Below, one piece after another: positions 1 through 64,000 of a stretch of 64,000 nt of DNA. This stretch comes from Torpedo marmorata. Lineage: Eukaryota. Location of the stretch: positions 38,626,001 to 38,690,000 of the forward strand of contig OZ360232.1 in the NCBI GenBank assembly GCA_977017645.1, written 5' to 3'. Under the pieces are notes generated by a model. It was not told the origin of the DNA and ran no database searches. It saw nothing but the letters and a program-made list of their open reading frames with translations. A program made the position numbers and the translations under genes. Numbering within the stretch: the stretch's first letter is position 1; each line of letters starts with the position of its first letter.

Positions 1-135
1 TTAGCTCAGCCAGATTGATTTGGTCAACTTGAATTTCAAACCCGACGAAAAGGAATTATAGATGCTGTGATAGCAGAACACATTGGAAATACCACAATAT
101 CTGTGGAACAAGAAGCAGGAGTCCACGTTTCACAT

Positions 136-217
136 ACAGACATACAGAACGGTAACAGGCCCTTTCGGCCCACGAGCCCGTGACGCCCAATTACACCCAA
201 TTGACCTACAACCCCGT
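136..217 (-). mobile_element. V-SINE 3' fragment (reverse orientation)
   Basis: Reverse complement matches the 3' half of the SINE copies at 13550 and 60079 (gttgtaggtcaattgggtgtaattgggc...ggccgaaagggcctgttaccgttctgtatgtc). Confidence 0.8.
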
Positions 218-1645
218 TTCGTTTCCTGGACTTGAATCAGAACAAGATGAAAAGTGACAAGGGTGGAAAGTTGGATTTAGTTTACTCTCCATCAGTACCT
301 GCTGACCTGATCCGTTTTGTTTTTATTTCGTGTGGCATTGCAGTATTGGGTTCACAAAAAAGTTGCAGAAAAGCTGACCATTTTATCGATTTAGTACATA
401 AAATTTAATATTTTAATATTTTTCCGCGTCGGCGGGGAATTGAAGTAAGATCGATTATAGCTATTATTTTAGATATTAGTGAATTGATTTCCATCCCTCT
501 GCGCAAAGGCATAGAAGAAAACTCTCCTGGTTTCTAGAGAACATACCATGGAGATGGGCGTCCAATCGACAATATATTGTAACCATGGGTGATTTCATAC
601 TGAAATGTGATGAATCTGAACCGCCTCCTCGGTTCAATGACAAAGGATGGTGAACTATAAATGCTCGCGTTTCTAGTGACTTCCACATCTAGCGAACGGA
701 TGTATTTTAAAAATCTGACCATTACAGTAAAAAGACTAATAGCAAGTTGATCTTTTGGTGTGAACACATTCAAACCCCAATTACAAGACCAGAAGGAACA
801 ATGTTCATGCGCAAACTTCGAACTAATTTCCTGGATTTCCGTTTTAATTTGTGCACTTTGAATGCCTACATAAGCACAGGTGAAGTACTCCATTGCACCA
901 TAACGTTGCAGGTTTGGTTGAATCACCAAACATGGTCACAATGAAAATATCACCATTACCTCTTCATATGTTGGTGGTATCATATCCGTATTAACACGGT
1001 TAGGATGATAATGAGCTATCAAAAAAGTCTATGGACTCAGGCATACAATCCGCCGGAATACTTATAACACGAGGATATTTGCGAATTATTGCAAATGGCT
1101 GATGGCAGTGTTCCCAGATGTAACTAGAATAAAGTGACAGATAACATTAGCTGAAGTTTCGCAGTGAAATTTTGCCAACATTTCACTTGGTGGTGTATAG
1201 TGGTATTTAAGCTTGTCTGATAAACAAGAATAGTCTCTGTGTTGGAAGATACTGGTTGCTGCTATATCTCGAGATTATTGTGGAGGATCCACTGTTGCCT
1301 CTTAGGCAACGATTGAACATGGTTTTATCGTGCTATTAATGTTTTCAATCAATACAACATGTGAAAGATAAGTTGATCGGACCAGAACATGTTCCACTTG
1401 TAATTATGGTCAGTAAAAAAATGTATTGATAAGTGAAAGGTATATCTTAATGTGAATTAATTAACATATACATGACGACATATCGCTGAGGAGTACAAAA
1501 AGGAAGTATCTGTCCGGCATTAGTTAAAAATAGTAAAAACATAAGTCATGGTAATGATTTACAAGCAGAGTGTGAAAGTATGAGGCCAGTATGAAAGGAA
1601 TAATATGGCAAACCGTGAGTGAAGGAGAATCTGTACCTGCTAAGG

Positions 1646-1798
1646 CAGAGGTTCTCAACTTTTTTCCACTCACATACCACCTTAAGTAATCCCTTACTAA
1701 CCACAGAGCACCTCTGGCATAAGATGCCATAGATGCTTTGTGGTTAGTAAGGGATTACTTAAGGTGGTATGTGAGTGGAAAAAAGTTGAGAACCACTG
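1646..1798. mobile_element. hAT-type (Charlie-like) palindromic MITE, single unit
   Basis: TIRs CAGAGGTTCTCAAC...GTTGAGAACCACTG, near-perfect internal palindrome, exact 8-bp TSD TGCTAAGG at 1638-1645 and 1799-1806. Confidence 0.9.
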
Positions 1799-2444
1799 TG
1801 CTAAGGCATGCCAAGTTATGACTAACATCCTAAAGCATCACGTCCATCACCACTGGAAGACCCAATGGTCAGTGCATGCTAGGTATGTGGTATTGAAATA
1901 GTTGGATGTCAGCGTAGATCAAGGCGAGCAAGCATCAAAACATCCTTAATTAAGCAAAGTTATAATTTGAGAAGTTTGTTGCACAGGGAATGGAGTTTAC
2001 CATTAGTTCTTTGTTTGTTTTACATTTAAGTTTATTTGTCACAAACTCCCTAATGTAGTGAGGATCTCTGTGCCTCAGCCTCTTCCCGGCGTTTGTTTAG
2101 TGCCACAATATAACGTTTATTTACACTTTGGAATGGGTGCAATGTAGGAAATGAAATACTTTATTTTTACGGGACTATAATTTATCATACTGAAGACATG
2201 AAGCAGTACTAAATAGATGGGAAGCCATCGGCCAGCGAATTATGATATAACTGGGTCAAGAGTTGGTTTGTAGTAATACATCCAATAAGTCAAGCTAGTT
2301 CACTTCGTTTATAAGTATCATCTGTTTATTTTGAGCAGCTTTCTGTTGACGTCATTTCAAATGTACATTGTGAATCAGTTCAAGATTTTTTTCATAACAG
2401 GCCAAAATGCAGAGAATGCTGAAAGTTTTAATATACATTTAAAC

Positions 2445-2588
2445 TGTGCAACGATAAATACGACAATGCTGTGCTGATTTGGGACAACACGGCTTTAAGA
2501 AATGACGCGCACTGCGATTCGCTGCATATCAACGCTCCAGTGCTGACCAATCAGAAGCTAAGATGTGTTTGGTGATCTGGACTGCCCC
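2445..2588 (+). promoter_or_regulatory. V1 promoter module (conserved across all 7 variable exons)
   Basis: TGTGCAACGATAAAT (2445), GCTTTAAG (2492), degenerate ATTCG (2517), CCAATCAGAAGC (2547), TGGTGATCTGGACTGCCC (2570); CCAAT is 280 bp upstream of the ATG. Confidence 0.75.
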
Positions 2589-2826
2589 GATATTACCCAT
2601 CCACCCTCACGTGAGATCAGACTCTGTGAAGAATTGGATACCCAGCAGCTCGGAGAACGATTGCGAGAATCCACTGGCAACAGAACAAAATCAGAAGATT
2701 AGCTTGAAATGATGTGCGATTTAAGAGACGGCAAAAGTGTGGTTATAATGCTTGAAAAATCCAAATAAAGAGACGATCAATGGTGGCGTCACGCACTGAA
2801 AGGCGTTGGAATGGTTTACGCTGGAA

Positions 2827-5280
2827 ATGAGGTATAAAATATATTGGCTGCTAAAATGTCGATTACTATTCTGCGTGTTCTCTTCGTGGAGTATAGTATC
2901 GGGGACGATTCATTATTCGATTCCTGAAGAACTGCAAGTGGGCGCCTTTGTTGGGAATCTAGCAGACGATTTGGGTTTAGATATACAGCAGCTATCGACA
3001 CGATATTCTCGCATTGTGGCCGGGCCCAAGAAATTGTATATGGATATCAATCGGGACAATGGAATTTTATTTGTGAAGGACAAAATTGACAGAGAGCAAC
3101 TGTGTGAGTTGAGTCTCTTTTGTGTGTTATCCTTAGATGTTTTACTCGAAAATCCCCTAACGTTGTATCAGGTTTCAGTGGAGATTCTCGATGTAAACGA
3201 CAATGCTCCTCGTTTCCCGGAGAGTCAAATCCGCCTTGAAGTCTCAGAGCTGGCTGCACCGGGGATGCGTTTCCTTCTCGAGTCTGCGCATGATGCCGAT
3301 GTTGGAACCAACTCCTTGCAAACGTACACGCTCCAGTCGAACGAATATTTTTTTCTGGATGTGCAGATGCGCAGTGGGGATGAAATGTTACCAGTGTTGG
3401 TATTACAGAGACCCTTGGATAGAGAAAAAGAATCCGTCCACAAATTAGTTTTGGTCGCGGAAGACGGCGGGGTCCCTCTAAGGTCAGGCACTGTCCAGCT
3501 TACAATCGTGGTGAAGGATGCAAACGATAACGTGCCTATTTTCCCTCAGTCAGTTTACAGCGTCAGTCTATTGGAATCTGCACCGAAAGGAACGCTTGTT
3601 ATTAAATTAAACGCCACTGACCTGGACGATGGTCCGAATGGAGAGATAATTTACACTTTCAGCAGCCATAATTCTGCCAGAGTACGTAAACATTTTGATG
3701 TTCATTCCAAAACTGGTGAAATTATATTGAAAGAGAAATTGGATTTTGAAGAACGTAGCACAATTGAAATGAACATACAAGCAATGGATATGGGTTTAAA
3801 CCCAATAGCTGTGTATTGCGATATACTGTTGAACGTTATTGATGTCAATGATAATGCACCTGAGGTGACGCTCACGTCCTCGTCGAGTGAAGTTTTAGAA
3901 GATGCCCCTAACGGGACGGTCGTGGTTCTGTTCAGTGCAGAAGACAAGGATTCGGGACGAAATGGACAAGTACAATGTGAAATTTCAAACAAACTGCCCT
4001 TTAGACTCGATTCACCTTTGAAGAATTATTACGGGCTGTATATTGACCAACCTTTGGATCGCGAAAATACCTCCAGATATGATGTTCCCATCACATGCAG
4101 GGATGCAGGCATCCCTCCGCTCACATCCATGGAAACGGTTCGCGTGGAGATTGCAGATGTAAATGACAACGTGCCACGATTTATGCAGCCCAGGTACACG
4201 GTGAACGTCATGGAAAATAATGTTATTGGAGTTTCTATATTACGTTTGAGTGCCATTGATCCAGATTTGGGGCAGAATGCCCGATTGAAATTTTCTATTG
4301 TAGAGTCTGAACTTCAGGACACACAGACATCGTCCTATGTCTCCATTAACTCAGTGAGTGGCGTCATATTTGCTGACAGATCTTTTGACTACGAACAATT
4401 AAAAAAATTCCACATTCAAGTTCTGGTGCAAGATTCTGGAGTCGTGCCACTCGCCAGTAACGTTTCAGTGGATGTTGTTATCCTGGATCAGAATGACAAC
4501 GCCCCAGTAATCCAGAATCCTTTGCCTGAATATGGGTCCACAGCAGTAGACACAATATCCAGGTTTGCAGATCCAGGATACTTGGTTGTCAAATTATCAG
4601 CCACTGATGCTGACAGTGGTCAAAATGCCCTTCTTTCTTTCCACATTTTTCAGGCTACCCATCACGACCTTTTTACTATTTCACCGGAGAGCGGTGAAAT
4701 TTGGACCATCCGTCGAATTATGAGCAAGGATGCCTCCAATCAAAGGCTAGTGGTTGTGGTAAAAGATAATGGAAATCCGCCACTCTCTGCCTCTGTGACC
4801 ATATTATTGACTGTAGTGGGCAGTGATGCGGAAACATTATCCAGTGTCAACACTTTTCCTCAAAATCTTGGGTTCACTCCGGATCTGAGCATGCCCTTGG
4901 TCATAAGCCTAGGAACAATATCTATCATTTTCTTTGTTATCTTACTTATCCTTGCTGTTAAGATTCACAGAAACAGACAAGGATTGGGAGGCCCGCGCCG
5001 TTCCCTTGGTGTTTGTTGTTGCTTTGGAGCAAGAAATTCTCTGAATGGAATTCAAAAAGCGAGTAGAAGCCTTCAGATACCTCCAAATTACGTCGAGGTA
5101 TTCGGGGGCGATCCACTTTCTCAACGTTTTCGTTACGAATCATGTTTAACTTTGCAGTCAACGAACCCGAAAACTTGTGGGCAATCTGCAAACAATCATT
5201 GTGTCCAGAATGAGTTTTTCAGAAAAGACAAAGCTGAAAAGATGCATTTGGAAAATTTCAGCAGCACTATAAATAATGAG
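2827..5280 (+). CDS. Pcdh: Clustered protocadherin variable exon V1 (SP, EC1-6, TM, variable cytoplasmic domain)
   Basis: ORF 2806-5325 (TTG start in track; first in-frame ATG 2827). YSIPEE, DRE, DxNDNxP and AxDxG cadherin motifs, EC1 C-X5-C, TM helix; phase-0 donor GAG|GTGAGG at 5281. Confidence 0.95.
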
Positions 5281-5822
5281 GTGAGGTCTTTCTTAAAAGC
5301 AATTCGATTTTCTCAGTTAGTTTGATTTAAGTTTGTTTGAGAATGGCTGCAAGGGAGTCATATCGTCATGCTCCCCTTTTTCAAGTTTAATTGCCATTTC
5401 TTCTGAACATCCCTGTTACTTTGCTTTTAAATCATGATTTGGGGCTCACCACATGGATAGAGATAAGGATAATTTCCCCTCTTTTTTTCTTTAAAATGAT
5501 CTTCACTAGATATCTGTAAATGTTGAGTCAATTAGCATACTCAAGACAGGGAAGGACATACTGTACTTTTATGTGTACAGCAGAATAAAAGATTATGGGT
5601 ATGTTAAATTGATGAGATGAGATTTGTTGCGGTCATCATGGATACTGGAGCTTGCTCCAGGGGAGGTATGGTGTACTTTCTCTATTATTTTTGTTTGTGT
5701 TTCTCTCTCTGCTTTTGTTTAAATTTTTTACAAAGACATTGCAAATCTTTTTTTTTAAATGTGTTCCCCGGAGATCCACCTGATTTCAAGGATATTCCTA
5801 AAACTCACCTTATTATATTTAA

Positions 5823-6014
5823 CCCTTTGGACTCCGGCCATTTTTAACTTTTCACAATATATACTCCGGATACATGGGTCCGTGGGTAAACTACAGTATG
5901 GACACCAGTATGAACTATCTGGTGGTTGGGTATAAAACCAGTCCCAGAAAATGGGGACACGGAGTATATGCATTTGTTGGTGGACCCTGAAAACCAGACA
6001 CGGGGTCCAAAGGG
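5823..6014. mobile_element. piggyBac-type MITE
   Basis: TIRs CCCTTTGGACTCCG / CGGGGTCCAAAGGG (1 mismatch) flanked on both sides by TTAA (5819-5822, 6015-6018). Confidence 0.8.
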
Positions 6015-6669
6015 TTAAGTGTCTGAATGTTGAAATTGTCCCACACTTATTTATTTTTGACTCTGTGGGGAAAATCTGTCCGCTTATATCTTAGCTGACA
6101 TACGCAGAACAATTTCCTTGTGAGTAATATCGTATTTCCATTCAGGACTTGCAAGACGGTTGCATAACAACTGAAGATAATGCAGATCCAATGTCTGGAG
6201 TTATTTCTAGTTTCCGACAAGTTGCCTTTCCCCATCGTTATTCTTCAAACAAGTCAAATGATGATACTGTTCGTTATAGATTCTGTTCGGAAAATACGTT
6301 ATATTTTTACCCACATCATATCCGCCACTGTATCGTAAATCAAGGTTATGCAGTACCTCGAGTGATGTTTAGAAAGTTTGACGCGTTGAGTTGAAATATC
6401 AAATGCTTTCCTCAGTAAATGGTTCATTGTTCTTTTGCTCCAGGTATGAACTCGAATGGCATTACAGTTACACAATATGTTTACAAGTAATGCAGAGAAT
6501 GTTTTACATGCCACACAAGGCCCATTCTGGTTTTAGTCAGTCAGAAGTATCATAATTCCAAGCGTTTTATGTTCTCAAGTAATTCCGTAATATCGCAGTT
6601 AGGTAATAAAATATTCCATTAATGCATCCATTACTGACCATGCAATAACGATTATGTTGCCATTTAGAA

Positions 6670-7040
6670 CAATGGTTTTCAAACATTTTTCTTTCCACGC
6701 ATATATCACCTTAAGTAATCCCTATGCCATAGGTGCTCTGTAATTAGTAAGGGATTACTTAAGGTGGTATGTGAGTGGGGAAAAAAGTTTCAAAACCACT
6801 GTTTTAATCGTACCTAATTGACTCGTTATGTGCATGATTTCATAACTAAGGAAATAGCCCAATGACAATATTATCAAGCAAAATATTTCAGTAACAATTG
6901 GGTCTAGAGTAGTGGTTCTCAACCTTTTTTCCCCACTCACATACCACCTTAAGCAACCCCTTACTAATCACAGAGCACCTAAGGCATAGGGATTACTTAA
7001 AGTGGTATGTGAGTGGAAAGAAAAAGTTTGGAAACCACTG
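6670..7040. mobile_element. hAT-type composite MITE (two TIR-bounded units plus spacer)
   Basis: Termini CAATGGTTTTCAAAC...GTTTGGAAACCACTG, exact 8-bp TSD ATTTAGAA (6662-6669, 7041-7048); same family as 1646. Confidence 0.9.
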
Positions 7041-7401
7041 ATTTAGAACATAGAGATCTACAGCACAGTACAGGCCCTTCGGCCCACCGTGTTGTTCCGA
7101 CCTAACAACCTATTCTATCAACTGGCTAGAATTTCCCTATTGCATAATCCTGCATTGGTTATTAAATGTAATAAAATATGTTCAGAGGTGAAAAACGAGG
7201 AAAAGAAAGGATTCGCATGAGCAATCTAAACACATGTAAATTGTCCAAGAAGAAACTGTTATCAAATATATTCGCTGTCAAACATTCCCCCAGGAAAAAT
7301 CCCAAAATAAAATTGCAATTATAAAAGGAAACGATGATCTGAATTTTAACTGCGTAGTTGCAAATGTTCGTTTTAACTAAATGATTTGATAAGACATTGC
7401 A

Positions 7402-7495
7402 GCTTTAAGAAATGTTCAGCGCCGAGATTGGTTGAACGCGAGGGCCTCCGTTGTCCAATCAGAAGCTGCGATGTGACTGGAGATCTTGACTGCCC
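7402..7495 (+). promoter_or_regulatory. V2 promoter module
   Basis: GCTTTAAG (7402), ATTGG (7427), CCAATCAGAAGC (7455), TGGAGATCTTGACTGCCC (7478). Confidence 0.8.
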
Positions 7496-7751
7496 CCTTC
7501 CATCCCCATCCACCATCACAGACGCTCAGATTCAGTTCAAATCTGAATGGCGGACAGCGAAATGTTCGCTTGGTTTATCCGACTATTGAGGATTTTGAGA
7601 GAAATAAGGTTTCTCCGACCGGCCAATCCCATTTTTCGCGTGCCGTGCAGTGCTTCTTCACCGAGAAAATGATATATCAAGAACTTAATTTTATGGACTG
7701 GACCAACGGCGCCGTATAGCGCGGAAGCAACTGGAATGCTTTGTGCTGGCG

Positions 7752-10220
7752 ATGGGATATTTTCAAATATTTTGGAAGTTATACTGGCAACTGGTGTATT
7801 GTGTTTGTTTCGACTGGGCTGTGGCTTCTGGACCTATTCGTTACTCGATTCCCGAAGAGGGGCAACTCGGTGCCTTTGTTGGAAATATCGCAATCGATCT
7901 GGGACTAAGTGTAAAGGAGCTCTCAGCTCGCAATTTTCAGATCGTGCCTCGCTCCCGGAAACAATATTTTGAGGTAAATTCAGACAATGGAATTGTGTTT
8001 GTTAAAGATAAAATCGACAGGGAGCAGTTGTGTGGAACGAGCGCCTTGTGCACGTTGTCTTTGGAGGCTTTGATTCAAAATCCCTTAACTGTGTATCACA
8101 TTGAAGTGGAGATACTTGATGTAAACGACAATGCTCCCAGCTTCCCGAATCGCCAGTTTCGTCTTAAAATCTCAGAGCTTGCTGCACCGGGGGCGCGCTT
8201 CGCCTTGGAGTGCGCCCACGATCCGGACGTTGGAACCAATTCATTGCAAAGCTACCAGCTGTCTCCTAATGAATACTTCGGATTAAATATTGACTCGCGT
8301 GGTGGGGATGGTAAATTGCCGGTATTGGTGTTGGAACGACAGTTGGACAGAGAGAAGCAAGCGACACACAAGTTGGAACTGCACGCCCAAGACGGGGGGC
8401 TTCCTGCTCAGACTGGTACTGCTGAAATAATAATTGTAGTGCAGGACGAAAACGACCACGCACCCGTCTTCCCAAACTCCGTTTACAGAATTAGTCTCGT
8501 AGAAAACGTGCCGAAAGGAACACTGGTCATCAAATTAAGCGCCACTGATTTAGATGATGGTCCTAATGGAGACATTTTATACTCTTTCAGCAGTCATGCG
8601 TCTGTTAGAGTCCGTGGTTTGTTTTCTGTGGATTCCAAAACAGGGGAAATCAGAGTAAAAGGAAATCTGGACTATGAGGAAGACAGTATATTTGAGATTA
8701 ACATACAGGCCTTGGATCAGGGCACTAATCCAAGTCCCGGATACTGCCACGTTCTGGTTAATATTATCGATGTCAATGATAATGCCCCAGAGCTGAAGGT
8801 AACGTCTTTATTCAGCCCTGTCCGTGAGGATTGTCCGTCCGGGACGGTGGTCGCTCTGATCGGTGTATCGGACAATGACTCTGGGGCAAATGGACAGGTT
8901 GAGTGTGAAATCGCACCCGGATTGCCTTTCAGACTGGATTCATCGTTGAGGAATTACTTCAGATTACTAACTCAGCAGTTGCTGGACAGAGAAAATACCT
9001 CACGCTATGACATTCCTGTTACGTGCCGTGATTTAGGATCTCCTCCTCTGGCGTCCAAGAAAATCATCACCGTGGAAATTTCGGATATAAACGATAATGC
9101 GCCGCACTTTACGCAGCCTTCCTATACGGCTTACGTGATGGAGAACAACATTATTGGGGCGTCAATCGTCACCGTGACCGCTCTTGATCTAGATATGAGC
9201 CAGAATTCTCAATTATTTTACTCAATTCTGGACACCCATGCACTGAGCGAACCTGTGTCCACTTACATCAGGGTCAATTCCAAAGACGGCGTCATATTGG
9301 CTCAGAGAAGCTTCGATTACGAGCAACTCAAAAATTTTCAGATCCAAGTCCGGGCCAGCGACTCTGGAGACCCGCCGAAAATTGGCACCACGTCGGTGGA
9401 TGTAATTATCCTTGACCAAAATGACAACGCCCCCGTGATTGTGTACCCTGCCACAGAGTATGGTTCAACGGCATTGGAAACAATAGCACGGTTCGCAGAG
9501 CCAGGCTATCTGGTCACCAAGCTAACCGCCAATGATGCTGACTCGGGCCAGAACGCACGGCTCTCTTACCAGATCTTCCAGTCGACTGACCCCGGACTTT
9601 TCACCATCTCACCTGATACGGGAGAAATTTGGACGGTCCGCAGCTTCACAACGAAAGATGCGAACAAGCAAAGGCTGATAGTTGTGGTAAATGATAATGG
9701 GACGCCGACACTTTCTGCCACAATGACCCTCATCCTATCGGTGGCAGAAGATGACACAGAAATTCTTTCTCGTGTGAACAATTTATCTGAAGATGCTGGA
9801 TTAACATATGATGTCAGTTTTTACTTAGTTTTATCTTTGGGGATAATCTCATCCACTCTTTTTGTGATTTTAATTGGCCTTGCCGTCACTGTGCACAAAA
9901 ACAGAAACGGTTTTGGCGGGTGTATTTGTTCCCTCGATACATGCTGTTGCTTTCCAGCAAGATCTTCGCTGAACGGTTTCCAAAAGAACAAAAGAAATAT
10001 CCAGATACCTCCGAATTATGTGGAAGTATTTGGGGGCGATCCTCTTTCTCAAAGGTTCCGCTACGGGACCTGCTCCACTTACAGTTCGAGCAAGGAAGAG
10101 TTCCTGTACTCCAAACGGTGCAGATCATCAACAGGCAGGAATGGTGCTGGGGGCGAAATTGCGTGCAATAATGAACAATCACAGTCATCACTTTATAACA
10201 ATTGTAACAACATTAGTCAG
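7752..10220 (+). CDS. Pcdh: Clustered protocadherin variable exon V2
   Basis: ORF 7743-10268, first in-frame ATG 7752; six cadherin repeats, TM, QIPPNYVEVFGGDPLSQ motif; phase-0 donor CAG|GTGAGA at 10221. Confidence 0.95.
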
Positions 10221-11169
10221 GTGAGAGTGTTGCAGTGTAACTTCAGTGGTGTGCAAGTAACATTGTAAGCGATACAGTCGCCTCGAATTGTTACAGATAA
10301 ACCTGTGACTTAAATTTCACTTTGCGCCTTTTCTAATCGCCCTGCGGAGAGCAAATATGTACCATGTGTGATGTCCTTCAGGTTCATTCAGCATTAACAA
10401 TTTGTGAAATAATTGTGGTTCTTTTTGCAGTTTTTATCATGTTTGCCATTAATTGGTCATATAATTGTGTGTTGTAGGTGACGTCAATCCGTTTCAAGTG
10501 TAAGATAAAACCATTGCAATCAGATAGAGAGTAGATATTCAACAATCGGTCAGAGGTGAGCGTGATGTCAGGTACATTGTTCATCTGGATTGTGTTTAAA
10601 AATTATAAACAACACTTGATATGATTTGATATATCAAAAATGCTGTTTAGCTTTGATTAGTTTTTATTCCCTTTGGTGACGATGTGAAGTCATTAAAGCA
10701 AGAGAGCAGGTACATAGCAATGTGCGGTATATAACTTTTACGCCCACGTGAACAAAAAAGAAGAGGTTGAAGTAAGGAAAAAAATGTAGTCTGTCGCGGT
10801 CGTCGGGATAAGACTGAGAGTGTCAGGATCACCCGTGTGGCAGTGAACCAATGAGAAGGTCAGAGGGGTTTAGCTGGGTGGTGTTTGGGGAGTTGAAGAA
10901 TGCAATGTTGTGTCCAGTGAATAATAAAAAAGAAAGTCGACTTCATGGTGTGCTGAAAGAAACGAGTGAGTGTATTCTTTATTTGTTGGTAAGCTGTGGT
11001 AAATCAGTGCCGTTACAAGTCGTATTTAAAGACTAAAGATTGGAATGTGGAATGCATCTCGGTATAGAGTGGAACAATTAATGGTGCGAAATGCATGGAT
11101 TGGATTGGAGCAGACAAGATCGGACGTATGGCATTCATATTGAACATAAACACGGAGTGATAGAGTTTT

Positions 11170-11510
11170 ACAACATGGACACATGGAGAGTTTATTGAGA
11201 CTTATCAAATCACGAGCGGTATAGATAATGCAAATAGTCATGGGTTTTTTTTCGAGGTAGTGGAGTCTAAAATTAAAGGGCAGAGGTTTATCGTGACAGG
11301 GAACAGATTTAAAAGGGACCAGTGGGGTACGTTTTCTACACAGATAAGTATATGGAAAGAACTACCAGTGAAAGTGGTAGAAGCGGCTACAATTACAACG
11401 TTAAAAAAAGATTTAGACTTAGTTTGGACAGGAAAGATCAGAGGGATGAAGCCCAAACTTAGATAAATAGGATTATCTCAATTAGATAATTTGGTTGTCA
11501 TGAACATGTA
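11170..11510 (+). mobile_element. Old CR1 LINE 3' fragment
   Basis: ORF 11260-11466 resembles the CR1 RT C-terminus (IWKELPVKVVEA...LKKDLD); boundaries approximate. Confidence 0.6.
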
Positions 11511-11559
11511 ATGTTGATTTTATATTTCTCAATAAACTCTCCTGCACTTCATGGAAAAA

Positions 11560-13300
11560 AAACCAACCTATTGTGCCTCTGCTTACAATTTAAGTCATTT
11601 AGTACCGATAACTTCCTTGTGAACCTTTCTGCACCATCTCTCGCTTCATGGCATTTTGTACGGTTGTAACGTGACGGCCTATCTTCTATACTCAGCTCTG
11701 ACACATGCAGGAAAGCATTCCAAATGCCTTCATCCCGACCCTGTGTCGCCACTTGCAATGAACCATGCACGTGTTTTCATCTGAATCTCTGTTCTACAAC
11801 TCATTCAGAACCATCCCATTTGCTGTGCATGTCTTGTGTCCTGGTTTAGCTTCCCAAAAGTATAACACTTTGGACTTGACTGAGTTAAAGTCTATCTTCT
11901 ATTTCTTGACCCACTGTTTCTGTTGATCTAGATCCTGTTGTAATATCACACAACCGTCTTCACTATACCATTCAAGTCGCCAATACACATGGCCATAGAA
12001 CCATAGAACATTACAGCACAGAAAACAGGCCCTTCTAGTCTGTGCCGAACTATTATTCTGCCTAGCCCCACTGACCTGCACCCAGTCCATAGCCCTCCAT
12101 ACCCCCCTATCCATGTACCTGTCCAAATTTATCTTAAATATGAAAATTGAGCCTGCATCACCACTTCAGCTGTCAGCTCTTTCCACACTCCCACTACTCT
12201 CTGTGTGAAGAAGTTCCCCCCTAATGTTCCCCCTAAACCTTTCCCCTTTCACCCTTAACCCATGCTCTCTGGTGTACATCTCACCCAACCTCAGTGCAAA
12301 ACGCCTTCTTGCACTTACTCTATCAAATCACCCATCCATGTACCTACAAACAACAATAGACCCGGTACCACTTCCTGCAGCACATTAGTGCTCATAGGCC
12401 TCCAATAAACTAACCCTCCACTACCAGCAAGCCATTTCAATCTATTTGGCATCTCACCCTGGATCCCATGTGATCCAGCCGTTCAGACTATTATATCATG
12501 CCGATCTTGTCAAAGGTCTTGCTGGTGTCCATGTAAATGACGTCTACCATTCTGCACCTATTTCGCCTCTGTGCCACCTCTTCAAAGACTCAATAATATT
12601 TGTGAAAACGATTTCCCCTGCATAAAGCCATGCAAACGAACTCAAATCAGACTTTGCCTTTCCAAAAGTTGATAGGTCCTGGCCTTCAGAATCTCTTCCA
12701 GTAACTTCCCCACCACTGACATTCGGCTCCCTGGCTTAAATCCGCTCTTCTTAAATAAATGCATAACATTAGTAAACCTCCCGATACCTTACACATGGAT
12801 AAAGATGATTCATATATGTCGCTGGTACACCTGTAATTGCTTTCCCAGCCTCTCAAGGAAACACTTCAGAAGGCCCCGGGAACTTGTCTTCATTTATGTG
12901 CTTTAAATCACCAGTTAATCCTCTTTAGTAACAGGGGGATGTTGCAAAACATCGTTATTCATTCACCTCTTTACTTTCTTTGACCATCTCCATGGTAAAT
13001 ATAAATGCGAAATATACATTGAAAACCACTTTGTGGCTTTACACATTGATCCTTATATACCCTATTCTCCCACTAATTACCCCTATTCTCCAGTTATACT
13101 TGCAGAATATCTTAAGATTCCCCTTTTCCTTACCTGCCAAAGCAATCTCATGACCTCGCTTGTCATCGTGATTTTCTTTTTAAGTGAACTCTTCAATGGA
13201 TTCGCTTGATCCCATCTTCCAATATCTGGCCTGTGCCAAACCAAAGTTTCAACATTCGTGTCCAGTCAGGGTTTCCTAATCCAACCAATCTTGCCTTTCA
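11560..13300 (-). mobile_element. Degenerate CR1 LINE with a younger CR1 3' end inserted at ~11993-12325
   Basis: Minus-strand RT-like remnants (ERFTRKL, LQQDLDQ...W); young tail (ccatagaa)n-cattacagcacag matches the copies at 21131 and 39791. Boundaries approximate. Confidence 0.65.
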
Positions 13301-13549
13301 CTCCAGCGGCCACATCTATAATTATATGGATGTTAGCACAAAGACACAAGAACACGCAAATTAATAACAGGAGAAGGCCATTCAGTTGCTCGTGCCTGCT
13401 CCATCATCCAACACGGGAATAGCTAATTGTTCGTCTCAGCGCCTCTTATGCGCACCAGAATAATCTCCCTTGATCTCATTCATACATGTGAAAGAAAGTA
13501 AACTGGACATTATCATGAAAGATATATGGACATTATAATGAATGATAGT

Positions 13550-13800
13550 GGGCGGCACGGTTGGCGTAGCGGTTATCGCGACGCCTATACAGCGCCAGCG
13601 ATCGGGACGGGGGTTCGAATCCCGCGCTGTCTGTAAGGAGTTTGTACGTTCTCCCCGTGTCTGCGTGGGTTTTCCCCGGGGGCTCCGGTTTCCTCCCACC
13701 GTTCGAAACGTACCGGGGGTTGTAGGTTAATTGGGTGTAAATTGGGCGGCACGGACTCGTGGCCGAAATTGCCTGTTACCGTGTTCTATGTCTAAATTTA
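13550..13800 (+). mobile_element. tRNA-derived V-SINE, full length
   Basis: A box TGGCGTAGCGG, B box GGTTCGAATCC, V-domain GGAGTTTGTACGTTCTCCCCGTGTCTGCGTGGG...CCGGTTTCCTCCCAC, LINE-like tail followed by an AT-rich repeat. Confidence 0.9.
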
Positions 13801-15074
13801 AAATTTAAAATTTTTAATTTAAATTAAAAAAAAATAATTTTAAAAATATATTTAAATTCCGTCTACGGTGGCATATCCTAATGTGTAGCCCAGATCATAG
13901 AAAGCGTATCATTGCCTTTGGCGATGGGGCAATATTATAGAAGATATCAGGAATTGAAGTTGAAAGTAAAGATCAATATATTTAAGAGCATTACTTCTGC
14001 AAAAAAAAAAATGTTTCTCCGTTTTCAAGGCTCCGAAGCAGCATAATGACTGAGGGACGATAATCTAACTAAATGTGTAACTGTTGACCAGAGTTTCAAA
14101 TGCTAGGATGATAGTGTTGAATTAATGAAGAAAACCATGCATCATTGGAAGTTATTTGAACTGGCTTGACAAATTATCGAGATGCATAAGTAGGAGTGCT
14201 GATCTGAATTCAGTGCAGAAAGTAGAGCGGTTGAAAATAAGGTAGTGTTGATACAAAGGTGATCGAGTGCGTTGGGCATACGGTTTATTGTGACTATTAG
14301 AGTTAACGACGTTCCTCTATTTCTCTTTAACCCTGGGTGTCAAAGTTAACAATCCGAGTGTTATCACTCCAGTAAAAACCAATCCTGTTTATAATATAAT
14401 GTATAGAGATGAAAGGTTCTGTACATCGAATTGTTATGGTGTCGACAGACTGCCAAAATGAAGGCTGACGTTTCGCTAATGACTTTTCAATAATAGTATA
14501 TTGCTTGGAATTAGCAATAGGTCAAAACGGAAAGCAACAAGGACTAATTTAATGTTTTTTTCTTATGAGCAGTCAAGCTGAACTAACATAATCTGTGCAT
14601 TTCTGGGACCTCCGACATCTATAAACCTCAGCTGCATTGGTGCACCTATTGAAGAGTTGACTAATTCTGTTTAAATTTATACAAACCATTCCCAGACACA
14701 GAAAAGGACTCTGATACTTAGAGCCCAAAGAGTATTCGGTCCTTGACCCCAAATGTTAAAAACAAGCTGAATCGAATGCAGGGAAGCATTGCTTCCTTCC
14801 AAATATTGTTGGAATTGCTCGTTTCTACTGAGATCATAGATGATTATAGACATTTAAAGGGAGTTCAATCTGTTTCTCGAACAACGTCATTAAAAGTTTA
14901 TTGAATTAGCTTACTTACCTGCATTTAGAATTTATAATGCTCACGAACATGCATTTCTGAACAGAGAAGTGTTTTCTGAATAAAGAATGTTGCAGCAGAT
15001 TGTTAAACCTTTGCAGAGAAAGGAAGATGTCCAAAATACTCAAGGAAAAAATAAAGTTTGTACCATATTTTGAT

Positions 15075-15205
15075 TGTGCAACAATAAATGTAAGCAATGT
15101 CGCTTTAACGGGACATTCCAGCTTTAAGATGTGAGCATTGTTCTGATTGGTTGATTATGGCCCACCAATCAGCACCTGTTATGTGACTGGAGATCCTGAC
15201 TGCCC
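15075..15205 (+). promoter_or_regulatory. V3 promoter module
   Basis: TGTGCAACAATAAAT (15075), GCTTTAAG (15121), ATTGG (15146), CCAATCAG (15165), TGGAGATCCTGACTGCCC (15188). Confidence 0.8.
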
Positions 15206-15479
15206 TTTCCATTCCACCATTACATAAGAACACGAAACAATGTGGATTGGATAGCGAGCTTTGTTGGGTTGCAGCCGTTTTTTTGTGTCCATCTATTCTG
15301 GATTTTACTGAGGAACTGAGAGTCCGATCAAACAATCGCGACAATTTATTGAAAGGAAAAATATTCTTGCGCAGTGAAGCCTTTGTTGTGAAGGTATACC
15401 TCTTTTATTTTTTAAATCACAGGAATAAACTGAGAGTCACGGTATCGCACAGAAGCCATTGGAATGTTTAACACCGGCG

Positions 15480-17933
15480 ATGAGATGTTATAATATAGTT
15501 TGTTTCTTAAAATGGGGACTGCTGTATTACAGTTTTATCGTCTGGGAGCGAGTTTTAGCGGAGATTCATTATTCGATTCCTGAAGAATTGCAACGAGGCG
15601 ATTTTATTGGGAATATTGCAGACGATTTAGGTTTAGATGTTAAACAGCTCGCGGCTCGGAATTTTCGTCTTGTATCGGGTCAAAGAAAGCAGTATTTGGA
15701 AGTAAATCTAAACAATGGAGTTTTGTTTGTAAAGGAGAAAATTGACAGGGAGGAATTGTGTGGTGCAAGCCTGACTTGCGTTCTCTCTTTGGAGGCTGTG
15801 CTTGAAAGTCCTCTTAATCTGTACCAAATCGAAGTGGATATTCTGGATATCAACGACAACTCTCCCAGTTTCCCAAAAAGACAGGTCCGCCTGAAAATCT
15901 CCGAGTTTACTGCGCCAGGAGCGCGCTTCCCCCTGGAGAGCGCTCATGATCCGGATATTGGAACCAACTCCGTTCGAACCTATGAGCTGGTGACAAATGA
16001 GTTCTTCACATTAAATGTTGAAGATGGAATTGCAGATTGGAAGCTGCCAATTCTCGTATTGGAACAGCCCTTGGACAGGGAAAAGCATTCGACTCACAGG
16101 CTCCTGCTCCAAGCCAAAGATGGCGGGGACCCGGAAAGATCAGGCACCGCCCAAATTAACGTCGTGGTGGAGGATGCCAACGACAATGCGCCGGTATTCT
16201 CTCGGTCGGTTTACACGATCAGTCTATTAGAAAATGCGACCAAAGGGGCTTTGGTACTGCAGATTAATGCCACCGATTTGGATGACGGCGCCAATGGAGA
16301 GATTACGTACTCCTTCGGCAGCCGTACCTCTGCCAGAGTCCGAGAGATTTTTGGTATGGATCCTCAAACTGGTGAAATAAAACTGAGCGCGAATTTAGAT
16401 TATGAAGAAAATAGTGCGTTTGATATTATGGTACAAGCAATGGACAAGGGCTCCAACGCCATCCCAGTATACAGTCGCATTTTATTGACTATTTTAGATG
16501 TAAATGATAACGCGCCTGAAATAACTCTAACATCTTTATCAAGCCCAGTTCCAGAGGATTCTCTGCCTGGAACTGTGGTGGCTCTGGTCAGTGTTTCTGA
16601 TAGAGACTCTGGCAACAATGGACAATTTCAATGCCACATAGAAAATAAAGTGCCTTTCACGCTGGATTCGTCGTCCAAGAATCACCTGAGATTGCTCACC
16701 CACGATGCCCTGGACCGAGAATTCGTCTCCATGCACAACGTAACTATCATCTGCAGGGATGAAGGAACTCCGGCTCTCAGCACGATCAGAACGATCCCGA
16801 TTGAGATTTCGGACCGAAACGATAACTCGCCACAATTTTCGCAACCTTTGTTCACGGTGCATGTGATGGAGAACAATCATATTGGTGCCTTGATATCCTC
16901 AGTGACAGCATTTGATCCAGACGTGGGTGAAAATGCTCGGCTATCGTACGATATTCTGCAGAATTGGGTGCAGGGTCAGTCAGTAAACAATTACGTCTAT
17001 ATTAATTCAGAGACTGGCAATATATATTCCTATAAAACATTTGATTATGAGCAGTTAAAATCCTTTCAGATCCAAGTTGAAGCGCGTGACCATGGAGTCC
17101 CATCGCTTTCCAGCAATGTTTCCGTAGACGTTATCATTCTTGACCAGAATGATAACGCTCCAGTGATCGTTCATCCATTAATCGAGTACGGGTCAACTAC
17201 CAAAGAGGTTGTATCCCGATCGGCGGAAGCAGGCTATCCAGTAACAAAAGTTACAGCAACGGATGCCGATTCGGGACAAAATGCTCGCTTATGCTATCGT
17301 ATCCTCCATGCCACTGACTCGGGACTTTTTACTATTTCTGAGGACACGGGGGAAATATGGACAACTCGTGCTGTTAGCAATACCGACGCAACAAAGCAAA
17401 AATTGGTTATCCGAGTGAATGACAATGGGACACCAGCACTTTCTGCTTCGATTACTATAATCTTGTCATTAGTAGACGGTGAAGAAGCGTTATTGTCTGA
17501 CAGAAGCAGTTTGCTGCAAAGGTCCAATGTTGCTTCTGTTACCAGCCTTTACTTAGTCGTTTCATTAGGAATGCTATCGTTCATTTTTCTGGTGATTTTG
17601 ATTATTCTAGCTGTTAAAGTTCACAAAAGCAGAAATGTGTTCGAGGACCACAGCTGCGTCCTGGGCGCTTGTTTTGCCTTCGGTCCACGACAATCGCTGA
17701 ATGGAGTTCAGAAAGCCAGCCGCAATCTTCACATTGCTCCCAACTACGTTGAAGTATTTGGTGGTGATCCGCTTTCACAGAGTTACCGCTACGAAACCTG
17801 TTCCATGGCACGTTCAGCAAAGGGAGACTTGGTGTTCCCCAACACCTGCGGTTCCTGGAAGGGGACCAATGAAGTTATTGCACAGAGAGGAGCTGTATTA
17901 TTCAAAACTTGTGAGAATTCTGTTCTTTCTGAG
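15480..17933 (+). CDS. Pcdh: Clustered protocadherin variable exon V3
   Basis: ORF 15459-17972, first in-frame ATG 15480; full EC1-6/TM architecture; phase-0 donor GAG|GTGAGA at 17934. Confidence 0.95.
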
Positions 17934-18649
17934 GTGAGAATCCTACTTGGTCGAAAGGTCGGTGTTAACTAAACATCTGGATATCGATTGACATCGGGAT
18001 ATAAGATTTGGCTTCACGTGTTGTGCAATTCGACGGATGTTTGGCCAGATCAGAAGTGCCGTGTTCAATATGTTTACCTAATGTTACCATTAAATACTTG
18101 CTATTGACGCCATTTTTACTGTGCAATAGTAACACATGAAGTGGATCATGCAGTTGTTTCAGGGGATGTGCAAAGCTTGTTAGAGCCGAAGAAGTAATCA
18201 CTGAATTGAATTTTATAATCGTGGATTGATATAAAATGTCAGACACTGAAGGAAGCCCTTCAGTCCATCGTTCTGTACCGGTTAAAAAAGACCTATCCAT
18301 CCCATTGCAGCCTTCCAGCAGTTAATCCATTACCTTGCAGATTTTGCTCTTCTGTCACATTTTAAATATATTGGGGCTTTCGGTCTTTAACAGTTTTTCA
18401 GACAAGGAGTTTATGACCCTTATCAAGCCCTTTGTGAAATCCCTCATAACTCCTCCAATCCTTTCAATTTATTTCTCCTGGTTTTATGATCCCCTCATCC
18501 AAATGGTCCTCTCTATTTTCTCTGCCTCATATGATTGAATATGCCTCAATTAAATCTCCCATTAACCCCACATGTCTAATTGCCCTCATAGCTAAATCTT
18601 TTGAGCTCCTAAATCGAAATTGGCAGCCAATATGTGTAATGTGATGTGT

Positions 18650-20990
18650 GATGTGTAATGCACCTGAGGTGATTAGGGAATTAAAGGTAATGGAACCCTT
18701 AGGAAGTAGTGATCATAATATGATTGAGTTCAGTTTCAAATTTGAAAAGGAAAAGCTTATATCAGGTGTGTCAATATTTCAGTGGAACAAAGGAAATTAC
18801 AGTGGTATGAGAGAGGAAATGGCCCAAGTTGACTGGAAAAGTAAGCTAGATGGAGGGACGCAGAGCAGAATTGGATGATATTTCTACAAGAAATAAGTAA
18901 AGTGCAGGATAGATATATTCCAAGAAAAAAGAAAATTATGAATGGAAAAATGGCACAAATGTGGCTAACAAGAGAGGTTAAGGCAAACATAAAAGCAAAA
19001 GGGAGGGCATAAAAGAATGCAAAAATTAGTGGAAACACAGACGTCTGGGAAACCTTTAAAAACTTACAGAAAGAGACAAAGAAAGTCATTAGGAAAGAAA
19101 AGATGAATTATGAAAGGAAATTGGCAAATAACATACAAAAGGATACTAAGTTTTTTTTAAAATATATAAAGAGTAAAAGAGAGACACGGGTAGATATAGG
19201 ACCGATGGAAAATGATGCTGGAGGAATTATAATGGGTAACAAAGAGACGGCAGAGGAACTAAATGAGTATTTTGCGTCAATCTTCACTGAGGAATTCAAT
19301 AGCAATATACCTGATAGTCAGAGGTCTCAGGGAATAGAATTAAGTACAGTCAGGATTACTAGAGAGATAGTGCTTAGTAAGCTGAATGGACTAAAGATAG
19401 ATAAGTCTCCCGGACAGGATGAGGTGCACCCATGGGTTCTGAAGGAGGTGGCTTCGGAGATTGTAGAGGCATTGGAAATGATTTCCCAGAAATCAATAGA
19501 TTCTGGCATGGTTCCGGAGGATTGGAAGGTCGCAAATGTAGTTCTGCTGTTTAAGAACGGAGTGAGGCATAACAAAGGAAATTATAGGCCTATTAGTCTG
19601 ACGCCGGTAGTTGGAAAGTTATTTGAGTCGATCAACAAGGACGAGGTTCTGAAATACCTCGGGGTGCATGACATGTTAGGTCCAAGCCAGCATGGTTTCA
19701 TGAAAGGAAGATCCTGCCTGACCAACCTATTGGAATCTTTTGAGGTCATCTCAAGTAGGATGGACAAGGGAGAGGCTGTGGATGTTGTGTATTTGGATTT
19801 TGAAAAGGCCTTTGATAAGGTGCCGCATAAGAGGCTGCTTAATAGGATGAGAGCCCATGGAATTACAGGAAAAATATTACATTGGGAGGAGCATTTGCTG
19901 ATAGGCAGGAAGCAAAGGGTGGGAATAAAAGGATCCTGTTCTGGTTGGTTGCCGGTTACGAGTGTTGTTCCGCAAGGGTCGGTGTTGGGGCTGCTTCTTT
20001 TTACAATGTATATTGATGATTTAGATTATGGCTTGAATGGGTTTGTGGCTAAGTTTGCAGATGACACTAAGATAGGTGGTGGTGTAAGAAGTGTTGAAGA
20101 AACCGAAAGGTTGCAGAGGGACTTGGACAGTTTAGGAGAGTGGGCAAAGGAATGGCAGATTAGATACAATGTTGAGAAATGTACGGTTGTACATTTTGGA
20201 AGAGGAAATAAACAGGCAGATTATTATTTGCATGGGGAGAAAATTCAAAATTCGGAGGTGCAAAGGGACTTGGCGGTCCTCGTGCAGGATAACCTAAAGG
20301 TTAACCACCGGGTTGGATCGGCAGTAAAGAAAGCGAATGCTATGTTGGCATTCATTTCAAGAGGAATAGTGTATGAGTAAAGAGGTTTTGATGAGGCTCT
20401 ATGGGGCACTGGTGAGACCTCATTTGGAGTTCTGTGTGCAGTTCTGAGCCCCTTATCTTAGAAGGCATGTAATGATGTTGGAGAGAGTACAGAGAAGATT
20501 TACCAGGATGATTCCTGGAATGCAGGGGCGAACATATGAGGAACGTTTAGCGGCTCTTGGACTGTATTCTTTGGAGTATAGAAGAGTGAGAGGGGATCTC
20601 ATAGAAACATTTCGAATACTGAAAGGATTGGACAGAGTAGATGGAAATAAGATGTTTCCCTTGGTGGGTGAATCCAGGACAAGAGGGAACAGTCTTAGAA
20701 TTAGAAGGTACCCATTTAAAACAGAGATGAGGAGAAATTTCTTTAGCCAGAGGGTCATGGATTTGTGGAATTCGTTGCCACATACAGCTGTGGAGGCCCG
20801 ATCATTGGGGGATTTTAAGGAGGAGATTGATAGATATCTAGTTAGTCAGAGTATCAAGGGATATGGGGAAAAGGCCGGAATTTGGAATTAGATGTGAGAA
20901 CAGTTTAGCTCAGGGTGGAGTTGCGGAGAAGACTCGATGGGCCGAATGGCCTACTTCTGTTCCTTTATCTTGCGATCTTGTGATATTGTG
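18650..20990 (+). mobile_element. 5'-truncated CR1 LINE (end of APE domain + RT, disrupted)
   Basis: ORFs 18648-18878 (GSSDH), 19103-20380 (NYRPISLT, QHGF, VPQGSVLG, FADD) and 20472-20891; 3' tail of (gatcttgt)-like repeats. Confidence 0.92.
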
Positions 20991-21130
20991 AATATGTTTC
21001 TAGCAAATGATCTCATCCCATAAATATTTTAAGGCAGATAATGGAGGGGTAAGAAGTTTGCCAGGACGTCGAACCCAACTCTTTTGCTCTCCAAAATAAT
21101 GAAATGGAACCTTGTTTCCCAATGGAGACT

Positions 21131-21603
21131 AGAAACATAGAACATTACAGCACAGAAAACAGGCCCCTCGGCCCTTCTAGTCTGTGCCAAACTAGTAATC
21201 TGCCTAGTCCTACTGACCTGCACCCAATCCATATCCCTCCATACCTCTCCCATCCACGTACCTGTCCAAATTTTTTCAAATGTTAAAATTGAGCCCGCAT
21301 TCATCACTTCAGCTGGCAGCTCGTTCCATACTCCCACTACTCTCTGTATTAAGAAGTTCCCCCTAACCTTTCCCCTTTCCCCTTTTACCCTTAACCCATG
21401 TATCTCAACTAACCTCAGCGGAAAAAAACCTAGTTGCATTTAATCTGTCTATACTCATAATGTTGTATACCTCTATCAAATCTCCCCTCATTCTTCTATG
21501 CTCCAGGGAATAAAGTCCTAATCTGTTTAATCTTTCCTTGTAACTTAATTCTTGAAGTCCTGGCAACATTCTAGTAAATCTTCTTTGCACTCTTTCAATC
21601 TGG
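21131..21603 (-). mobile_element. CR1 LINE 3' fragment
   Basis: Minus ORFs contain IERVQRRFTRMLPG...LGLYSLE and VVGVWNELPAEV. Confidence 0.85.
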
Positions 21604-22163
21604 AATATGGTATCTGTGTCACTGCAGTATCTCAGATCTTCAGTAGAACATACCAAGAAAAAATATGCACAGCTGTTTGTGGGGAAAATGACAATTTATT
21701 ATTTTGTTATTATTCTTGTATATTCTCTGTTATTACATTTATAAACACACCCCATCGACACCAGTCCTGGAAGATTGCAGTGGGGAACTCTATCGCCATT
21801 ACAAAAAATTGTTTCATCTTGATGGGCTTTGTATTGAAATTTGTTCTCTCCCCCCCTCCCCACACCCTCTTCAGGAAGGCAATAAAATTGCCAAATCGTT
21901 TTATTCTTTTCACTTTAGATGACCGATATTCACAGTCTAGTATTGAGGCAATGTTCCAGTTATTTCAACGTGTTAAATGTTAACGATGGAAAAATAATAA
22001 GTGAGACTGTTTTCGGCTAATTGAACCAACGAAGCATTCAGTGAAGTATAACTTGTGTCAAGATTGAACAATGCATCAATTAAATGTTAAATCCACTTTA
22101 GAATTTACTATTGGTGTAACGGAATCTAAAATAATGAAAGATAATGTTGGACAGATTTTATAT

Positions 22164-22311
22164 TGTGCAACCTTAAATATACTTAATTGCGCCAAGTTTT
22201 TGGGAAATGCAGCCCAGCTTTAAGAAATGCTTAGTGCAGTGATTGGTTGAAGTTAAGTCAGCCGTTTTCACCAATCAGAAGCTGTTATGTGACTGGAGAT
22301 CCTTACTGCCC
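22164..22311 (+). promoter_or_regulatory. V4 promoter module
   Basis: TGTGCAACCTTAAAT (22164), GCTTTAAG (22217), ATTGG (22242), CCAATCAGAAGC (22271), TGGAGATCCTTACTGCCC (22294). Confidence 0.8.
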
Positions 22312-22573
22312 TACCCTCCCCTTCCGCCATTGTATTGATACCGTGTAACATGGAGAGAGCGGCTTGCCCTTGCAATCGGTTCTTTACATTCATTTATTGG
22401 CGAAATTCGAAGAAATCAGAAGGTTTGTCAGAAATCGTTACGCAGGATTTTTAAACAGTACGTTTGTTTTTTTCTGCTATTAGTCAAAATGGAATTAGAT
22501 TTTACTCGTCTGAGCGGGAATTATTGAACGACGCCGCGGTGTTCTCAATCATTTGAAATGCTTTGTGCTGGAA

Positions 22574-25018
22574 ATGGAATTTTATAAATTTTATTGGCTA
22601 TTGAAATGGCAACTTTTATACTGTATTATCCCCTACTGGCAAATAATTTCTGGACAGATACGTTATTCGATTCCTGAAGAATTGAACGTCGGTGCTTTTA
22701 TTGGGAACATCGCAGAGGACCTGAAGTTGGATGTAAAAGAACTCTCAGCTCGCGGCTTTCAAATTGTGCCGGGACCGAGTAAGCGGTATATAGACGTAAA
22801 TGTAAACAACGGGGTTTTGTTCGTGAGGGAAAAAATGGATAGAGAACAGTTGTGTGGACCGAACCTCGCTTGCACGTTGTCTTTGGAAGCAGTGATTGAA
22901 AACCCTCTTAATGTGTACCATTTTCAAGTGGACATTTTGGATGTGAATGATAATGCCCCGAGTTTTCCAGAGAGAGAATTCAGTTTGGAAATATCAGAGG
23001 TGGCTTCTCCTGGAACGAGCTTCGCTCTGGAGTGCGCACACGACCCTGACGTTGGAACCAACTCAGTGCAAAACTACCAACTAGCAGACAACCTCTATTT
23101 CTCCCTTGATGTTGAGACCCGGGGTGGCGACGAAAAGTTGCCAGTTTTAGTCCTGGAAAGACCGCTGGACAGAGAAAAGGAAAATACTCACAGGCTGGTT
23201 TTGTTTGCCAAGGACGGAGGGGTTCCTGAAAGATCAGGTACTGCTGAAATAGTAATCGGTATAGAGGATGCCAATGACAATGCGCCTGTTTTCCCCCAGC
23301 CGGTGTACAGGGTGAGTTTGCGGGAGAATGCGCCGAAAGGAACATTAGTGATCAAACTGGATGCCTCCGATTTGGATGCTGGTCTCAACGGGCAGATTGT
23401 GTATTCCTTCAGTAGTCATACTTCGAATAGAGTTCGAGAACTGTTCGGGCTAGATTCAAATAGTGGCGAAATCAGAATTAAGAACCGTTTGGATTACGAG
23501 GAAAACGATGTTTTTGAGATTAACGTTCAAGCAAAAGATAAGGGTCCTAACGCAACCCCCGTATACTGTCGCGTGCGGGTTAACATTGTTGATGTGAATG
23601 ACAACGCTCCTGTAGTAACACTGACATCTTTATTCAGTCCTGTCAGTGAAGATTCCCTTCCCGGCACCGTGGTGGCTCTGATTAGTTCAACAGACAAGGA
23701 TTCGGCTGAGAACGGGCGCGTGGATTGTGAACTCCAAAACGACCTCCCCTTTAAACTAGAATCATCTTTAAATAACTATTACAGACTGGTTACCCGGGAG
23801 GTACTGGACCGTGAACATGCATCAGCCTACAACGTAACTGTGGTGTGCAGCGATGCGGGGATCCTTCCACTGGTATCCAACAAAACAATCCTGGTGGAGG
23901 TCTCGGATATAAACGATCACCCACCTCATTTTACACAGTCTGTATATACGGCTTACGTGATGGAGAATAACGCCATTGGTGCGTCCATATTCTCTGTGAC
24001 TGCTTCAGATCGAGATTTACATAGAAACGCCCAACTGTCCTACGTTATTTTGGATACTCAGATTCAGGGGATGTCAGTGTCCACGTACGTCTCAATAAAC
24101 CCGCACAGTGGTGTCATATTTTCGCAGAGAAGTTTCGATTACGAGCATCTCAAAAACTTTGAGGTCCAAGTTCAGGCACGAGACTCTGGATCCCCGCCAC
24201 TTTCCGGCAATGCTTCAGTGAATGTGGTCATCTTGGATCAGAATGACAATGCGCCGGTGATCGTGCACCCATTACCTGAATTCGGCACCACTGCTTTGGA
24301 GACGATATCCCGGCTGGCTGAACCAGGCTACCTGGTTGCCAAGGTTTCTGCCACAGACAGTGACACTGGCCGGAATGGTCGCCTTGCTTTCCAGATCCTC
24401 CAAGCGACTGATGTCGGCCTCTTTACCATTTCACCGGATACAGGGGAAATCTGGACAATTCGCAGTATTAGGAAGAAAGACGCCGCTAAACAAAGGTTGG
24501 TCATCTGTGTTAAAGATGACGGATCACCACCTCTTACAGCCACAGTGACAATCATCTTATCTTTAGTTGGAAATGACAGACAAATGCTCTCAGATGCGAA
24601 TGGTTCCTCTGATGACTCCGTGTTTGCTTCTGACGCCAGATTTTACCTTGTAATAATTCTAGGGCTAACATCATCCGTGTTCCTAATCATTTTGATTATG
24701 CTGGCCGTTAAGGTCCATAGAACTTCTTCTCTTGGCGCATGTGGCTGCTTAACAGCAAGGCCCTCACTCCGTGGATTGCACAGAGGCAATAGGAGCCTTC
24801 AGATACCACCAAACTATGTTGAGGTGTTTGGGGGTGACCCACTTTCTCAGAGTTTCCGCTACGATTCATGCTCAACTTCACATTCTGTAAAGAGAGATGT
24901 CAGGCTGCCCAACAGTGGATCTACACGTAAGAATTATACTCCTAGTGGCATTTTGGGAAATGGCGATACCTTACAAACTCCCAATTCTACGCAGTACAGG
25001 AACATTGTAAATAATGAG
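22574..25018 (+). CDS. Pcdh: Clustered protocadherin variable exon V4
   Basis: ORF 22553-25087, first in-frame ATG 22574; full architecture; phase-0 donor GAG|GTGAGG at 25019. Confidence 0.95.
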
Positions 25019-25359
25019 GTGAGGTTGTTATTCGATGGCGAAAAGAACACCTCATGGGTTTCAATTGGATGTACAAATGATTACTGAAAACATTTAGATC
25101 ACCTAGACCGGATTTAGGAAATAGCTAAGAATCAGTCATGTCAGTTTCCATTGTGATCTGAATTTCCATTCACTATTTCTGGACAAGTTACTCTGCTAAT
25201 CAATCATTTGTCTTTAGGTGCCTTTGTTGTTTTAACATGCCGTTAAATATACGAGTTCGAAATGCTGCGATTAAGGAGTATGGAGATTGCACCATTGATC
25301 AAAAAATTCTTGAATCATTTCGTGGTAGAAAATCACGAATAGTGGTCAAACGGCTTAAT

Positions 25360-25464
25360 CAAGTGGTTCACCCTTTTCTCCACTCACATACCACCTTAAG
25401 TAATCCCTTACTAACCACAGCGCATAGGTGGTATGTGAGTGGAAAACAAAGTTGAGAACCATTG
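25360..25464. mobile_element. hAT-type MITE, internally deleted unit
   Basis: ccactcacataccaccttaagtaatcccttactaacc...ggtggtatgtgagtggaaa...gttgagaaccattg, same family as 1646; TSD not clear. Confidence 0.75.
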
Positions 25465-25580
25465 GGTTATTCGCTGGGGTTTGTGAGATTGTTTAAATCA
25501 GCATCAATGGCATTCTTACAATCCCGAAGTCATGAGATTTGGAGTTGGATTGATATTTCTCTGGAGACTTTGATATAGTG

Positions 25581-25705
25581 CAATGGTTCTCAACCTTTTT
25601 TTTCCACTCACATATCACCTTAAGTAAGGATGCCATAGTTAGTAAGTTAGTAAGGGATTATTTAAGATGGTATGTGAGTGGAAAGAAAAAAGGTTGAGAA
25701 CACTG
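25581..25705. mobile_element. hAT-type MITE, single unit
   Basis: CAATGGTTCTCAACC...GGTTGAGAACACTG with 7/8 TSD ATATAGTG/ATATAGCG. Confidence 0.85.
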
Positions 25706-25990
25706 ATATAGCGTGTTTACTTGGTAGAAAACTCATTCGGTGGTTAAAGTTTTATATATTGGCATGAAATGAATGGGATTAAGCATTAGAATTTACCAAC
25801 ATAGATGTTCGTGGTCTGTTTTGCCAGAGACACGAGCCATGTAGGGCAAGGATTTTATGTTTCCATAATTGCATTACAAATGGTTCTGGTAATTGATTTG
25901 AATGTTGTAGCTCTTATAAAATCCACAAGAATGTAGCAGAGTAAACAAAATCTCCAAACCAATGCCGGTAATGGTGTAAGATATTTACAT

Positions 25991-26125
25991 TGTACACTAA
26001 TAAATCTGACTTTGACCTGGAGATTAACAGAGACATTCCAGCTTTAAGAAGCATTGTGCGCCATGATTGGTTGGACGCAGTTCACCAATGAGAAGCTGAA
26101 ATGTGTCTGGTGATCTTGACTGCCC
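25991..26125 (+). promoter_or_regulatory. V5 promoter module
   Basis: TGTACACTAATAAAT (25991), GCTTTAAG (26041), ATTGG (26066), CCAATGAGAAGC (26085), TGGTGATCTTGACTGCCC (26108). Confidence 0.8.
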
Positions 26126-26399
26126 CCGTCCCTTCCAGTCGCCATTACGTACGATCAGATACAGTGTAAAACTCCGCATAGCCGAGCGTAGCGATGGAAA
26201 GGGCTTTGCGATCGAAAGCATTGGATATTACAATTGAAATGAAAAGGTTCGAACAAAATCTCAATATGCTTTGAAAAATACAGGTATTTTACGCAACATT
26301 GCCTCGTTTATCTTTAAAGCTGGCATTTATAGAATCTTATTCCTGAAAATCGGTGAATGGCGTATCGCGCTGAAGTAATTGCAATGCTTTGTACAGGAG

Positions 26400-28841
26400 A
26401 TGGGATATTCTAAAATATATTGGCTGATAAAATGGTCACTTTTTTGCTCTGTGTTATCACCCTGGATTCTGGTTTCGGGACAGATTCGCTATTCAATTCC
26501 TGAAGAGCTGCAACTGGGTGCCTTTGTTGGAAATGTCGCAGAGGATTTGGATTTAGACGTAAAAGTCCTGGCGGCCCGCAGTTTTCGGATTGTTTCTAGT
26601 TCCCGGAAGCAGTATCTTGATATCAATTTGGACGATGGAAATCTTTATGTGAAAGGAAAAATTGACAGGGAGCAGCTCTGCGGGTCGAACCTCGCATGCA
26701 CGCTGTCCTTAGAGGCAGTGATCGAAAATCCGTTGACCGTGTACCATTTACAAGTAGAAATTCTGGATGTAAACGACAACGCTCCCAGTTTTCCCCAAAC
26801 CCAATTCCGCTTGGAAATCTCAGAGGTTGTGGCACAAGGAGCACGCTTTGCCCTTGAGTCTGCTCATGATCCAGATGTTGGAACCAACTCTGTGCAGACA
26901 TACCAGCTGGACGATAACGAGTATTTCACCATAGACATTCAGTCACGCCGTGGAGATGGCAAGCTGCCGGTGTTAGTTTTGCAAAAGCATCTAGACAGGG
27001 AAAAGCAAACGATCCACAACTTAGTCCTGATTGCCAAGGACGGAGGCATCCCTGAAAAATCGGGGACGGCTCAGATCGTGGTTATCGTGCAGGATGCGAA
27101 TGACAACACGCCAGTGTTCCAACAATCGGAATATAGGACGAGACTGTTGGAAAATACACCAAAAGGAACTCTGGTAATCAAACTAAACGCTACTGATTTA
27201 GACGATGGGCCTAATGGAGAGATTGTTTACTCTTTCAGTAGCCATGCCTCTCCCAGAGTTCGGGAAATGTTTCGTGTGGATTCCAGAACTGGGGAAATCA
27301 GGGTTAAAGGGAATTTGGACCACGAGGAAAACGACGTTTTTGAGATTAATATACAAGCGACTGACAGGGGGTCTTTTGCAACGCCTGCCTATTGCGAGGT
27401 GTTGGTGGATGTTATTGACATAAACGACAACGCCCCTGAGGTGAGATTGACTTCTTCATTCAGTCCTGTCAGTGAGGACGCCTTGCACGGGACAGTGGTT
27501 GCTCTGTTCAACGTGGCTGACCAAGACTCGTCAGATAATGGGCAGGTACATTGCCACATTTTAAGTGGCTCTCCCTTCAAACTGGATTCCTCTTTGGCGA
27601 ACTACTACAGACTACTAACAGAGAAACCGCTGGATCGCGAAAATATCTCAAAGTACGACGTTACCGTCGTCTGTAGCGATGAAGGAATTCCCCCTCTCAC
27701 ATCCAAGAAATCCATCCGAGTGGATATTACCGATGTAAATGATAATGCACCACGTTTTATTCATCATTTATACACAGCTTATGTAACGGAGAACAATGCT
27801 ATTGGGTCTTCTATCTTCTCAGTGACAGCCTTTGATCCGGATGCAATGCAGAACTCACAATTGTCTTACTCTGTCTTAGAAACATGGGATCAGGATTTGT
27901 CAGTATCCGCTTACGTGCATATTAATTCGGAAACTGGTGTCGTATATGCTCGGAAAACATTTGACTACGAACAATTAAAAACCTTTCAGATATGTATAGG
28001 AGCGCAGGACTCTGGGACCGTCCCACTGCGCAGCAATGTTACAGTAGATTTTATTATCCTCGATCAAAATGACAATGCCCCAGTCATCGTCCATCCGCTG
28101 CCAGAATATGGATTGACAGCGTTAGAAACCGTGTCGAGGTTGGCGGAGCCTGGTTACCTCGTTGCCAAAGTATCTGCGACGGACGCAGACTCTGGCCAGA
28201 ATGCTCGCCTCACTTATGAGATTTTCCAAGCTACAGACACGGGACTTTTTACCATTTCATCTGACTCGGGAGAAATATGGACTATCCGTGGCATCCTGGA
28301 CAAAGATCTTAGGAGACAAAGTTTGGTCGTTGTTGTGAAAGACAACGGAGAGCCTGCACTTTCATGCACAATCACCATTATTATCTCGGTGGAACAAAGT
28401 AAATCAGAGTTGTTATCGGAAGTGGACAGTTCATCCGATGAAGCAGGTTTGGCTCCGGACACGAGCTTTTACTTGGTCATAGCCTTGGGGTTAACTTCTG
28501 TAATCTTTCTGGTTATTTTGATTGTTCTTGCCATTAAAGTTCACAAAAATACGCAAGACTTTGATGGTAACACCTGCTGCTTTGTGGCAAGAAGTCGAAA
28601 GGCGAGTAGGAGCCTTCAAATACCTCCAAATTATGTTCAAGTATTTGGGGGCGACCCACTTTCTCAAAGTTTCCGCTACGATACTTATTCGGCTTCAAAC
28701 ACACTCAGGGGAGACTTCATGTTCCGCAACACGTGTGGCTCGGCTGAAGGAAAGAATAACGCCAATATCCACCCCAGTAGGAAAGGCGAGATTCCACCAG
28801 TAACAAACGCTTCAAGCTGTAGGAACACTGTGGATAGTGAG
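26400..28841 (+). CDS. Pcdh: Clustered protocadherin variable exon V5
   Basis: ORF 26379-28910, first in-frame ATG 26400; full architecture; phase-0 donor GAG|GTGAGA at 28842. Confidence 0.95.
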
Positions 28842-29147
28842 GTGAGAAGCCTTTCCAAAGGTGGGGGGAGCAACACGTTTCATTTGAATGCACTTCAAGA
28901 TATCAACTGACGGAAATGAGGAGAGATGCCCATCTATTCTGTGATCCTCTGCATCGTGTCTAACGTCATCATCAACACTTCATTTATGCCTCTCGTTATT
29001 TTCATAGTTATTTTACGGCAGATTATTGCTATAAATTGTGCGGATTTAGCAGAGTATAATGAAATCCATGATTGCAGACAAAGTATTTCAATATTTTATG
29101 GCATTATAAATGATAGATCGCTGTCCCGCATTCTAACAAAACCAAAC

Positions 29148-29235
29148 GAAATGGGATTGTATAAAATATATTGTTTTTTGAAATGGCAACTGTTATGTTT
29201 AGTGTTCCCCTGGAATCTGATTTCTGGACGGATAC
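29148..29235 (+). pseudogene. Orphan copy of the V7 start/signal-peptide sequence
   Basis: 82/88 nt identical to 36897-36984 (MGLYKIYCFLKWQLLCLVFPWNLISGRI vs MGLCKIYCFLKWQLFCLVLPWNLISGQI); no promoter module and no cadherin repeats. Confidence 0.85.
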
Positions 29236-29239
29236 CATA

Positions 29240-29430
29240 CACAGAAATACAAACAGAAAGCAATGCAAACAGTCAGCAGAATCTGTGGAAACCGAACTGA
29301 ATCGGATCTGACAAGGGGTCTTCGACCTTAATCGTGAAATCTGTGTATCTTTCCACAGATGTGTCCTGATCTGCTGAACGTTTCCAGCTATTTCTGTTTT
29401 ATTTCAGATTTTCAGCATCTGCAGTTTGTC
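29240..29430. mobile_element. Degenerate Penelope-like terminal fragment
   Basis: ctgacaaggggtcttcgacc...tttccacagatgtgtcctgatctgctgaacgtttccagc resembles the termini at 56200-56355 and 57240-57290. Confidence 0.55.
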
Positions 29431-29649
29431 TTTCTTTCAAAAAATTCCAGGAGTAAGTTTTGTATAGTGTCCTTCACGGGTGTTGTTGAATGAGTAGACG
29501 GTGTTGTGGCAGCTATATATGAAAATAACAATGAAAGTCATTGGGAGCGTCGTCGTTCTGACAGCACAGTTTTGTTTTTCCCCTTTAAAAATGTTTGGCA
29601 GAGGAATGAATTTAAAATCTTAAAAGAAAGCAGTGGAAATAATTTTAAG

Positions 29650-29790
29650 TGTACAACTATAAATGCTGCTTTTACGCAGAGGTTTTCTGTGTCGTTCTAG
29701 CTTTAAGTAGTCCTTAGAACAGTGATTGGTTGAACACGAGCATGCACACGTTCACCAATCAGAAGCCAGAAGTTGGCTGGAGATCTCTCC
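29650..29790 (+). promoter_or_regulatory. V6 promoter module
   Basis: TGTACAACTATAAAT (29650), GCTTTAAG (29700), ATTGG (29725), CCAATCAGAAGC (29755), TGGAGATC (29778); the GACTGCCC end is lost. Confidence 0.75.
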
Positions 29791-30053
29791 CTATCGACCA
29801 TCACGTAAGATCGGCTACAGTGTAAAAATGGACAGCACGCTGCATCATGTTATATTAGGATCTGAGCACGAATATTTGGATCATTTTAGAAATAAGAACA
29901 TCTGCTTTAATTAATATCCGGATTTTCAAATTGTACAGGTTTTTTTTTTACAAATGAAAGCTCTGTTAAAATGTTACTGAAAGGCGTTTATTAAGACGAT
30001 TTCGCGAACGGAGCAGGGCTGCACTGAAGCATTTGAAATGTTTTTCGCTGGAA

Positions 30054-32528
30054 ATGGGACATTGGAGAATATTTTTCTTGAGAAAATGGCATCTGCTGTA
30101 CTATCTATTCTCCTTGTGGGATATAATTTCGGGACAAATTCGTTATTCGATTCCGGAAGAACTGCAAATTGGCGCCTTTGTTGGTAATATCGCGGACGAT
30201 TTAGGTTTAGCCGTGAGAGAACTCTCAGCTAGGAATTTTCGTGTCATGCCCGGTCTCGGGGGGAAATATTTTGACGTAAATTTAGACAATGGAATCATGT
30301 TTGTGAAGGAAAATATTGACAGAGAGCGGCTTTGTGGGTCGAGCCTTACTTGCCTTTTATCTATGGAAGCTGTGGTTGAAAATCCACTAAATGTCTATCG
30401 GGTCGAAGTGGAGATTTTGGATGTAAATGACAACACTCCCAGTTTCCCAGATAATCAATTCGGTTTAGAAATCTATGAAGTGGCGGCCCCGGGAGCCCGC
30501 TTCCCTCTTGAGTGTGCCCACGATCCGGACGTGGGAACCAACTCCCTACAAAGCTATCACCTGGTTGAGAATCAATACTTCGCGCTCGACATTGAGACCC
30601 GCAGTGGGGACGAGAAGCTGCCGGTGTTAACGCTGGAAAGGGCACTGGATAGAGAGAAGGAACCGACGCACAAGTTGCAACTAATTGCAGAGGACGGAGG
30701 GATCCCTCCAAGGTTCAGCACTGCCGAAATATTAATCGCAGTGCAGGACGCCAACGACAACTCTCCTGTCTTCCCCCAGTCGGTGTATAGGGTCAGCCTG
30801 AATGAAAATGTTCCCAAAGGAACACTTGTCATCAAGCTCAACGCCACTGACTTGGATGATGGCCCTAATGGCCAAATCGAGTATTCATTTACCAGCCACA
30901 CCTCGGCAACAGTACGTGAACTCTTCGATCTGAATTCCGAAACAGGGGAAATCAAAGTGAAGGGGAACTTGGACTATGAGGTAAATAGTGCCATTGAGAT
31001 CAATGTTCAGGCAATAGATAAAGGCTCTGCTCCATCACCTGTTTACTGTCGTGTTCATGTGGATATTACCGATGTGAATGATAACTCTCCTGAGGTGACC
31101 GTGACTTCTTTGTTCAGTCCAATTGTCGAAAGCTCTCCGCCAGGGACTGTGATAGCGTTGGTTAGTACCACAGACATAGACTCCGGGAAAAACGGACAGG
31201 TGGATTGTCAAATCCCAAATCACCTCCCCTTTAAACTGAATTCGCCATTAACGAACTATTACAAATTGTTAACCGTGAACCAATTAGATCGCGAAAATAT
31301 CCCCAGCTATGACGTCACCATACAATGCCGTGATTCTGGATCGACTCCTCTAACTTCCAAGAAAACATTGCATGTCGAGGTCTCAGATGTAAATGACAAC
31401 GCGCCTCGTTTTAGCCAATCTTCATACACCGCCTATGTGATGGAGAACAACGTCATCGGAGCCTCTATCATAGCAGTGACGGCTACAGATCCTGATTTGA
31501 ACCAGAATGCCAAAATATCATATTCCATTCCTAGAAACCAGTTCAAGCACGAGCCGGCAGCGAACTACGTGCATGTTAATGCCGAAGCTGGAACCGTTTT
31601 TTCTCAAAGAAGTTTCGACTACGAGGAACTCAAACGTTTCCAGTTCCAGGTGCAAGCGCGGGACAGCGGAGACCCATCGCTCAGCAGCAATGTTTCGGTG
31701 GACATTGTCATCCTGGATCAGAACGACAATGCCCCAGTGATTGTGCACCCTCTACCTGAACATGGATCGACCGTCATGGAAACAATGTCTCGCTCTGCAG
31801 AACCAGGTTATCTGGTTACCAAGGTGTCTGCAATCGATGCTGACTCTGGCCAGAATGCTCGCCTCTCTTACCAGATCGTTCAGGCTACTGACCCAGGACT
31901 TTTCACCATTTCGCCGGACACGGGAGAAGTGTGGACCATCCGTGACATGGTGGAGAAGGATGCGACAAGGCAAAAGTTAAAAATTGTGGTCAAAGACAAC
32001 GGAGCGCCGCCGCTTTCAGCTTCCATGACTATCAGTGTGTCGGTGGTGGATGGGGATGCTCAGCTACTTTCTGGTGTCACGGATTTGACCGATGACGCGG
32101 CTTTCAAGCCCGTGTTGAGTTTTTACTTGGTGATATCTTTGGGCGTAATTTCAACCATTTTCCTGCTGATTTTAATCGTCCTCGCCGTGAAGGTGCATAA
32201 AAGCAGGAATAGGTTTGCTGTTTACAGTTCATACATGGGCGTCTGCTGCTGTTATAAATCAAGAAGTTCTCTCAATGGGATTCAGAAAGCGAGCAGAAAC
32301 ATTCAGATACCTCCGAATTATGTGGAGGTCTTCGGAGGCGACCCTCTTTCTCAAAGTTTTCGCTACGGGACGAATTCAACTTTAGCTTCGAACAAGAGAG
32401 ACTCTGCCTTTCCTAATTCATACAGTTCATCTGCAATGTCATCCAAAGGCGGGTGTGCGCCTCATGAGAAACATATATATCTACACTCGCAACCTCCTGC
32501 AAATTATAGCAATGCTGTGTCTAATGAG
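30054..32528 (+). CDS. Pcdh: Clustered protocadherin variable exon V6
   Basis: ORF 30033-32573, first in-frame ATG 30054; full architecture; phase-0 donor GAG|GTGAGG at 32529. Confidence 0.95.
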
Positions 32529-32819
32529 GTGAGGTGTTCCTCAAGAAGGGAAATGTGTAGCTCACAAGTTTGATTCAGCTGCACTTGATTGAAGTAGAGC
32601 ATACTTTTCTTCTGTTTGGTGACATGACGTCCGTGTGATATCCAAAAATCAAAATCCACAAAGCCGCTTGTTTTTTTATTTTTGCCTTTAAACTATCCCT
32701 CTCAATCGTCTGCGGTGGCTGTGCCGAAAGGAGTTAAACGTCATTTATGATTAAGGCTTTGTCGTCTTTGAACCCAGTCTAAAAACATGCAAAATGTGTT
32801 TGCCGTACTTAGTGTGGGG

Positions 32820-33212
32820 NNNNNNNNNNNNNNNNNNNNNNNNNNNNNNNNNNNNNNNNNNNNNNNNNNNNNNNNNNNNNNNNNNNNNNNNNNNNNNNNN
32901 NNNNNNNNNNNNNNNNNNNNNNNNNNNNNNNNNNNNNNNNNNNNNNNNNNNNNNNNNNNNNNNNNNNNNNNNNNNNNNNNNNNNNNNNNNNNNNNNNNNN
33001 NNNNNNNNNNNNNNNNNNNNNNNNNNNNNNNNNNNNNNNNNNNNNNNNNNNNNNNNNNNNNNNNNNNNNNNNNNNNNNNNNNNNNNNNNNNNNNNNNNNN
33101 NNNNNNNNNNNNNNNNNNNNNNNNNNNNNNNNNNNNNNNNNNNNNNNNNNNNNNNNNNNNNNNNNNNNNNNNNNNNNNNNNNNNNNNNNNNNNNNNNNNN
33201 NNNNNNNNNNNN
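32820..33212. other. Assembly gap (393 N)
   Basis: Run of N. Confidence 1.
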
Positions 33213-33707
33213 CGGGAATTAAAACACTCAGTTGTTGACCACATGGTTGAAAACAAATACCCAAAAAACTTCATGGTAATTCTGCATAACTATATTTTTT
33301 CAAACACAACATTTATATTCTTTGTAACAGAGATACACGGTTCAAACAATGTTGACTTTGCTGTCTTTTGCTTTCTCCTTTGCCTAATTCTACGGGCTTG
33401 TGAAGAGCTTCTGCCAATGTTGCTTCACTTTTTTGGGCCCATATTGAACTGGGTTTAGCCACTTGTTTTTACTCTGAATGTGCATTGATGCACAGCACAG
33501 TAACTTATTGAGGTGTCCCTGGTGAAATTTCAATTTTTTTGTGTTGAACTTTTGAACTTCATATGGCTTTAAAGGTTAAATTCAATGTGGTCATGACATT
33601 CAGCATCAAATGTCACCACAATTATAGTAAACAGTAATGCACGTCAGTGCATAGTAAATACTTGTATAATAAACAGTAATGCAAGTTAGTGGAAGCTGGT
33701 CAAAAAA

Positions 33708-36010
33708 CACAAGTGACGGAGGTTTGTGTTGGCGAGCACTTCGGGTCCAGTGATCATAATGCCATCAGCTTCAATGTCATTATGGAAAGAGATAAGTCAG
33801 GGCCAAGGGTTGAGGTTTTTGATTGGGGAAAAGCTAGATTTGAGGAGATGCGAAGGGACTTACAGGGTGTGCATTGGGACAATTTGTTTTATGGGCAGGA
33901 TGTAGTAGAGAGATGGAAGTCTTTTAAAGATCAGATTTTGAGAGTGCAAAAGCTTTATGTTCCTGTTAGGTTAAAAGGAGGGGCAAAAGGTTTGAGAGAG
34001 CCGTGGTTTTCGAGGAATATTGGAAACTTGGTTCAAAAAAAAAGGGAGGCATACATTAAGTATAAGAAGCATGGAAATAAGGAGATGTTTGAAAAATACA
34101 TTGAATGTAAAAAGAATCTTAAGAGAGGAATTAGGAAAGCTAAAAGAAGGTATGAAGAGACTATAGCAAGCAGGGTGAAAATTAATCCAAAAGGTTTTTA
34201 CAAATACATTAATGGTAAAAGGAAAGCGAGGGACAAAATTGGTCCCTTAGAGAATCAGAGCGGAAAACTGTGTGTGGAGCCTAGAGAAATGGGGGAGATA
34301 TTGAACAGTTTCTTTTCTTCGGTATTCACCAAGGAGAAGGATATTGAGATATGCAAGATAAAAAAAGCAAATTGGGTAAATATGGAGAATATAGGGATTA
34401 CGAAAGATGTAGTGTTAGGGCTTTTGAGGCATATAAAAGTGGATAAGTCTCCGGGACCCGACGGGATCTTCCCCAGGACCTTGAGAGAAGTAAGCGAAGA
34501 AATAGCAGAGGCTCTGACGGTGATTTTCCAAATGTCATTAGAGATGGGGCTAGTGCCGGAGGATTGGCGTATTGCGCATGTGGTTCCGTTATTTAAAAAG
34601 GGTTCAAGGAGGAAGCCTGGCAATTATCGGCCTGTAGGTTTGACGTCTGTGGTAGGTAAATTAATGGAGAAAGTTCTCAGAGATAGTACTTATAAATATC
34701 TGGATAGACAGGGTCTGATCAGGAACTCTCAACACGGATTTGTGAGCGGAAGGTCCTGTTTGACCAATCTGATTGAATTTTTTGAAGAGGTGACTAGGAA
34801 TGTGGATGAGGGTAGAGCGGTGGATGTTGTCTATATGGACATCAGTAAGGCCTTCGATAAGGTTCCGCATGGAAGGTTAGTTAGGAAGGTGCAGTCTTTA
34901 GGTATAAATTCTGAGATAGTCAAATGGATTGAACATTGGCTGGAAGGGAGAGGCCAGAGAGTGGTTGTGGATAATTGTCTGTCAGGTTGGAAGCCGGTGA
35001 CCAGCGGTGTGCCTCAGGGATCTGTATTGGGCCCATTGTTGTTCGTTATATATATCAATGATCTAGATGATGGGGTGGTAAACTGGATTAGTAAATATGC
35101 AGATGATACTAAGATAGGTGGAATAGTGGATAATGAAGAAGGTTTTCAAAGATTTCAGAGGGATTTGGGCTGCTTAGAAAAGTGGGCTGAAAAATGGCAG
35201 ATTGAATTTAATGCTGATAAGTGTGAGGTGCTTCATTCTGGTAAGAAGAATCAGAATAGGACATATGTAGTAAATGGGAGAGCATTGATGAATACAGAAG
35301 AGCAGAAAGATTTAGGAATAACGGTGCATCGTTCTCTGAAGGTGGAAACTCATGTGAATAGGGTGGTGAAGAAGGCTTTTAGTATGCTGGCCTTTATCAA
35401 TCATTGCATAGAATATAGGAGTTGGGAAGTGATGTTGAGATTATATAAGGCTTTGGTGCGGCCTAATTTAGAGTTCTGTGTGCAGTTCTGGTCGCCAAAT
35501 TATAGGAAGGATATCAACAAGGTGGAGAGAGTGCAGAGAAGGTTTACCAGAATGTTACCTGGGTTTAAGTATCTAGAGTACAAGGAGAGATTGAGCAGAT
35601 TAGGTCTTTATTCTTTGGAGTGTAGAATGTTGAGAGGGGATTTGATAGAGGTATTTAAAATTATGAAAGGGATAGACAGAGTGGATGTGGATAGACTGTT
35701 TCCATTAAGAATAGGAGAGATTGAAACAAGAGGACATGAGCTAAGAGTTAAGGGGCAGAGGTTTAGAGGTAACATGAGGGGGAACTTCTTTACTCAGAGA
35801 GTGGTAGCGGTGTGGAATGAGCTTCCGGGAGAAGTAGTGGCGGCAGAGTCAATTTTATTATTTAAGAAAAGTTGGACAAGTATATGGATGAGAAGGAAGT
35901 GGAGGGTTATGGGCAGGGTGCAGGTAGGTGGGACTAGATAGGAATGTTTGGTTCGGTGCGGACTGGAAGGGCCTAATGGCCTGTTTCCATGCTGTAATTG
36001 TTATATGGTT
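33708..36010 (+). mobile_element. 5'-truncated CR1 LINE with a long open RT frame
   Basis: ORF 33689-35941 (750 aa): GSSDH, NYRPVGLTS, QHGF, GVPQGSVLGP, YADD; apparent small frameshift near the C-terminus; tail gttatatgg. Confidence 0.95.
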
Positions 36011-36109
36011 CATATGACCTTAAAGATTAAATTCAATGTGGTCATGACATTCAGCATCAAATGTTATCCCAACTGATCCTTTTTGGACATTTCTAGCGTG
36101 CTCTTAGCT

Positions 36110-36469
36110 CAGTGGTTTTCAAACTGCCCCCCTAAACTCACATTCCACCTTAAGCAATCCCTATGCCATAAGTGCTCTGTGATTAGTAAGGGATTGCTTA
36201 AGGAGGTATGTGAGTGGAAAGAAAAAGTTTGAAAACCACTGTTTTAATCGTACCTTATTGACTCGTTATGTGCACGGGTTTATAACTCCAAAGGAAATGG
36301 GCCAATGACAATTTTTCTCAAGCAAAATATTTCAGTAACCATTGGTTCTCAACCTTCCCTTCCCACTCAAATACCACCTTAAGCAATCCCTTACTAATCA
36401 CAGAGCACTTATGGCATAGGGATTTCTTTAGGTGGAATGTGAGTTTAGGGGGCAGATTGAAAACCACTG
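36110..36469. mobile_element. hAT-type composite MITE
   Basis: TIRs CAGTGGTTTTCAAACTGCCCCC / GGGGGCAGATTGAAAACCACTG; colinear with the 6670 and 43544 copies. Confidence 0.9.
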
Positions 36470-36496
36470 CTCTACGAATCAGATTCAAATTTAGAT

Positions 36497-36636
36497 TGCG
36501 CAACCATAAATATTGGTTTCCAAGTCCGATTCAGTGTGCTAGCTTTAAGAAATGAGGTCTCCTGTGATTGGCTGAAGGCGAATGTAACGCCAATGGCCAA
36601 TCAGAAGCTGAATGGTGAATGGAGATCCTGACGGCT
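36497..36636 (+). promoter_or_regulatory. V7 promoter module
   Basis: TGCGCAACCATAAAT (36497), GCTTTAAG (36542), ATTGG (36567), CCAATCAGAAGC (36597), TGGAGATCCTGACGGC (36620). Confidence 0.8.
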
Positions 36637-36899
36637 CCTTTCCTTTCCGATCCGCCATCACATCTATCGGATACAATATGAAATTGGATAGCGAGCAGCG
36701 TGACGTGGAATGGGAATCGTGATATCAGAAGATTTTTGAATGTTTGATCTTAAAAAATCTCGGAGATTAATCACAACTACAGGTATTTTATAATGGAGCT
36801 CCTGGCGTGGGATTTTAAAGCCTGAAAACCATTTTATTCCAATGGATATGTCAGCAGCCCTATGACGTGCTGAAGCAATCGGAATGCGTTGTGCTTGAA

Positions 36900-39290
36900 A
36901 TGGGATTGTGTAAAATATATTGTTTTTTGAAATGGCAACTGTTCTGTTTAGTGCTTCCCTGGAACCTGATTTCTGGACAGATACGGTATTCGGTTCCCGA
37001 GGAACTACAGCGAGACGCCTTTGTTGGGGATATCGCTGCTGATTTGGGTTTAGATGTACTACGGCTTTCCGCCCGAAATTTTCGCATAGTGCCCAGTCCC
37101 AAGAAACAGTATTTTTATGTAAAATTAGACAAGGGATTTTTACTTGTGAACCATGAAATTGACAGGGAACAGATCTGTGGTTCAGCCCCCGCTTGCGCAT
37201 TGACTTTGGAGACTGTAGTTGACGACCCTCTGAACGTCTATCATATCGAGGTGGAGATTCTGGACATAAACGACAACGCTCCCCAGTTCCCAAAGAAGGA
37301 GTTGCGTTTGGAAATATCCGAGTTGGCGGCACCTGGAGCCCGCTTCCCTTTGGAGTCTGCTCATGATCCGGATGTAGGCACGAACTCGCTGCAGACCTAC
37401 CGATTGGCTGCAAGCCCATATTTCGAGTTAGATGTGCAGTCTCGCAGTGGGGATAGTAAGTTCCCGGTTCTCGTCATGGAAAGGGCTCCGGACAGAGAGT
37501 ATCAGTCCACTCTGCAGTTGCTGCTGACGGCTCTTGACGGAGGCATTCCTCAACGTTCGGGCACAGCACAGATTATTATCCGCATACTGGATGCCAATGA
37601 TAATGTTCCTACGTTTAGTCAGGCGCTTTACAGAGCTCGATTGTTGGAAAACGTGCCCACAGGAACACTGGTGATCAAAGTCAACGCTACCGATCTGGAT
37701 GAAGGTTCCAACGGAGAGATAATGTATTCATTTGGAAGCCACACTTCGATCAGAGCGCGGGAGATATTCAGTTTAGATCCTAAAAGCGGGGAGATCCGAG
37801 TGAAAGGACCTCTGGATTTTGAAACGGGAACAGAGTTGGAAATGAGTGTACAAGCTGAGGACCAGGGGTTCCATTCTGTGCCCGTGCATTGCGATGTGCT
37901 TGTTGAAATCGTGGATGTGAACGATAACGCACCAGAGATGGCAGTAACCTCTTTGTCCAATTCAGTCGCCGAAGACGTTCCGCCGGGGACTGTGGTGGCC
38001 TTAATCAGTGTCACCGATTCTGACACTGGCGAGAATGGAGAAACCCACTGCAAAATTCCAAATGGCCTTCCTTTTAAATTAGATTCGACGTTTAAGAACT
38101 ATTACCGATTGCTCACTAAAGATGTACTCGACCGAGAAGCGGTTTCTCAATATGGCATCACCATTAGCTGCACAGATGCAGGGTTGCCCGCGCTTACAAC
38201 CAACAAAACCATTCAACTCAAGATCTCAGATGTAAACGACAATCCTCCACAGTTCTCGCAGTCATTGTACACGGCCTATGTGACAGAAAACAATGTCATC
38301 GGCAGTTCCATCTATTCGGTACCAGCTTCAGATGCAGATATAAACCATAATTCCAAACTGTTTTATTCTATTCTTCAGACTCAGGCCGGCGGTTCTCCAG
38401 TATCCGGTTACGTATCCATAAATTCAAATAGCGGCATAATAACCGCTGAGCGTTCTTTTGACTACGAAGAGCTGAAGAAGATTCAGATCGAGGTCCAAGC
38501 AATAGACACTGGAGAGCTCCCACTGAGTGCCAATGTATCCATTAATGTGATCATCTTGGATCAGAACGACAACGCCCCTGTGATCCTCTCCCCAAGTCCA
38601 GAGTACGGTTTGACAGCAGTGGAGACATTATCAAGATCAGCGGAACCAGGTTATCTGGTGACCAAAGTATCTGCTGTGGATGCAGATTCGGGGCAGAATG
38701 CAAGACTTACTTATGAATTGTCCCAGGTTCCTGACCCTGGTCTTTTTACTATTGCGCCTGACACAGGAGAGATCTGGACAATCCGTCGGGTTGTGAATGA
38801 AGATGCAACCAAACAAAGTTTGGTGGTTGTGGTAAAGGATAATGGGATCCCGCCACTTAAGGCCACAGTTAATATAATATTAACACTTGAAGGAAGTGAC
38901 ACAGAAATTCTCTCTGAATTGAGTAGCATCGGTGAAGATCTCGGATTCCCTTCGGACATCAGCCTTTACTTGGTCATTGCTCTGGGAACGATCTCGTCTG
39001 TTTTCCTCGTAATTTTAGTTATCCTGGCTGTTCAGGTCCACAGAAGCAGGAACGCTTTTTACCATCGCAGCTGCACTTTGGACACGTGTTGCATGAGTTC
39101 AACACATTCCCTGAATGGAATACAAAAAGCCAGTGTAAACCTTCAGATCCCCCCGAATTATGTTGAAGTGTTTGGTCGTGATCCACTGTCCCAGGATTGT
39201 TTTTACGAGGTATGTTCCTCACCGGACATATTTCTCAAGATCCAAAATCCAACCGCAAAGGGCAACCGTGTCCCCGTGGCATTAATGTGA
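36900..39290 (+). CDS. Pcdh: Clustered protocadherin variable exon V7 (last before the constant exons; 3' end ambiguous)
   Basis: ORF 36867-39290, first in-frame ATG 36900; intact EC1-6 and TM. Stops at 39290 before the homologous donor AAG|GTGAGG (39347, out of frame); in-frame donor GAG|GTATGT at 39210. Confidence 0.9.
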   Translation: MGLCKIYCFLKWQLFCLVLPWNLISGQIRYSVPEELQRDAFVGDIAADLGLDVLRLSARNFRIVPSPKKQYFYVKLDKGFLLVNHEIDREQICGSAPACALTLETVVDDPLNVYHIEVEILDINDNAPQFPKKELRLEISELAAPGARFPLESAHDPDVGTNSLQTYRLAASPYFELDVQSRSGDSKFPVLVMERAPDREYQSTLQLLLTALDGGIPQRSGTAQIIIRILDANDNVPTFSQALYRARLLENVPTGTLVIKVNATDLDEGSNGEIMYSFGSHTSIRAREIFSLDPKSGEIRVKGPLDFETGTELEMSVQAEDQGFHSVPVHCDVLVEIVDVNDNAPEMAVTSLSNSVAEDVPPGTVVALISVTDSDTGENGETHCKIPNGLPFKLDSTFKNYYRLLTKDVLDREAVSQYGITISCTDAGLPALTTNKTIQLKISDVNDNPPQFSQSLYTAYVTENNVIGSSIYSVPASDADINHNSKLFYSILQTQAGGSPVSGYVSINSNSGIITAERSFDYEELKKIQIEVQAIDTGELPLSANVSINVIILDQNDNAPVILSPSPEYGLTAVETLSRSAEPGYLVTKVSAVDADSGQNARLTYELSQVPDPGLFTIAPDTGEIWTIRRVVNEDATKQSLVVVVKDNGIPPLKATVNIILTLEGSDTEILSELSSIGEDLGFPSDISLYLVIALGTISSVFLVILVILAVQVHRSRNAFYHRSCTLDTCCMSSTHSLNGIQKASVNLQIPPNYVEVFGRDPLSQDCFYEVCSSPDIFLKIQNPTAKGNRVPVALM

Positions 39291-39790
39291 CAAAAATAAC
39301 TCTAACTTCAAGTGATGTAACTGATAGAACCTCTGTATCCAAGAAGGTGAGGCGGACCATGCATAACAGCCTCGATAATCATTGTTCGATCCGTGCATGT
39401 CTTCTGATGGTTCGATATTAGCAATTGTGCGTAAAAATAATTAGCGCGAACGAAAATTTCCCTGGCTTTTCTAAGGGCAGGTTCACGAGTGAAAGTTTTT
39501 GTTGCCATGTTTAGCTTAACAAAGATGCAAATATAATTCATTTTCCTTTGCATTGTTTTGTATTGATTGCGCTGTGCTTAAATGAAGCAGTCAACAGATT
39601 TTTCCCAGTAAATTTAATTCGCGTCACTTGATGCGTAGTTACCAAGAGTAATGATGGAACAGAAGTATTTGTATGGAACAATTTCAATAGTTATTGAGGA
39701 GAACTTCTGAGTGCATCAAGTTTGACAACATTAAATGTGTTTGGAAATATAATATGTCAATCCTGCCCATTAACAGTGCCACCCTTGAAT

Positions 39791-40128
39791 TAGAACCATG
39801 GAAACATAGAACATTACAGCACAGAAACAGGCCCTTCAGCTCTTCTATAGTCTGTGCCGAATTTATTTCTGCCTTGTCCCACTGACCTGCACCCAGTCCA
39901 TTGACCTCCGAACCCCTCCCATCCATGTACCTGTCCAAATTCTTCTTAAATGTTAAAAATGAGCCCGCATTCACCACCTCAGCTGGCAGCTTGTTCCACA
40001 CTCCCACCACTCTGTGTGTGAAGAAGTTCCCCCTAATGTCCCCCCTAAACTTTTCCCCTTTCACCCTTAACCCATGTCCTCTGGTTTGTATCTCACCTAC
40101 CCTCAGTGGGAAAAGTCTACCTACATTT
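39791..40128 (-). mobile_element. CR1 LINE 3' fragment
   Basis: Minus ORF KGEKFRGDIRGNFFTHRVVGVWNKLPAEVV...LDRYMD plus 3' tail. Confidence 0.85.
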
Positions 40129-40589
40129 AAAATAAAATATTGGAGTTTATTTAAATAATAAGGTCATTGCATGAACAAATTAAATCAACAACTTTTGTTG
40201 ATCTCTGAAAGTGAATGAGACAGCTAAGGTGCACTAAAGCCAAGGTTACTGAAATAGCTGATCGATTTGTCTTGCACTATAAAATAATTCCATGAAATAC
40301 AACGTACATAAGAGTGTGGGTCGAGGGGAGTGGTGGAGCTGATGGGTATATAAATCACCAATGGTGTGTGTTTCTTGTATTTTTGTGCATATTGTAGTTT
40401 ATGGAATCACAGACATTTGGATGTGAAAGACTACAATATTTTTCTAAATATCTCACAATGGGTATATTTATAGTTATTGTGTTGGTTCTGGAGTATACTA
40501 AACTAAAGCAAGACAAATTTGGGTCCGCCTTGGAACAAATATATATTTCAGAAGTAGTAAGGCATGATACTTTGGTTTGCCTCGATATA

Positions 40590-41100
40590 AGAGGTAACTT
40601 GGAGTATTGTGTGCAGTTCTGGTCACTACATGGTAGGAAGGATGTGGTTGTGAGGGAGACAATCCAGAGAGATTCACCAGGATGTTGCCTGGATTAGTGG
40701 ATTTTAGTGGTGAGGAAACCTAGGATGGACTTATGTTCCTGGAGAAAACTGCGTTGAAGGATGATGTGATGGAGGCATATAAAATTACAAGTGGCATAGA
40801 TAGGGTAGATGGTCAGAACTGTTTTTCATGGTTGGCATATCAAAAATAAGAAGGCAGAAACTGAGAGGAAAGTTTTTTTTTACATAGACTGTGTTTATTA
40901 TCTGGAATGTGCTGCCAGAGAAAGTGATAGAATCAGAAATAATCAATATGTTTGAGAGATATTCCAACAGGCACTTGAATGGGCAAGGCATAGAAGGACA
41001 CAAATGTAAAGCAGGCAAATGAGATTACTGTAGGTAGCCAAATAGGTTGGCATGTACGTGCAGTGGATTAAAGGGCCTCTTCCTGTGCTGTACTATGTCT
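40590..41100 (+). mobile_element. Old CR1 LINE 3' fragment
   Basis: LEYCVQFWS motif and degenerate 3' UTR gggcctcttcctgtgctgta. Confidence 0.7.
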
Positions 41101-42209
41101 CTGCAATTTAAATGTTGTTAGACAATTTGCAGATTAATGTTGTCTGATCACGTCTGAAACCAAGGAATTCACCAGGCAACTAATTTGGTTGATAGAGTCC
41201 TGCCTCCAAATAAAACAGATTTGGAGACCCACTACAGCATGAAATCTCTACTTGTTCCAGAAATCAACATTGATTTTCCATGGGAAGAACACAGAACAGG
41301 AGACGTCTTGGATGTGTGTGGTGAAGTACAAGTGTTTCTGGAGATGAAGTATCATTGAAATGGCTGAATGTGCTGATCTGTCTCATCAGGAGCATGCTTC
41401 TTTGGATAATGATCCAAGTAGATAATTGATCACCATCCTAACTAGAAATACAATGAACCAAGATTCTAATCCCTCTTGTAATTGAGCTGGTATTTTACAA
41501 ATGAGCCACTGAATGGATTTTTGGTTGCAAAACTATTTACAGCAGAGTATCAAAAGAAATATGGATTCCTCACGCAAATTGTGTTGCAAGCCTCCTGAAA
41601 AACACTTGTGCGAAGAGCAGATTACAAAATTTAAGCCAATCGTTTATCACATCAACATGCTCCGCAATGTCAGCGTTAACGTGCTTCAGGATTTTTTGTG
41701 AGAATGCATGCTGCTCCACTTCTTTTGAACTGTTGAGTGGAAGTAATCAGCCATTCCTGCTGTCCAGCAATTCATGTGTTGGCCACACGTACTCACTCTT
41801 CCATTCATTTCAATGTATCAGTTTTTAACAAACATGTATTATAAGGCATTAATATATTTAATGAGTGATTGCAGTCTGTATGTGCAGGGAAACTTCTCAA
41901 TTCCAGAATGATTCTTTCTGACCCTCTTGCCTAATTGCACTTAATGCATTCACAGAGATAGTTCGATCGTCAGTGGATATTGCTACACAAAACATGGGTT
42001 GATTCTATTTTGATATGGAGTGCAAATAGAGCTGCATGATTATTTAATATAGTTCAACTTTTTTTGGAACCATTTTACTAAAGTTGGAGAGCAACATTAA
42101 AATAGCAAAAATTAACAAATTATACAGGCATTTAAATATGTAGCTGCTATCCTGAAATTTGATAGTCATTTAAATTTTCCCCTTTTACCCTGAACCCATG
42201 ACCTCAGGG

Positions 42210-42513
42210 AGATACAAACCAGAGGACATGGGTTAAGCGTGAAAGTGGAAAAGTTTAGGGGAAAAGTTTAGGGGGAACTTCTTCACACAGAGAGTGGTGA
42301 TAGTGTGGAACGAGCTGCCAGCAGAAGTGGTGAATGCGGGATCAATTTTAACATTTAAGAAGAATTTGGACAGGTACATGGATGGGAGAGGTATGGAGGG
42401 CTATCCACTGGGTGCAGGTCAGTGGGACTAGGCAGAAAAATAGTTCTGCATGGACTAGAAGGGCCGAAGGGGCCTGTTTCTGTGCTGTAATGTTCTATGG
42501 TTCTATGGTTCTA
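42210..42513 (+). mobile_element. CR1 LINE 3' fragment
   Basis: Near reverse complement of 39791-40128; tail (ttctatgg)n. Confidence 0.85.
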
Positions 42514-43194
42514 AATGCAAGGAGAACGTGACTTGTATCAATAGCTGACATTTTGAATTAACTGTAGCATAGGTTACCTTCTGGACTGATTTCCCTCAGT
42601 TATTCTGTGCTCCAAATTAACATTTGTTCCAAATGGTCTATGGTTCCACAGACATGTCACAAATATGTCAGTATTATACATGTTTTAGATGACTGAACTG
42701 TATTATAAATCCGTTACTGTGGTTAAAGAAATATCTGCACTCAACAGTTCTCTAAAACAATTATCCAGAGTAGGAGCCAGGAGACATAGGTTTGTGTCAC
42801 ATGCTGTTCTGAACCTTTATGTTTAGGAGAATTTGCAAGCCTACATTTGGTGATTGCTTCAAACTTGAATATGGAAAAAATGAACAGTGAAATATGGGAA
42901 AAAATCTGATCGCTTATCAGACCAATTGGCAGTTAAACAGTGACTAGTACAAAGCTAAAAGTATGTGAGGCTTAGCCCCAATGACTCATCATATCTGAGT
43001 ATTAAATTAAATACTTAATTGTATAAAATTTGTTTTAATACTGTGTGATTGTTTTACAATATCATTATAATGAATTGCATCTTTTTCTTTTCACGCCAAT
43101 GCTTCTTTGCAAAATCATGCAGTATTAATGCTGTTTTATCTATAAACAGCATGCAAAAGGATATCATTACTCAGTGTCATGGGAGAAATTAAGA

Positions 43195-43400
43195 GCAGTG
43201 TGATTACGGTGTCAGTGACCAGGGATCAATTCCGGCGCTGTGTGTAAGGAGTTTGTGCCTTCTCTCTGAGCCCACCTGGGTTTCCTCCCACATACCAAAC
43301 ACATATGGGGTTAGTGGGTGAATTGGTCACAAAGGTGAATTTGGGTGGCACAGGTTCGTGGGCTGTTACCGTGCTGTATCTCTAAATTAAATTAAATTTA
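43195..43400 (+). mobile_element. Degenerate V-SINE
   Basis: ggatcaattccggcgctgtgtgtaaggagtttgt...ggtttcctcccaca...gttaccgtgctgtatctctaaattaa. Confidence 0.75.
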
Positions 43401-43860
43401 GCAGCCCAATCCTAAGGTTTGGTCTTTATGATTTAAAAAAATACTGAGGTTAACTTCTGCAAAAAGCAATAGTACTTACAGGGTTACAGAGTCTAATGTA
43501 CACGGGTAAAACAGTAAATCTTGTATTTTTGGTAACTGTAGATCAGTGGTTTTCAAACTGCCCCCCTAAACTCACATTCCACCTTAAACAATCCCTATGC
43601 CATAAGTGCTCTGTGATTAGTAAGGGATTGCATAAGGTGTGATGTGAGTGGAAAGAAAAAGGTTTGAAAACTACTGTTTTAATCATACCTAATTGACTCG
43701 TTATGTGCACGGTTTCATAACTCCAAAGGAAATGGGCTAATGACAATTTTTCTCAAGCAAAATATTTCAGTAACAATTGGGTCTAGAGCAGTGGTTCTCA
43801 ACCTTCCCTTCCCACTCACATACCACCTTAACTAATCCCTTACCAATCACAGAGCACTTA

Positions 43861-44110
43861 TGTGAATTTAGTTTAAAAAGGGCGCTTTTCCAGGCCTCGG
43901 TCTGTTCAGTTGCGTTGGAGTGTTGGAGTGGGAGGAGCGACTGGTGACTGGTGCTTGGTGAGTAATTTGGAGTTGTGAATTTAGTTTAAAAAGGGCGCTT
44001 TTTCGGGCCTCGGTCTGTTCAGTTGCGTTGGAGTGTTGGAATGGGAGGAGCGACTGGTAACTGGTGCTTGGTGAGTAATTTGGAATTGTGAATTTAATTT
44101 AAAAAGGGCG
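43861..44110 (+). repeat. 113-bp tandem repeat (about 2.2 copies) at the CR1 5' end
   Basis: Unit TGTGAATTTAGTTTAAAAAGGGCG... starts at 43861, 43974 and 44087. Confidence 0.9.
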
Positions 44111-47100
44111 TGGAGGGCAAAGGGCTAGGTTAAGTGGTGATCAGTAGTAGTAAGAAATTGGGTATTTGAGTAAATTAGCAGTGACCTATAACAGGAAGGG
44201 AAGTTGAGGGAGTGGCCAGGGAGTGAGTGGCAAGTGAAGGAGTGGAGCTCTGAGGCTTTGGCTCGAGAGGCTTCGGCGAGCAGACGCTGAGAAAGTGCTA
44301 CCGGAAAGGTAAGGTTGGTAAGTTTATTCCTATTTAATCTAGTTGTAGTTAAGAGGGGGTTATGGAGACAGTTGGGGCAGTCATGTGTTCCGAATGCAGG
44401 ATGTGAGAGGTCAGGGACAGCACAAATGTTCCTGTTGACCACACCTGCAAAAGGTGCATCCAGATGCAACTCCTGGGAGACCAAGTTAGGGACCTGGAGT
44501 TGCAGCTGGATGAACTTCGGATCATGAGCGAGGCAGAGGTAGTCATAGAAATGGGTTTCAGGGAGACAGTCACCCCAAATAGACAGGAGTCAGCTAACTG
44601 GGTGACTGTGAGGAAAGGGAAGGGGGGGTAAACAGACAGTGCAGGGAACCCCAGTGGCCATTCCCCTCAATAATAAGTATACTGTTTTTGATAATGTTGG
44701 GTGGGACGACCAACCAGGGACAAGTTGTGGGGGTCAGGTCTCTGGCACGGGGGATGGCCCCTCCACTCAGAAGGGAAGGGGGGAAAAGAGGAGAGCTTTT
44801 GTAATTGGGGAATCGCTGGTTAGAGGAACAGATAGGAGGTTTTCTGGACGAGATCGGAGCTCCCGGTTGGTATGTTGCCTTCCAGGGTCAGGGATGTCTC
44901 TGATCGAGTACACAGCATTCTGGAGGGGGAGGGCGAGCAGCCAGGTGTCATGGTCCACGTGGGGACCAATGACATAGAAAGAAGTGGGGATGAGGTCCTG
45001 AAGAAAGAATATATGGAGTTAGGAAGGAAGTTAAAAAGCAGGACCTCGAGGGTGGTAATCTCAGGATTGCTGCCTGTGTCACGCGCTAGAGAGGGAAGGA
45101 ATAGGAAGATGTGGAGGATGAATGCGTTGCTAACGAGTTGGTGCTGGGGGCAGGGGTTCACATTTGTGGATCATTGGGATCTCTTCTGGGGTAGGTCTGA
45201 CCTGTTCAAAAGGGATGGGCTGCACTTGAACTTGAGGGGGACCAATATCCTGGCAGGCAGGTTTGCTAGAGCTGTTGGGGAGGGTTTAAACTAGTTTGGC
45301 AGGGGGGTGGGAATCAGAATGAGAATGCAGAGAGTAGGGTAGAAGAACATCTAGATTTGAAAGAAGAGAGGAACCAGAATGTTAAAGTTAATGAAGGAGA
45401 GGGTAATCAAAGGAGTGTATGTGGGGGACATTCTCTCAAGTGTATGTATTTCAATGCAAGGAGCATTGTAAGAAAGGTGGATAAGCTTAGAGTATGGATT
45501 GATACATGGAAATATGATATTGTAGCCATCAGTGAAACTTGGTTGAAGGAGGGGCATGATTGACAGCTAAATATTCCTGGATTCCGTTGTTTTAGGCGTG
45601 ATAGAACAGGGGGTTAAAAGGTGGAGGAGTCGCATTACTTGTTAGAGAAAGCATTACAGCGGTGGTATGGCAGGATAGATTGGAGGGCTCGTCCAGTGAG
45701 GCTATTTGGGTGGAATTGAGGAATGGGAAAGGCATGAAAACACTAATGGGAGTGTATTATAGACCACCAAATGGGCAGATGGAATTAGAGGAGGAAATTT
45801 GTAAGGAGATAGAATATATGTGTAATAAACATAAGGTGGTGATTATAGGTAATTTTAACTTTCCACACATTGACTGGGACTCCCATACTGTAATAGGGCA
45901 GGATGGGTTGGAGTTTGTCAAATGTGTTCAGGAAAGTTTTCTCAATCAATACATAGAAGAACCGACGAGAAAGGGGGCAGTATTGGATCTCCTATTTGGG
46001 ATCGAGATAGGTCAGGTGACAGAGGTTTGTGTTGGGGAACACTTTGGGTCTAGTGATCATAATACTATTAGTTTTAGGTTGATAATGGAGAAGGATAGGG
46101 CTGGGCCTAAGGTTGAGATTCTTGAATGGAATAAGGCAAATTTCAAGGAGATGAGGAAGGATTTAGAGGGTGTGGATTAGGATAATTTATTTTCAGGGAA
46201 GGATGTCACAGATAAATGGAGGATATTCAAAGGGGAAATTTTGAGAGTACCTGTGAGGATTAAAGGAAGAGTTAGAAAATATAGGGAGCCTTGGTTTTCA
46301 AAGGATATTGGGAATTTGGTTCAGAGGAAGAGGGATGTGTACAACAGGTATGGACAGCAGGGAATAGATGAGGTCCTTGAGGAATATAAGGAGTGTAAAA
46401 AAAACTTAAGAAAGAAATTAGAAAGGCTAAAAGGAGATATGAGGCTGCTTTGGCAGGCAAGGTAAAAATAAATCCAAAAGGTTTCTACAGGTGCATTAAA
46501 AGCAAAAGAATAGTGAGGGATAAAATTGGGCCCATTGAGGATAAGACGGGTAGGCTATGTGAGAAGTCAGAGGAGATGGGGGAAATTTTAAATGAATTTT
46601 TTTCTTCAGTATTTACAAAGGAAAGTAATATTGAGCCAGGTGAAGTAAGGAAATCTGGCAGTGAGGTCATGGATAATATAAAGATTAATGAGGAGGTAGT
46701 ATTGGCTATTTTAAAGAGTATAAAGGTGGATAAATCTCCAGGTCCTTACAGAATATTCCCGAGGACCCTGAGGGAGGTTAGTGTACAAATAGTGGGGGCT
46801 CTGACAGAAATATTTAAAATGTCACTGGCCACGGGGGAGGTGCCAGAGGATTGGAGGGTAGCTCATGTTATCCTGCTGTTTAAGAAGGGCTCCAAGAGTA
46901 AACCTGGAAATTATAGTCCTGTGAGTCTGACATCGGCGGTGGGTAAATTAATGGAGAGTGTTCTTAGAGATGGTATATACAGTTATTTGGAAAGACAAGC
47001 ATTGATTAGGAGTAGGCAACACGGTTTTGTTCATGGTAGATCATGTTTAACAAATCTCATAGAGTTTTTCGATGAGGTTACTAAGAAGGTTGACGAGGGG

Positions 47101-48288
47101 AAGGCTGTGGATGTTGTCTATATGGACTTTAGTAAAGCATTTGACAAGGTTCCGCATAAGAGGCTAGTTAGGAAGGTTCAAGCATTAGGTATTAACAACG
47201 AGGTAGTGAAAAGGATTCAACAATGGTTGGATAGGAGATGCCAGAGAGTAGTGGTGGAAAATTGTTTGTCAAATTGGAGGCCGGTGACTAGTTGAGTGCC
47301 TCAGGGATCGGTACTGGGTCCATTATTGTTTGTCATATATATTAATGATCTAGATGATAGGGTGGTAAATTGGATTAGTAAGTATGAAGATAATACGAAG
47401 ATTGGTGGTGTTGTTGACAGTGAAGAGGGATATCAAAGCTTAGGACAGTTAGAAGAGTGGGCAGAAACATGGCAGATGGAGTTTAATACTGATAAATGTG
47501 AGGTGCTACATTTTGGTAGGTTTAATCAGCAAAGGTCATACATGTTAAATGGAAGACAATTGAGAAGTGCAGTAGAACAGAGGGATTTAGGAATTCTGGT
47601 ACATAATTCCCTGAAAGTTGAGTCACACGTAGATAGGGTGGTGAAGAAAGCATTTGGTATGTTGGCCTTCATAAATCAAAGTATTGAATATAGGAGTTGG
47701 GATGTCATGTTGAAGTTGTATAAGGCATTGGTGAGGCCAAATTTGGAATATTGTGCGCAGTTTTGGTCGCTGAATTATAGGAAGGATATAAACAGAATAG
47801 AGAGAGTGCAGAGGAGATTTACAAGAATGTTGCCTGGATTTCTGGGTTTCAGTTACAGGGAAAGGTTGAACAGGCTGGGACTTTATTCCCTGGAGCATAG
47901 AAGGTTGAGGGGTGATTTGATAGAGGTATTTAAAATTATGAAGGGGACAGATAGAGTCAATGTGGACAGGCTTTTTCCATTGAGAGTGGGGAAGATTCAA
48001 ACAAGAGGGCATGGATTGAGATTGAAGGGGGAAAGTTTAGAGGAAACATGAGGGGGAATTTCTTCACTGAGGGTGGTGGGAGGGTGGAATGAGCTTCCGG
48101 CCGAAGTGGTAGATGCCAGTTCAATTTTAATGTTTAAGGAAAAGTTGGATAGGTATATGAACGAGAGAGGTGTGGAGGGTTATGGGCCGGGTGCGGGTCC
48201 GTGGGACTAGGTGGGAGAAGGTGTTCGGCATGAACTAGAAGGGCCGAACTGGCCTGTTTCTGTGCTGTAAGTGTTATATGGTTATATG
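43863..48288 (+). mobile_element. Full-length but inactivated CR1 LINE (5' UTR repeats, ORF1 Zn-finger/coiled-coil + SGNH esterase, ORF2 APE + RT)
   Basis: ORF1 remnants CSEC...TCKRC, VIGESLVRG, VHVGTND, DGLHLN; ORF2 remnants YFNARS, ISETWL, VYYRPP, SSDH, QHGF, PQGSVLGP, YEDN (degenerate YADD); several stops and frameshifts; tail (gttatatg)n. Confidence 0.93.
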
Positions 48289-51164
48289 GCCTAGGGATTG
48301 CTTAAGGTGGAATGTGAGTTTCGGGGGGCAGTTTGAAAACCACTGCTGTAGATGCTTGCATTGAATTTTGTACCACACAGTTTGAAAACAGTTCAGCATT
48401 TTTAGAATGGTCTTTATATTCCAATATTGTCTTTCATAACATTTCAGGTACAATCTCAGTCTTTGTATTTTGTAGGTCAGCGGTACTATGCTAGATAGCT
48501 CATAGCAGTGCCGTAGGAAACTGGTGTAGGCCATCTAGAATAGAGTAGTTAATTTGGGAAACTGATATTTCAGCCATCTAGATTCTCAGTCTTGACTGTC
48601 AGTGAATGAGCAATGAGATCATAGAATGAATTCATCTGTGATTTAACTCCAAATACCAATTTTTAGCCCAAATCCTCAACACCTTTTTAGCAAATACCTG
48701 TCATTTTAAGCTAATAATTATTGTAATATCAATTGCCATTTTTAATAGTGTTCCAAATTTCTGTTGGCCTTTATATGTTAAAATCTTTTCTAACTTTACT
48801 CTTAAACCATCTGCCAATTTTTAAATTATATCCTCTTCAACAGCCTTTTTAGGTCTCCTGAATAACTTTCATGAAGTCACCCATATTCTTTTAATTTCAA
48901 CCCAGGGAATGAAGTCCTACTTAGTGATTTTCTTTCTCTTTAAATATCATTGTGCTGGATCTACATTGTTCTCCCTCAAACAGTTGTTTATCTTTTCTGA
49001 GATGTGATACCCAGGACTGCTCACATTACTTCAAGTGTGGCCTTACTTGGGCTTGGTATAGTAGCAGCATAACCACTTCTCCCTCTATACTCACTTTCTA
49101 GATATCAAGACCTCCGTTTCATTACTCTTTATTATTTTCTGTAATTCTACATATTTTTAAGATTTATGTTTGTGGATCTCTTAGTTTCTTTGAACATTGG
49201 CTCTTTCTAGCTTCATGCATTAACTGTGTAGGGACACATTGCTGCATTACCAAAGTTGGATAATGCAGCAATTAAAACTGTCCTTTCAAATATGAACTAC
49301 AAATCTCAGAGTATCTTGTGAGAATCACCCTTCTCTTGCTTTCAATGCATTAGGTTGAAGGAGGGAATGTCTCGTACATTCTGCTGTGAATACATCCACT
49401 GACTTTTGATCTCGTTGTCCTGCAAGCAATTTATTTTTAATCATAGCCCTGCAATTTCCTCCATCTGGGATTTTTCTGGCTGCTATCCAATTCTAAATCA
49501 TTCCCTGTAGTCATGTACAAAATCTTTGCAGTAATGAGTTTTGCTTTTAAGTGCTTCTAATGAAATATAATGTGAGTTCAGAAAACACATCCCCTGCCTC
49601 AACTGCAGTGGCAGATAAATATTGCCGATATGACTCTCACCCACTGTCAATATTCTCACAAAATCCCACAACATTTTTAGATTCATAGGCAAGAATAACT
49701 AATAATTGCTTCAAAAATGTTCTGCTGTAAAATAATTACATCATATATTACTACACAGATCTATTTAGTTATTGAAGCATTTTTAGATCAATGCACATCA
49801 CACTTACCTATCCAGACACTGGATATTAACCCAATGGCTTATTTTTGTATTCTTAAGATATAACGGGCATTTCAAAAAGGATCTGGTTAAAACTGGAAAC
49901 ATAAGTCATGGGAATTGCTGATCCGGCTTCATATTTTATTGTTCTGTAAGATAATGTATATAAGACAAAATGTCACATACATTATTTATGACAGAATTTT
50001 GTTCAAAAAATAATCATCTTCTCCATACAAATCTGTTAAGTAGAAGACTTCTCCCAGAATAAAATGTTAAACTTCAAGAATGATTAAAGGTATGAAATAC
50101 AAATATTAAGTGAGGAAAATAAACATTTAAATAATTAATTCTTGGTTAAAGTATGGTTGCAGAATTTGATTCTAAATTGAAAGACAGAAGCATATAATGT
50201 TTCATCAAGGAATGAGGCCATTTGGCCCACTGTTCCCTACAAGAACAATCCAATTAGTCCAATTCCTCCCTCTTTTCCTGATGATCATACAAATCTGTTT
50301 ATTTAAAGTACTTATTCAACTCTCCTTTGAGAACTATGATTGGGTCTGTCTTACTGGTCTCCAAGCATATCCAAACCATTTGTTCTTTGAAATTGTTTCT
50401 CCCATCATTTTGGTTATTTTTATTACATTCATTCAGTATCTTCTGCTTAATCCTTTTGCCAATGAAATCATTATTTTCTCCGTTATGTCTGGACCTTCAT
50501 GATTTTAAATATTTTTGTCAGATCCCTCCTTATCTTTGTCAAAGGAGAACAACCTCTCCTTCTCCTGCCCATCCACTTGCAAAAGTCTGTTGACATTGGT
50601 ATCAGTCACAATGATTCAGATTCTGCCTGGTAAAAGGAAATATAAAATAGATTTGGAATATGGGAGGCACGCAGGCGTACGAAGAGCATGCAACAAGTGT
50701 ATGTAATCTTGAAAGAGTGGTTAAAATAAGCATTTATGATAATTGAGGAGCCACAAACAACTGTAAATGCAAGTTGTAATGCAAATGACTTAGACCAAGT
50801 TTCCACGTGCAGCATTCTGAGCATTTCTACTGTCAATAGTTTAGGCAATAGCATTCACAATTTCCCAGATGTGTCAATAAAAGGAATATGGTGGGTAAAG
50901 ATCATCAAAAATATACCTTCTCATCAAAGGCAATCATTGTAATTGGTCTAACGAATATTGTTCTATGTATTTAGCTCAAGCTTCAAACAGTGTATCATCA
51001 CAATATATTTTTTATAAGCATTCATGAACTGCCATGATGAAAATCAATTCAGTCCTTGCAGTTACGTTCAAAGGCACATCTTTAATGGTGCCCAATGGAT
51101 TAATATATTAAAGTTTAAATAAAGTATCATTCATTTTAACCGGTGCTTTCTTTTTTTTTTGTAG

Positions 51165-51223
51165 GTGAAACAACCGAACACTGACTGGCATTTTGCTCAG
51201 ACTCACAGAGCTGAGCTAAACAG
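51165..51223 (+). CDS. Pcdh: Protocadherin constant exon 1 (59 bp; VKQPNTDWHFAQTHRAELN-S)
   Basis: Poly-T tract + GTAG acceptor, phase-0 entry matching the variable donors, AG|GTACTG donor (phase 2). PNxDW motif and 59-bp size match recalled mammalian Pcdh-alpha/gamma constant exon 1. Too short for the ORF track. Confidence 0.92.
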
Positions 51224-51846
51224 GTACTGGTCATTTTTTAAATATGTTGCTTTGATGCCAGCCTTGCGTGTCCTGTTGCAAACGTGATGTTCATAGATAT
51301 TGCCTGTGATTCATAATAAAAATGGCCATGTTAAATATTCCAGAATGTCTTGTTTGAGGCACTTGGTAAACTGTTGAACTCTTCAAATATTTGGCTACTT
51401 TCTTAAACAGTTAGGAACATGACTGCACTCCAACAGTAGACAGCGGGCTTTCCATTTGTTTTCAGGATGTGGTCATTCAGGGCAAGATCAACATTATTTT
51501 TACATTGTTAATTACTCTTGAACTAAGTAGCTTGTCAGGCTATTTCAGAGGATATTTGAAGTCATTGCTGTGTGTCTTAAGTTATTTATAGGCAGACTTC
51601 CTTCCATAAAGATTATGAATGAGCAACCTGCATTTTTAGGAAAAATCCAGAGACATTTTCATTCAATTACTCTTTTAGGAACATAATTCAAATGTCCCAG
51701 GTACAACGGCGGATTTGAATTAATTTCATTTGATTATCAGAGACCTGTGGAGTTATTGAAGAGAACTGGTAATCAGTCCAGCCTGCACAATCATGCCAGT
51801 CAGTTAAACTGAGCAGAAATGTGTTAAGTGTCCATGTTTGTCATGG

Positions 51847-52330
51847 CAAGTCAAGTGTATTGTCATCTGATTGTACAAGTACAACCCAATGAAATAGCGT
51901 TCTCCGGTCCTCGGTACAAAACATGCAGACACACAACCAGATATATCACACATGAAGACAAACAATACAAATGCAGGACAAATATTACATCTATACATAT
52001 AAATAAATAAATATTGTTTCATGAATATGAGAGTCTCAGATGGTTAGTGTGAGCAGTTCCTTTGGTCGTTCAGCATTCTCACTGCCCGTGTGAAGAAGCT
52101 GTTTGTCAGCCTGGTGGTGCTGGCTCTGATACTCCTGTATCTCTTTCCTCCCGGCAGTGCTGAAAGATGCCGTGTGCAGGGTGGAAGGGGTCCACAATGA
52201 TTTTGTGTGCCCTCTTCAGAAAACTATCCTGGTAGATCACGTCGATGGGGGGAGGGAGACTCCAGTGATCCTCCCTGCCACTCTTATGGTCCTGTGGATT
52301 GACCTCCGATCCATTTATCTGCAGAAACCT
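51847..52330 (-). mobile_element. Rex1/Babar-like LINE 3' fragment
   Basis: Reverse complement of the 52985-53600 element, including the (cttga)n tail. Confidence 0.75.
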
Positions 52331-52984
52331 GTGCTAGTGGGTTGATTTTAGTTAAGATAGTGACACAATTACTACAAATGGTCTTCACATTCCTAATCTA
52401 GAGAGTCAGGGGGGAAATGCAATGTAGATTGCTACCCTTTACGTCCTGTTAGACATTATGCGGACATCAAATGAAAATAACATTTTGAAAGCTCTGTTCT
52501 ATGACCACAGTGGAGAAGAGTATTCGGAACAGTGTTTGGAACTTTGAATCTACACATTAGGAGCACATAGAATTCCCACAGCAGTGACACAGAAAGAGCA
52601 AACCACTTCACAAACTGCCCACTGCCTCAACCTGTCCTGGTAAACCTGCCCCATCCAAAATTAGCCTGATAAACAATCTCTGAACGTTCAAAACTGGAGT
52701 GGAAGCAAGTTAATGCCAAAGTAATAGCCAAATAAGAAGAAGAGTTCTGTCGACCGGACCTATGATATAAAGGCCTGGGTTCAAAACCCACCACAGTAGC
52801 AAGAGAACACAAATTCAATGCATCTAAAATTTAAAAAAAAACAGAACTATTATATTGTCTTAATAGCCCATCTAGTTTACTAAAGCTAACATCAACAATT
52901 CTGTAGTAGAGAGTGGAGAGCACCAAGTTCCTTGGAATTCACTTAACTAGTGACCTATTGTGGACACTCAACATCTCCTCACTT

Positions 52985-53600
52985 CTCAGGAAGGCGCAAC
53001 AGTGATTGCACTTCCTGAGAAGAGGGCAAGGCTACCGGCCACCATTATGTCAACCTTCTTTAGGAGCTCTCTCTCTCTCTCAAGCATCCTGACCGGTTGC
53101 ATCACAGTGTAGTATGGCTGCTGCAGAGAAATGGATTGGAGGTCAATCCACAGGACCATAAGAGTGGCAGAGAGAATCACTGGAGTCTCCCTCCCCCGTC
53201 CCTATTGACGTGATCTTCTGGGATTGTGTCTGAAGGGCGCGCAAAATCATCGAGGACCCCTTCCACCCTGCACACATCATCTTTCAGCTGCTCCTGTTGG
53301 GGAAGAGATACAGGAGTATCAGAGCCAGCACCACCAGGATGAGGAACAGCTTCTTCCCACGGGTAGTGAGAATGCTGAACGACCAAAGGAAATGCTCACA
53401 CTTACCATCCAAGACTCTCATATTCATGAAACAATATTTCTTTATTTATTTGTATAGATGAAATCCTTGTCCTGCATATGTATTGTTTGCCTGTACTTGA
53501 GTTATGTCTGCATGTTTTGCAACGAGGACCAGAGAATGCTATTTTGTCAGGTTGTACTTGTACAATCAGATGACAATAAACTTTTGACTTGACTTGACTA
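52985..53600 (+). mobile_element. Rex1/Babar-like LINE 3' fragment
   Basis: Encodes KIIEDPFHPAHIIFQLLLLGKRYRSIRASTTRMRNSFFPRVVRMLN, typical of the Rex1-type RT C-terminus; tail caataaac(ttgac)n. Confidence 0.78.
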
Positions 53601-54919
53601 GTGGGGAACATCTGATTTTCTTACCTCACTTTGAAGAGACTCTGGCCTCAATTAAAAAGGATTGATTTTTATCACCTTCTACAATGGTCTTGCACTGTGT
53701 TAGTCAGGTCTCCAACATCTATACCTTGTGTAAGAATAAAAAATATCATATAAAATTAAATCTGAGGACTAATCAATGCTAAGAATTGACTGCCAGGTTA
53801 GATAGTGGTTTATTTCAAAATCACTTAAATGGAACAACCAGGAAGATGAAACAAAGTGAGATATTTTTGGGTAACTGAGGATTTACCATACTGATTTCTT
53901 CATCGATAATATTTCTCAAATTTTAACATAAAACTGCAATAAACAACACCAAGCAAAGTATCTGCAACATTAACAAACCGAATGTGCAATTTGGTTTCTT
54001 TTTATGCATTTGCTAAGTAGTTTTTTTTCACATTATCTCATTTGAAAATAAGCTTAACTTCATTTCTGCTTGCAGGCATGCATTTTTTTTCACAGACTTC
54101 TCACATTGGTTTGCATAATAGTACCCTTATGGATCCTATGGGGTGGTTTAATCTACAGGAGGACTGACATACTGATCTCAATATGGAATGCTGATTCCAC
54201 ATTCTTTTCCATCTCACCCACTTTAGCTTCTTCCTCTCATTCTTTTGATACCCAAAGCAGTCTATAATACGGCCAGTGGTCTGAGCATGCACTTAATTTT
54301 GTTAGGTTGAGTCTGAATGATGCATTGATGCATTATGCAAGCGAGAGTAAAGCTGGAATATTTATTGAAATCCTTGTGTTTTTAACATTAAATAAGTGTC
54401 TACGTACATCACTAATGTCAGAATATTCTTTGGTAGAAAGCAGATCTTTTCAATTACCTTGCAATTTAATAACAGTACACTGCCAAGTGTTAAGGGTTAG
54501 GACCGGAAAGGAACATTTCCTGGTCCTAAAGGCAGAGCAATAAATGATAATCGTTCAAATAGAGACCACACACATACAAGTTAAAATGTCTCATCTGCAG
54601 GCAGATGGTATTGATACACCAAGTTACTATGGAGTGATGCTAAAATACACGCCTTCATTTTCATTGCATAAATATTTAGTATTTTGGCTTTTATCCTGAG
54701 TGCAATCCAAAAACGAGCTATCAAGAAAATACACCACACATCAATCTGCCTCTCTAGAGAAGGAATTGGTTTCAGGAACACACAAACCAATTGACTTGTT
54801 ATTTCAATTGCTACTTTCAATATTTTCAATTTTAGTTTTGGTCTTCAAATAAGTTACTTCAGCTTGTTACTCTGGATAATTCAGGGATTATCTCCCTAGA
54901 AAGTACATGGTTCATAGAA

Positions 54920-55470
54920 AAATAGAATCACAGAAACATACAGCATAGAAACAGGTCCTTTCTGCCCACCTTGTCTATTTGCACGAATCCATTGACCTGC
55001 ATTAGGCCCTTATCGCTGTTTTCTTTATCCATATGCTTGTTCAAATATACATATATCCACCACTTCCACTGACACATTATTCCATATGCCCACTGCTCTC
55101 TGTGCAAAATCATAACCCCTTGGACCCCTTTAGTTCTTTCCCTCTCAAAAGAATGCCCTCTAATTTTATAATCTGCTGCCTGGAGGGAAAAAAGGACTGA
55201 TTACCTACCTTATCTATGCCCCTCATAATTTTATCAACTCCGATGGAGTCACTCCTCAGAGTCCCAAGTTCCAGTGAGAATAAAGCCTGCCTATCCAATC
55301 TCTCCTTATTAATACAACCCTCTATTCTAGACAACATCCTTGTGAAGCTCTTTTGCTCTCTCTCCATTGCCTCCACTTCCTTTAGCATGGTTAGCAACAT
55401 GGTACAAACACTTTAATTGCTGACTAAGCAATGTTTTGCACAACTACAACATAATATCCCAACTCCTATA
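54920..55470 (-). mobile_element. Old CR1 LINE 3' fragment
   Basis: Minus ORF EREQKSFTRMLSRIEG...ERLDRQALFSLE. Confidence 0.7.
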
Positions 55471-56170
55471 CTTGCTGTGTGGATTTACTGTATATTGTGT
55501 TTTTAAGCGTTATGGGCTGAATCACTGTAACAAACATTTCTGCATAGTTTCCAATCACTCCTCAAACTTGCCTAGGCACTTTATGGCATGATTTCTACAT
55601 CACTCTATGGCATCCATTCCATTGGACTATTCAAGGAAATTTGGGCTAAACTCTCCTGCAAGCACCTGTTGTTCGAATAACAGAGTCTTACTAGTTTAGA
55701 ATCAAACTGTAATGGCTGCCAGATAAGTACTCCATTTATCCTCATCTTTAGGCCAGCTCCCAGCTCCCAAGTAAACAGTAACACCTACAACATGCCCCTA
55801 TCCTAACTCCTAATCTCCAAGCAGTCTTCCCAACCCCATGGAAAACCCTAATGCTGATATCCCATATCCAAATGGTTGCTCGGAACTTCGGACCCCAATT
55901 CTCCATTTCAACAATGCCAGTTCCAATCCATAATCCCAAACAAATGATGCCTATGTACACCTCCAATTTCCTTCAAACAATGCTCATCCAATTCCTCCCT
56001 TCAACACCCCTCACCCTTCACCAGCTACCATTCCCATGCCCCCACCCAAGTCACAGCACTGGCCTAAAGAAATGCTTCATAGCCTGCCAAGCCCACAACC
56101 CATGAATGAATTAAAAAATAATCTGCTTCTTGCATCCTTTCAGGAAATCAATTCTCAAACGTATTATTAA

Positions 56171-56355
56171 AACACAAAAGTCTGCAAACACCGTGGTTGA
56201 AGTAAAAACACAATGCTAGAGACATTCAGCAGGTCAAACAGTGTCCTTTATATAGCAAAGATACAGATGAAGGGCTCAAGCCCGAAACGTTAGTTATGTA
56301 TCTTATAAAGTACACTGTTTCACCAGCTGAGTTTCTCCAGCATTGTGTTTTTACT
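56171..56355. mobile_element. Penelope-like element terminal remnant with inverted ends
   Basis: gtaaaaacacaatgctagagacattcagcaggtcaaacagtgt is inverted relative to acactgtttcaccagctgagtttctccagcattgtgtttttac; central gatgaagggctcaagcccgaaacg. Confidence 0.75.
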
Positions 56356-56889
56356 CAAATAGATTAATTAACTAATTGTTGTAAAAACAAAAGGAATTCA
56401 CCATTGAGTCCTTTTGGCAATTATATTAATTATCTCTTCCCCAGAAACAATATCACCTCATCCTCATGCACTCTAACATAATTAATCGGAATGCTTCTTA
56501 TGGACAATTCATGCTGATCTGATACCCTGCTTGGACCCATTCTCTTATACATGAAGAACCTAAAACAGCCATCTGCATTGAGTAATAAATAACATGGCAA
56601 GTCAAAGAGCTTGTTTAAAGAGTTTAGCAGCAATTTCAGGAAGGAAGGTGAGTTAGAGAGTTAAAGGTTTAGCTCAGGATTTTTTATCATTCCTACTATA
56701 TTTGTGTTGCTGGCAAGGCCAGCATCTAGGCCCCATCTATAATTGCCCTGAGGAAGCTGATGTTACTTTTGTATGTCTCCACAGTCCTCCTTGTGAAGGT
56801 AATTTGATACAGATGCCTCAAACCAGGTATCACAGATTTGGAACCATGGGCCAAGATATGGAATGTACATCACAGAGTCACAGAACTTC

Positions 56890-57290
56890 ATGTACTATCC
56901 CACCCAGACTACCCGCAAATTGGAGGAACAACATCTCATTTTCCGTCTGGACACTCTCCAGCCAGATGGCATTAACATTGACTTTTCTGCTTTCCACTAA
57001 CCTGCTTGTCTTTTCCTTCCCCTCCCCTGTCCTTCCTGTTTTTTTCCACCCACCCAGCCATCACTCCTCCCCCTCTTTACTGCTGTCCCCTCCCTCCTTT
57101 CTCCACCTATCATCTCCTGCTTTTGCCATCCCCCTTCCCCCCCTCACTCTTTTGTTCGGACGCCTGCCGGCATTTTCTCATACTTTGATGATGGGCTCAA
57201 GCCCGAAATGTCGGTTATGTATTTCTACCTTTGCTACATAAAAGACACTTTTTGACCTGCTGAGTTTCTCCAGCATTTGTTTTTATTTCT
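56890..57290 (+). mobile_element. Penelope-like element 3' fragment (GIY-YIG endonuclease C-terminus + terminal repeat)
   Basis: 56911-57000 translates TRKLEEQHLIFRLDTLQPDGINIDFSAFH*, the LxTLxPxGxN end typical of PLE GIY-YIG domains; followed by a pyrimidine tract and the terminal motif. Confidence 0.85.
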
Positions 57291-57760
57291 ACAGCCCACC
57301 TTGTCTAAGACCACCATCATACCTGTCTGCACTAATCCCACTTGCCTGACCATGACCTTCTAATTCAAGTACCCATTAAAGTTCCTCTATAACGTTGCTA
57401 CTGTTCCTGACTTCACTGCCTCCTCTGGCAGGTTACTCCAGATACCGACTTCTATGTGAAAGAATTATACCCATCAGATGCCTTTTCAACCTCCTCCCTC
57501 TCCACTTAAACCCATGTCCTCTAGTTTTAGATGCACCTAACATGGGAAACAGACACTTGCTATGTACCCTATATAAGCCGTGTAATTTTATACACCTCCA
57601 TCATGTCACCTTTCAGTCTCCAGCAATCCAGGGAAAATAGACCCAGCCTATTCGATCTCTCCAATCCAGATAACATCCTTGTGAATCTTATCTGCACTCT
57701 CAAGCTTAATCACATCCTATAGTGTGGTTACCGGAACTGCACCCAATAAGTGTAGCCTGG
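57290..57760 (-). mobile_element. Old CR1 LINE 3' fragment
   Basis: ccacttaaacccatgtcctctagttt, ccagggaaaatagacccagcctattc, aacatccttgtgaatctt are reverse CR1 3' motifs; boundaries approximate. Confidence 0.6.
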
Positions 57761-58346
57761 ATAGAGAGCCAATAAAGTGTGTTGCTTTGTCCAGGATGAT
57801 TTTCTTCAATAAGCATACCAGCTGCATTCATCCAATTCAAACGAAGAGTACATCACCATGCTCCTGACTTGTGCCTTGCAAATGGTGCAAAGCTTTTAAA
57901 AGTGTCAGAAGGTGAGTCTCTTACCACAAGTAACAGATTTACTGGACTGGCCTAGTTATAGTTCTCATGAATGGTGATGTCTGGGATATTGTCAGTGAAG
58001 AATTCAACAAGAGGAGTGTTATTATATCAAAATCAAGATGGTGGTACTTTCCTTTATTGGAGAAAGGCATTGCTTGGGACTTGCTTGGTACAGTTTTAAG
58101 TGTTGGTGTACAGGAATGGGTGCTGTAAGGTGATAAAGCCATCATCTTCAGGAGAAAAGCCAGGAAAAATTGGGAGGAAAATGTATTTCTGAAAAGATTT
58201 CAAGACATAAGAAAAGAGGGTAAGGTGAATTCATCTTAGAAGATGATATTTATGGCCTAGATTGGCCTAGATACTGGTCTGTGCACCCCTGATTTTCATG
58301 CATTGCTATATGTATTCATTGACCATGCTTCTTGTTGTTTCTGCAG

Positions 58347-58564
58347 TTCCCAGTATCTGGAAGAGGAAGGTGTACAACGTGAAATACAATGTGAAGTCCA
58401 GCGCGAGGTTCAGCGTGAAGCTCCAAGTGAAGTACAATGTGAGGCGCCACGTATCATTCAGCGTGACGTACCGCGTGACGTACCGCGTGACGTGCAGCAC
58501 GCTGCTGAAAAAGATCCTGGCGGACCAAGGAAACCATTGTGTGCGAGACCTCCAGCCATCCCGG
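58347..58564 (+). CDS. Pcdh: Protocadherin constant exon 2 (218 bp) with internal tetrapeptide repeat
   Basis: Acceptor ttgtttctgcAG; phase 2 joins exon 1 (AG+T=Ser). Reads SQYLEEEGVQ...EKDPGGPRKPLCARPPAIP, resembling recalled Pcdh-alpha SVHLEEAG...GPGGP; phase-1 donor G|GTTAGT at 58565. Confidence 0.88.
58378..58497 (+). repeat. Coding 12-bp minisatellite, 10 units
   Basis: REIQ CEVQ REVQ REAP SEVQ CEAP RIIQ RDVP RDVP RDVQ; DNA consensus about CGTGAMGTNCMR. Confidence 0.9.
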
Positions 58565-60078
58565 GTTAGTGTTGGATAAATGGCAACATGTGTGTTGGAG
58601 AGTAACTGTCAGATAAGTCCAAACAATAACCTTCCTTCTCTTCACATTTGTGGCTCAAAAGCAGGGCCATTGAAGATATGAATGTGGAGATATGAAAAAA
58701 TATTTGATTTAATAAGAGAATGAACAATGCTGAGTGAATATCAGTTTAAAAACCATTATTGTGAAAATTATTTACTCCTCCATTTTAGTTGCAGTATGAA
58801 AACATCGGAAATGAAACATTGACAAAGAACGCTCATGTGGTTTGAGAGGAAACTCAAAAAACTGTTATTTTGGGCAAATGATCAGAAATTAGGAATCCCT
58901 AGATGTTAACCTTAAGTTTTTTTTGTCACATTATACCTTGTGGAGTGAGAAGGGTTCTTCTGCAAACAGTAGAAGAGCACAATTTACAGGGAATAGAGTT
59001 ACAATGAAAGAAAGATCAATTAGTACCAAGCAAGGGCAACATGATAATATTGTTGTGGGGTTCATTCAAGAGCCTGATGGATGCGGGGAAGAAATGGTCT
59101 TTAAGCCTGTTGGTGCATGCTTTCAAACTTTTAAGCCTCCCCCTCAATGGGAGGAGGGAGAAGAGAGTGTGTCTGGGGCTGTGGTGGGTCTTTCAGTATG
59201 TTCGCTGCCTTTCCTCAGCAGTAGGACATGTAGATGGAGTCCAGGGAGAAAAGAGATGTTTGTGGGATGTTCTGAGCTGCATTCACTACCTTCTGCAGAT
59301 GTATTGTCCCATGCATTTAAGAAAAGATGTGTTGCAAACAATTTAAAGAAAAAAGGGTTCATAACAAAGAAGCAATAAGACTCTTGCCATCTCTGTGCTT
59401 AGATACCCACGTACCTAAATGTTACTGATGAACCTGAAATTCTTTGACATGTTAGTATCATGGTCATGGGACAAATGTAGGTCAATGAGATTGGTCGCAA
59501 GTATTGCTGAGAGCAATTTCAATGTATCAAATCAAATTCCTGTGTTTTCCTGCATTGGTTAACAGTGTAGAAATTAACAAATTTAAAAAATATATAATTA
59601 CAAATATCCCTGAAGATTATATAGTATAATGGCGCATCAGAAATAAAGATGTCCTCCAAAACAAAACAGATTTTGTCCCAAATGTTGAATAGTGTTCTCT
59701 GGCAATTGTCCAAAAACCTTTGGTACTTTTGTTCGGGATTCATCATCTGGATTTGTGGATTATGAAAAGGATATGTACCGCAAGATGGTTCAACCAATAA
59801 GATCAAGGGAGAAAAAGAAATAATATGGGAAACACAATAATAAAAATAAAATAATCCAATATTTACAGTGGCAAATTATCCAGTTGCTGGAAATCTCAAA
59901 TGAAGACAGAAAATGGTAGGAATCCTTAAAAGGAGAGGATATATCTATGGAGAGAGATAAAGAGTTAATTTTTCACTTTCATAATTTTTATATCATTGAT
60001 GAAACAAAACTCTTTTTTTTCCTCCCTACTTGCTGTGTAGTCCTAGTTTTTTCTGTTATTTTTAATATGGTTCAGATT

Positions 60079-60340
60079 AGCGGTACAGTTAGCATAGCGG
60101 TTAGCGCAATACTGTTATAGCATCAGCGACCGGGGTTTGAATCCGGCGCTGTCTGTAAGGAGTTTGTATGTTCTCCCCGTGTCTGCGTGGGTTTCCTCCA
60201 GGTGCTCCAGTTTCCTTCTCCCCCTTCAAAAGTAAAGGTATCGGGGTTGTAGGTCAAATGGGTGTAATTGGGCAGCACTGGCTCGTGGGCCGAAAGGGCC
60301 TGTTACCGTTCTGTATGTCTAAATTTAAAATTTAAATTTA
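60079..60340 (+). mobile_element. V-SINE, full length
   Basis: TAGCATAGCGG A box, GGTTTGAATCC B box, V-domain and tail colinear with the 13550 copy. Confidence 0.88.
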
Positions 60341-61726
60341 AAGAAAAGATGAATTTCCTTATTATTTAATTTAATTAATTTTCAGGGCTAGAGTGGTTAT
60401 TAATCAATAATTATCACATACTGCACCATTAAAACTCATTAACGTCTGAATGCAATGGCCCACGTTTTTCAGCTGCTTTCAGAGTAGATAGTTGGCAAAT
60501 TCCTAAATTTATGGCATTACAGCCATTTGAGTTCAAAGTCTGTCTGTATAACTGCCACAGAATACCTTAAAGAGGAGTAGGATATTTCAAGAGAGCAACA
60601 TTGAGAGCTCTGTTTAGCTGCACATGTTTTGGTGTAGGAAGTTGCTGTCTGTTTTATCCTGTGATATCAGCAAGTTTTAATATTATTGTGGTAAAATGCA
60701 AGGCAACTTGTTCTTTTGTCCATGGAACTACAAATACTTAAATGTTTTCATCTCAATCTCCTCTTGTTTTATTGGTGGAGGCAGTCAAGTATTATATTTT
60801 AAACAAGTCACTGTTACTGTCTTTTGTAAAGTAGAACTAAACATGTTAAATTTTTTACATGAATCTCTCACTGTGGGGCCTTTTCAAGGGTTATTCCAAC
60901 AAAGAACAAACAGGATGTAAGATAAGTCTGGCTGCATTCCAAATATTCTTCCTCCTTGATAAATTAGAGAACATGGATCCAATGACATATTGTTAGCAAT
61001 TTAGGAAATCGTAGATGAAAGCAACAGTGAGGCATCAGGCTTTTGTCTTCAACTTTTCGAAGGCAAACTCACCAAATAGTTTCTAAATTTGGGTGTAATT
61101 ATAATCCAAACATCTGTGTGTTATTTTTGGAAATAACTAACTCCACAATGAAGTCCAGGATACGTCAGGATGGCAGCATTCTGCAAGACAAAATAGAAAC
61201 ATGTGTCGCATTTCCTCTTCTTGGGATTTATCTGAATCTCAGCTGGAACAATTTAGGGACCAAACGAGGGATATTCACTCTACATAGTAAGTAGCATAAA
61301 ATTTATTGTTATTTTAGTGAACTCCCCATTACGCCAACATAAGACATAGGAGCAGAAATAGGCCATTCAGCCCACCGAGTCTGCCCCGCCATTCAATCAT
61401 GAGCTGATCCATTTTCCAACTCAGCCCCACTGCCCGGCCTTCTCACCATAACCTTTGATGCCCTGGCTAATCAAGAACCTATCAATCTCTGCCACCTTCT
61501 CTCATTTAATGCAGAGAGCATACAATGTTGGAAATGTAGGTTTCTAGGGCATAAACACTAGCAATGATAGTTTTAGTGGAAAGTATTAGCACTCCCATCA
61601 TGAGAAGGAATGTGGCAATTTGAGTTCAAACATTAGAAATGGTTATTCACGTCTTTTGCACTCTTTGCATAGTTGGTCTATTCAAGAATATCTATTTAAT
61701 CTCTTGGATGAATCTTTCAGAAATAT

Positions 61727-62070
61727 TGGCATTAACATTGACTTCTCTGGTTTCTGTTAGCCTACTCCCCTCTCTTCCTCATCCTTCTGTTTTTCCTTCA
61801 GCTCTCAACCTGCTCCCTCCCCATTCACCGAGCGATCACCCCTCCCCCTGTTTGCTGGTGTGCCCTCCCTCCCTTATCCATCTATTACCTCCTGCCTGTG
61901 GGACCGTGCTTCTCCCCCTATCCCTCTCCCCCTACCATTTTGTTCGGGCGCCTGCCCACATTTTGCTCATACTTTGATGAAGGGCTCAAGCCCGAAACAT
62001 TGGTTATTATCTTTGCTATATAAAGTACACCGTTTGATCTGCTGAGTTTCTCCAGCATTGTGTTTTTTTA
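61727..62070 (+). mobile_element. Penelope-like element 3' fragment
   Basis: ggcattaacattgacttctct...ttgatgaagggctcaagcccgaaac...gctgagtttctccagcattgtg, colinear with 56975-57290. Confidence 0.8.
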
Positions 62071-62214
62071 AATTTCAGAAATACCCCGTTTCCACAGTTA
62101 AAAAAACAAATTTGCACTGTGCTAGAAGGTGGAAGTATAGAAAACATCGTATTCAACCACTAGTCTATAGCAGGACAAAAATAGAAAGCAACTGTGACAG
62201 ACAGTTGGTGACAG

Positions 62215-62620
62215 GTTGCATGGTGGCTCAGCTAGCAGAGCTGCTATCTGTCAGAGCGAGAGATCTAGGTTCAAATCTGACCGCAGGTGGAGTTTGGATC
62301 TTCCCCGTCACCAAGGTAGGGTTCCTCCCAGTGCTCTAGTTTCCTCCCACATCCAAAAGACTTGCGGCTTGGTCGGCTGATTGGCCACCGGAAATTGCCC
62401 TCAAATGTGTTGGTGAGTGGTAGAATCGGGGGAGAAGAAAAACAAATCAGATTAGTGTAGGGTAGTGTTAAATGGGTACACACAGGAGACTGCAGGTGCT
62501 GGAATCTGGAACAACAAGCAATCTGCTGGAGGAATTCAGGTGGCCGATCAGCATCAGTGGGAGAAAAAGAATTGTCAATGTTTGAGGCCAGAAGGGCCTG
62601 CTACCGTGCTGTATGTCTAA
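62215..62620 (+). mobile_element. Divergent V-SINE interrupted by a Penelope-like terminal fragment
   Basis: TGGCTCAGCTAG A box, GGTTCAAATC B box, gtttcctcccacatccaaaagac; insert ~62485-62585; tail gggcctgctaccgtgctgtatgtcta. Confidence 0.65.
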
Positions 62621-63059
62621 AAAGAAACATGCTGAGTGTGCAGAGGGGAGATAGCCAGTGTAATGTAGCCAGTGTAGTGATACATGGATGGTTGGTGGCC
62701 AGTACAATGGGTCAAAGGCCTGTTTCCCTGCTGTACCTTTCTGTCTGTATTTTAATCTGCAGCGACCTTGGCTAATGGCATATGTACATGGAAATGATCA
62801 GTAAAATGGTATTGTATGTGATAGGACGATTTGTCCTTGGGTAAAGATAAGGTCAAATTTATGGGGCATGCTGAAAAGTAAAATATAAATGCAGATGTTA
62901 GTAATCTGAACTGAAAGTGTAAAATGTTAGAAATAATAGATCTGGTGGTGTCTATGGAAGTAAAAAATAAAATTAACATTACATATCACTGAACTTTCAT
63001 CAGACATCTGTCATTGTTTTTTGGTGAGATACATGTCCCTGTGTTGAAGAACAAGAAGA

Positions 63060-63800
63060 TCAGATGGTAAAAATCTGAAATAAAAACAGACAGTGTAGGG
63101 AGTACTCAGTAGGTCAGGCAGCATCTGGGGAGAGAAATGAAGTTAATGTTTCAGAATGACGACCTGCTTCAGAACTGTAAAAGGGGGAGGGATGTAGAGA
63201 ACAAAGTGGATGTCTACAATTGGGTGGAGACATTACACTTGCTTTCAGAGCAAAGAAAGGGAGATGATTGCTTGTCATCATAGTTGATCTGCCTGGTGAA
63301 ATTTGAATAGAGGAAGGTGAATGAGATCATTTGAAGGAGAAAGGAAAAGTATTGCTACAGCTGTGAGAAGTGGAACACAGTAGTTGCTGCAAATCTGAAA
63401 TAAAAGAGGATAATGGAAAAATTCAGCAGGTCAGGTAGCAACTATGGAGAGTGAGATAAAATAAGCTAACAGTAAAAGATCAGAGCTGGCTACATCGAAC
63501 ACTGTGTAAAAAATATTGAACACAATATTAAGTTCCAGGAGCTGCAACAGGCATGAATGGAAGATGAGAGCTGTTTTCCAAGTTTGCACTGGGCTCTGCT
63601 GGAAGGATACAAAAGGCCAAACACCGAGAAGCCAGTGTGGGAGTAGAAGACTCCCACTTTGACCTCTGTCTCTTCAGGCTTCTACACTGTTTTAACAAAG
63701 CCCAATGTAGTCTCAAGAAATAACACCTCATCCTCTATCCACACACATTGCAACTCTGGAATCACTACCATACTCCACAATTTCAGACAACCAACCTTTT
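63060..63800. mobile_element. Old Penelope-like remnants in both orientations
   Basis: Repeated atctgaaataaaa...cagcaggtcaggcagcatc termini and degenerate GIY-YIG C-terminal remnants on both strands (~63530-63590 minus, ~63710-63790 plus). Confidence 0.5.
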
Positions 63801-64000
63801 CTTTCTGTTAGAACTGGTTCTGATATAACTTCTCTCAGCTATATCTGCTTTTCCTCTCTCTATAGATTCTCTTCTATTTCATATTTACAGCAACTGCGTG
63901 TTTTGCATTCCACAGTTCCAGCGTATATATTATTAGCTCTCTGAGGCCATTTATCTCCCTCTCTTCGTACAACTCCAGCTGTAATTATCAAGATTATCAA

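What the first reader, a model, noticed from the sequence alone, without database searches (positions are those of the whole stretch)
2445..36636. Rigidly spaced, helically phased paired-CCAAT promoter module in front of all seven variable exons
Seen: 280-315 bp upstream of each ATG the order is TGYRCAacnATAAAT (clear in 6/7) ... GCTTTAAG - ATTGG - CCAAT(C/G)AG - TGG(A/T)GATCyTGACTGCCC, then a C-rich CCRCCATYAC-like tract. Start-to-start distances: GCTTTAAG to ATTGG is exactly 25 in 7/7 (V1 has ATTCG). CCAAT to TGGWGATC is exactly 23 in 7/7. ATTGG to CCAAT is 30, 28, 19, 29, 19, 30, 30, i.e. two classes about one helical turn apart. Sequence between the motifs is diverged. Established: mammalian clustered Pcdh promoter choice relies on a CGCT-box CSE bound by CTCF; CCAAT is the NF-Y site; TTGCGCAA (V7) is a C/EBP palindrome. 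Inference: this subcluster may use a different, stereospecific NF-Y-centred complex with an unidentified TGGAGATCYTGACTGCCC-binding factor, so possibly a non-CTCF promoter-choice mechanism. Needs checking against the published elephant shark cluster (delta/epsilon/mu/nu subclusters) before being called new.
Basis: partly seen in the sequence, partly recalled or inferred. Interest (0 to 1): 0.8.

Follow-up and report, generated by a model that had tools for sequence, protein, structure and literature searches.

The report
CTCF-less double-CCAAT ray protocadherin promoters
Seven neighbouring neuron-identity (protocadherin) genes of a ray each start from the same ancient promoter, built on two back-to-back CCAAT boxes, and show no recognisable site for CTCF, the protein mammals use to choose among such genes, so cartilaginous fish may switch them on differently.

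Summary
The window is the 3' end of a ray's clustered protocadherin nu subcluster: seven variable exons plus constant exons 1-2. All seven promoters carry GCTTTAAG-25-ATTGG-(19/28-30)-CCAAT-23-TGGWGATC as stated. Five paralogues predate the shark-ray split and synonymous sites are near saturation (38% identity), so this is not recent duplication. The CCAAT flanks fit NF-Y. A recalled CTCF matrix finds no site in promoters, at the exonic-site position, or above background in 64 kb, but no positive control was available.

Corrections: the CCAAT-TGGWGATC 'spacer' is itself 70% conserved and may be one long footprint. Helical phasing rests on one or two deletions, and 19 and 26-30 bp are known double-CCAAT distances. 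V1 has lost one box. Promoters without the CTCF element (CSE) are already known in mammals (alpha-c2, beta1, gamma-c4/c5) and Xenopus, and a CGCT element was reported in elephant shark (paper not held).

Best reading: an ancient NF-Y-type proximal promoter without promoter-bound CTCF, more likely giving steady, C-type-like expression than a new choice mechanism. New variant of a known kind; interest 0.5.

The parts
2438..2606 (+). V1 promoter module: quasi-palindrome 2438-2459, GCTTTAAG 2492, degenerate reverse box ATTCG 2517, CCAAT 2547, TGGTGATC 2570, C-rich tract to about 2606
2827..5280 (+). Variable exon V1 (nu-type protocadherin; splice donor GT at 5281)
7344..7516 (+). V2 promoter module: GCTTTAAG 7402, ATTGG 7427, CCAAT 7455, TGGAGATC 7478; upstream palindrome partly degenerate
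7752..10220 (+). Variable exon V2
15068..15220 (+). V3 promoter module (19-bp class): GCTTTAAG 15121, ATTGG 15146, CCAAT 15165, TGGAGATC 15188
15480..17933 (+). Variable exon V3
22157..22330 (+). V4 promoter module: GCTTTAAG 22217, ATTGG 22242, CCAAT 22271, TGGAGATC 22294
22574..25018 (+). Variable exon V4 (cadherin repeats and cytoplasmic stretch by Pfam)
25984..26145 (+). V5 promoter module (19-bp class): GCTTTAAG 26041, ATTGG 26066, CCAAT 26085, TGGTGATC 26108
26400..28841 (+). Variable exon V5
29643..29801 (+). V6 promoter module: GCTTTAAG 29700, ATTGG 29725, CCAAT 29755, TGGAGATC 29778; the GACTGCCC part is deleted (about 15 bp)
30054..32528 (+). Variable exon V6
36490..36658 (+). V7 promoter module: palindrome with TTGCGCAA, GCTTTAAG 36542, ATTGG 36567, CCAAT 36597 (an extra CCAAT 7 bp before it), TGGAGATC 36620
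36900..39209 (+). Variable exon V7, with an earlier splice donor (GT at 39210) matching the junction in its Pristis orthologue's model
22524..22573 (+). Second conserved block in the 50 bp before the ATG (V4 copy given; present in all seven), with an invariant out-of-frame ATG at -16
   Evidence: 64% identity; 12 of 42 ungapped columns invariant
51165..51223 (+). Constant exon 1 (59 bp)
   Evidence: tblastn with homologue tails including C. milii nu15; borders
58347..58564 (+). Constant exon 2 (nu-type repeat-rich tail)

Best explanation
The module is the proximal promoter of the 3'-most nu variable exons, inherited from one ancestral promoter and kept by purifying selection since before sharks and rays split. 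Two back-to-back CCAAT boxes bind NF-Y trimers. Each box has a fixed-distance partner element on its own 3' side: GCTTTAAG for the reverse box, and the AAGCT..TGGWGATC block for the forward box. The distance between the two boxes is loose (28-30 bp) down to the steric floor of 19 bp. With a bZIP-like palindrome upstream and a C-rich tract downstream, this opens a CpG-rich promoter and drives transcription without promoter-bound CTCF. Most likely these exons are expressed in the steady or cell-type-determined way of the mammalian CTCF-less exons (alpha-c2, gamma-c4, gamma-c5) rather than by CTCF-loop choice. SHOWN: motifs, spacing, age, constraint, NF-Y-like flanks, and no hit to a recalled CTCF matrix. 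INFERRED: NF-Y binding, partner identity, start site, absence of CTCF in vivo, and mode of expression.
For: Motif columns are invariant while four-fold sites are 38% identical with 0 of 72 columns invariant. Five of seven exons sit in their own clades with shark orthologues at 100% support. Zero indels in two spacers beside 14 off-mode lengths in three neighbouring spacers has probability at most 8e-5 under any single indel rate tried. The 13 intact pentamers rank within the top 25 of 196 CCAAT pentamers on flank score alone. 19 bp is the published minimum and 26-30 bp a common promoter class for double CCAAT (PMC4889920 passages). CpG observed/expected is 0.85-1.31 in the 300 bp before each ATG versus 0.27 in the intron. 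CTCF hits are at background. V2-V6 keep one-to-one orthologues and lie next to the constant exons, like C-type exons.
Against: The CTCF and NF-Y matrices were recalled, and no known CSE could be scored as a positive control. Tan 2010 states that a CGCT element was identified in the elephant shark cluster; I could not see which subclusters carry it. A CGCT/AGCG tetramer lies at -230..-195 in 6/7 promoters, on either strand. V1 has lost the reverse pentamer yet keeps both distances. The flank test counts seven descendants of two ancestral sites. The tree does not place nu with C-type exons; the affinity is only a similarity ranking. Upstream ATGs between -230 and -20 are not clearly depleted (25 versus 34 expected, P = 0.06), so the start site is not pinned. 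Dolfini 2016 says the 19-bp class is found only in LTR repeats in human cells, and the text has no occurrence of 'orientation'.
Confidence: 0.55

Rival explanations
1. One long footprint: the 31-bp block from CCAAT to TGGWGATC (and perhaps GCTTTAAG to ATTGG) is read by a single multi-finger or other sequence-specific protein, so the fixed 23 and 25 bp are internal to binding sites. NF-Y is incidental or binds only one box.
For: The 18 bp between CCAAT and TGGWGATC are 70% identical and 18 of 31 columns are invariant. In mammalian alpha promoters the SSE-CSE pair tolerated no 5-, 10- or 15-bp insertion and was bound by the CTCF zinc-finger fragment alone (PMC3333863 passages). V1 keeps the 25-bp distance without the pentamer.
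Against: Both boxes have NF-Y-type flanks in opposite orientations. The inner part of the 17-bp spacer is at neutral identity (35%). The shortest pair distance equals the published two-NF-Y minimum.
Confidence: 0.17
2. Cryptic CTCF control: CTCF binds a non-canonical site here (for example the reverse GGGGGCAG-like half-site in the TGACTGCCC / C-rich tract, or the AGCG block near -210), so promoter choice works as in mammals and the CCAAT pair is only the basal activator.
For: A CGCT element is reported for the elephant shark cluster. Xenopus and zebrafish alpha CSEs lack the CGCT box, so CSEs can diverge. The best aligned CTCF column falls on the reverse strand of the TGACTGCCC tract.
Against: That column's median is -6.3 bits and only V2 reaches 5.7 of a possible 28.6. 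V6 has deleted it. No promoter's best hit beats shuffles (3 to 40 of 40 shuffles score as high). The AGCG block has 0 of 25 invariant columns. The exonic-site position scores -14.6 to 5.2.
Confidence: 0.13
3. CTCF-independent stochastic choice: identical NF-Y modules compete for a shared enhancer, or the reverse half drives antisense transcription, giving mosaic expression without CTCF anchors.
For: Seven near-identical, CTCF-less promoters lie in one tandem array spliced to common constant exons. The two boxes face opposite ways, each with its own fixed partner.
Against: There are no expression data. In mammals the CTCF-less exons are the constitutive or cell-type-specific ones. Shared promoter motifs do not by themselves imply choice.
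Confidence: 0.1
4. The likeness comes from gene conversion among promoters, or from an old repeat (LTR) element, not from selection on binding sites.
For: V3 and V5 share both the 19-bp class and the most similar upstream flank (72%, highest of 21 pairs). An 88-bp, 93% copy of the V7 start lies at 29148-29235, so ectopic copying happens here. The 19-bp double CCAAT is LTR-associated in human data.
Against: Conservation is patchy: invariant motifs alternate with stretches at neutral identity, unlike a conversion tract. A profile of the module finds only the seven promoter copies in the window. Conversion is reported to be low in elephant shark.
Confidence: 0.05

Closest known systems
Mammalian clustered protocadherin promoter CSE (CGCT box, CTCF-bound) with SSE and exonic CBS
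   Same: Paralogue-shared element a few hundred bases before each variable-exon ATG, at nearly constant distance; rigid internal spacing; same variable/constant gene layout.
   Different: No positionally conserved forward CGCT; no hit to a recalled CTCF matrix in promoters or at the exonic-site codons; the conserved core is a CCAAT pair at about -335 to -280.
CSE-less protocadherin promoters: mammalian alpha-c2, beta1, gamma-c4, gamma-c5; Xenopus tropicalis gamma2 15-36 with their own 13-bp motif (PMC4978886)
   Same: A run of 3'-distal variable exons lacking the CSE and sharing another clade-specific upstream motif.
   Different: The Xenopus motif is 13 bp at about -200 and shown only in a figure I could not see, so identity with this module is untested. 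Here the module is about 200 bp with several parts. Nu exons do not group with C-type exons in my tree.
NF-Y double-CCAAT promoter platform (Dolfini et al. 2016, PMC4889920)
   Same: Two CCAAT boxes 19 or 26-30 bp apart, none closer than 19; partner sites at preferred distances; C/EBP and Sp-type neighbours.
   Different: The boxes are back to back. The partners GCTTTAAG and TGGWGATC match none of the partners named in the passages read. The 19-bp class is here in promoters rather than LTRs.
Elephant shark protocadherin cluster, nu subcluster (Yu et al. 2008; seen only through citing papers)
   Same: The seven exons form a 99% clade with C. milii nu8, nu9, nu15 and nu17, and the constant exons match the nu15 tail.
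   Different: A CGCT element was reported for that cluster; whether it covers nu, or is part of this module, could not be checked.

Membership tests
Chondrichthyan protocadherin nu subcluster | Variable exons group with C. milii nu genes | tested here: met
   99% SH-aLRT clade of V1-V7 with nu8/9/15/17 in a quick tree of 44 EC1-3 rows
Chondrichthyan protocadherin nu subcluster | Downstream constant exons of nu type | tested here: met
   Tails of nu15 and batoid homologues match 51165-51221 and 58345-58563; exon 3 was not found in the window
CSE/CTCF-type protocadherin promoter | Forward CGCT box at a constant position about 200 bp before the ATG | tested here: not met
   Forward CGCT is scattered (-479 to -8) and absent in V4 and V7; a recalled CSE-type pattern gave 4 matches versus 9.1 expected, none in a promoter
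CSE/CTCF-type protocadherin promoter | Forward CTCF motif in each promoter | tested here: not met
   No hit with p < 1e-4 in 7 of 7 promoters; best hits no better than shuffles. Matrix recalled; no known CSE scored as control
CSE/CTCF-type protocadherin promoter | Exonic CTCF site about 700 bp after the CSE (alpha type) | tested here: not met
   Scores -14.6 to 5.2 at the EC2 codons that I recall carrying it. The alpha-type peptide FPLEGAS can encode up to 22.7 bits, the window peptides 7.6-15.6
CSE/CTCF-type protocadherin promoter | CTCF/cohesin occupancy and looping to a downstream reverse-site enhancer | not testable with these tools
   No chromatin data; the window ends before the last constant exon
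NF-Y double-CCAAT promoter | Two intact CCAAT pentamers within 75 bp | tested here: met
   6 of 7 promoters; V1 has ATTCG at the first box
NF-Y double-CCAAT promoter | NF-Y-type flanks | tested here: met
   13 of 13 intact pentamers in the top 25 of 196 on flank score (recalled matrix; copies not independent)
NF-Y double-CCAAT promoter | Pair distance at least 19 bp and in a known class | tested here: met
   19 (twice) and 28-30 (five times) versus published 19 minimum and 26-30 class
NF-Y double-CCAAT promoter | NF-Y binding, and position relative to the transcription start | not testable with these tools
   No binding or start-site data
C-type clustered protocadherins | Phylogenetic grouping with alpha-c / gamma-c exons | tested here: inconclusive
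   Length-matched PDB constructs rank gamma-C4, gamma-C3 and alpha-C2 first among clustered types, but the tree backbone is unresolved and nu stays with other chondrichthyan rows
C-type clustered protocadherins | Constitutive or cell-type-specific, biallelic expression | not testable with these tools
   No expression data
REST/NRSE-regulated protocadherin promoters | Canonical NRSE in the intergenic region | tested here: not met
   0 matches with up to 3 mismatches in the window, 1.4 expected by chance; non-canonical spacings not tested

The most novel reading that the evidence does not exclude
The whole nu array of cartilaginous fish diversifies neuron identity by stochastic promoter choice with no CTCF anchors. 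Identical back-to-back NF-Y modules, each half locked to an unidentified partner factor, compete for activation, possibly with upstream antisense transcription from the reverse half. CTCF-based choice in bony-vertebrate alpha/beta/gamma clusters would then be one of two solutions, with the alpha exonic site made possible by a glycine codon that these nu exons lack.
Probability: 0.12. Interest if true: 0.85.

Novelty: new variant of a known kind. Interest (0 to 1): 0.5.

Why it matters
CTCF/cohesin looping is the accepted basis of protocadherin promoter choice, but it has been worked out in mammals. A tandem array whose seven promoters share an ancient NF-Y-type module, with no recognisable CTCF site in 64 kb, gives a concrete test of whether that mechanism is general. 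It also offers a sequence handle on how CTCF-less exons such as gamma-c4 and alpha-c2 are driven, and two invariant motifs whose factors are unidentified. The test is cheap: orthologous promoters exist in many sequenced sharks, and a shark CTCF paper is in the library (PMC7471279, seen as a search listing only).

Tried and rejected
Recent duplication: rejected. ATAAAT as a TATA box with a start near GCTTTAAG: rejected, because the distance varies from 33 to 41 bp. Strict helical phasing: not established. V3 and V5 as sisters: not in either tree, but not rejected (AU p = 0.06). Structured RNA: no Rfam match. Tandem-repeat origin of the module: none of 8 arrays overlaps a promoter. Further module copies: none with E below 0.4. 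NRSE: none. C-type membership by tree: inconclusive. Assigning factors to GCTTTAAG and TGGWGATC: no motif library was on hand, and likenesses from recall (C/EBP or PAR-bZIP for the palindrome, YY1 or Sp/KLF for the C-rich tract, TEAD for GGAATG) are leads only. A positive control for the CTCF scan: the supplement with CSE sequences was in an unreadable format, the CTCF structure paper was not held, and the preprint text had no CGCT strings. Papers checked with nothing relevant: PMC3160964, PMC1852091, PMC10839448 (passages) and PMC5674152 (wrong paper). Orthologous promoter DNA from other sharks and rays stayed unchecked, because no open collection holds vertebrate genomes.
Full report
Locus. 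Seven long plus-strand frames start at 2827, 7752, 15480, 22574, 26400, 30054 and 36900. The two scanned against Pfam (V4, V7) carry cadherin repeats and the protocadherin cytoplasmic stretch. A search with V4 scored 8000 candidates and listed the best 120, mostly shark and ray protocadherins, including elephant shark nu8, nu9, nu13, nu15 and nu17. The best identities are to batoids (V3 90% to a Narcine protein; V5-V7 83-86% to Pristis proteins), so the window is from a ray. Tails of homologues locate constant exons 1 and 2 at 51165-51223 and 58347-58564. In a quick tree of 44 EC1-3 rows, V1-V7 form a 99% clade with four C. milii nu genes. These are the last seven variable exons of the nu subcluster; how many lie upstream of the window is unknown.

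Observation. All stated distances are correct: 25 in 7/7, 23 in 7/7, and 30, 28, 19, 29, 19, 30, 30 between the boxes. The spaced patterns give 7 matches each, all in promoters, with 0 of 100 shuffles reaching 7. A profile of the module finds the seven training copies and nothing else below E = 0.4. The upstream element is longer than described: a 23-bp quasi-palindrome (TTTA-nn-TTGYRCAA-nnn-TAAAT type) with 11 of 23 columns invariant. A further conserved block fills the 50 bp before each ATG (64% identity, 12 of 42 columns invariant). The claim that spacers are diverged needs a correction: the inner 17-bp spacer is at 35% identity, but the 18 bp between CCAAT and TGGWGATC are 70% identical.

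Age and constraint. The paralogues are 55-64% identical in protein. Four-fold sites are 38% identical on average, and 0 of 72 shared four-fold columns are invariant, against 15 of 35 and 18 of 31 invariant columns in the two halves of the module. Aligned shuffled sequence gives 39% (20 shuffles). In a quick tree of the seven exons with 59 named chondrichthyan proteins that I chose from the 120 hits, V2, V3, V4, V5 and V6 each form a 100% clade with shark orthologues; V7 pairs only with a Pristis protein, and V1 falls in an expanded shark-plus-ray clade. Five of seven paralogues therefore predate the shark-ray split (roughly 250-300 million years, recalled). Recent duplication is excluded, and the patchy pattern argues against gene conversion as the main cause.

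Spacing. I modelled five inter-motif spacers on a star tree with one indel rate. The observed pattern (no change in two spacers, 14 off-mode lengths in the other three) had probability at most 8e-5 over nine rates and two length laws (anchors chosen after seeing the data). So the 25- and 23-bp distances are constrained. Phasing between the boxes is weaker. The seven lengths spread over about 70 degrees of helix. The 19-bp class is V3 and V5, which are not sisters in either tree but cannot be excluded as such (AU p = 0.06) and share the most similar upstream flank (72%). A deletion of 3 bp or more has about a 10% chance of being 9-11 bp, so the evidence is about 0.1 for one event and 0.01 for two. 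Dolfini et al. 2016 (PMC4889920, passages) report no double CCAAT closer than 19 bp, matching the steric minimum for two NF-Y trimers, and a 26-30 bp class in promoters. A floor at 19 explains the short class as well as phasing does. The same paper says the 19-bp class is found only in LTR repeats.

NF-Y. Scored on flanks only with a recalled NF-YA matrix, the 13 intact pentamers rank 1-25 among 196 CCAAT pentamers in the window. They descend from two ancestral sites, so the nominal p of 3e-9 overstates independence. V1's first box reads ATTCG, yet V1 keeps both distances, which counts against an obligatory two-trimer complex. CpG observed/expected is 0.85-1.31 just before each ATG against 0.27 in the intron, as expected of promoters.

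CTCF. With a recalled CTCF matrix (maximum 28.6 bits), no promoter has a hit at p < 1e-4. No promoter's best hit beats its shuffles, and the best aligned position has a median of -6.3 bits. The whole window is at background: 0, 1, 6 and 11 hits at 15, 13, 10 and 8 bits against 0.5, 1.25, 4.25 and 12 expected. Forward CGCT is not positionally conserved. At the EC2 codons where I recall the alpha exonic site lies (+444 to +447, consistent with about 700 bp after a CSE; PMC7811963 passages), scores are -14.6 to 5.2. Alpha-type proteins among the hits read FPLEGAS there, which can encode up to 22.7 bits, while the window peptides cap at 7.6-15.6. Against this reading: I had no known CSE as a positive control; Tan et al. 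2010 (PMC2926608, passages) state that a CGCT element was identified in the elephant shark cluster by Yu et al. 2008, which is not held; and a CGCT or AGCG tetramer lies at -230..-195 in 6 of 7 promoters on one strand or the other, although that block has 0 of 25 invariant columns.

Mechanism. Most likely (0.55) this is an NF-Y-type proximal promoter in which each box is locked to a partner on its 3' side, the two halves are loosely coupled, and CTCF is not bound. In mammals the exons without a CTCF site are alpha-c2, beta1, gamma-c4 and gamma-c5, and C-type exons are constitutive or cell-type-specific rather than stochastic. These nu exons share the 3' position and the stable orthology of C-type exons and rank closest to gamma-C4, gamma-C3 and alpha-C2 among length-matched clustered PDB constructs, but my tree does not group them. 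Steady expression is therefore an inference by analogy. The main rival (0.17) is a single long footprint: in mammalian alpha promoters the rigid SSE-CSE spacing went with binding by CTCF's zinc fingers alone (PMC3333863, passages), so rigid spacing does not prove a multi-protein complex. Cryptic CTCF control (0.13), CTCF-free stochastic choice (0.10) and conversion or repeat origin (0.05) follow.

Comparison and novelty. Paralogue-shared protocadherin promoter elements are known, as are CSE-less ones: Xenopus gamma2 15-36 lack the CSE and carry another 13-bp motif, shown only in a figure I could not see (PMC4978886, sections 16 and 18 and passages). Double-CCAAT platforms with fixed partner distances are also known (passages). 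Ten full-text searches of the open library turned up no paper describing CCAAT or NF-Y modules in clustered protocadherin promoters or any promoter analysis of nu. I judged most from listings only, and subscription papers, Yu 2008 and its supplement, the Golan-Mashiach supplement and figures were not visible and may bear on this. The finding is a new variant of a known kind. Interest 0.5: real, ancient and directly testable against the CTCF model, but its parts have precedents and its most striking claim rests on a motif scan without a control and on no expression data.

Noticed in passing
window, 16 bases before each ATG (2811, 7736, 15464, 22558, 26384, 30038, 36884): An invariant out-of-frame ATG at exactly -16 in 7/7, with G at -3 in all seven; its frame overlaps the true start in 6/7 (4-78 codons). 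It may damp translation or be part of a DNA motif (GGAATG-like).
   Followed up: partly
window 29148-29235: An 88-bp, 93%-identical copy of the start of V7's coding sequence lies between V5 and V6, without a promoter module, about 110 bp before a repeat fragment also seen near 63100-63900.
   Followed up: partly
window 39207-39217: V7 uses an earlier splice donor than V1-V6, giving a shorter variable tail; the junction matches its Pristis orthologue's model.
   Followed up: yes
window 2438-2459 and the six equivalent sites: The upstream element is a 23-bp quasi-palindrome with A/T arms around the TGYRCAA core, 11 of 23 columns invariant; its distance to GCTTTAAG varies by 8 bp.
   Followed up: partly
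window 19013-20377, 33680-35938, 46399-48048: Reverse-transcriptase (Pfam RVT_1) frames, probably LINE-type copies, in intergenic and intron DNA; the copies near 33.7-36.0 kb and 46.0-48.3 kb are 74% identical.
   Followed up: partly
about 110-130 bases before the ATG of V5, V6, V7: A shared TACAGGT(A/T)TTT stretch resembling a splice donor in the presumed 5' leader; no matching acceptor was sought.
   Followed up: no
window 58372-58493: Constant exon 2 contains 12-bp tandem repeats encoding the QREV/PRDV-type repeat tail.
   Followed up: no
window 32820-33212 and 43861-44110: A 393-base assembly gap between V6 and V7, and a 113-bp tandem duplication at 95% identity.
   Followed up: no
V3, V6, V7 exons at +424 to +444, minus strand: Weak reverse-strand CTCF-like scores (5.9-13 bits) cluster over the APGARFPLE codons; the window-wide count is at background, so probably a codon effect.
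   Followed up: partly

What the first reader, a model, noticed from the sequence alone, without database searches (positions are those of the whole stretch)
2811..36898. Out-of-frame upstream ATG at exactly -16 in 7/7 variable exons: candidate cluster-wide translational attenuator
Seen: uATG/main ATG pairs are 2811/2827, 7736/7752, 15464/15480, 22558/22574, 26384/26400, 30038/30054 and 36884/36900. Every uATG has G at -3. The uORFs read MVYAGNEV*, MLCAGDGIFS... (78 aa), MFNTGDEML*, MLCAGNGIL*, MLCTGDGIF*, MFFAGNGTL... (long) and MRCA*. Six overlap the main start; V7's stops just before it. Neighbouring bases vary while the ATG does not. Established: overlapping out-of-frame uORFs prevent reinitiation, so the main ORF is made only by leaky scanning, and such uATGs are usually selected against. 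Inference: a conserved device that limits or equalises isoform dosage, which matters for combinatorial self-recognition; V7 may be regulated differently.
Basis: partly seen in the sequence, partly recalled or inferred. Interest (0 to 1): 0.75.

Follow-up and report, generated by a model that had tools for sequence, protein, structure and literature searches.

The report
Conserved decoy start codon in protocadherins
In a cartilaginous fish, 14 of 15 copies of a neuronal self-recognition gene keep an out-of-frame start codon 16 bases ahead of the true one, which likely diverts some ribosomes and would lower protein output, although a protein-binding motif that happens to contain those letters is not excluded.

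Summary
In detail: all seven ATG pairs and uORF peptides check out. The exons are nu-type clustered protocadherin variable exons. The -16 ATG is in 14 of 15 nu exons of this genome and 0 of 27 intact exons of the other subclusters. Synonymous sites between paralogues are near saturation, so neutral retention is excluded (0 of 400,000 simulations). Contigs from three related species, one shown to be spliced RNA, reach 131-266 bases upstream of the main ATG, so the ATG likely lies in the mRNA. All 11 other overlapping out-of-frame ATGs in the cluster have a weak -3 base; this one has G in 14 of 14. Corrections: the ATG is the core of a conserved block of about 33 bases, so several neighbours are equally invariant; 11 of 14 sites are an exact TEAD hexamer; the leaders hold about three more unconserved uATGs each; uORF ends differ (4 to 78 codons, one loss), which does not suggest an equaliser. 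Best reading: a selected overlapping uORF that dampens translation (0.5), against a binding motif with a passenger ATG (0.3). Translation and repression are untested. Known mechanism, apparently unreported setting.

The parts
2811..2837 (+). V1 overlapping uORF (8 codons + stop); main ATG 2827; variable exon ends at donor 5280
7736..7972 (+). V2 overlapping uORF (78 codons + stop); main ATG 7752; donor 10220
   Evidence: no Pfam match
15464..15493 (+). V3 overlapping uORF (9 codons + stop); main ATG 15480; donor 17933; the only nu leader with no other uATG in -220..-17
22558..22587 (+). V4 overlapping uORF (9 codons + stop); main ATG 22574; donor 25018
26384..26413 (+). V5 overlapping uORF (9 codons + stop); main ATG 26400; donor 28841; groups with elephant shark nu13
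30038..30187 (+). V6 overlapping uORF (49 codons + stop); main ATG 30054; donor 32528
   Evidence: no Pfam match
36884..36898 (+). V7 non-overlapping uORF (4 codons + stop, one base short of the main ATG at 36900); donor 39209
26367..26399 (+). Conserved start-proximal block, -33 to -1 (shown for V5; same offsets in every exon), containing the uATG
26085..26125 (+). Conserved promoter element: CCAAT box followed by a GATC-containing core (V5; equivalents start at 2547, 7455, 15165, 22271, 29755, 36597)
7527..7538 (+). Likely transcription start region of V2 (contigs of two related species end at -225 and -214)
   Evidence: weak hint, contigs only
26144..26157 (+). Likely transcription start region of V5 (contig ends at -256 and -244; the -244 end falls on the same base of a shared motif as V2's -225 end)
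   Evidence: weak hint, contigs only
51165..51223 (+). Nu constant exon 1 (59 bases, AG/GT bounded), shared splice target of the variable exons
58347..58563 (+). Nu constant exon 2 (end approximate, from tblastn)

Best explanation
Fourteen of the 15 nu protocadherin exons keep an out-of-frame ATG with G at -3, 16 bases before the true start, which likely captures part of the scanning ribosomes and would lower each isoform's protein output. Steps: (1) shown: position, frame, context, conservation beyond neutral; (2) likely: transcription starts about 215-265 bases upstream, so the AUG is in the leader (contigs of related species); (3) inferred from general uORF biology: ribosomes that start at it end downstream of the main AUG in 13 of 14 exons and make no protocadherin, so protein comes from ribosomes that leak past it or win the competition between the two close AUGs; early termination might also lower mRNA by nonsense-mediated decay; (4) inferred: selection keeps it because lower surface dosage of nu isoforms is favoured. 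It sits in a wider conserved block (-33..-1) that probably has further roles. The uORF peptide is not the selected product.
For: 14 of 15 nu exons, 0 of 27 other intact exons. Neutral retention 0 of 400,000 simulations; 0 of 67 strict four-fold columns invariant, mean 4.6 changes, against 0, 1, 0 changes at A, T, G. The only run of three or more near-invariant leader columns is -17..-14. Substitution pattern is Kozak-like: -3 G unchanged in 14 of 14, -2 changed in 3, +4 takes all four bases. Non-overlapping uATGs have a -3 purine in 71 of 108, other overlapping out-of-frame uATGs in 0 of 11 (Fisher P = 2e-5; about 9 independent events), this one in 14 of 14. All 8 contig sets from runs X4, X7, X12 that cover the starts of V2, V5, V6 extend to -131..-266; X4 joins V5's donor to constant exon 1 while X3 runs through the intron. 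V5 groups with elephant shark nu13 (support 0.94), so the paralogues are older than the chimaera-shark split. Out-of-frame uATGs at -30..-3 lower reporter output and mRNA in yeast, less so at short distance (PMC9743702, passages).
Against: Nine columns outside the ATG are as conserved, so the ATG is not singled out cleanly; the A at -1 of the uATG is invariant in 14 of 14, which a start context does not require. 11 of 14 sites are an exact GGAATG. The one exon without the ATG (L001) is intact and lost -20, -19, -17 and -15 together, which fits either model. Nu leaders carry 49 other uATGs at -220..-35 with no depletion, so this one is not the only brake. The -3 context test was designed after seeing the pattern and assumes a -220 start for subclusters whose starts were not mapped. 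Contigs do not show starts; a second start downstream is not excluded, and one X4 contig matching the V7-type start has about 1,005 letters upstream. Orthologue data have no power for three bases (71% chance of no change) and rows were hidden (58, 373). No translation data.
Confidence: 0.5

Rival explanations
1. The conserved unit is a binding site for a DNA- or RNA-binding protein (best named candidate: a TEAD/MCAT site, GGAATG, about 200 bases downstream of the transcription start), and the ATG is a passenger. It could still be read by ribosomes as a side effect.
For: TGGAATG in 10 of 15, CGGAATG in 1, single mismatches in 3. CATTCC/GGAATG is the TEAD consensus and one mismatch was allowed in that study's motif count (PMC4546604, passages). 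Explains the invariant A at -17 and the joint loss of four positions in L001. Listed orthologue differences avoid the last 35 leader bases (0 in 70 against 3.9 expected, P = 0.02, listed rows only), pointing to a wider element.
Against: The three deviations all hit -18, the position free in a Kozak context, while -19 never changes. A passenger AUG in a G context should be costly, given that 0 of 11 other overlapping uATGs have a purine at -3. In the same paper fewer than 4% of YAP1/TEAD1 peaks lie within 2 kb of a start site. No binding data.
Confidence: 0.3
2. The block is an RNA hairpin or DNA palindrome (-24..-16 pairing with -11..-3, four-base loop); the A of the ATG is a stem base.
For: The five inner pairs are formed in 62 of 75 cells, the best of 216 possible five-pair hairpins in -34..+5; three pairs show a two-sided change; stable in L002, L003, L005, L007.
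Against: No covariation beyond shuffles (161/500, 192/500, 89/500, 299/500, 193/500); RNAalifold finds no consensus structure; all eight pair probabilities in context are under 0.1 in 10 of 15; no Rfam match near a gathering score. It does not explain why loop bases T and G are fixed while the other two are free.
Confidence: 0.08
3. The block is a present or former in-frame N-terminal extension (near-cognate CTG at -30), and the ATG is just the junction of a Glu codon and a Cys codon.
For: In the main frame the block reads like a conserved peptide, with some synonymous-looking variation at -25, -21 and -1.
Against: In-frame stops lie within ten codons of the main ATG in 8 of 15 exons, five of them at that very codon; -13 takes all four bases; -16 is A in 15 of 15 whereas 1 of 13 invariant-Glu columns in the coding region is fixed (3 of 13 have at most one change). 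None of the cartilaginous-fish nu-like proteins P0001 and P0004-P0015 has such an extension.
Confidence: 0.05
4. Passive inheritance: the paralogues share the ATG by descent, slow local mutation or gene conversion around the start.
For: All 15 exons form one clade; seven of the upstream eight are younger duplicates (four-fold identity up to 77%). A site at a quarter of the neutral rate would survive with probability 0.03.
Against: Four-fold identity among V1-V7 is 32-48%; adjacent columns -13, -12, -9..-7 change 4-7 times, and third positions in the signal peptide vary freely, so the region is neither cold nor homogenised.
Confidence: 0.05

Closest known systems
Overlapping out-of-frame uORFs (oORFs) read by leaky scanning
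   Same: Out-of-frame AUG upstream of the main start, stop downstream of it (13 of 14), purine at -3, peptide not conserved. Such uATGs lower protein and mRNA in yeast reporter libraries, with weaker effect at short distance (PMC9743702, passages).
   Different: Kept at a fixed offset in 14 tandem paralogues with separate promoters; translation and repression not shown here.
ATF4/GCN4 delayed-reinitiation leaders
   Same: Short upstream uORFs followed by an inhibitory uORF overlapping the main ORF (PMC5972666, passages).
   Different: No conserved uORF1: the distal uATGs differ among exons and V3 has none. A 16-base gap is likely too short for delayed reinitiation to choose between the AUGs (own knowledge).
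Elephant shark protocadherin nu subcluster (Yu et al. 2008; not readable here, known through PMC4978886 and PMC7811963 passages and UniRef names)
   Same: One large variable exon per isoform, shared constant exons, clade with Callorhinchus nu13.
   Different: No leader uATG is mentioned in the passages I saw; the original paper could not be read.
Mammalian protocadherin CSE (CTCF site with CGCT box about 200 bp upstream of the start codon)
   Same: A conserved element sits a similar distance upstream of each exon (about -315 to -255).
   Different: No conserved CGCT box (present at -330..-220 in 2 of 15 on the plus strand, 3 of 15 on the minus); the uATG block is a separate element downstream of the likely start.
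TEAD MCAT element
   Same: Exact hexamer in 11 of 14 sites.
   Different: Inside the leader, single site, second G varies; binding untested.

Membership tests
Clustered protocadherin nu variable exons | Single exon encoding signal peptide, cadherin repeats, transmembrane and cytoplasmic segment, ending in a GT donor | tested here: met
Clustered protocadherin nu variable exons | Splicing to shared constant exons | tested here: met
   constant exons 1 and 2 in the window; V5-to-constant junction in run X4 of a related species
Clustered protocadherin nu variable exons | Clade with elephant shark nu proteins | tested here: met
   15 exons plus nu13 are split from the other exons and mu3 by a branch with support 1.0 (FastTree); only one nu reference was available
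Repressive overlapping uORF | AUG out of frame, stop downstream of the main AUG | tested here: met
   13 of 14; V7 stops before
Repressive overlapping uORF | AUG lies within the mRNA leader | tested here: inconclusive
   8 of 8 covering contig sets from related species extend past it, but contigs do not map starts and none is from this genome's own RNA
Repressive overlapping uORF | Ribosomes initiate at the uAUG | not testable with these tools
   no ribosome profiling; -3 context only
Repressive overlapping uORF | Removing it raises main-ORF protein | not testable with these tools
   needs reporters
ATF4/GCN4-type leader | Conserved short reinitiation-permissive uORF upstream of the inhibitory one | tested here: not met
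   distal uATGs are not positionally conserved; V3 has none
Conserved-peptide uORF | Conserved amino-acid sequence and length | tested here: not met
   lengths 4-78 codons; codons 2-4 vary widely; no Pfam match for the two long ones in the window
TEAD MCAT site | CATTCC/GGAATG hexamer | tested here: inconclusive
   exact in 11 of 14, one mismatch in 3
TEAD MCAT site | TEAD occupancy and effect on transcription | not testable with these tools
   no binding data
Structured RNA element | Consensus structure with covariation | tested here: not met

The most novel reading that the evidence does not exclude
Clustered protocadherins have a translational layer of control: since before chimaeras and sharks split, the gamma-like nu subcluster has carried a built-in decoy start in every isoform's own leader, kept through each duplication at a spacing where two AUGs compete, to set how much of each chosen isoform reaches the cell surface. 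Promoter choice would decide identity and the decoy would decide dose.
Probability: 0.35. Interest if true: 0.7.

Novelty: new member of a known kind. Interest (0 to 1): 0.45.

Why it matters
Work on clustered protocadherin regulation centres on promoter choice by CTCF and looping (PMC7811963, passages; the word 'translation' occurs there once). A repressive uORF kept in parallel in 14 separate leaders would show that per-isoform protein dose is under selection too, and it is cheap to test: natural variants already separate the two main models (V4-V6 keep the ATG but break the hexamer; L001 lacks both; V7 stops short). If the ATG is only a passenger, the finding still marks a conserved subcluster-specific element that I did not find described.

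Tried and rejected
Sequencing-run search: no listed holder is on record as RNA; this says nothing on expression. Runs X1 and X2 did not cover the V2 leader; no inference drawn. Hidden 5' UTR intron: a donor-like CAG/GT occurs near -115 in V5-V7 but no shared acceptor AG lies in the block; rejected. RNA hairpin: not supported. In-frame extension: stops in 8 of 15. Teleost proteins with a similar in-frame upstream string (P0067, P0071) group with L038, not with nu, so that lead was dropped. uATG depletion by dinucleotide shuffling is unreliable: a control stretch upstream of the promoter also came out low (53 against 68.7 +/- 5.7), so the apparent depletion in other subclusters (61 against 88.3) is not used. 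A V7-like fragment at 29148-29235 was checked as a neutral control but starts at -3 and lacks the site. Rows left out: four broken exons (L014, L019, L022, L024), L031 (checked separately, left out) and L040 (other contig; tree outgroup only). Literature searches with no relevant hit: 0 papers each; 3 listed each, none on this by title or abstract start. Yu et al. 2008 is not held, and no supplements were read, so an earlier remark on this motif cannot be excluded. Earlier scan notes: none.
Full report
Observation. All seven pairs are at the stated coordinates, out of frame, with G at -3 and the stated peptides. The seven main ORFs are cadherin-repeat proteins whose first Met lies 29-30 residues before the first repeat, as in annotated shark, ray and chimaera relatives. 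The best hits are skate proteins (78% and 75% over the N-terminal region) and a named elephant shark nu13 protein is at 62%. Constant exons 1 and 2 lie in the window at 51165-51223 and from 58347.

Extent. Two searches of the own genome (the second scored 114 of 114 candidates) found 15 consecutive exons of this type, eight of them upstream of the window (L001-L008). They form one clade with nu13. The -16 ATG is in 14 of 15; L001, nested inside the clade, has lost it. Of 31 other cluster exons fetched, 4 are broken and were left out; 0 of the remaining 27 have an ATG at -16 of any candidate start. The feature is therefore nu-specific, not cluster-wide.

Chance. V1-V7 are 55-63% identical in protein and 32-48% at four-fold sites. 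Of 67 strict four-fold columns none is invariant and one changes at most once; the ATG columns change 0, 1 and 0 times. On a tree of 7.45 substitutions per four-fold site, 0 of 400,000 simulations kept ATG in 14 or more leaves; at half and quarter rate the figures are 0.0004 and 0.03. V5 groups with nu13 (0.94), so the paralogues predate the chimaera-shark split, about 400 million years by my recall.

What exactly is conserved. The ATG is not alone. Twelve of 33 columns from -33 to -1 change at most once, against 0 of 27 from -60 to -34 (ungapped, so indels inflate that contrast). The only run of three or more such columns is -17..-14. Around it, -19 (the uATG's -3) is G in 14 of 14, -18 varies in three exons and -13 takes all four bases. 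This is the pattern of a start context, but it is also an exact TEAD hexamer in 11 of 14 (consensus from PMC4546604, passages seen).

Is it in the mRNA? No run is on record as RNA, so kind had to be read from the contigs. In run X4 a contig stops at V5's splice donor and continues with letters matching constant exon 1; an X7 contig stops at the same place with 22 unaligned letters; X3, from the same organism as X4, runs through the intron. X12 is RNA by the tool's guess only. Upstream ends relative to the main ATG: V2 -225 (X4), -214 (X7); V5 -244 (X4), -256 (X7), -131 (X12); V6 -266 (X4), -143 (X7), -228 (X12). All 8 pass -16. The X4 ends for V2 and V5 fall on the same base of a shared motif just downstream of a conserved CCAAT-containing element. 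Limits: these are related species; contigs do not map starts; the X4 V5 contig carries 30 extra letters that resemble V5 coding sequence; one X4 contig matching the V7-type start has about 1,005 letters upstream. No difference is listed at the uATG of V2 or V5, but rows are hidden and three bases would survive such short divergence 71% of the time.

Selection on uATG context. In -220..-1 of 41 exons, non-overlapping uATGs have a purine at -3 in 71 of 108; the other overlapping out-of-frame uATGs in 0 of 11 (Fisher P = 2e-5); the nu -16 ATG in 14 of 14. I designed this test after noticing the pattern, two pairs among the 11 are homologous, and starts of the other subclusters are not mapped. Even so it suggests that these leaders are scanned, that strong overlapping uATGs are normally purged, and that the nu site is a kept exception. 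Against a simple picture, nu leaders hold 49 further uATGs at -220..-35 (14 of 15 leaders have at least one) with no depletion, and none is positionally conserved across the clade.

Rivals tested. In-frame extension: stops within ten codons in 8 of 15 exons. Hairpin: the block is imperfectly palindromic and scores best of 216 candidates, but shows no covariation beyond shuffles and no consensus fold and no Rfam family. Conserved peptide: lengths of 4, 8, 9, 38, 49 and 78 codons. Passive inheritance: neighbouring columns vary freely. A binding motif with a passenger ATG remains open.

Mechanism. Shown: geometry, context, constraint. Likely: presence in the leader. Inferred: a share of scanning ribosomes starts at -16 and terminates past the main AUG (at +10 or +13 in ten exons), so full-length protein comes from the rest. 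In yeast libraries out-of-frame uATGs at -30..-3 reduce protein and, through NMD, mRNA, with a weaker effect as the two AUGs approach (PMC9743702, passages), so a partial, not complete, block is expected. It is not an ATF4-type switch, because no conserved first uORF exists (PMC5972666, passages). Equalisation of isoforms is neither shown nor suggested by the varied uORF ends.

Prior knowledge. Five searches of the held library gave nothing on uORFs in clustered protocadherin leaders; passages of PMC4978886 and PMC7811963 describe only promoter elements. The elephant shark paper was not available and no supplements were read.

Verdict. Real and selected; most likely a known kind of translational brake in a setting where I found no report of it. 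Confidence 0.5 for the uORF as the selected unit, 0.3 for a binding motif. Interest 0.45.

Noticed in passing
window 29148-29235: An 88-base fragment 93% identical to V7's start (-3 to +85) lies between V5 and V6; a truncated duplicate, also present in the DNA of a related species.
   Followed up: partly
window 2547, 7455, 15165, 22271, 26085, 29755, 36597 and L001-L008: Nu promoters share an inverted/direct pair of CCAAT boxes and a GATC-containing core without a conserved CGCT box, unlike the mammalian CSE.
   Followed up: partly
-29..-27 of the nu main ATG (e.g. window 26371-26373): A stop triplet is present in 10 of 15 exons (TGA in 9, TAA in L002) and closes distal uORFs in L002, L004, L007 and V7; may keep other uORFs from overlapping the start.
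   Followed up: partly
L035 and L036, about 32 codons before the first cadherin repeat: The start codon shared with L037 has become ATA and GTG; the frame stays open, so these exons use a later Met with a shorter signal peptide or a near-cognate start.
   Followed up: no
L054:2590-2808 with L052:9868-9993 and L053:8101-8268: The last nu constant exon matches the skate-type C-terminus in one frame and the elephant shark nu13 C-terminus in another, suggesting alternative splicing into a dual-frame terminal exon.
   Followed up: partly
L001:1479-1508: The exon that lost the -16 ATG has a 9-codon uORF starting at -48 with A at -3 that stops at -19; possibly a replacement.
   Followed up: no
window 19103-20380, 33782-35941, 46576-47295: Reverse-transcriptase (PF00078) ORFs, likely LINE fragments, in the introns.
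   Followed up: no
window 1646-1798, 6670-7040, 25362-25711, 36109-36444, 43539-43862: A family of short elements with inverted ends, MITE-like.
   Followed up: no
L042, L044, L014, L019, L022, L024: Broken protocadherin variable exons elsewhere in the cluster.
   Followed up: no
signal-peptide codons 1-12 of the nu exons (e.g. window 26400-26440): The N-terminal part of the signal peptide is unusually alike among old paralogues, and the uORF-frame TAA spanning two of its codons is present in 12 of 15 even where the amino acid changes; not shown to exceed codon bias.
   Followed up: partly

Follow-up and report, generated by a model that had tools for sequence, protein, structure and literature searches.

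A tandem tetrapeptide repeat of narrow unit number in the predicted second constant exon of the protocadherin nu subcluster of cartilaginous fishes

In both the Pcdh-alpha cluster and the Pcdh-gamma cluster, variable exons are joined to common constant exons (PMC7811963). In mouse Pcdh-alpha, FITFGK is a functional WIRS motif that recruits the WAVE complex, and PXXP motifs have been proposed to bind Abi2 (PMC6047886); Pcdh-alpha is also described with alternative C-terminal tails, A, B and O (PMC7339444). In the elephant shark (Callorhinchus milii), nu is reported as one of four protocadherin subclusters and is described as having no orthologue in bony vertebrates, its naming being credited to Yu et al. 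2008 (PMC2764143, PMC4978886). Here we describe an exon of Torpedo marmorata that, judged by homology, is constant exon 2 of the chondrichthyan (cartilaginous-fish) protocadherin nu subcluster, which follows the same plan of variable exons and shared constant exons as do Pcdh-alpha and Pcdh-gamma in mammals. The exon lies at 58347..58564 on the forward strand of the window, the whole 64-kb stretch of DNA that was analysed, and carries a tandem repeat of ten tetrapeptide units.

Seven variable exons are found on the forward strand 5' of the constant region, and all of them have a phase-0 donor that fits the phase of constant exon 1. Five of them (2827..5280, 7752..10220, 15480..17933, 22574..25018 and 26400..28841) run from an ATG to the donor, a sixth (30054..32528), the one on which Pfam domains were checked, encodes cadherin repeats and Cadherin_C_2, and the seventh (36900..39209) is the last before the constant region. 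The best matches of the Torpedo variable exons are batoid proteins, including one of Narcine bancroftii for 15480..17933 (90%, the best among the fetched proteins) and sawfish isoform X19 for 36900..39209 (86%). The cytoplasmic linker of the last variable exon is very short, with about 6 residues from the DPLSQ motif to the donor against 51-58 in the other six, and its sawfish orthologue is alike. LINE-type reverse-transcriptase open reading frames (PF00078) are interspersed between variable exons at 19103-20380, 33689-35941 and 46450-48051, the second being open over 750 codons and the third split by a stop, and an assembly gap of 393 N lies at 32820-33212.

Constant exon 1 (51165..51223, forward strand, 59 bp, AG/GT borders, phase 0 to 2) is followed by an intron of 7123 bp (51224..58346, GT..AG) and then by the exon under study. 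A pyrimidine tract and CAG stand 5' of the latter and GTTAGT directly 3' (an AG/GT exon), and the two constant exons form a single open frame through phases 2 and 1. Coordinates, splice signals and frame all agree with the 218-bp exon of phase 2 to 1, holding 72 whole codons, that an earlier note on this DNA had proposed, and homology and junction contigs point to the same borders. The intron contains a repeated element of about 490 bp twice in opposite orientation (51840-52324 and 53121-53598, 84% identical), and the two copies could pair in the pre-mRNA. It also holds an imperfect palindrome of about 155 bp (56201-56355), with related copies at 57051-57292 and 61826-62067; the contigs of relatives cover the palindrome heavily, so it is taken to be a common mobile element.

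Exon 2 is spliced to constant exon 1 in relatives of T. marmorata. Contigs bridge the joint 51223>58347, skipping the 7123 bases between GT and AG, in all four runs examined, which come from two organisms and two studies; these are four of the five runs listed as containing the sequence (each to a small share), none of the five is recorded as RNA, and the RNA status is the tool's guess. The junction predicted by the earlier note is therefore borne out by relatives and not by the source species' own sample. In addition, two transcript-like Logan proteins (P0023 and P0140) read in a single frame from exon 1 through exon 2 into exons further downstream. Among 186 proteins fetched, mostly gene models and not independent transcript evidence, 125 contain constant exon 1 and 61 gave no exon-1 match, and each of the 125 continues into the whole of exon 2, in keeping with the proposal that every isoform shares it. 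Heptranchias, Heterodontus, Hypanus, Mobula, Narcine and Chiloscyllium punctatum do not enter the counts, their fetched proteins being without the constant exons. The exon contains 18 GT[A/G] and 6 YAG sites, and one of them, GTGAGG at 58439-58444 inside the repeat, has phase 1 like the true donor and if used would shorten the exon in frame. Its use appears in none of the 125 models and in none of the joints listed for the relatives' contigs. An internal splice site that skips the repeat, which would have undermined the earlier proposal, was likewise not seen, the exon being whole in 125/125 models and read through by the contigs from X1, X3 and X4.

The assignment to nu comes from several searches, in which the named subcluster sequences compared were those of nu. 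A search with the exon drew 83 proteins from 536 candidates, matching the full query at 62-76% identity, and the named ones were all elasmobranch protocadherins (1 was unnamed). A search with a variable exon returned elephant-shark proteins named 'protocadherin nu', the only subcluster name borne by Callorhinchus proteins in the 120 matches listed. Sixteen named proteins, nu2-nu17 (GenBank ABV59349-ABV59364; UniProt e.g. B0YNA1), were fetched and have a common tail that includes this exon. In the window search, exon 2 of elephant-shark nu17 aligned at 53% identity without gaps over about 72-73 residues (E 3.6e-16). The elephant-shark exon has the same length (72 aa) and the same flanks, the exon-1 motif is 63% identical over 19 residues, and the Torpedo variable exons are 61-65% identical to nu17. 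Both repeats comprise 10 units with a Cys before an N-containing unit, but their make-up differs: in the chimaera more units precede the Cys unit and fewer follow it, and of the two only Torpedo shows a fresh 3' block of near-identical units.

In RefSeq and UniRef, models from 15 shark and ray species contain the same exon with its repeat, already annotated as coding and 62-76% identical where found in the exon search, but their labels ('protocadherin gamma/beta/10-like', 'Fat 4-like', 'uncharacterized') name neither the subcluster nor the repeat. Nu-tailed RefSeq isoforms of sharks and rays named gamma-, beta-, alpha-C2- or protocadherin-10-like hide the subcluster in this way. The catshark models P0150, P0153 and P0156 join an alpha-C2-like variable exon to an unrelated short tail, and P0152 joins the same variable exon to the nu constant exons. 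When the skate tail was searched with phmmer against 1.84 billion representatives, one cluster was matched, a sawfish protein, and a short-protein search gave 1 match among 49 candidates. By the exon and phmmer searches, whose sensitivity is limited, the nu subcluster appears confined to cartilaginous fishes.

The equivalent exon of mammalian alpha and gamma is 89 bp long. That size was not found in print in our literature search; it gains indirect support from the profile of the mammalian alpha/gamma constant domain, Pfam PF15974 (Cadherin_tail), which matches nu tails on both sides of the repeat and has no repeat positions. Positions 1-38 of the profile match the skate orthologue of constant exon 1 and the start of exon 2, and position 26 aligns with residue 73 of the 11-unit constant domain of sawfish; this shift of about 47 residues fits an insertion of the size of the repeat, as the claim of extra sequence relative to alpha and gamma had held. 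No Pfam family was found on exon 2 itself, a PDB sequence search with the skate constant domain gave no match, and neither query had a usable match in the ESM Atlas.

The translation of 58378..58497 (forward strand) reads exactly as the ten in-frame tetrapeptide units had been given, with the consensus [R/C/H]-[D/E]-[V/I/A]-[Q/P] over units of 12 bp, which is corroborated by Tandem Repeats Finder (TRF) and by unit comparison. TRF reports two period-12 arrays, one of 5.9 copies with 70% matches at 58372-58442 and one of 2.8 copies with 100% matches at 58461-58493. Over 58366-58497 the autocorrelation at lag 12 is 0.63; codon shuffles average 0.30, and 0 of 10,000 attained the observed value, which places the 12-bp periodicity beyond chance. 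Units 1-3 form a 5' block (58378..58413) that is the most conserved and helix-prone part and one unit short of the 11-unit ground pattern. The Cys codon at 58438..58440, in unit 6 of the window (unit 7 of the 11-unit pattern), stands directly before a unit of xN[I/V]Q type. The three near-identical units of the 3' block (58462..58497) mark a site of recent slippage, units 8 and 9 being identical in 12/12 bases and unit 10 matching them in 10/12, against 3-10 of 12 in other pairs. The exon ends in a proline-rich segment (58516..58563) in which a motif scan found three PxxP motifs; sawfish and skate have the same three and the elephant shark two. Charged residues make up 40% of the Torpedo repeat, which has 4 prolines and no aromatic residues, and its 14 CpGs amount to an observed/expected ratio of 1.57 versus 0.23 in the intron.

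Unit number is narrowly distributed across cartilaginous fishes. Taking one sequence per species, 14 of 15 elasmobranchs (4 batoids and 10 sharks) have 11 units and the skate Rhinoraja has 13, and Callorhinchus and Torpedo each have 10; by protein model (n=125), 95 have 11 units, 23 have 10 (elephant shark) and 7 have 13. Of the earlier description as lineage-specific and length-variable, the former holds at the level of cartilaginous fishes and fails for any narrower lineage, the elephant-shark nu proteins having the repeat, and the latter is weak, with a range of 10-13 units in 17 sequences. We likewise rejected a hypervariable coding minisatellite, or copy-number knob, given this range and the uniformity of the three samples available from one relative, a tiny within-species sampling. 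Unit order is also conserved: between batoids and sharks the same unit is identical at 0.68 and different units at 0.44, and 0.68 was reached by 0 of 2000 shuffles of unit order, which indicates that in most lineages the array has escaped homogenisation.

Batoid-shark protein identity is 68% over the repeat (40 pairs), with 81% in units 1-4 and 60% in units 5-11, compared with 74% in the ectodomain, 89% in exon 1, 93% in a downstream cassette exon and 89% in the canonical last exon. As a control, we took the distal linker that variable exons encode in orthologous isoforms, which is 51% identical and of equal length in 7 of 23 pairs; this benchmark excludes two variable-exon groups (one with paralogue-like shark matches, one whose linker has 6 residues) and a single protein that lacks the linker motif. 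Across the 14 species with eleven units, 14 of the 44 columns of the repeat do not vary; 10 of these lie in units 1-4, and unit 3 is invariant throughout. The Cys that precedes the xN[I/V]Q-type unit occurs in 17 of 17 sequences, the elephant shark included. Over 187 units, which are not independent, position 1 is R in 117, C in 52, H in 16 and S in 2, position 2 is D or E in 165 and position 3 is V, I, A, L or M in 173; these counts overstate independent events, since related species share changes. Both C and H are CpG-transition products of CGY, and the spectrum at position 1 fits the decay of CpG by which the R-to-C changes had been explained. The description of the repeat as charge-alternating is poorly borne out, as Arg occupies just 4 of 11 units in zebra and whale sharks and net charge ranges from 0 to -5.

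Closer to Torpedo, the pattern has changed recently. The Torpedo repeat lacks one unit of the 5' block, and its near-identical 3' block ends in an Arg unit at a place where 13 of 14 eleven-unit species have Cys. Relative to Torpedo, one relative (organism A) has 12 bases more before 58404 and 12 fewer after 58440, with 5 other differing letters, 24 gap letters and equal net length, and another (organism B) has 12 bases more in the 3' block in all three of its samples, these gains and losses being deduced from the spacing to the contig ends. Torpedo and organisms A and B, whose totals are 10, 10 and 11 units, are set apart from the 11-unit pattern by at least three single-unit events. Slippage is still active in this lineage, with length kept in a narrow band, and the suggestion of recent slippage stands on the near-identity of the last three Torpedo units and on the single-unit differences between close relatives. 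The exon differences listed between Torpedo and organism B (at least 12) comprise 7 silent and 5 replacement changes. An apparent length polymorphism in organism B, with the insertion listed for samples X2 and X3 and not for X4, was discarded, as X4 also has the 12 extra bases by contig-end distances and the aligner had placed them elsewhere. No within-species polymorphism was seen in this tiny sample, the same extra unit being present in 3/3 samples.

Downstream of exon 2, tblastn gave no match to a further constant exon in 58565-64000, and a later constant exon of the Torpedo cluster presumably lies beyond the 64-kb window. In relatives a last constant exon is present, and any of several exons may come after exon 2. 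The canonical nu last exon of relatives contains FITFGK, the WIRS motif of Pcdh-alpha, about 120-125 residues after the start of the repeat. FITFGK and a Lys run end 29 of the 125 models, and the remaining 96 end in another last exon without FITFGK/WIRS. By analogy, nu may use FITFGK and PxxP as Pcdh-alpha does. At least four tail forms are modelled in relatives, with or without the cassette exon and ending with the WIRS/Lys-rich exon or with another last exon, and they parallel the A, B and O tails of Pcdh-alpha; compared with mammalian alpha and gamma, the nu models have an additional cassette exon of 37 residues and, as an alternative ending, a long last exon. In 99 of 125 models (e.g. P0012, P0160 and P0139) the cassette exon, which is outside the window, comes after constant exon 2, and at 93% batoid-shark identity it is above every other tail part. 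It is present in elephant-shark models and absent from the deposited nu2-nu17. It weakly resembles the start of the canonical last exon (2.8% and 7.9% of 2000 shuffles score equally), may be an old exon duplicate, and is possibly of more interest than the repeat.

Structure prediction places most of the repeat in coil. By charge and hydropathy the Torpedo repeat falls on the disordered side (0.378 versus a boundary of 0.431). AlphaFold2 predicted a helix over residues 4-23 of the exon (mean pLDDT 59) and over residues 7-42 of the whole skate constant domain (mean pLDDT 46.5), the rest being coil in each. In both models the predicted helix, at pLDDT of about 48-61, covers the best-conserved units, the first 3-4. 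Its amphipathicity at 100 degrees is not significant, with a hydrophobic moment of 0.30 versus 0.25 that 33% of 10,000 shuffles reached. A stable charged single alpha-helix or coiled coil was rejected, given a low-pLDDT helix over the first 3-4 units only and the 4 prolines in the Torpedo repeat. Prediction of a two-copy complex of exon residues 1-54 scored 0.00, which is evidence neither way.

We consider it probable, though by no means assured, that the repeat began as an old insertion by slippage and today acts as a spacer, mostly disordered and with a helix-prone first half under selection, that sets the reach of the tail for all nu isoforms. The insertion would have arisen by replication slippage before chimaeras and elasmobranchs split some 400 million years ago, and would put about 40-50 mostly disordered residues after the exon-1 motif and ahead of the effector motifs downstream, namely PxxP at the end of exon 2 and, in the canonical last exon of relatives, the FITFGK WIRS motif and the Lys-rich end. 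The first 3-4 units would probably prolong a transient helix running out of exon 1 under purifying selection, and the Pro-punctuated second half would be looser. Single units are gained or lost now and then, always as whole units, and the effect would lie in the reach and geometry of the tail, equal for every nu isoform, with no copy-number dial. The spacer function is partly a default reading, and selection was judged from protein identity. Several points would count against a spacer: units 5-11 appear barely more conserved than the linker (60% and 51%), the predicted helix is of low confidence, with a hydrophobic moment within the range of shuffles, the conserved 5' block is one unit shorter in Torpedo, and 96 of 125 models are without FITFGK, so that the repeat is not always upstream of the WIRS motif. 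The weak excess of units 5-11 over the linker is also in favour of a near-neutral relic, an old expansion by slippage that a disordered tail could accommodate and that was frozen once point mutations broke its purity, whose apparent conservation would come from slow shark and ray evolution and the need to keep frame. Drift of position 1 by the CpG route, with net charge from 0 to -5, the unit losses and gains tolerated in Torpedo, organisms A and B and Rhinoraja, and a repeat conserved below exon 1, the cassette exon and the canonical last exon are consistent with such a relic. We nevertheless hold it to be rather unlikely, as units 1-4 (81%) exceed the ectodomain (74%) in identity, 14 of 15 elasmobranchs agree in repeat length against 7 of 23 pairs for the non-repetitive linker, the 14 CpGs persist at more than the intron's ratio, and the differences listed from organism B include 7 silent against 5 replacement changes.

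The conservation of the first half also bears on a more specific module, in which exon 1 and units 1-4 would form an inducible helix, with V or I recurring every four residues, as a docking site for a partner or a second tail, and the Cys seen in all sequences would be a modification site (e.g. for S-acylation, or a redox switch). The 14 invariant columns with 10 in units 1-4, the invariant unit 3, the Cys in 17/17 sequences and the helix placed there by both AlphaFold2 models argue for it, and four residues make nearly one turn of a helix, so that whole-unit indels would roughly preserve the face. We regard it as quite improbable, given the pLDDT of the helix, an amphipathicity not above shuffles and the lack of a Pfam family on the exon or a solved relative of the constant domain; in addition, TGY without CpG mutates slowly, and the Cys could have lasted without selection. 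Of clearly low probability, if a little higher than that, is a domesticated slippage repeat in which the same inducible helix and invariant Cys would serve to dock a partner or to fix the tail at the membrane, and about 11 units would act as a ruler to the WAVE-complex (WIRS) motif. Most doubtful by far is the proposal of the earlier note, a lineage-specific, length-variable, charge-alternating module for multivalent binding or condensates whose copy number tunes the subcluster. The differing unit arrangements of Torpedo and organisms A and B, the 40% of charged residues and the presence of the exon in all models speak for it, but those relatives have 10-11 units in total and the 17 sequences 10-13, the extra unit of organism B is in 3/3 samples, Arg is found in 4 of 11 units of two carpet sharks, and the repeat is without aromatic residues and is also present in a chimaera.

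The repeat was already in public records, and what seems undescribed is its narrow 10-13 pattern, its conserved first half, its invariant Cys and its turnover by single units. It belongs to a named subcluster and its sequence is deposited under ABV59349-ABV59364, so the possibility that it had been described before applies to the sequence, and no describing text was found: our literature search returned no title or abstract describing the repeat, the text, figures and supplement of Yu et al. 2008 (PNAS) may show or mention it, and a search on the constraint of repeats in general gave no match. The exon is an orthologue, in another ray, within a known subcluster; it is no new system, its significance is modest, and the repeat alone opens no long-standing question. 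If the domesticated-repeat reading were true, nu would have a clustered-protocadherin signalling element without a bony-vertebrate counterpart, and a tandem repeat would have been domesticated in a neuronal identity receptor. The exon offers a test case for the freezing or co-option of coding repeats and points to the unstudied signalling tail of shark nu protocadherins.
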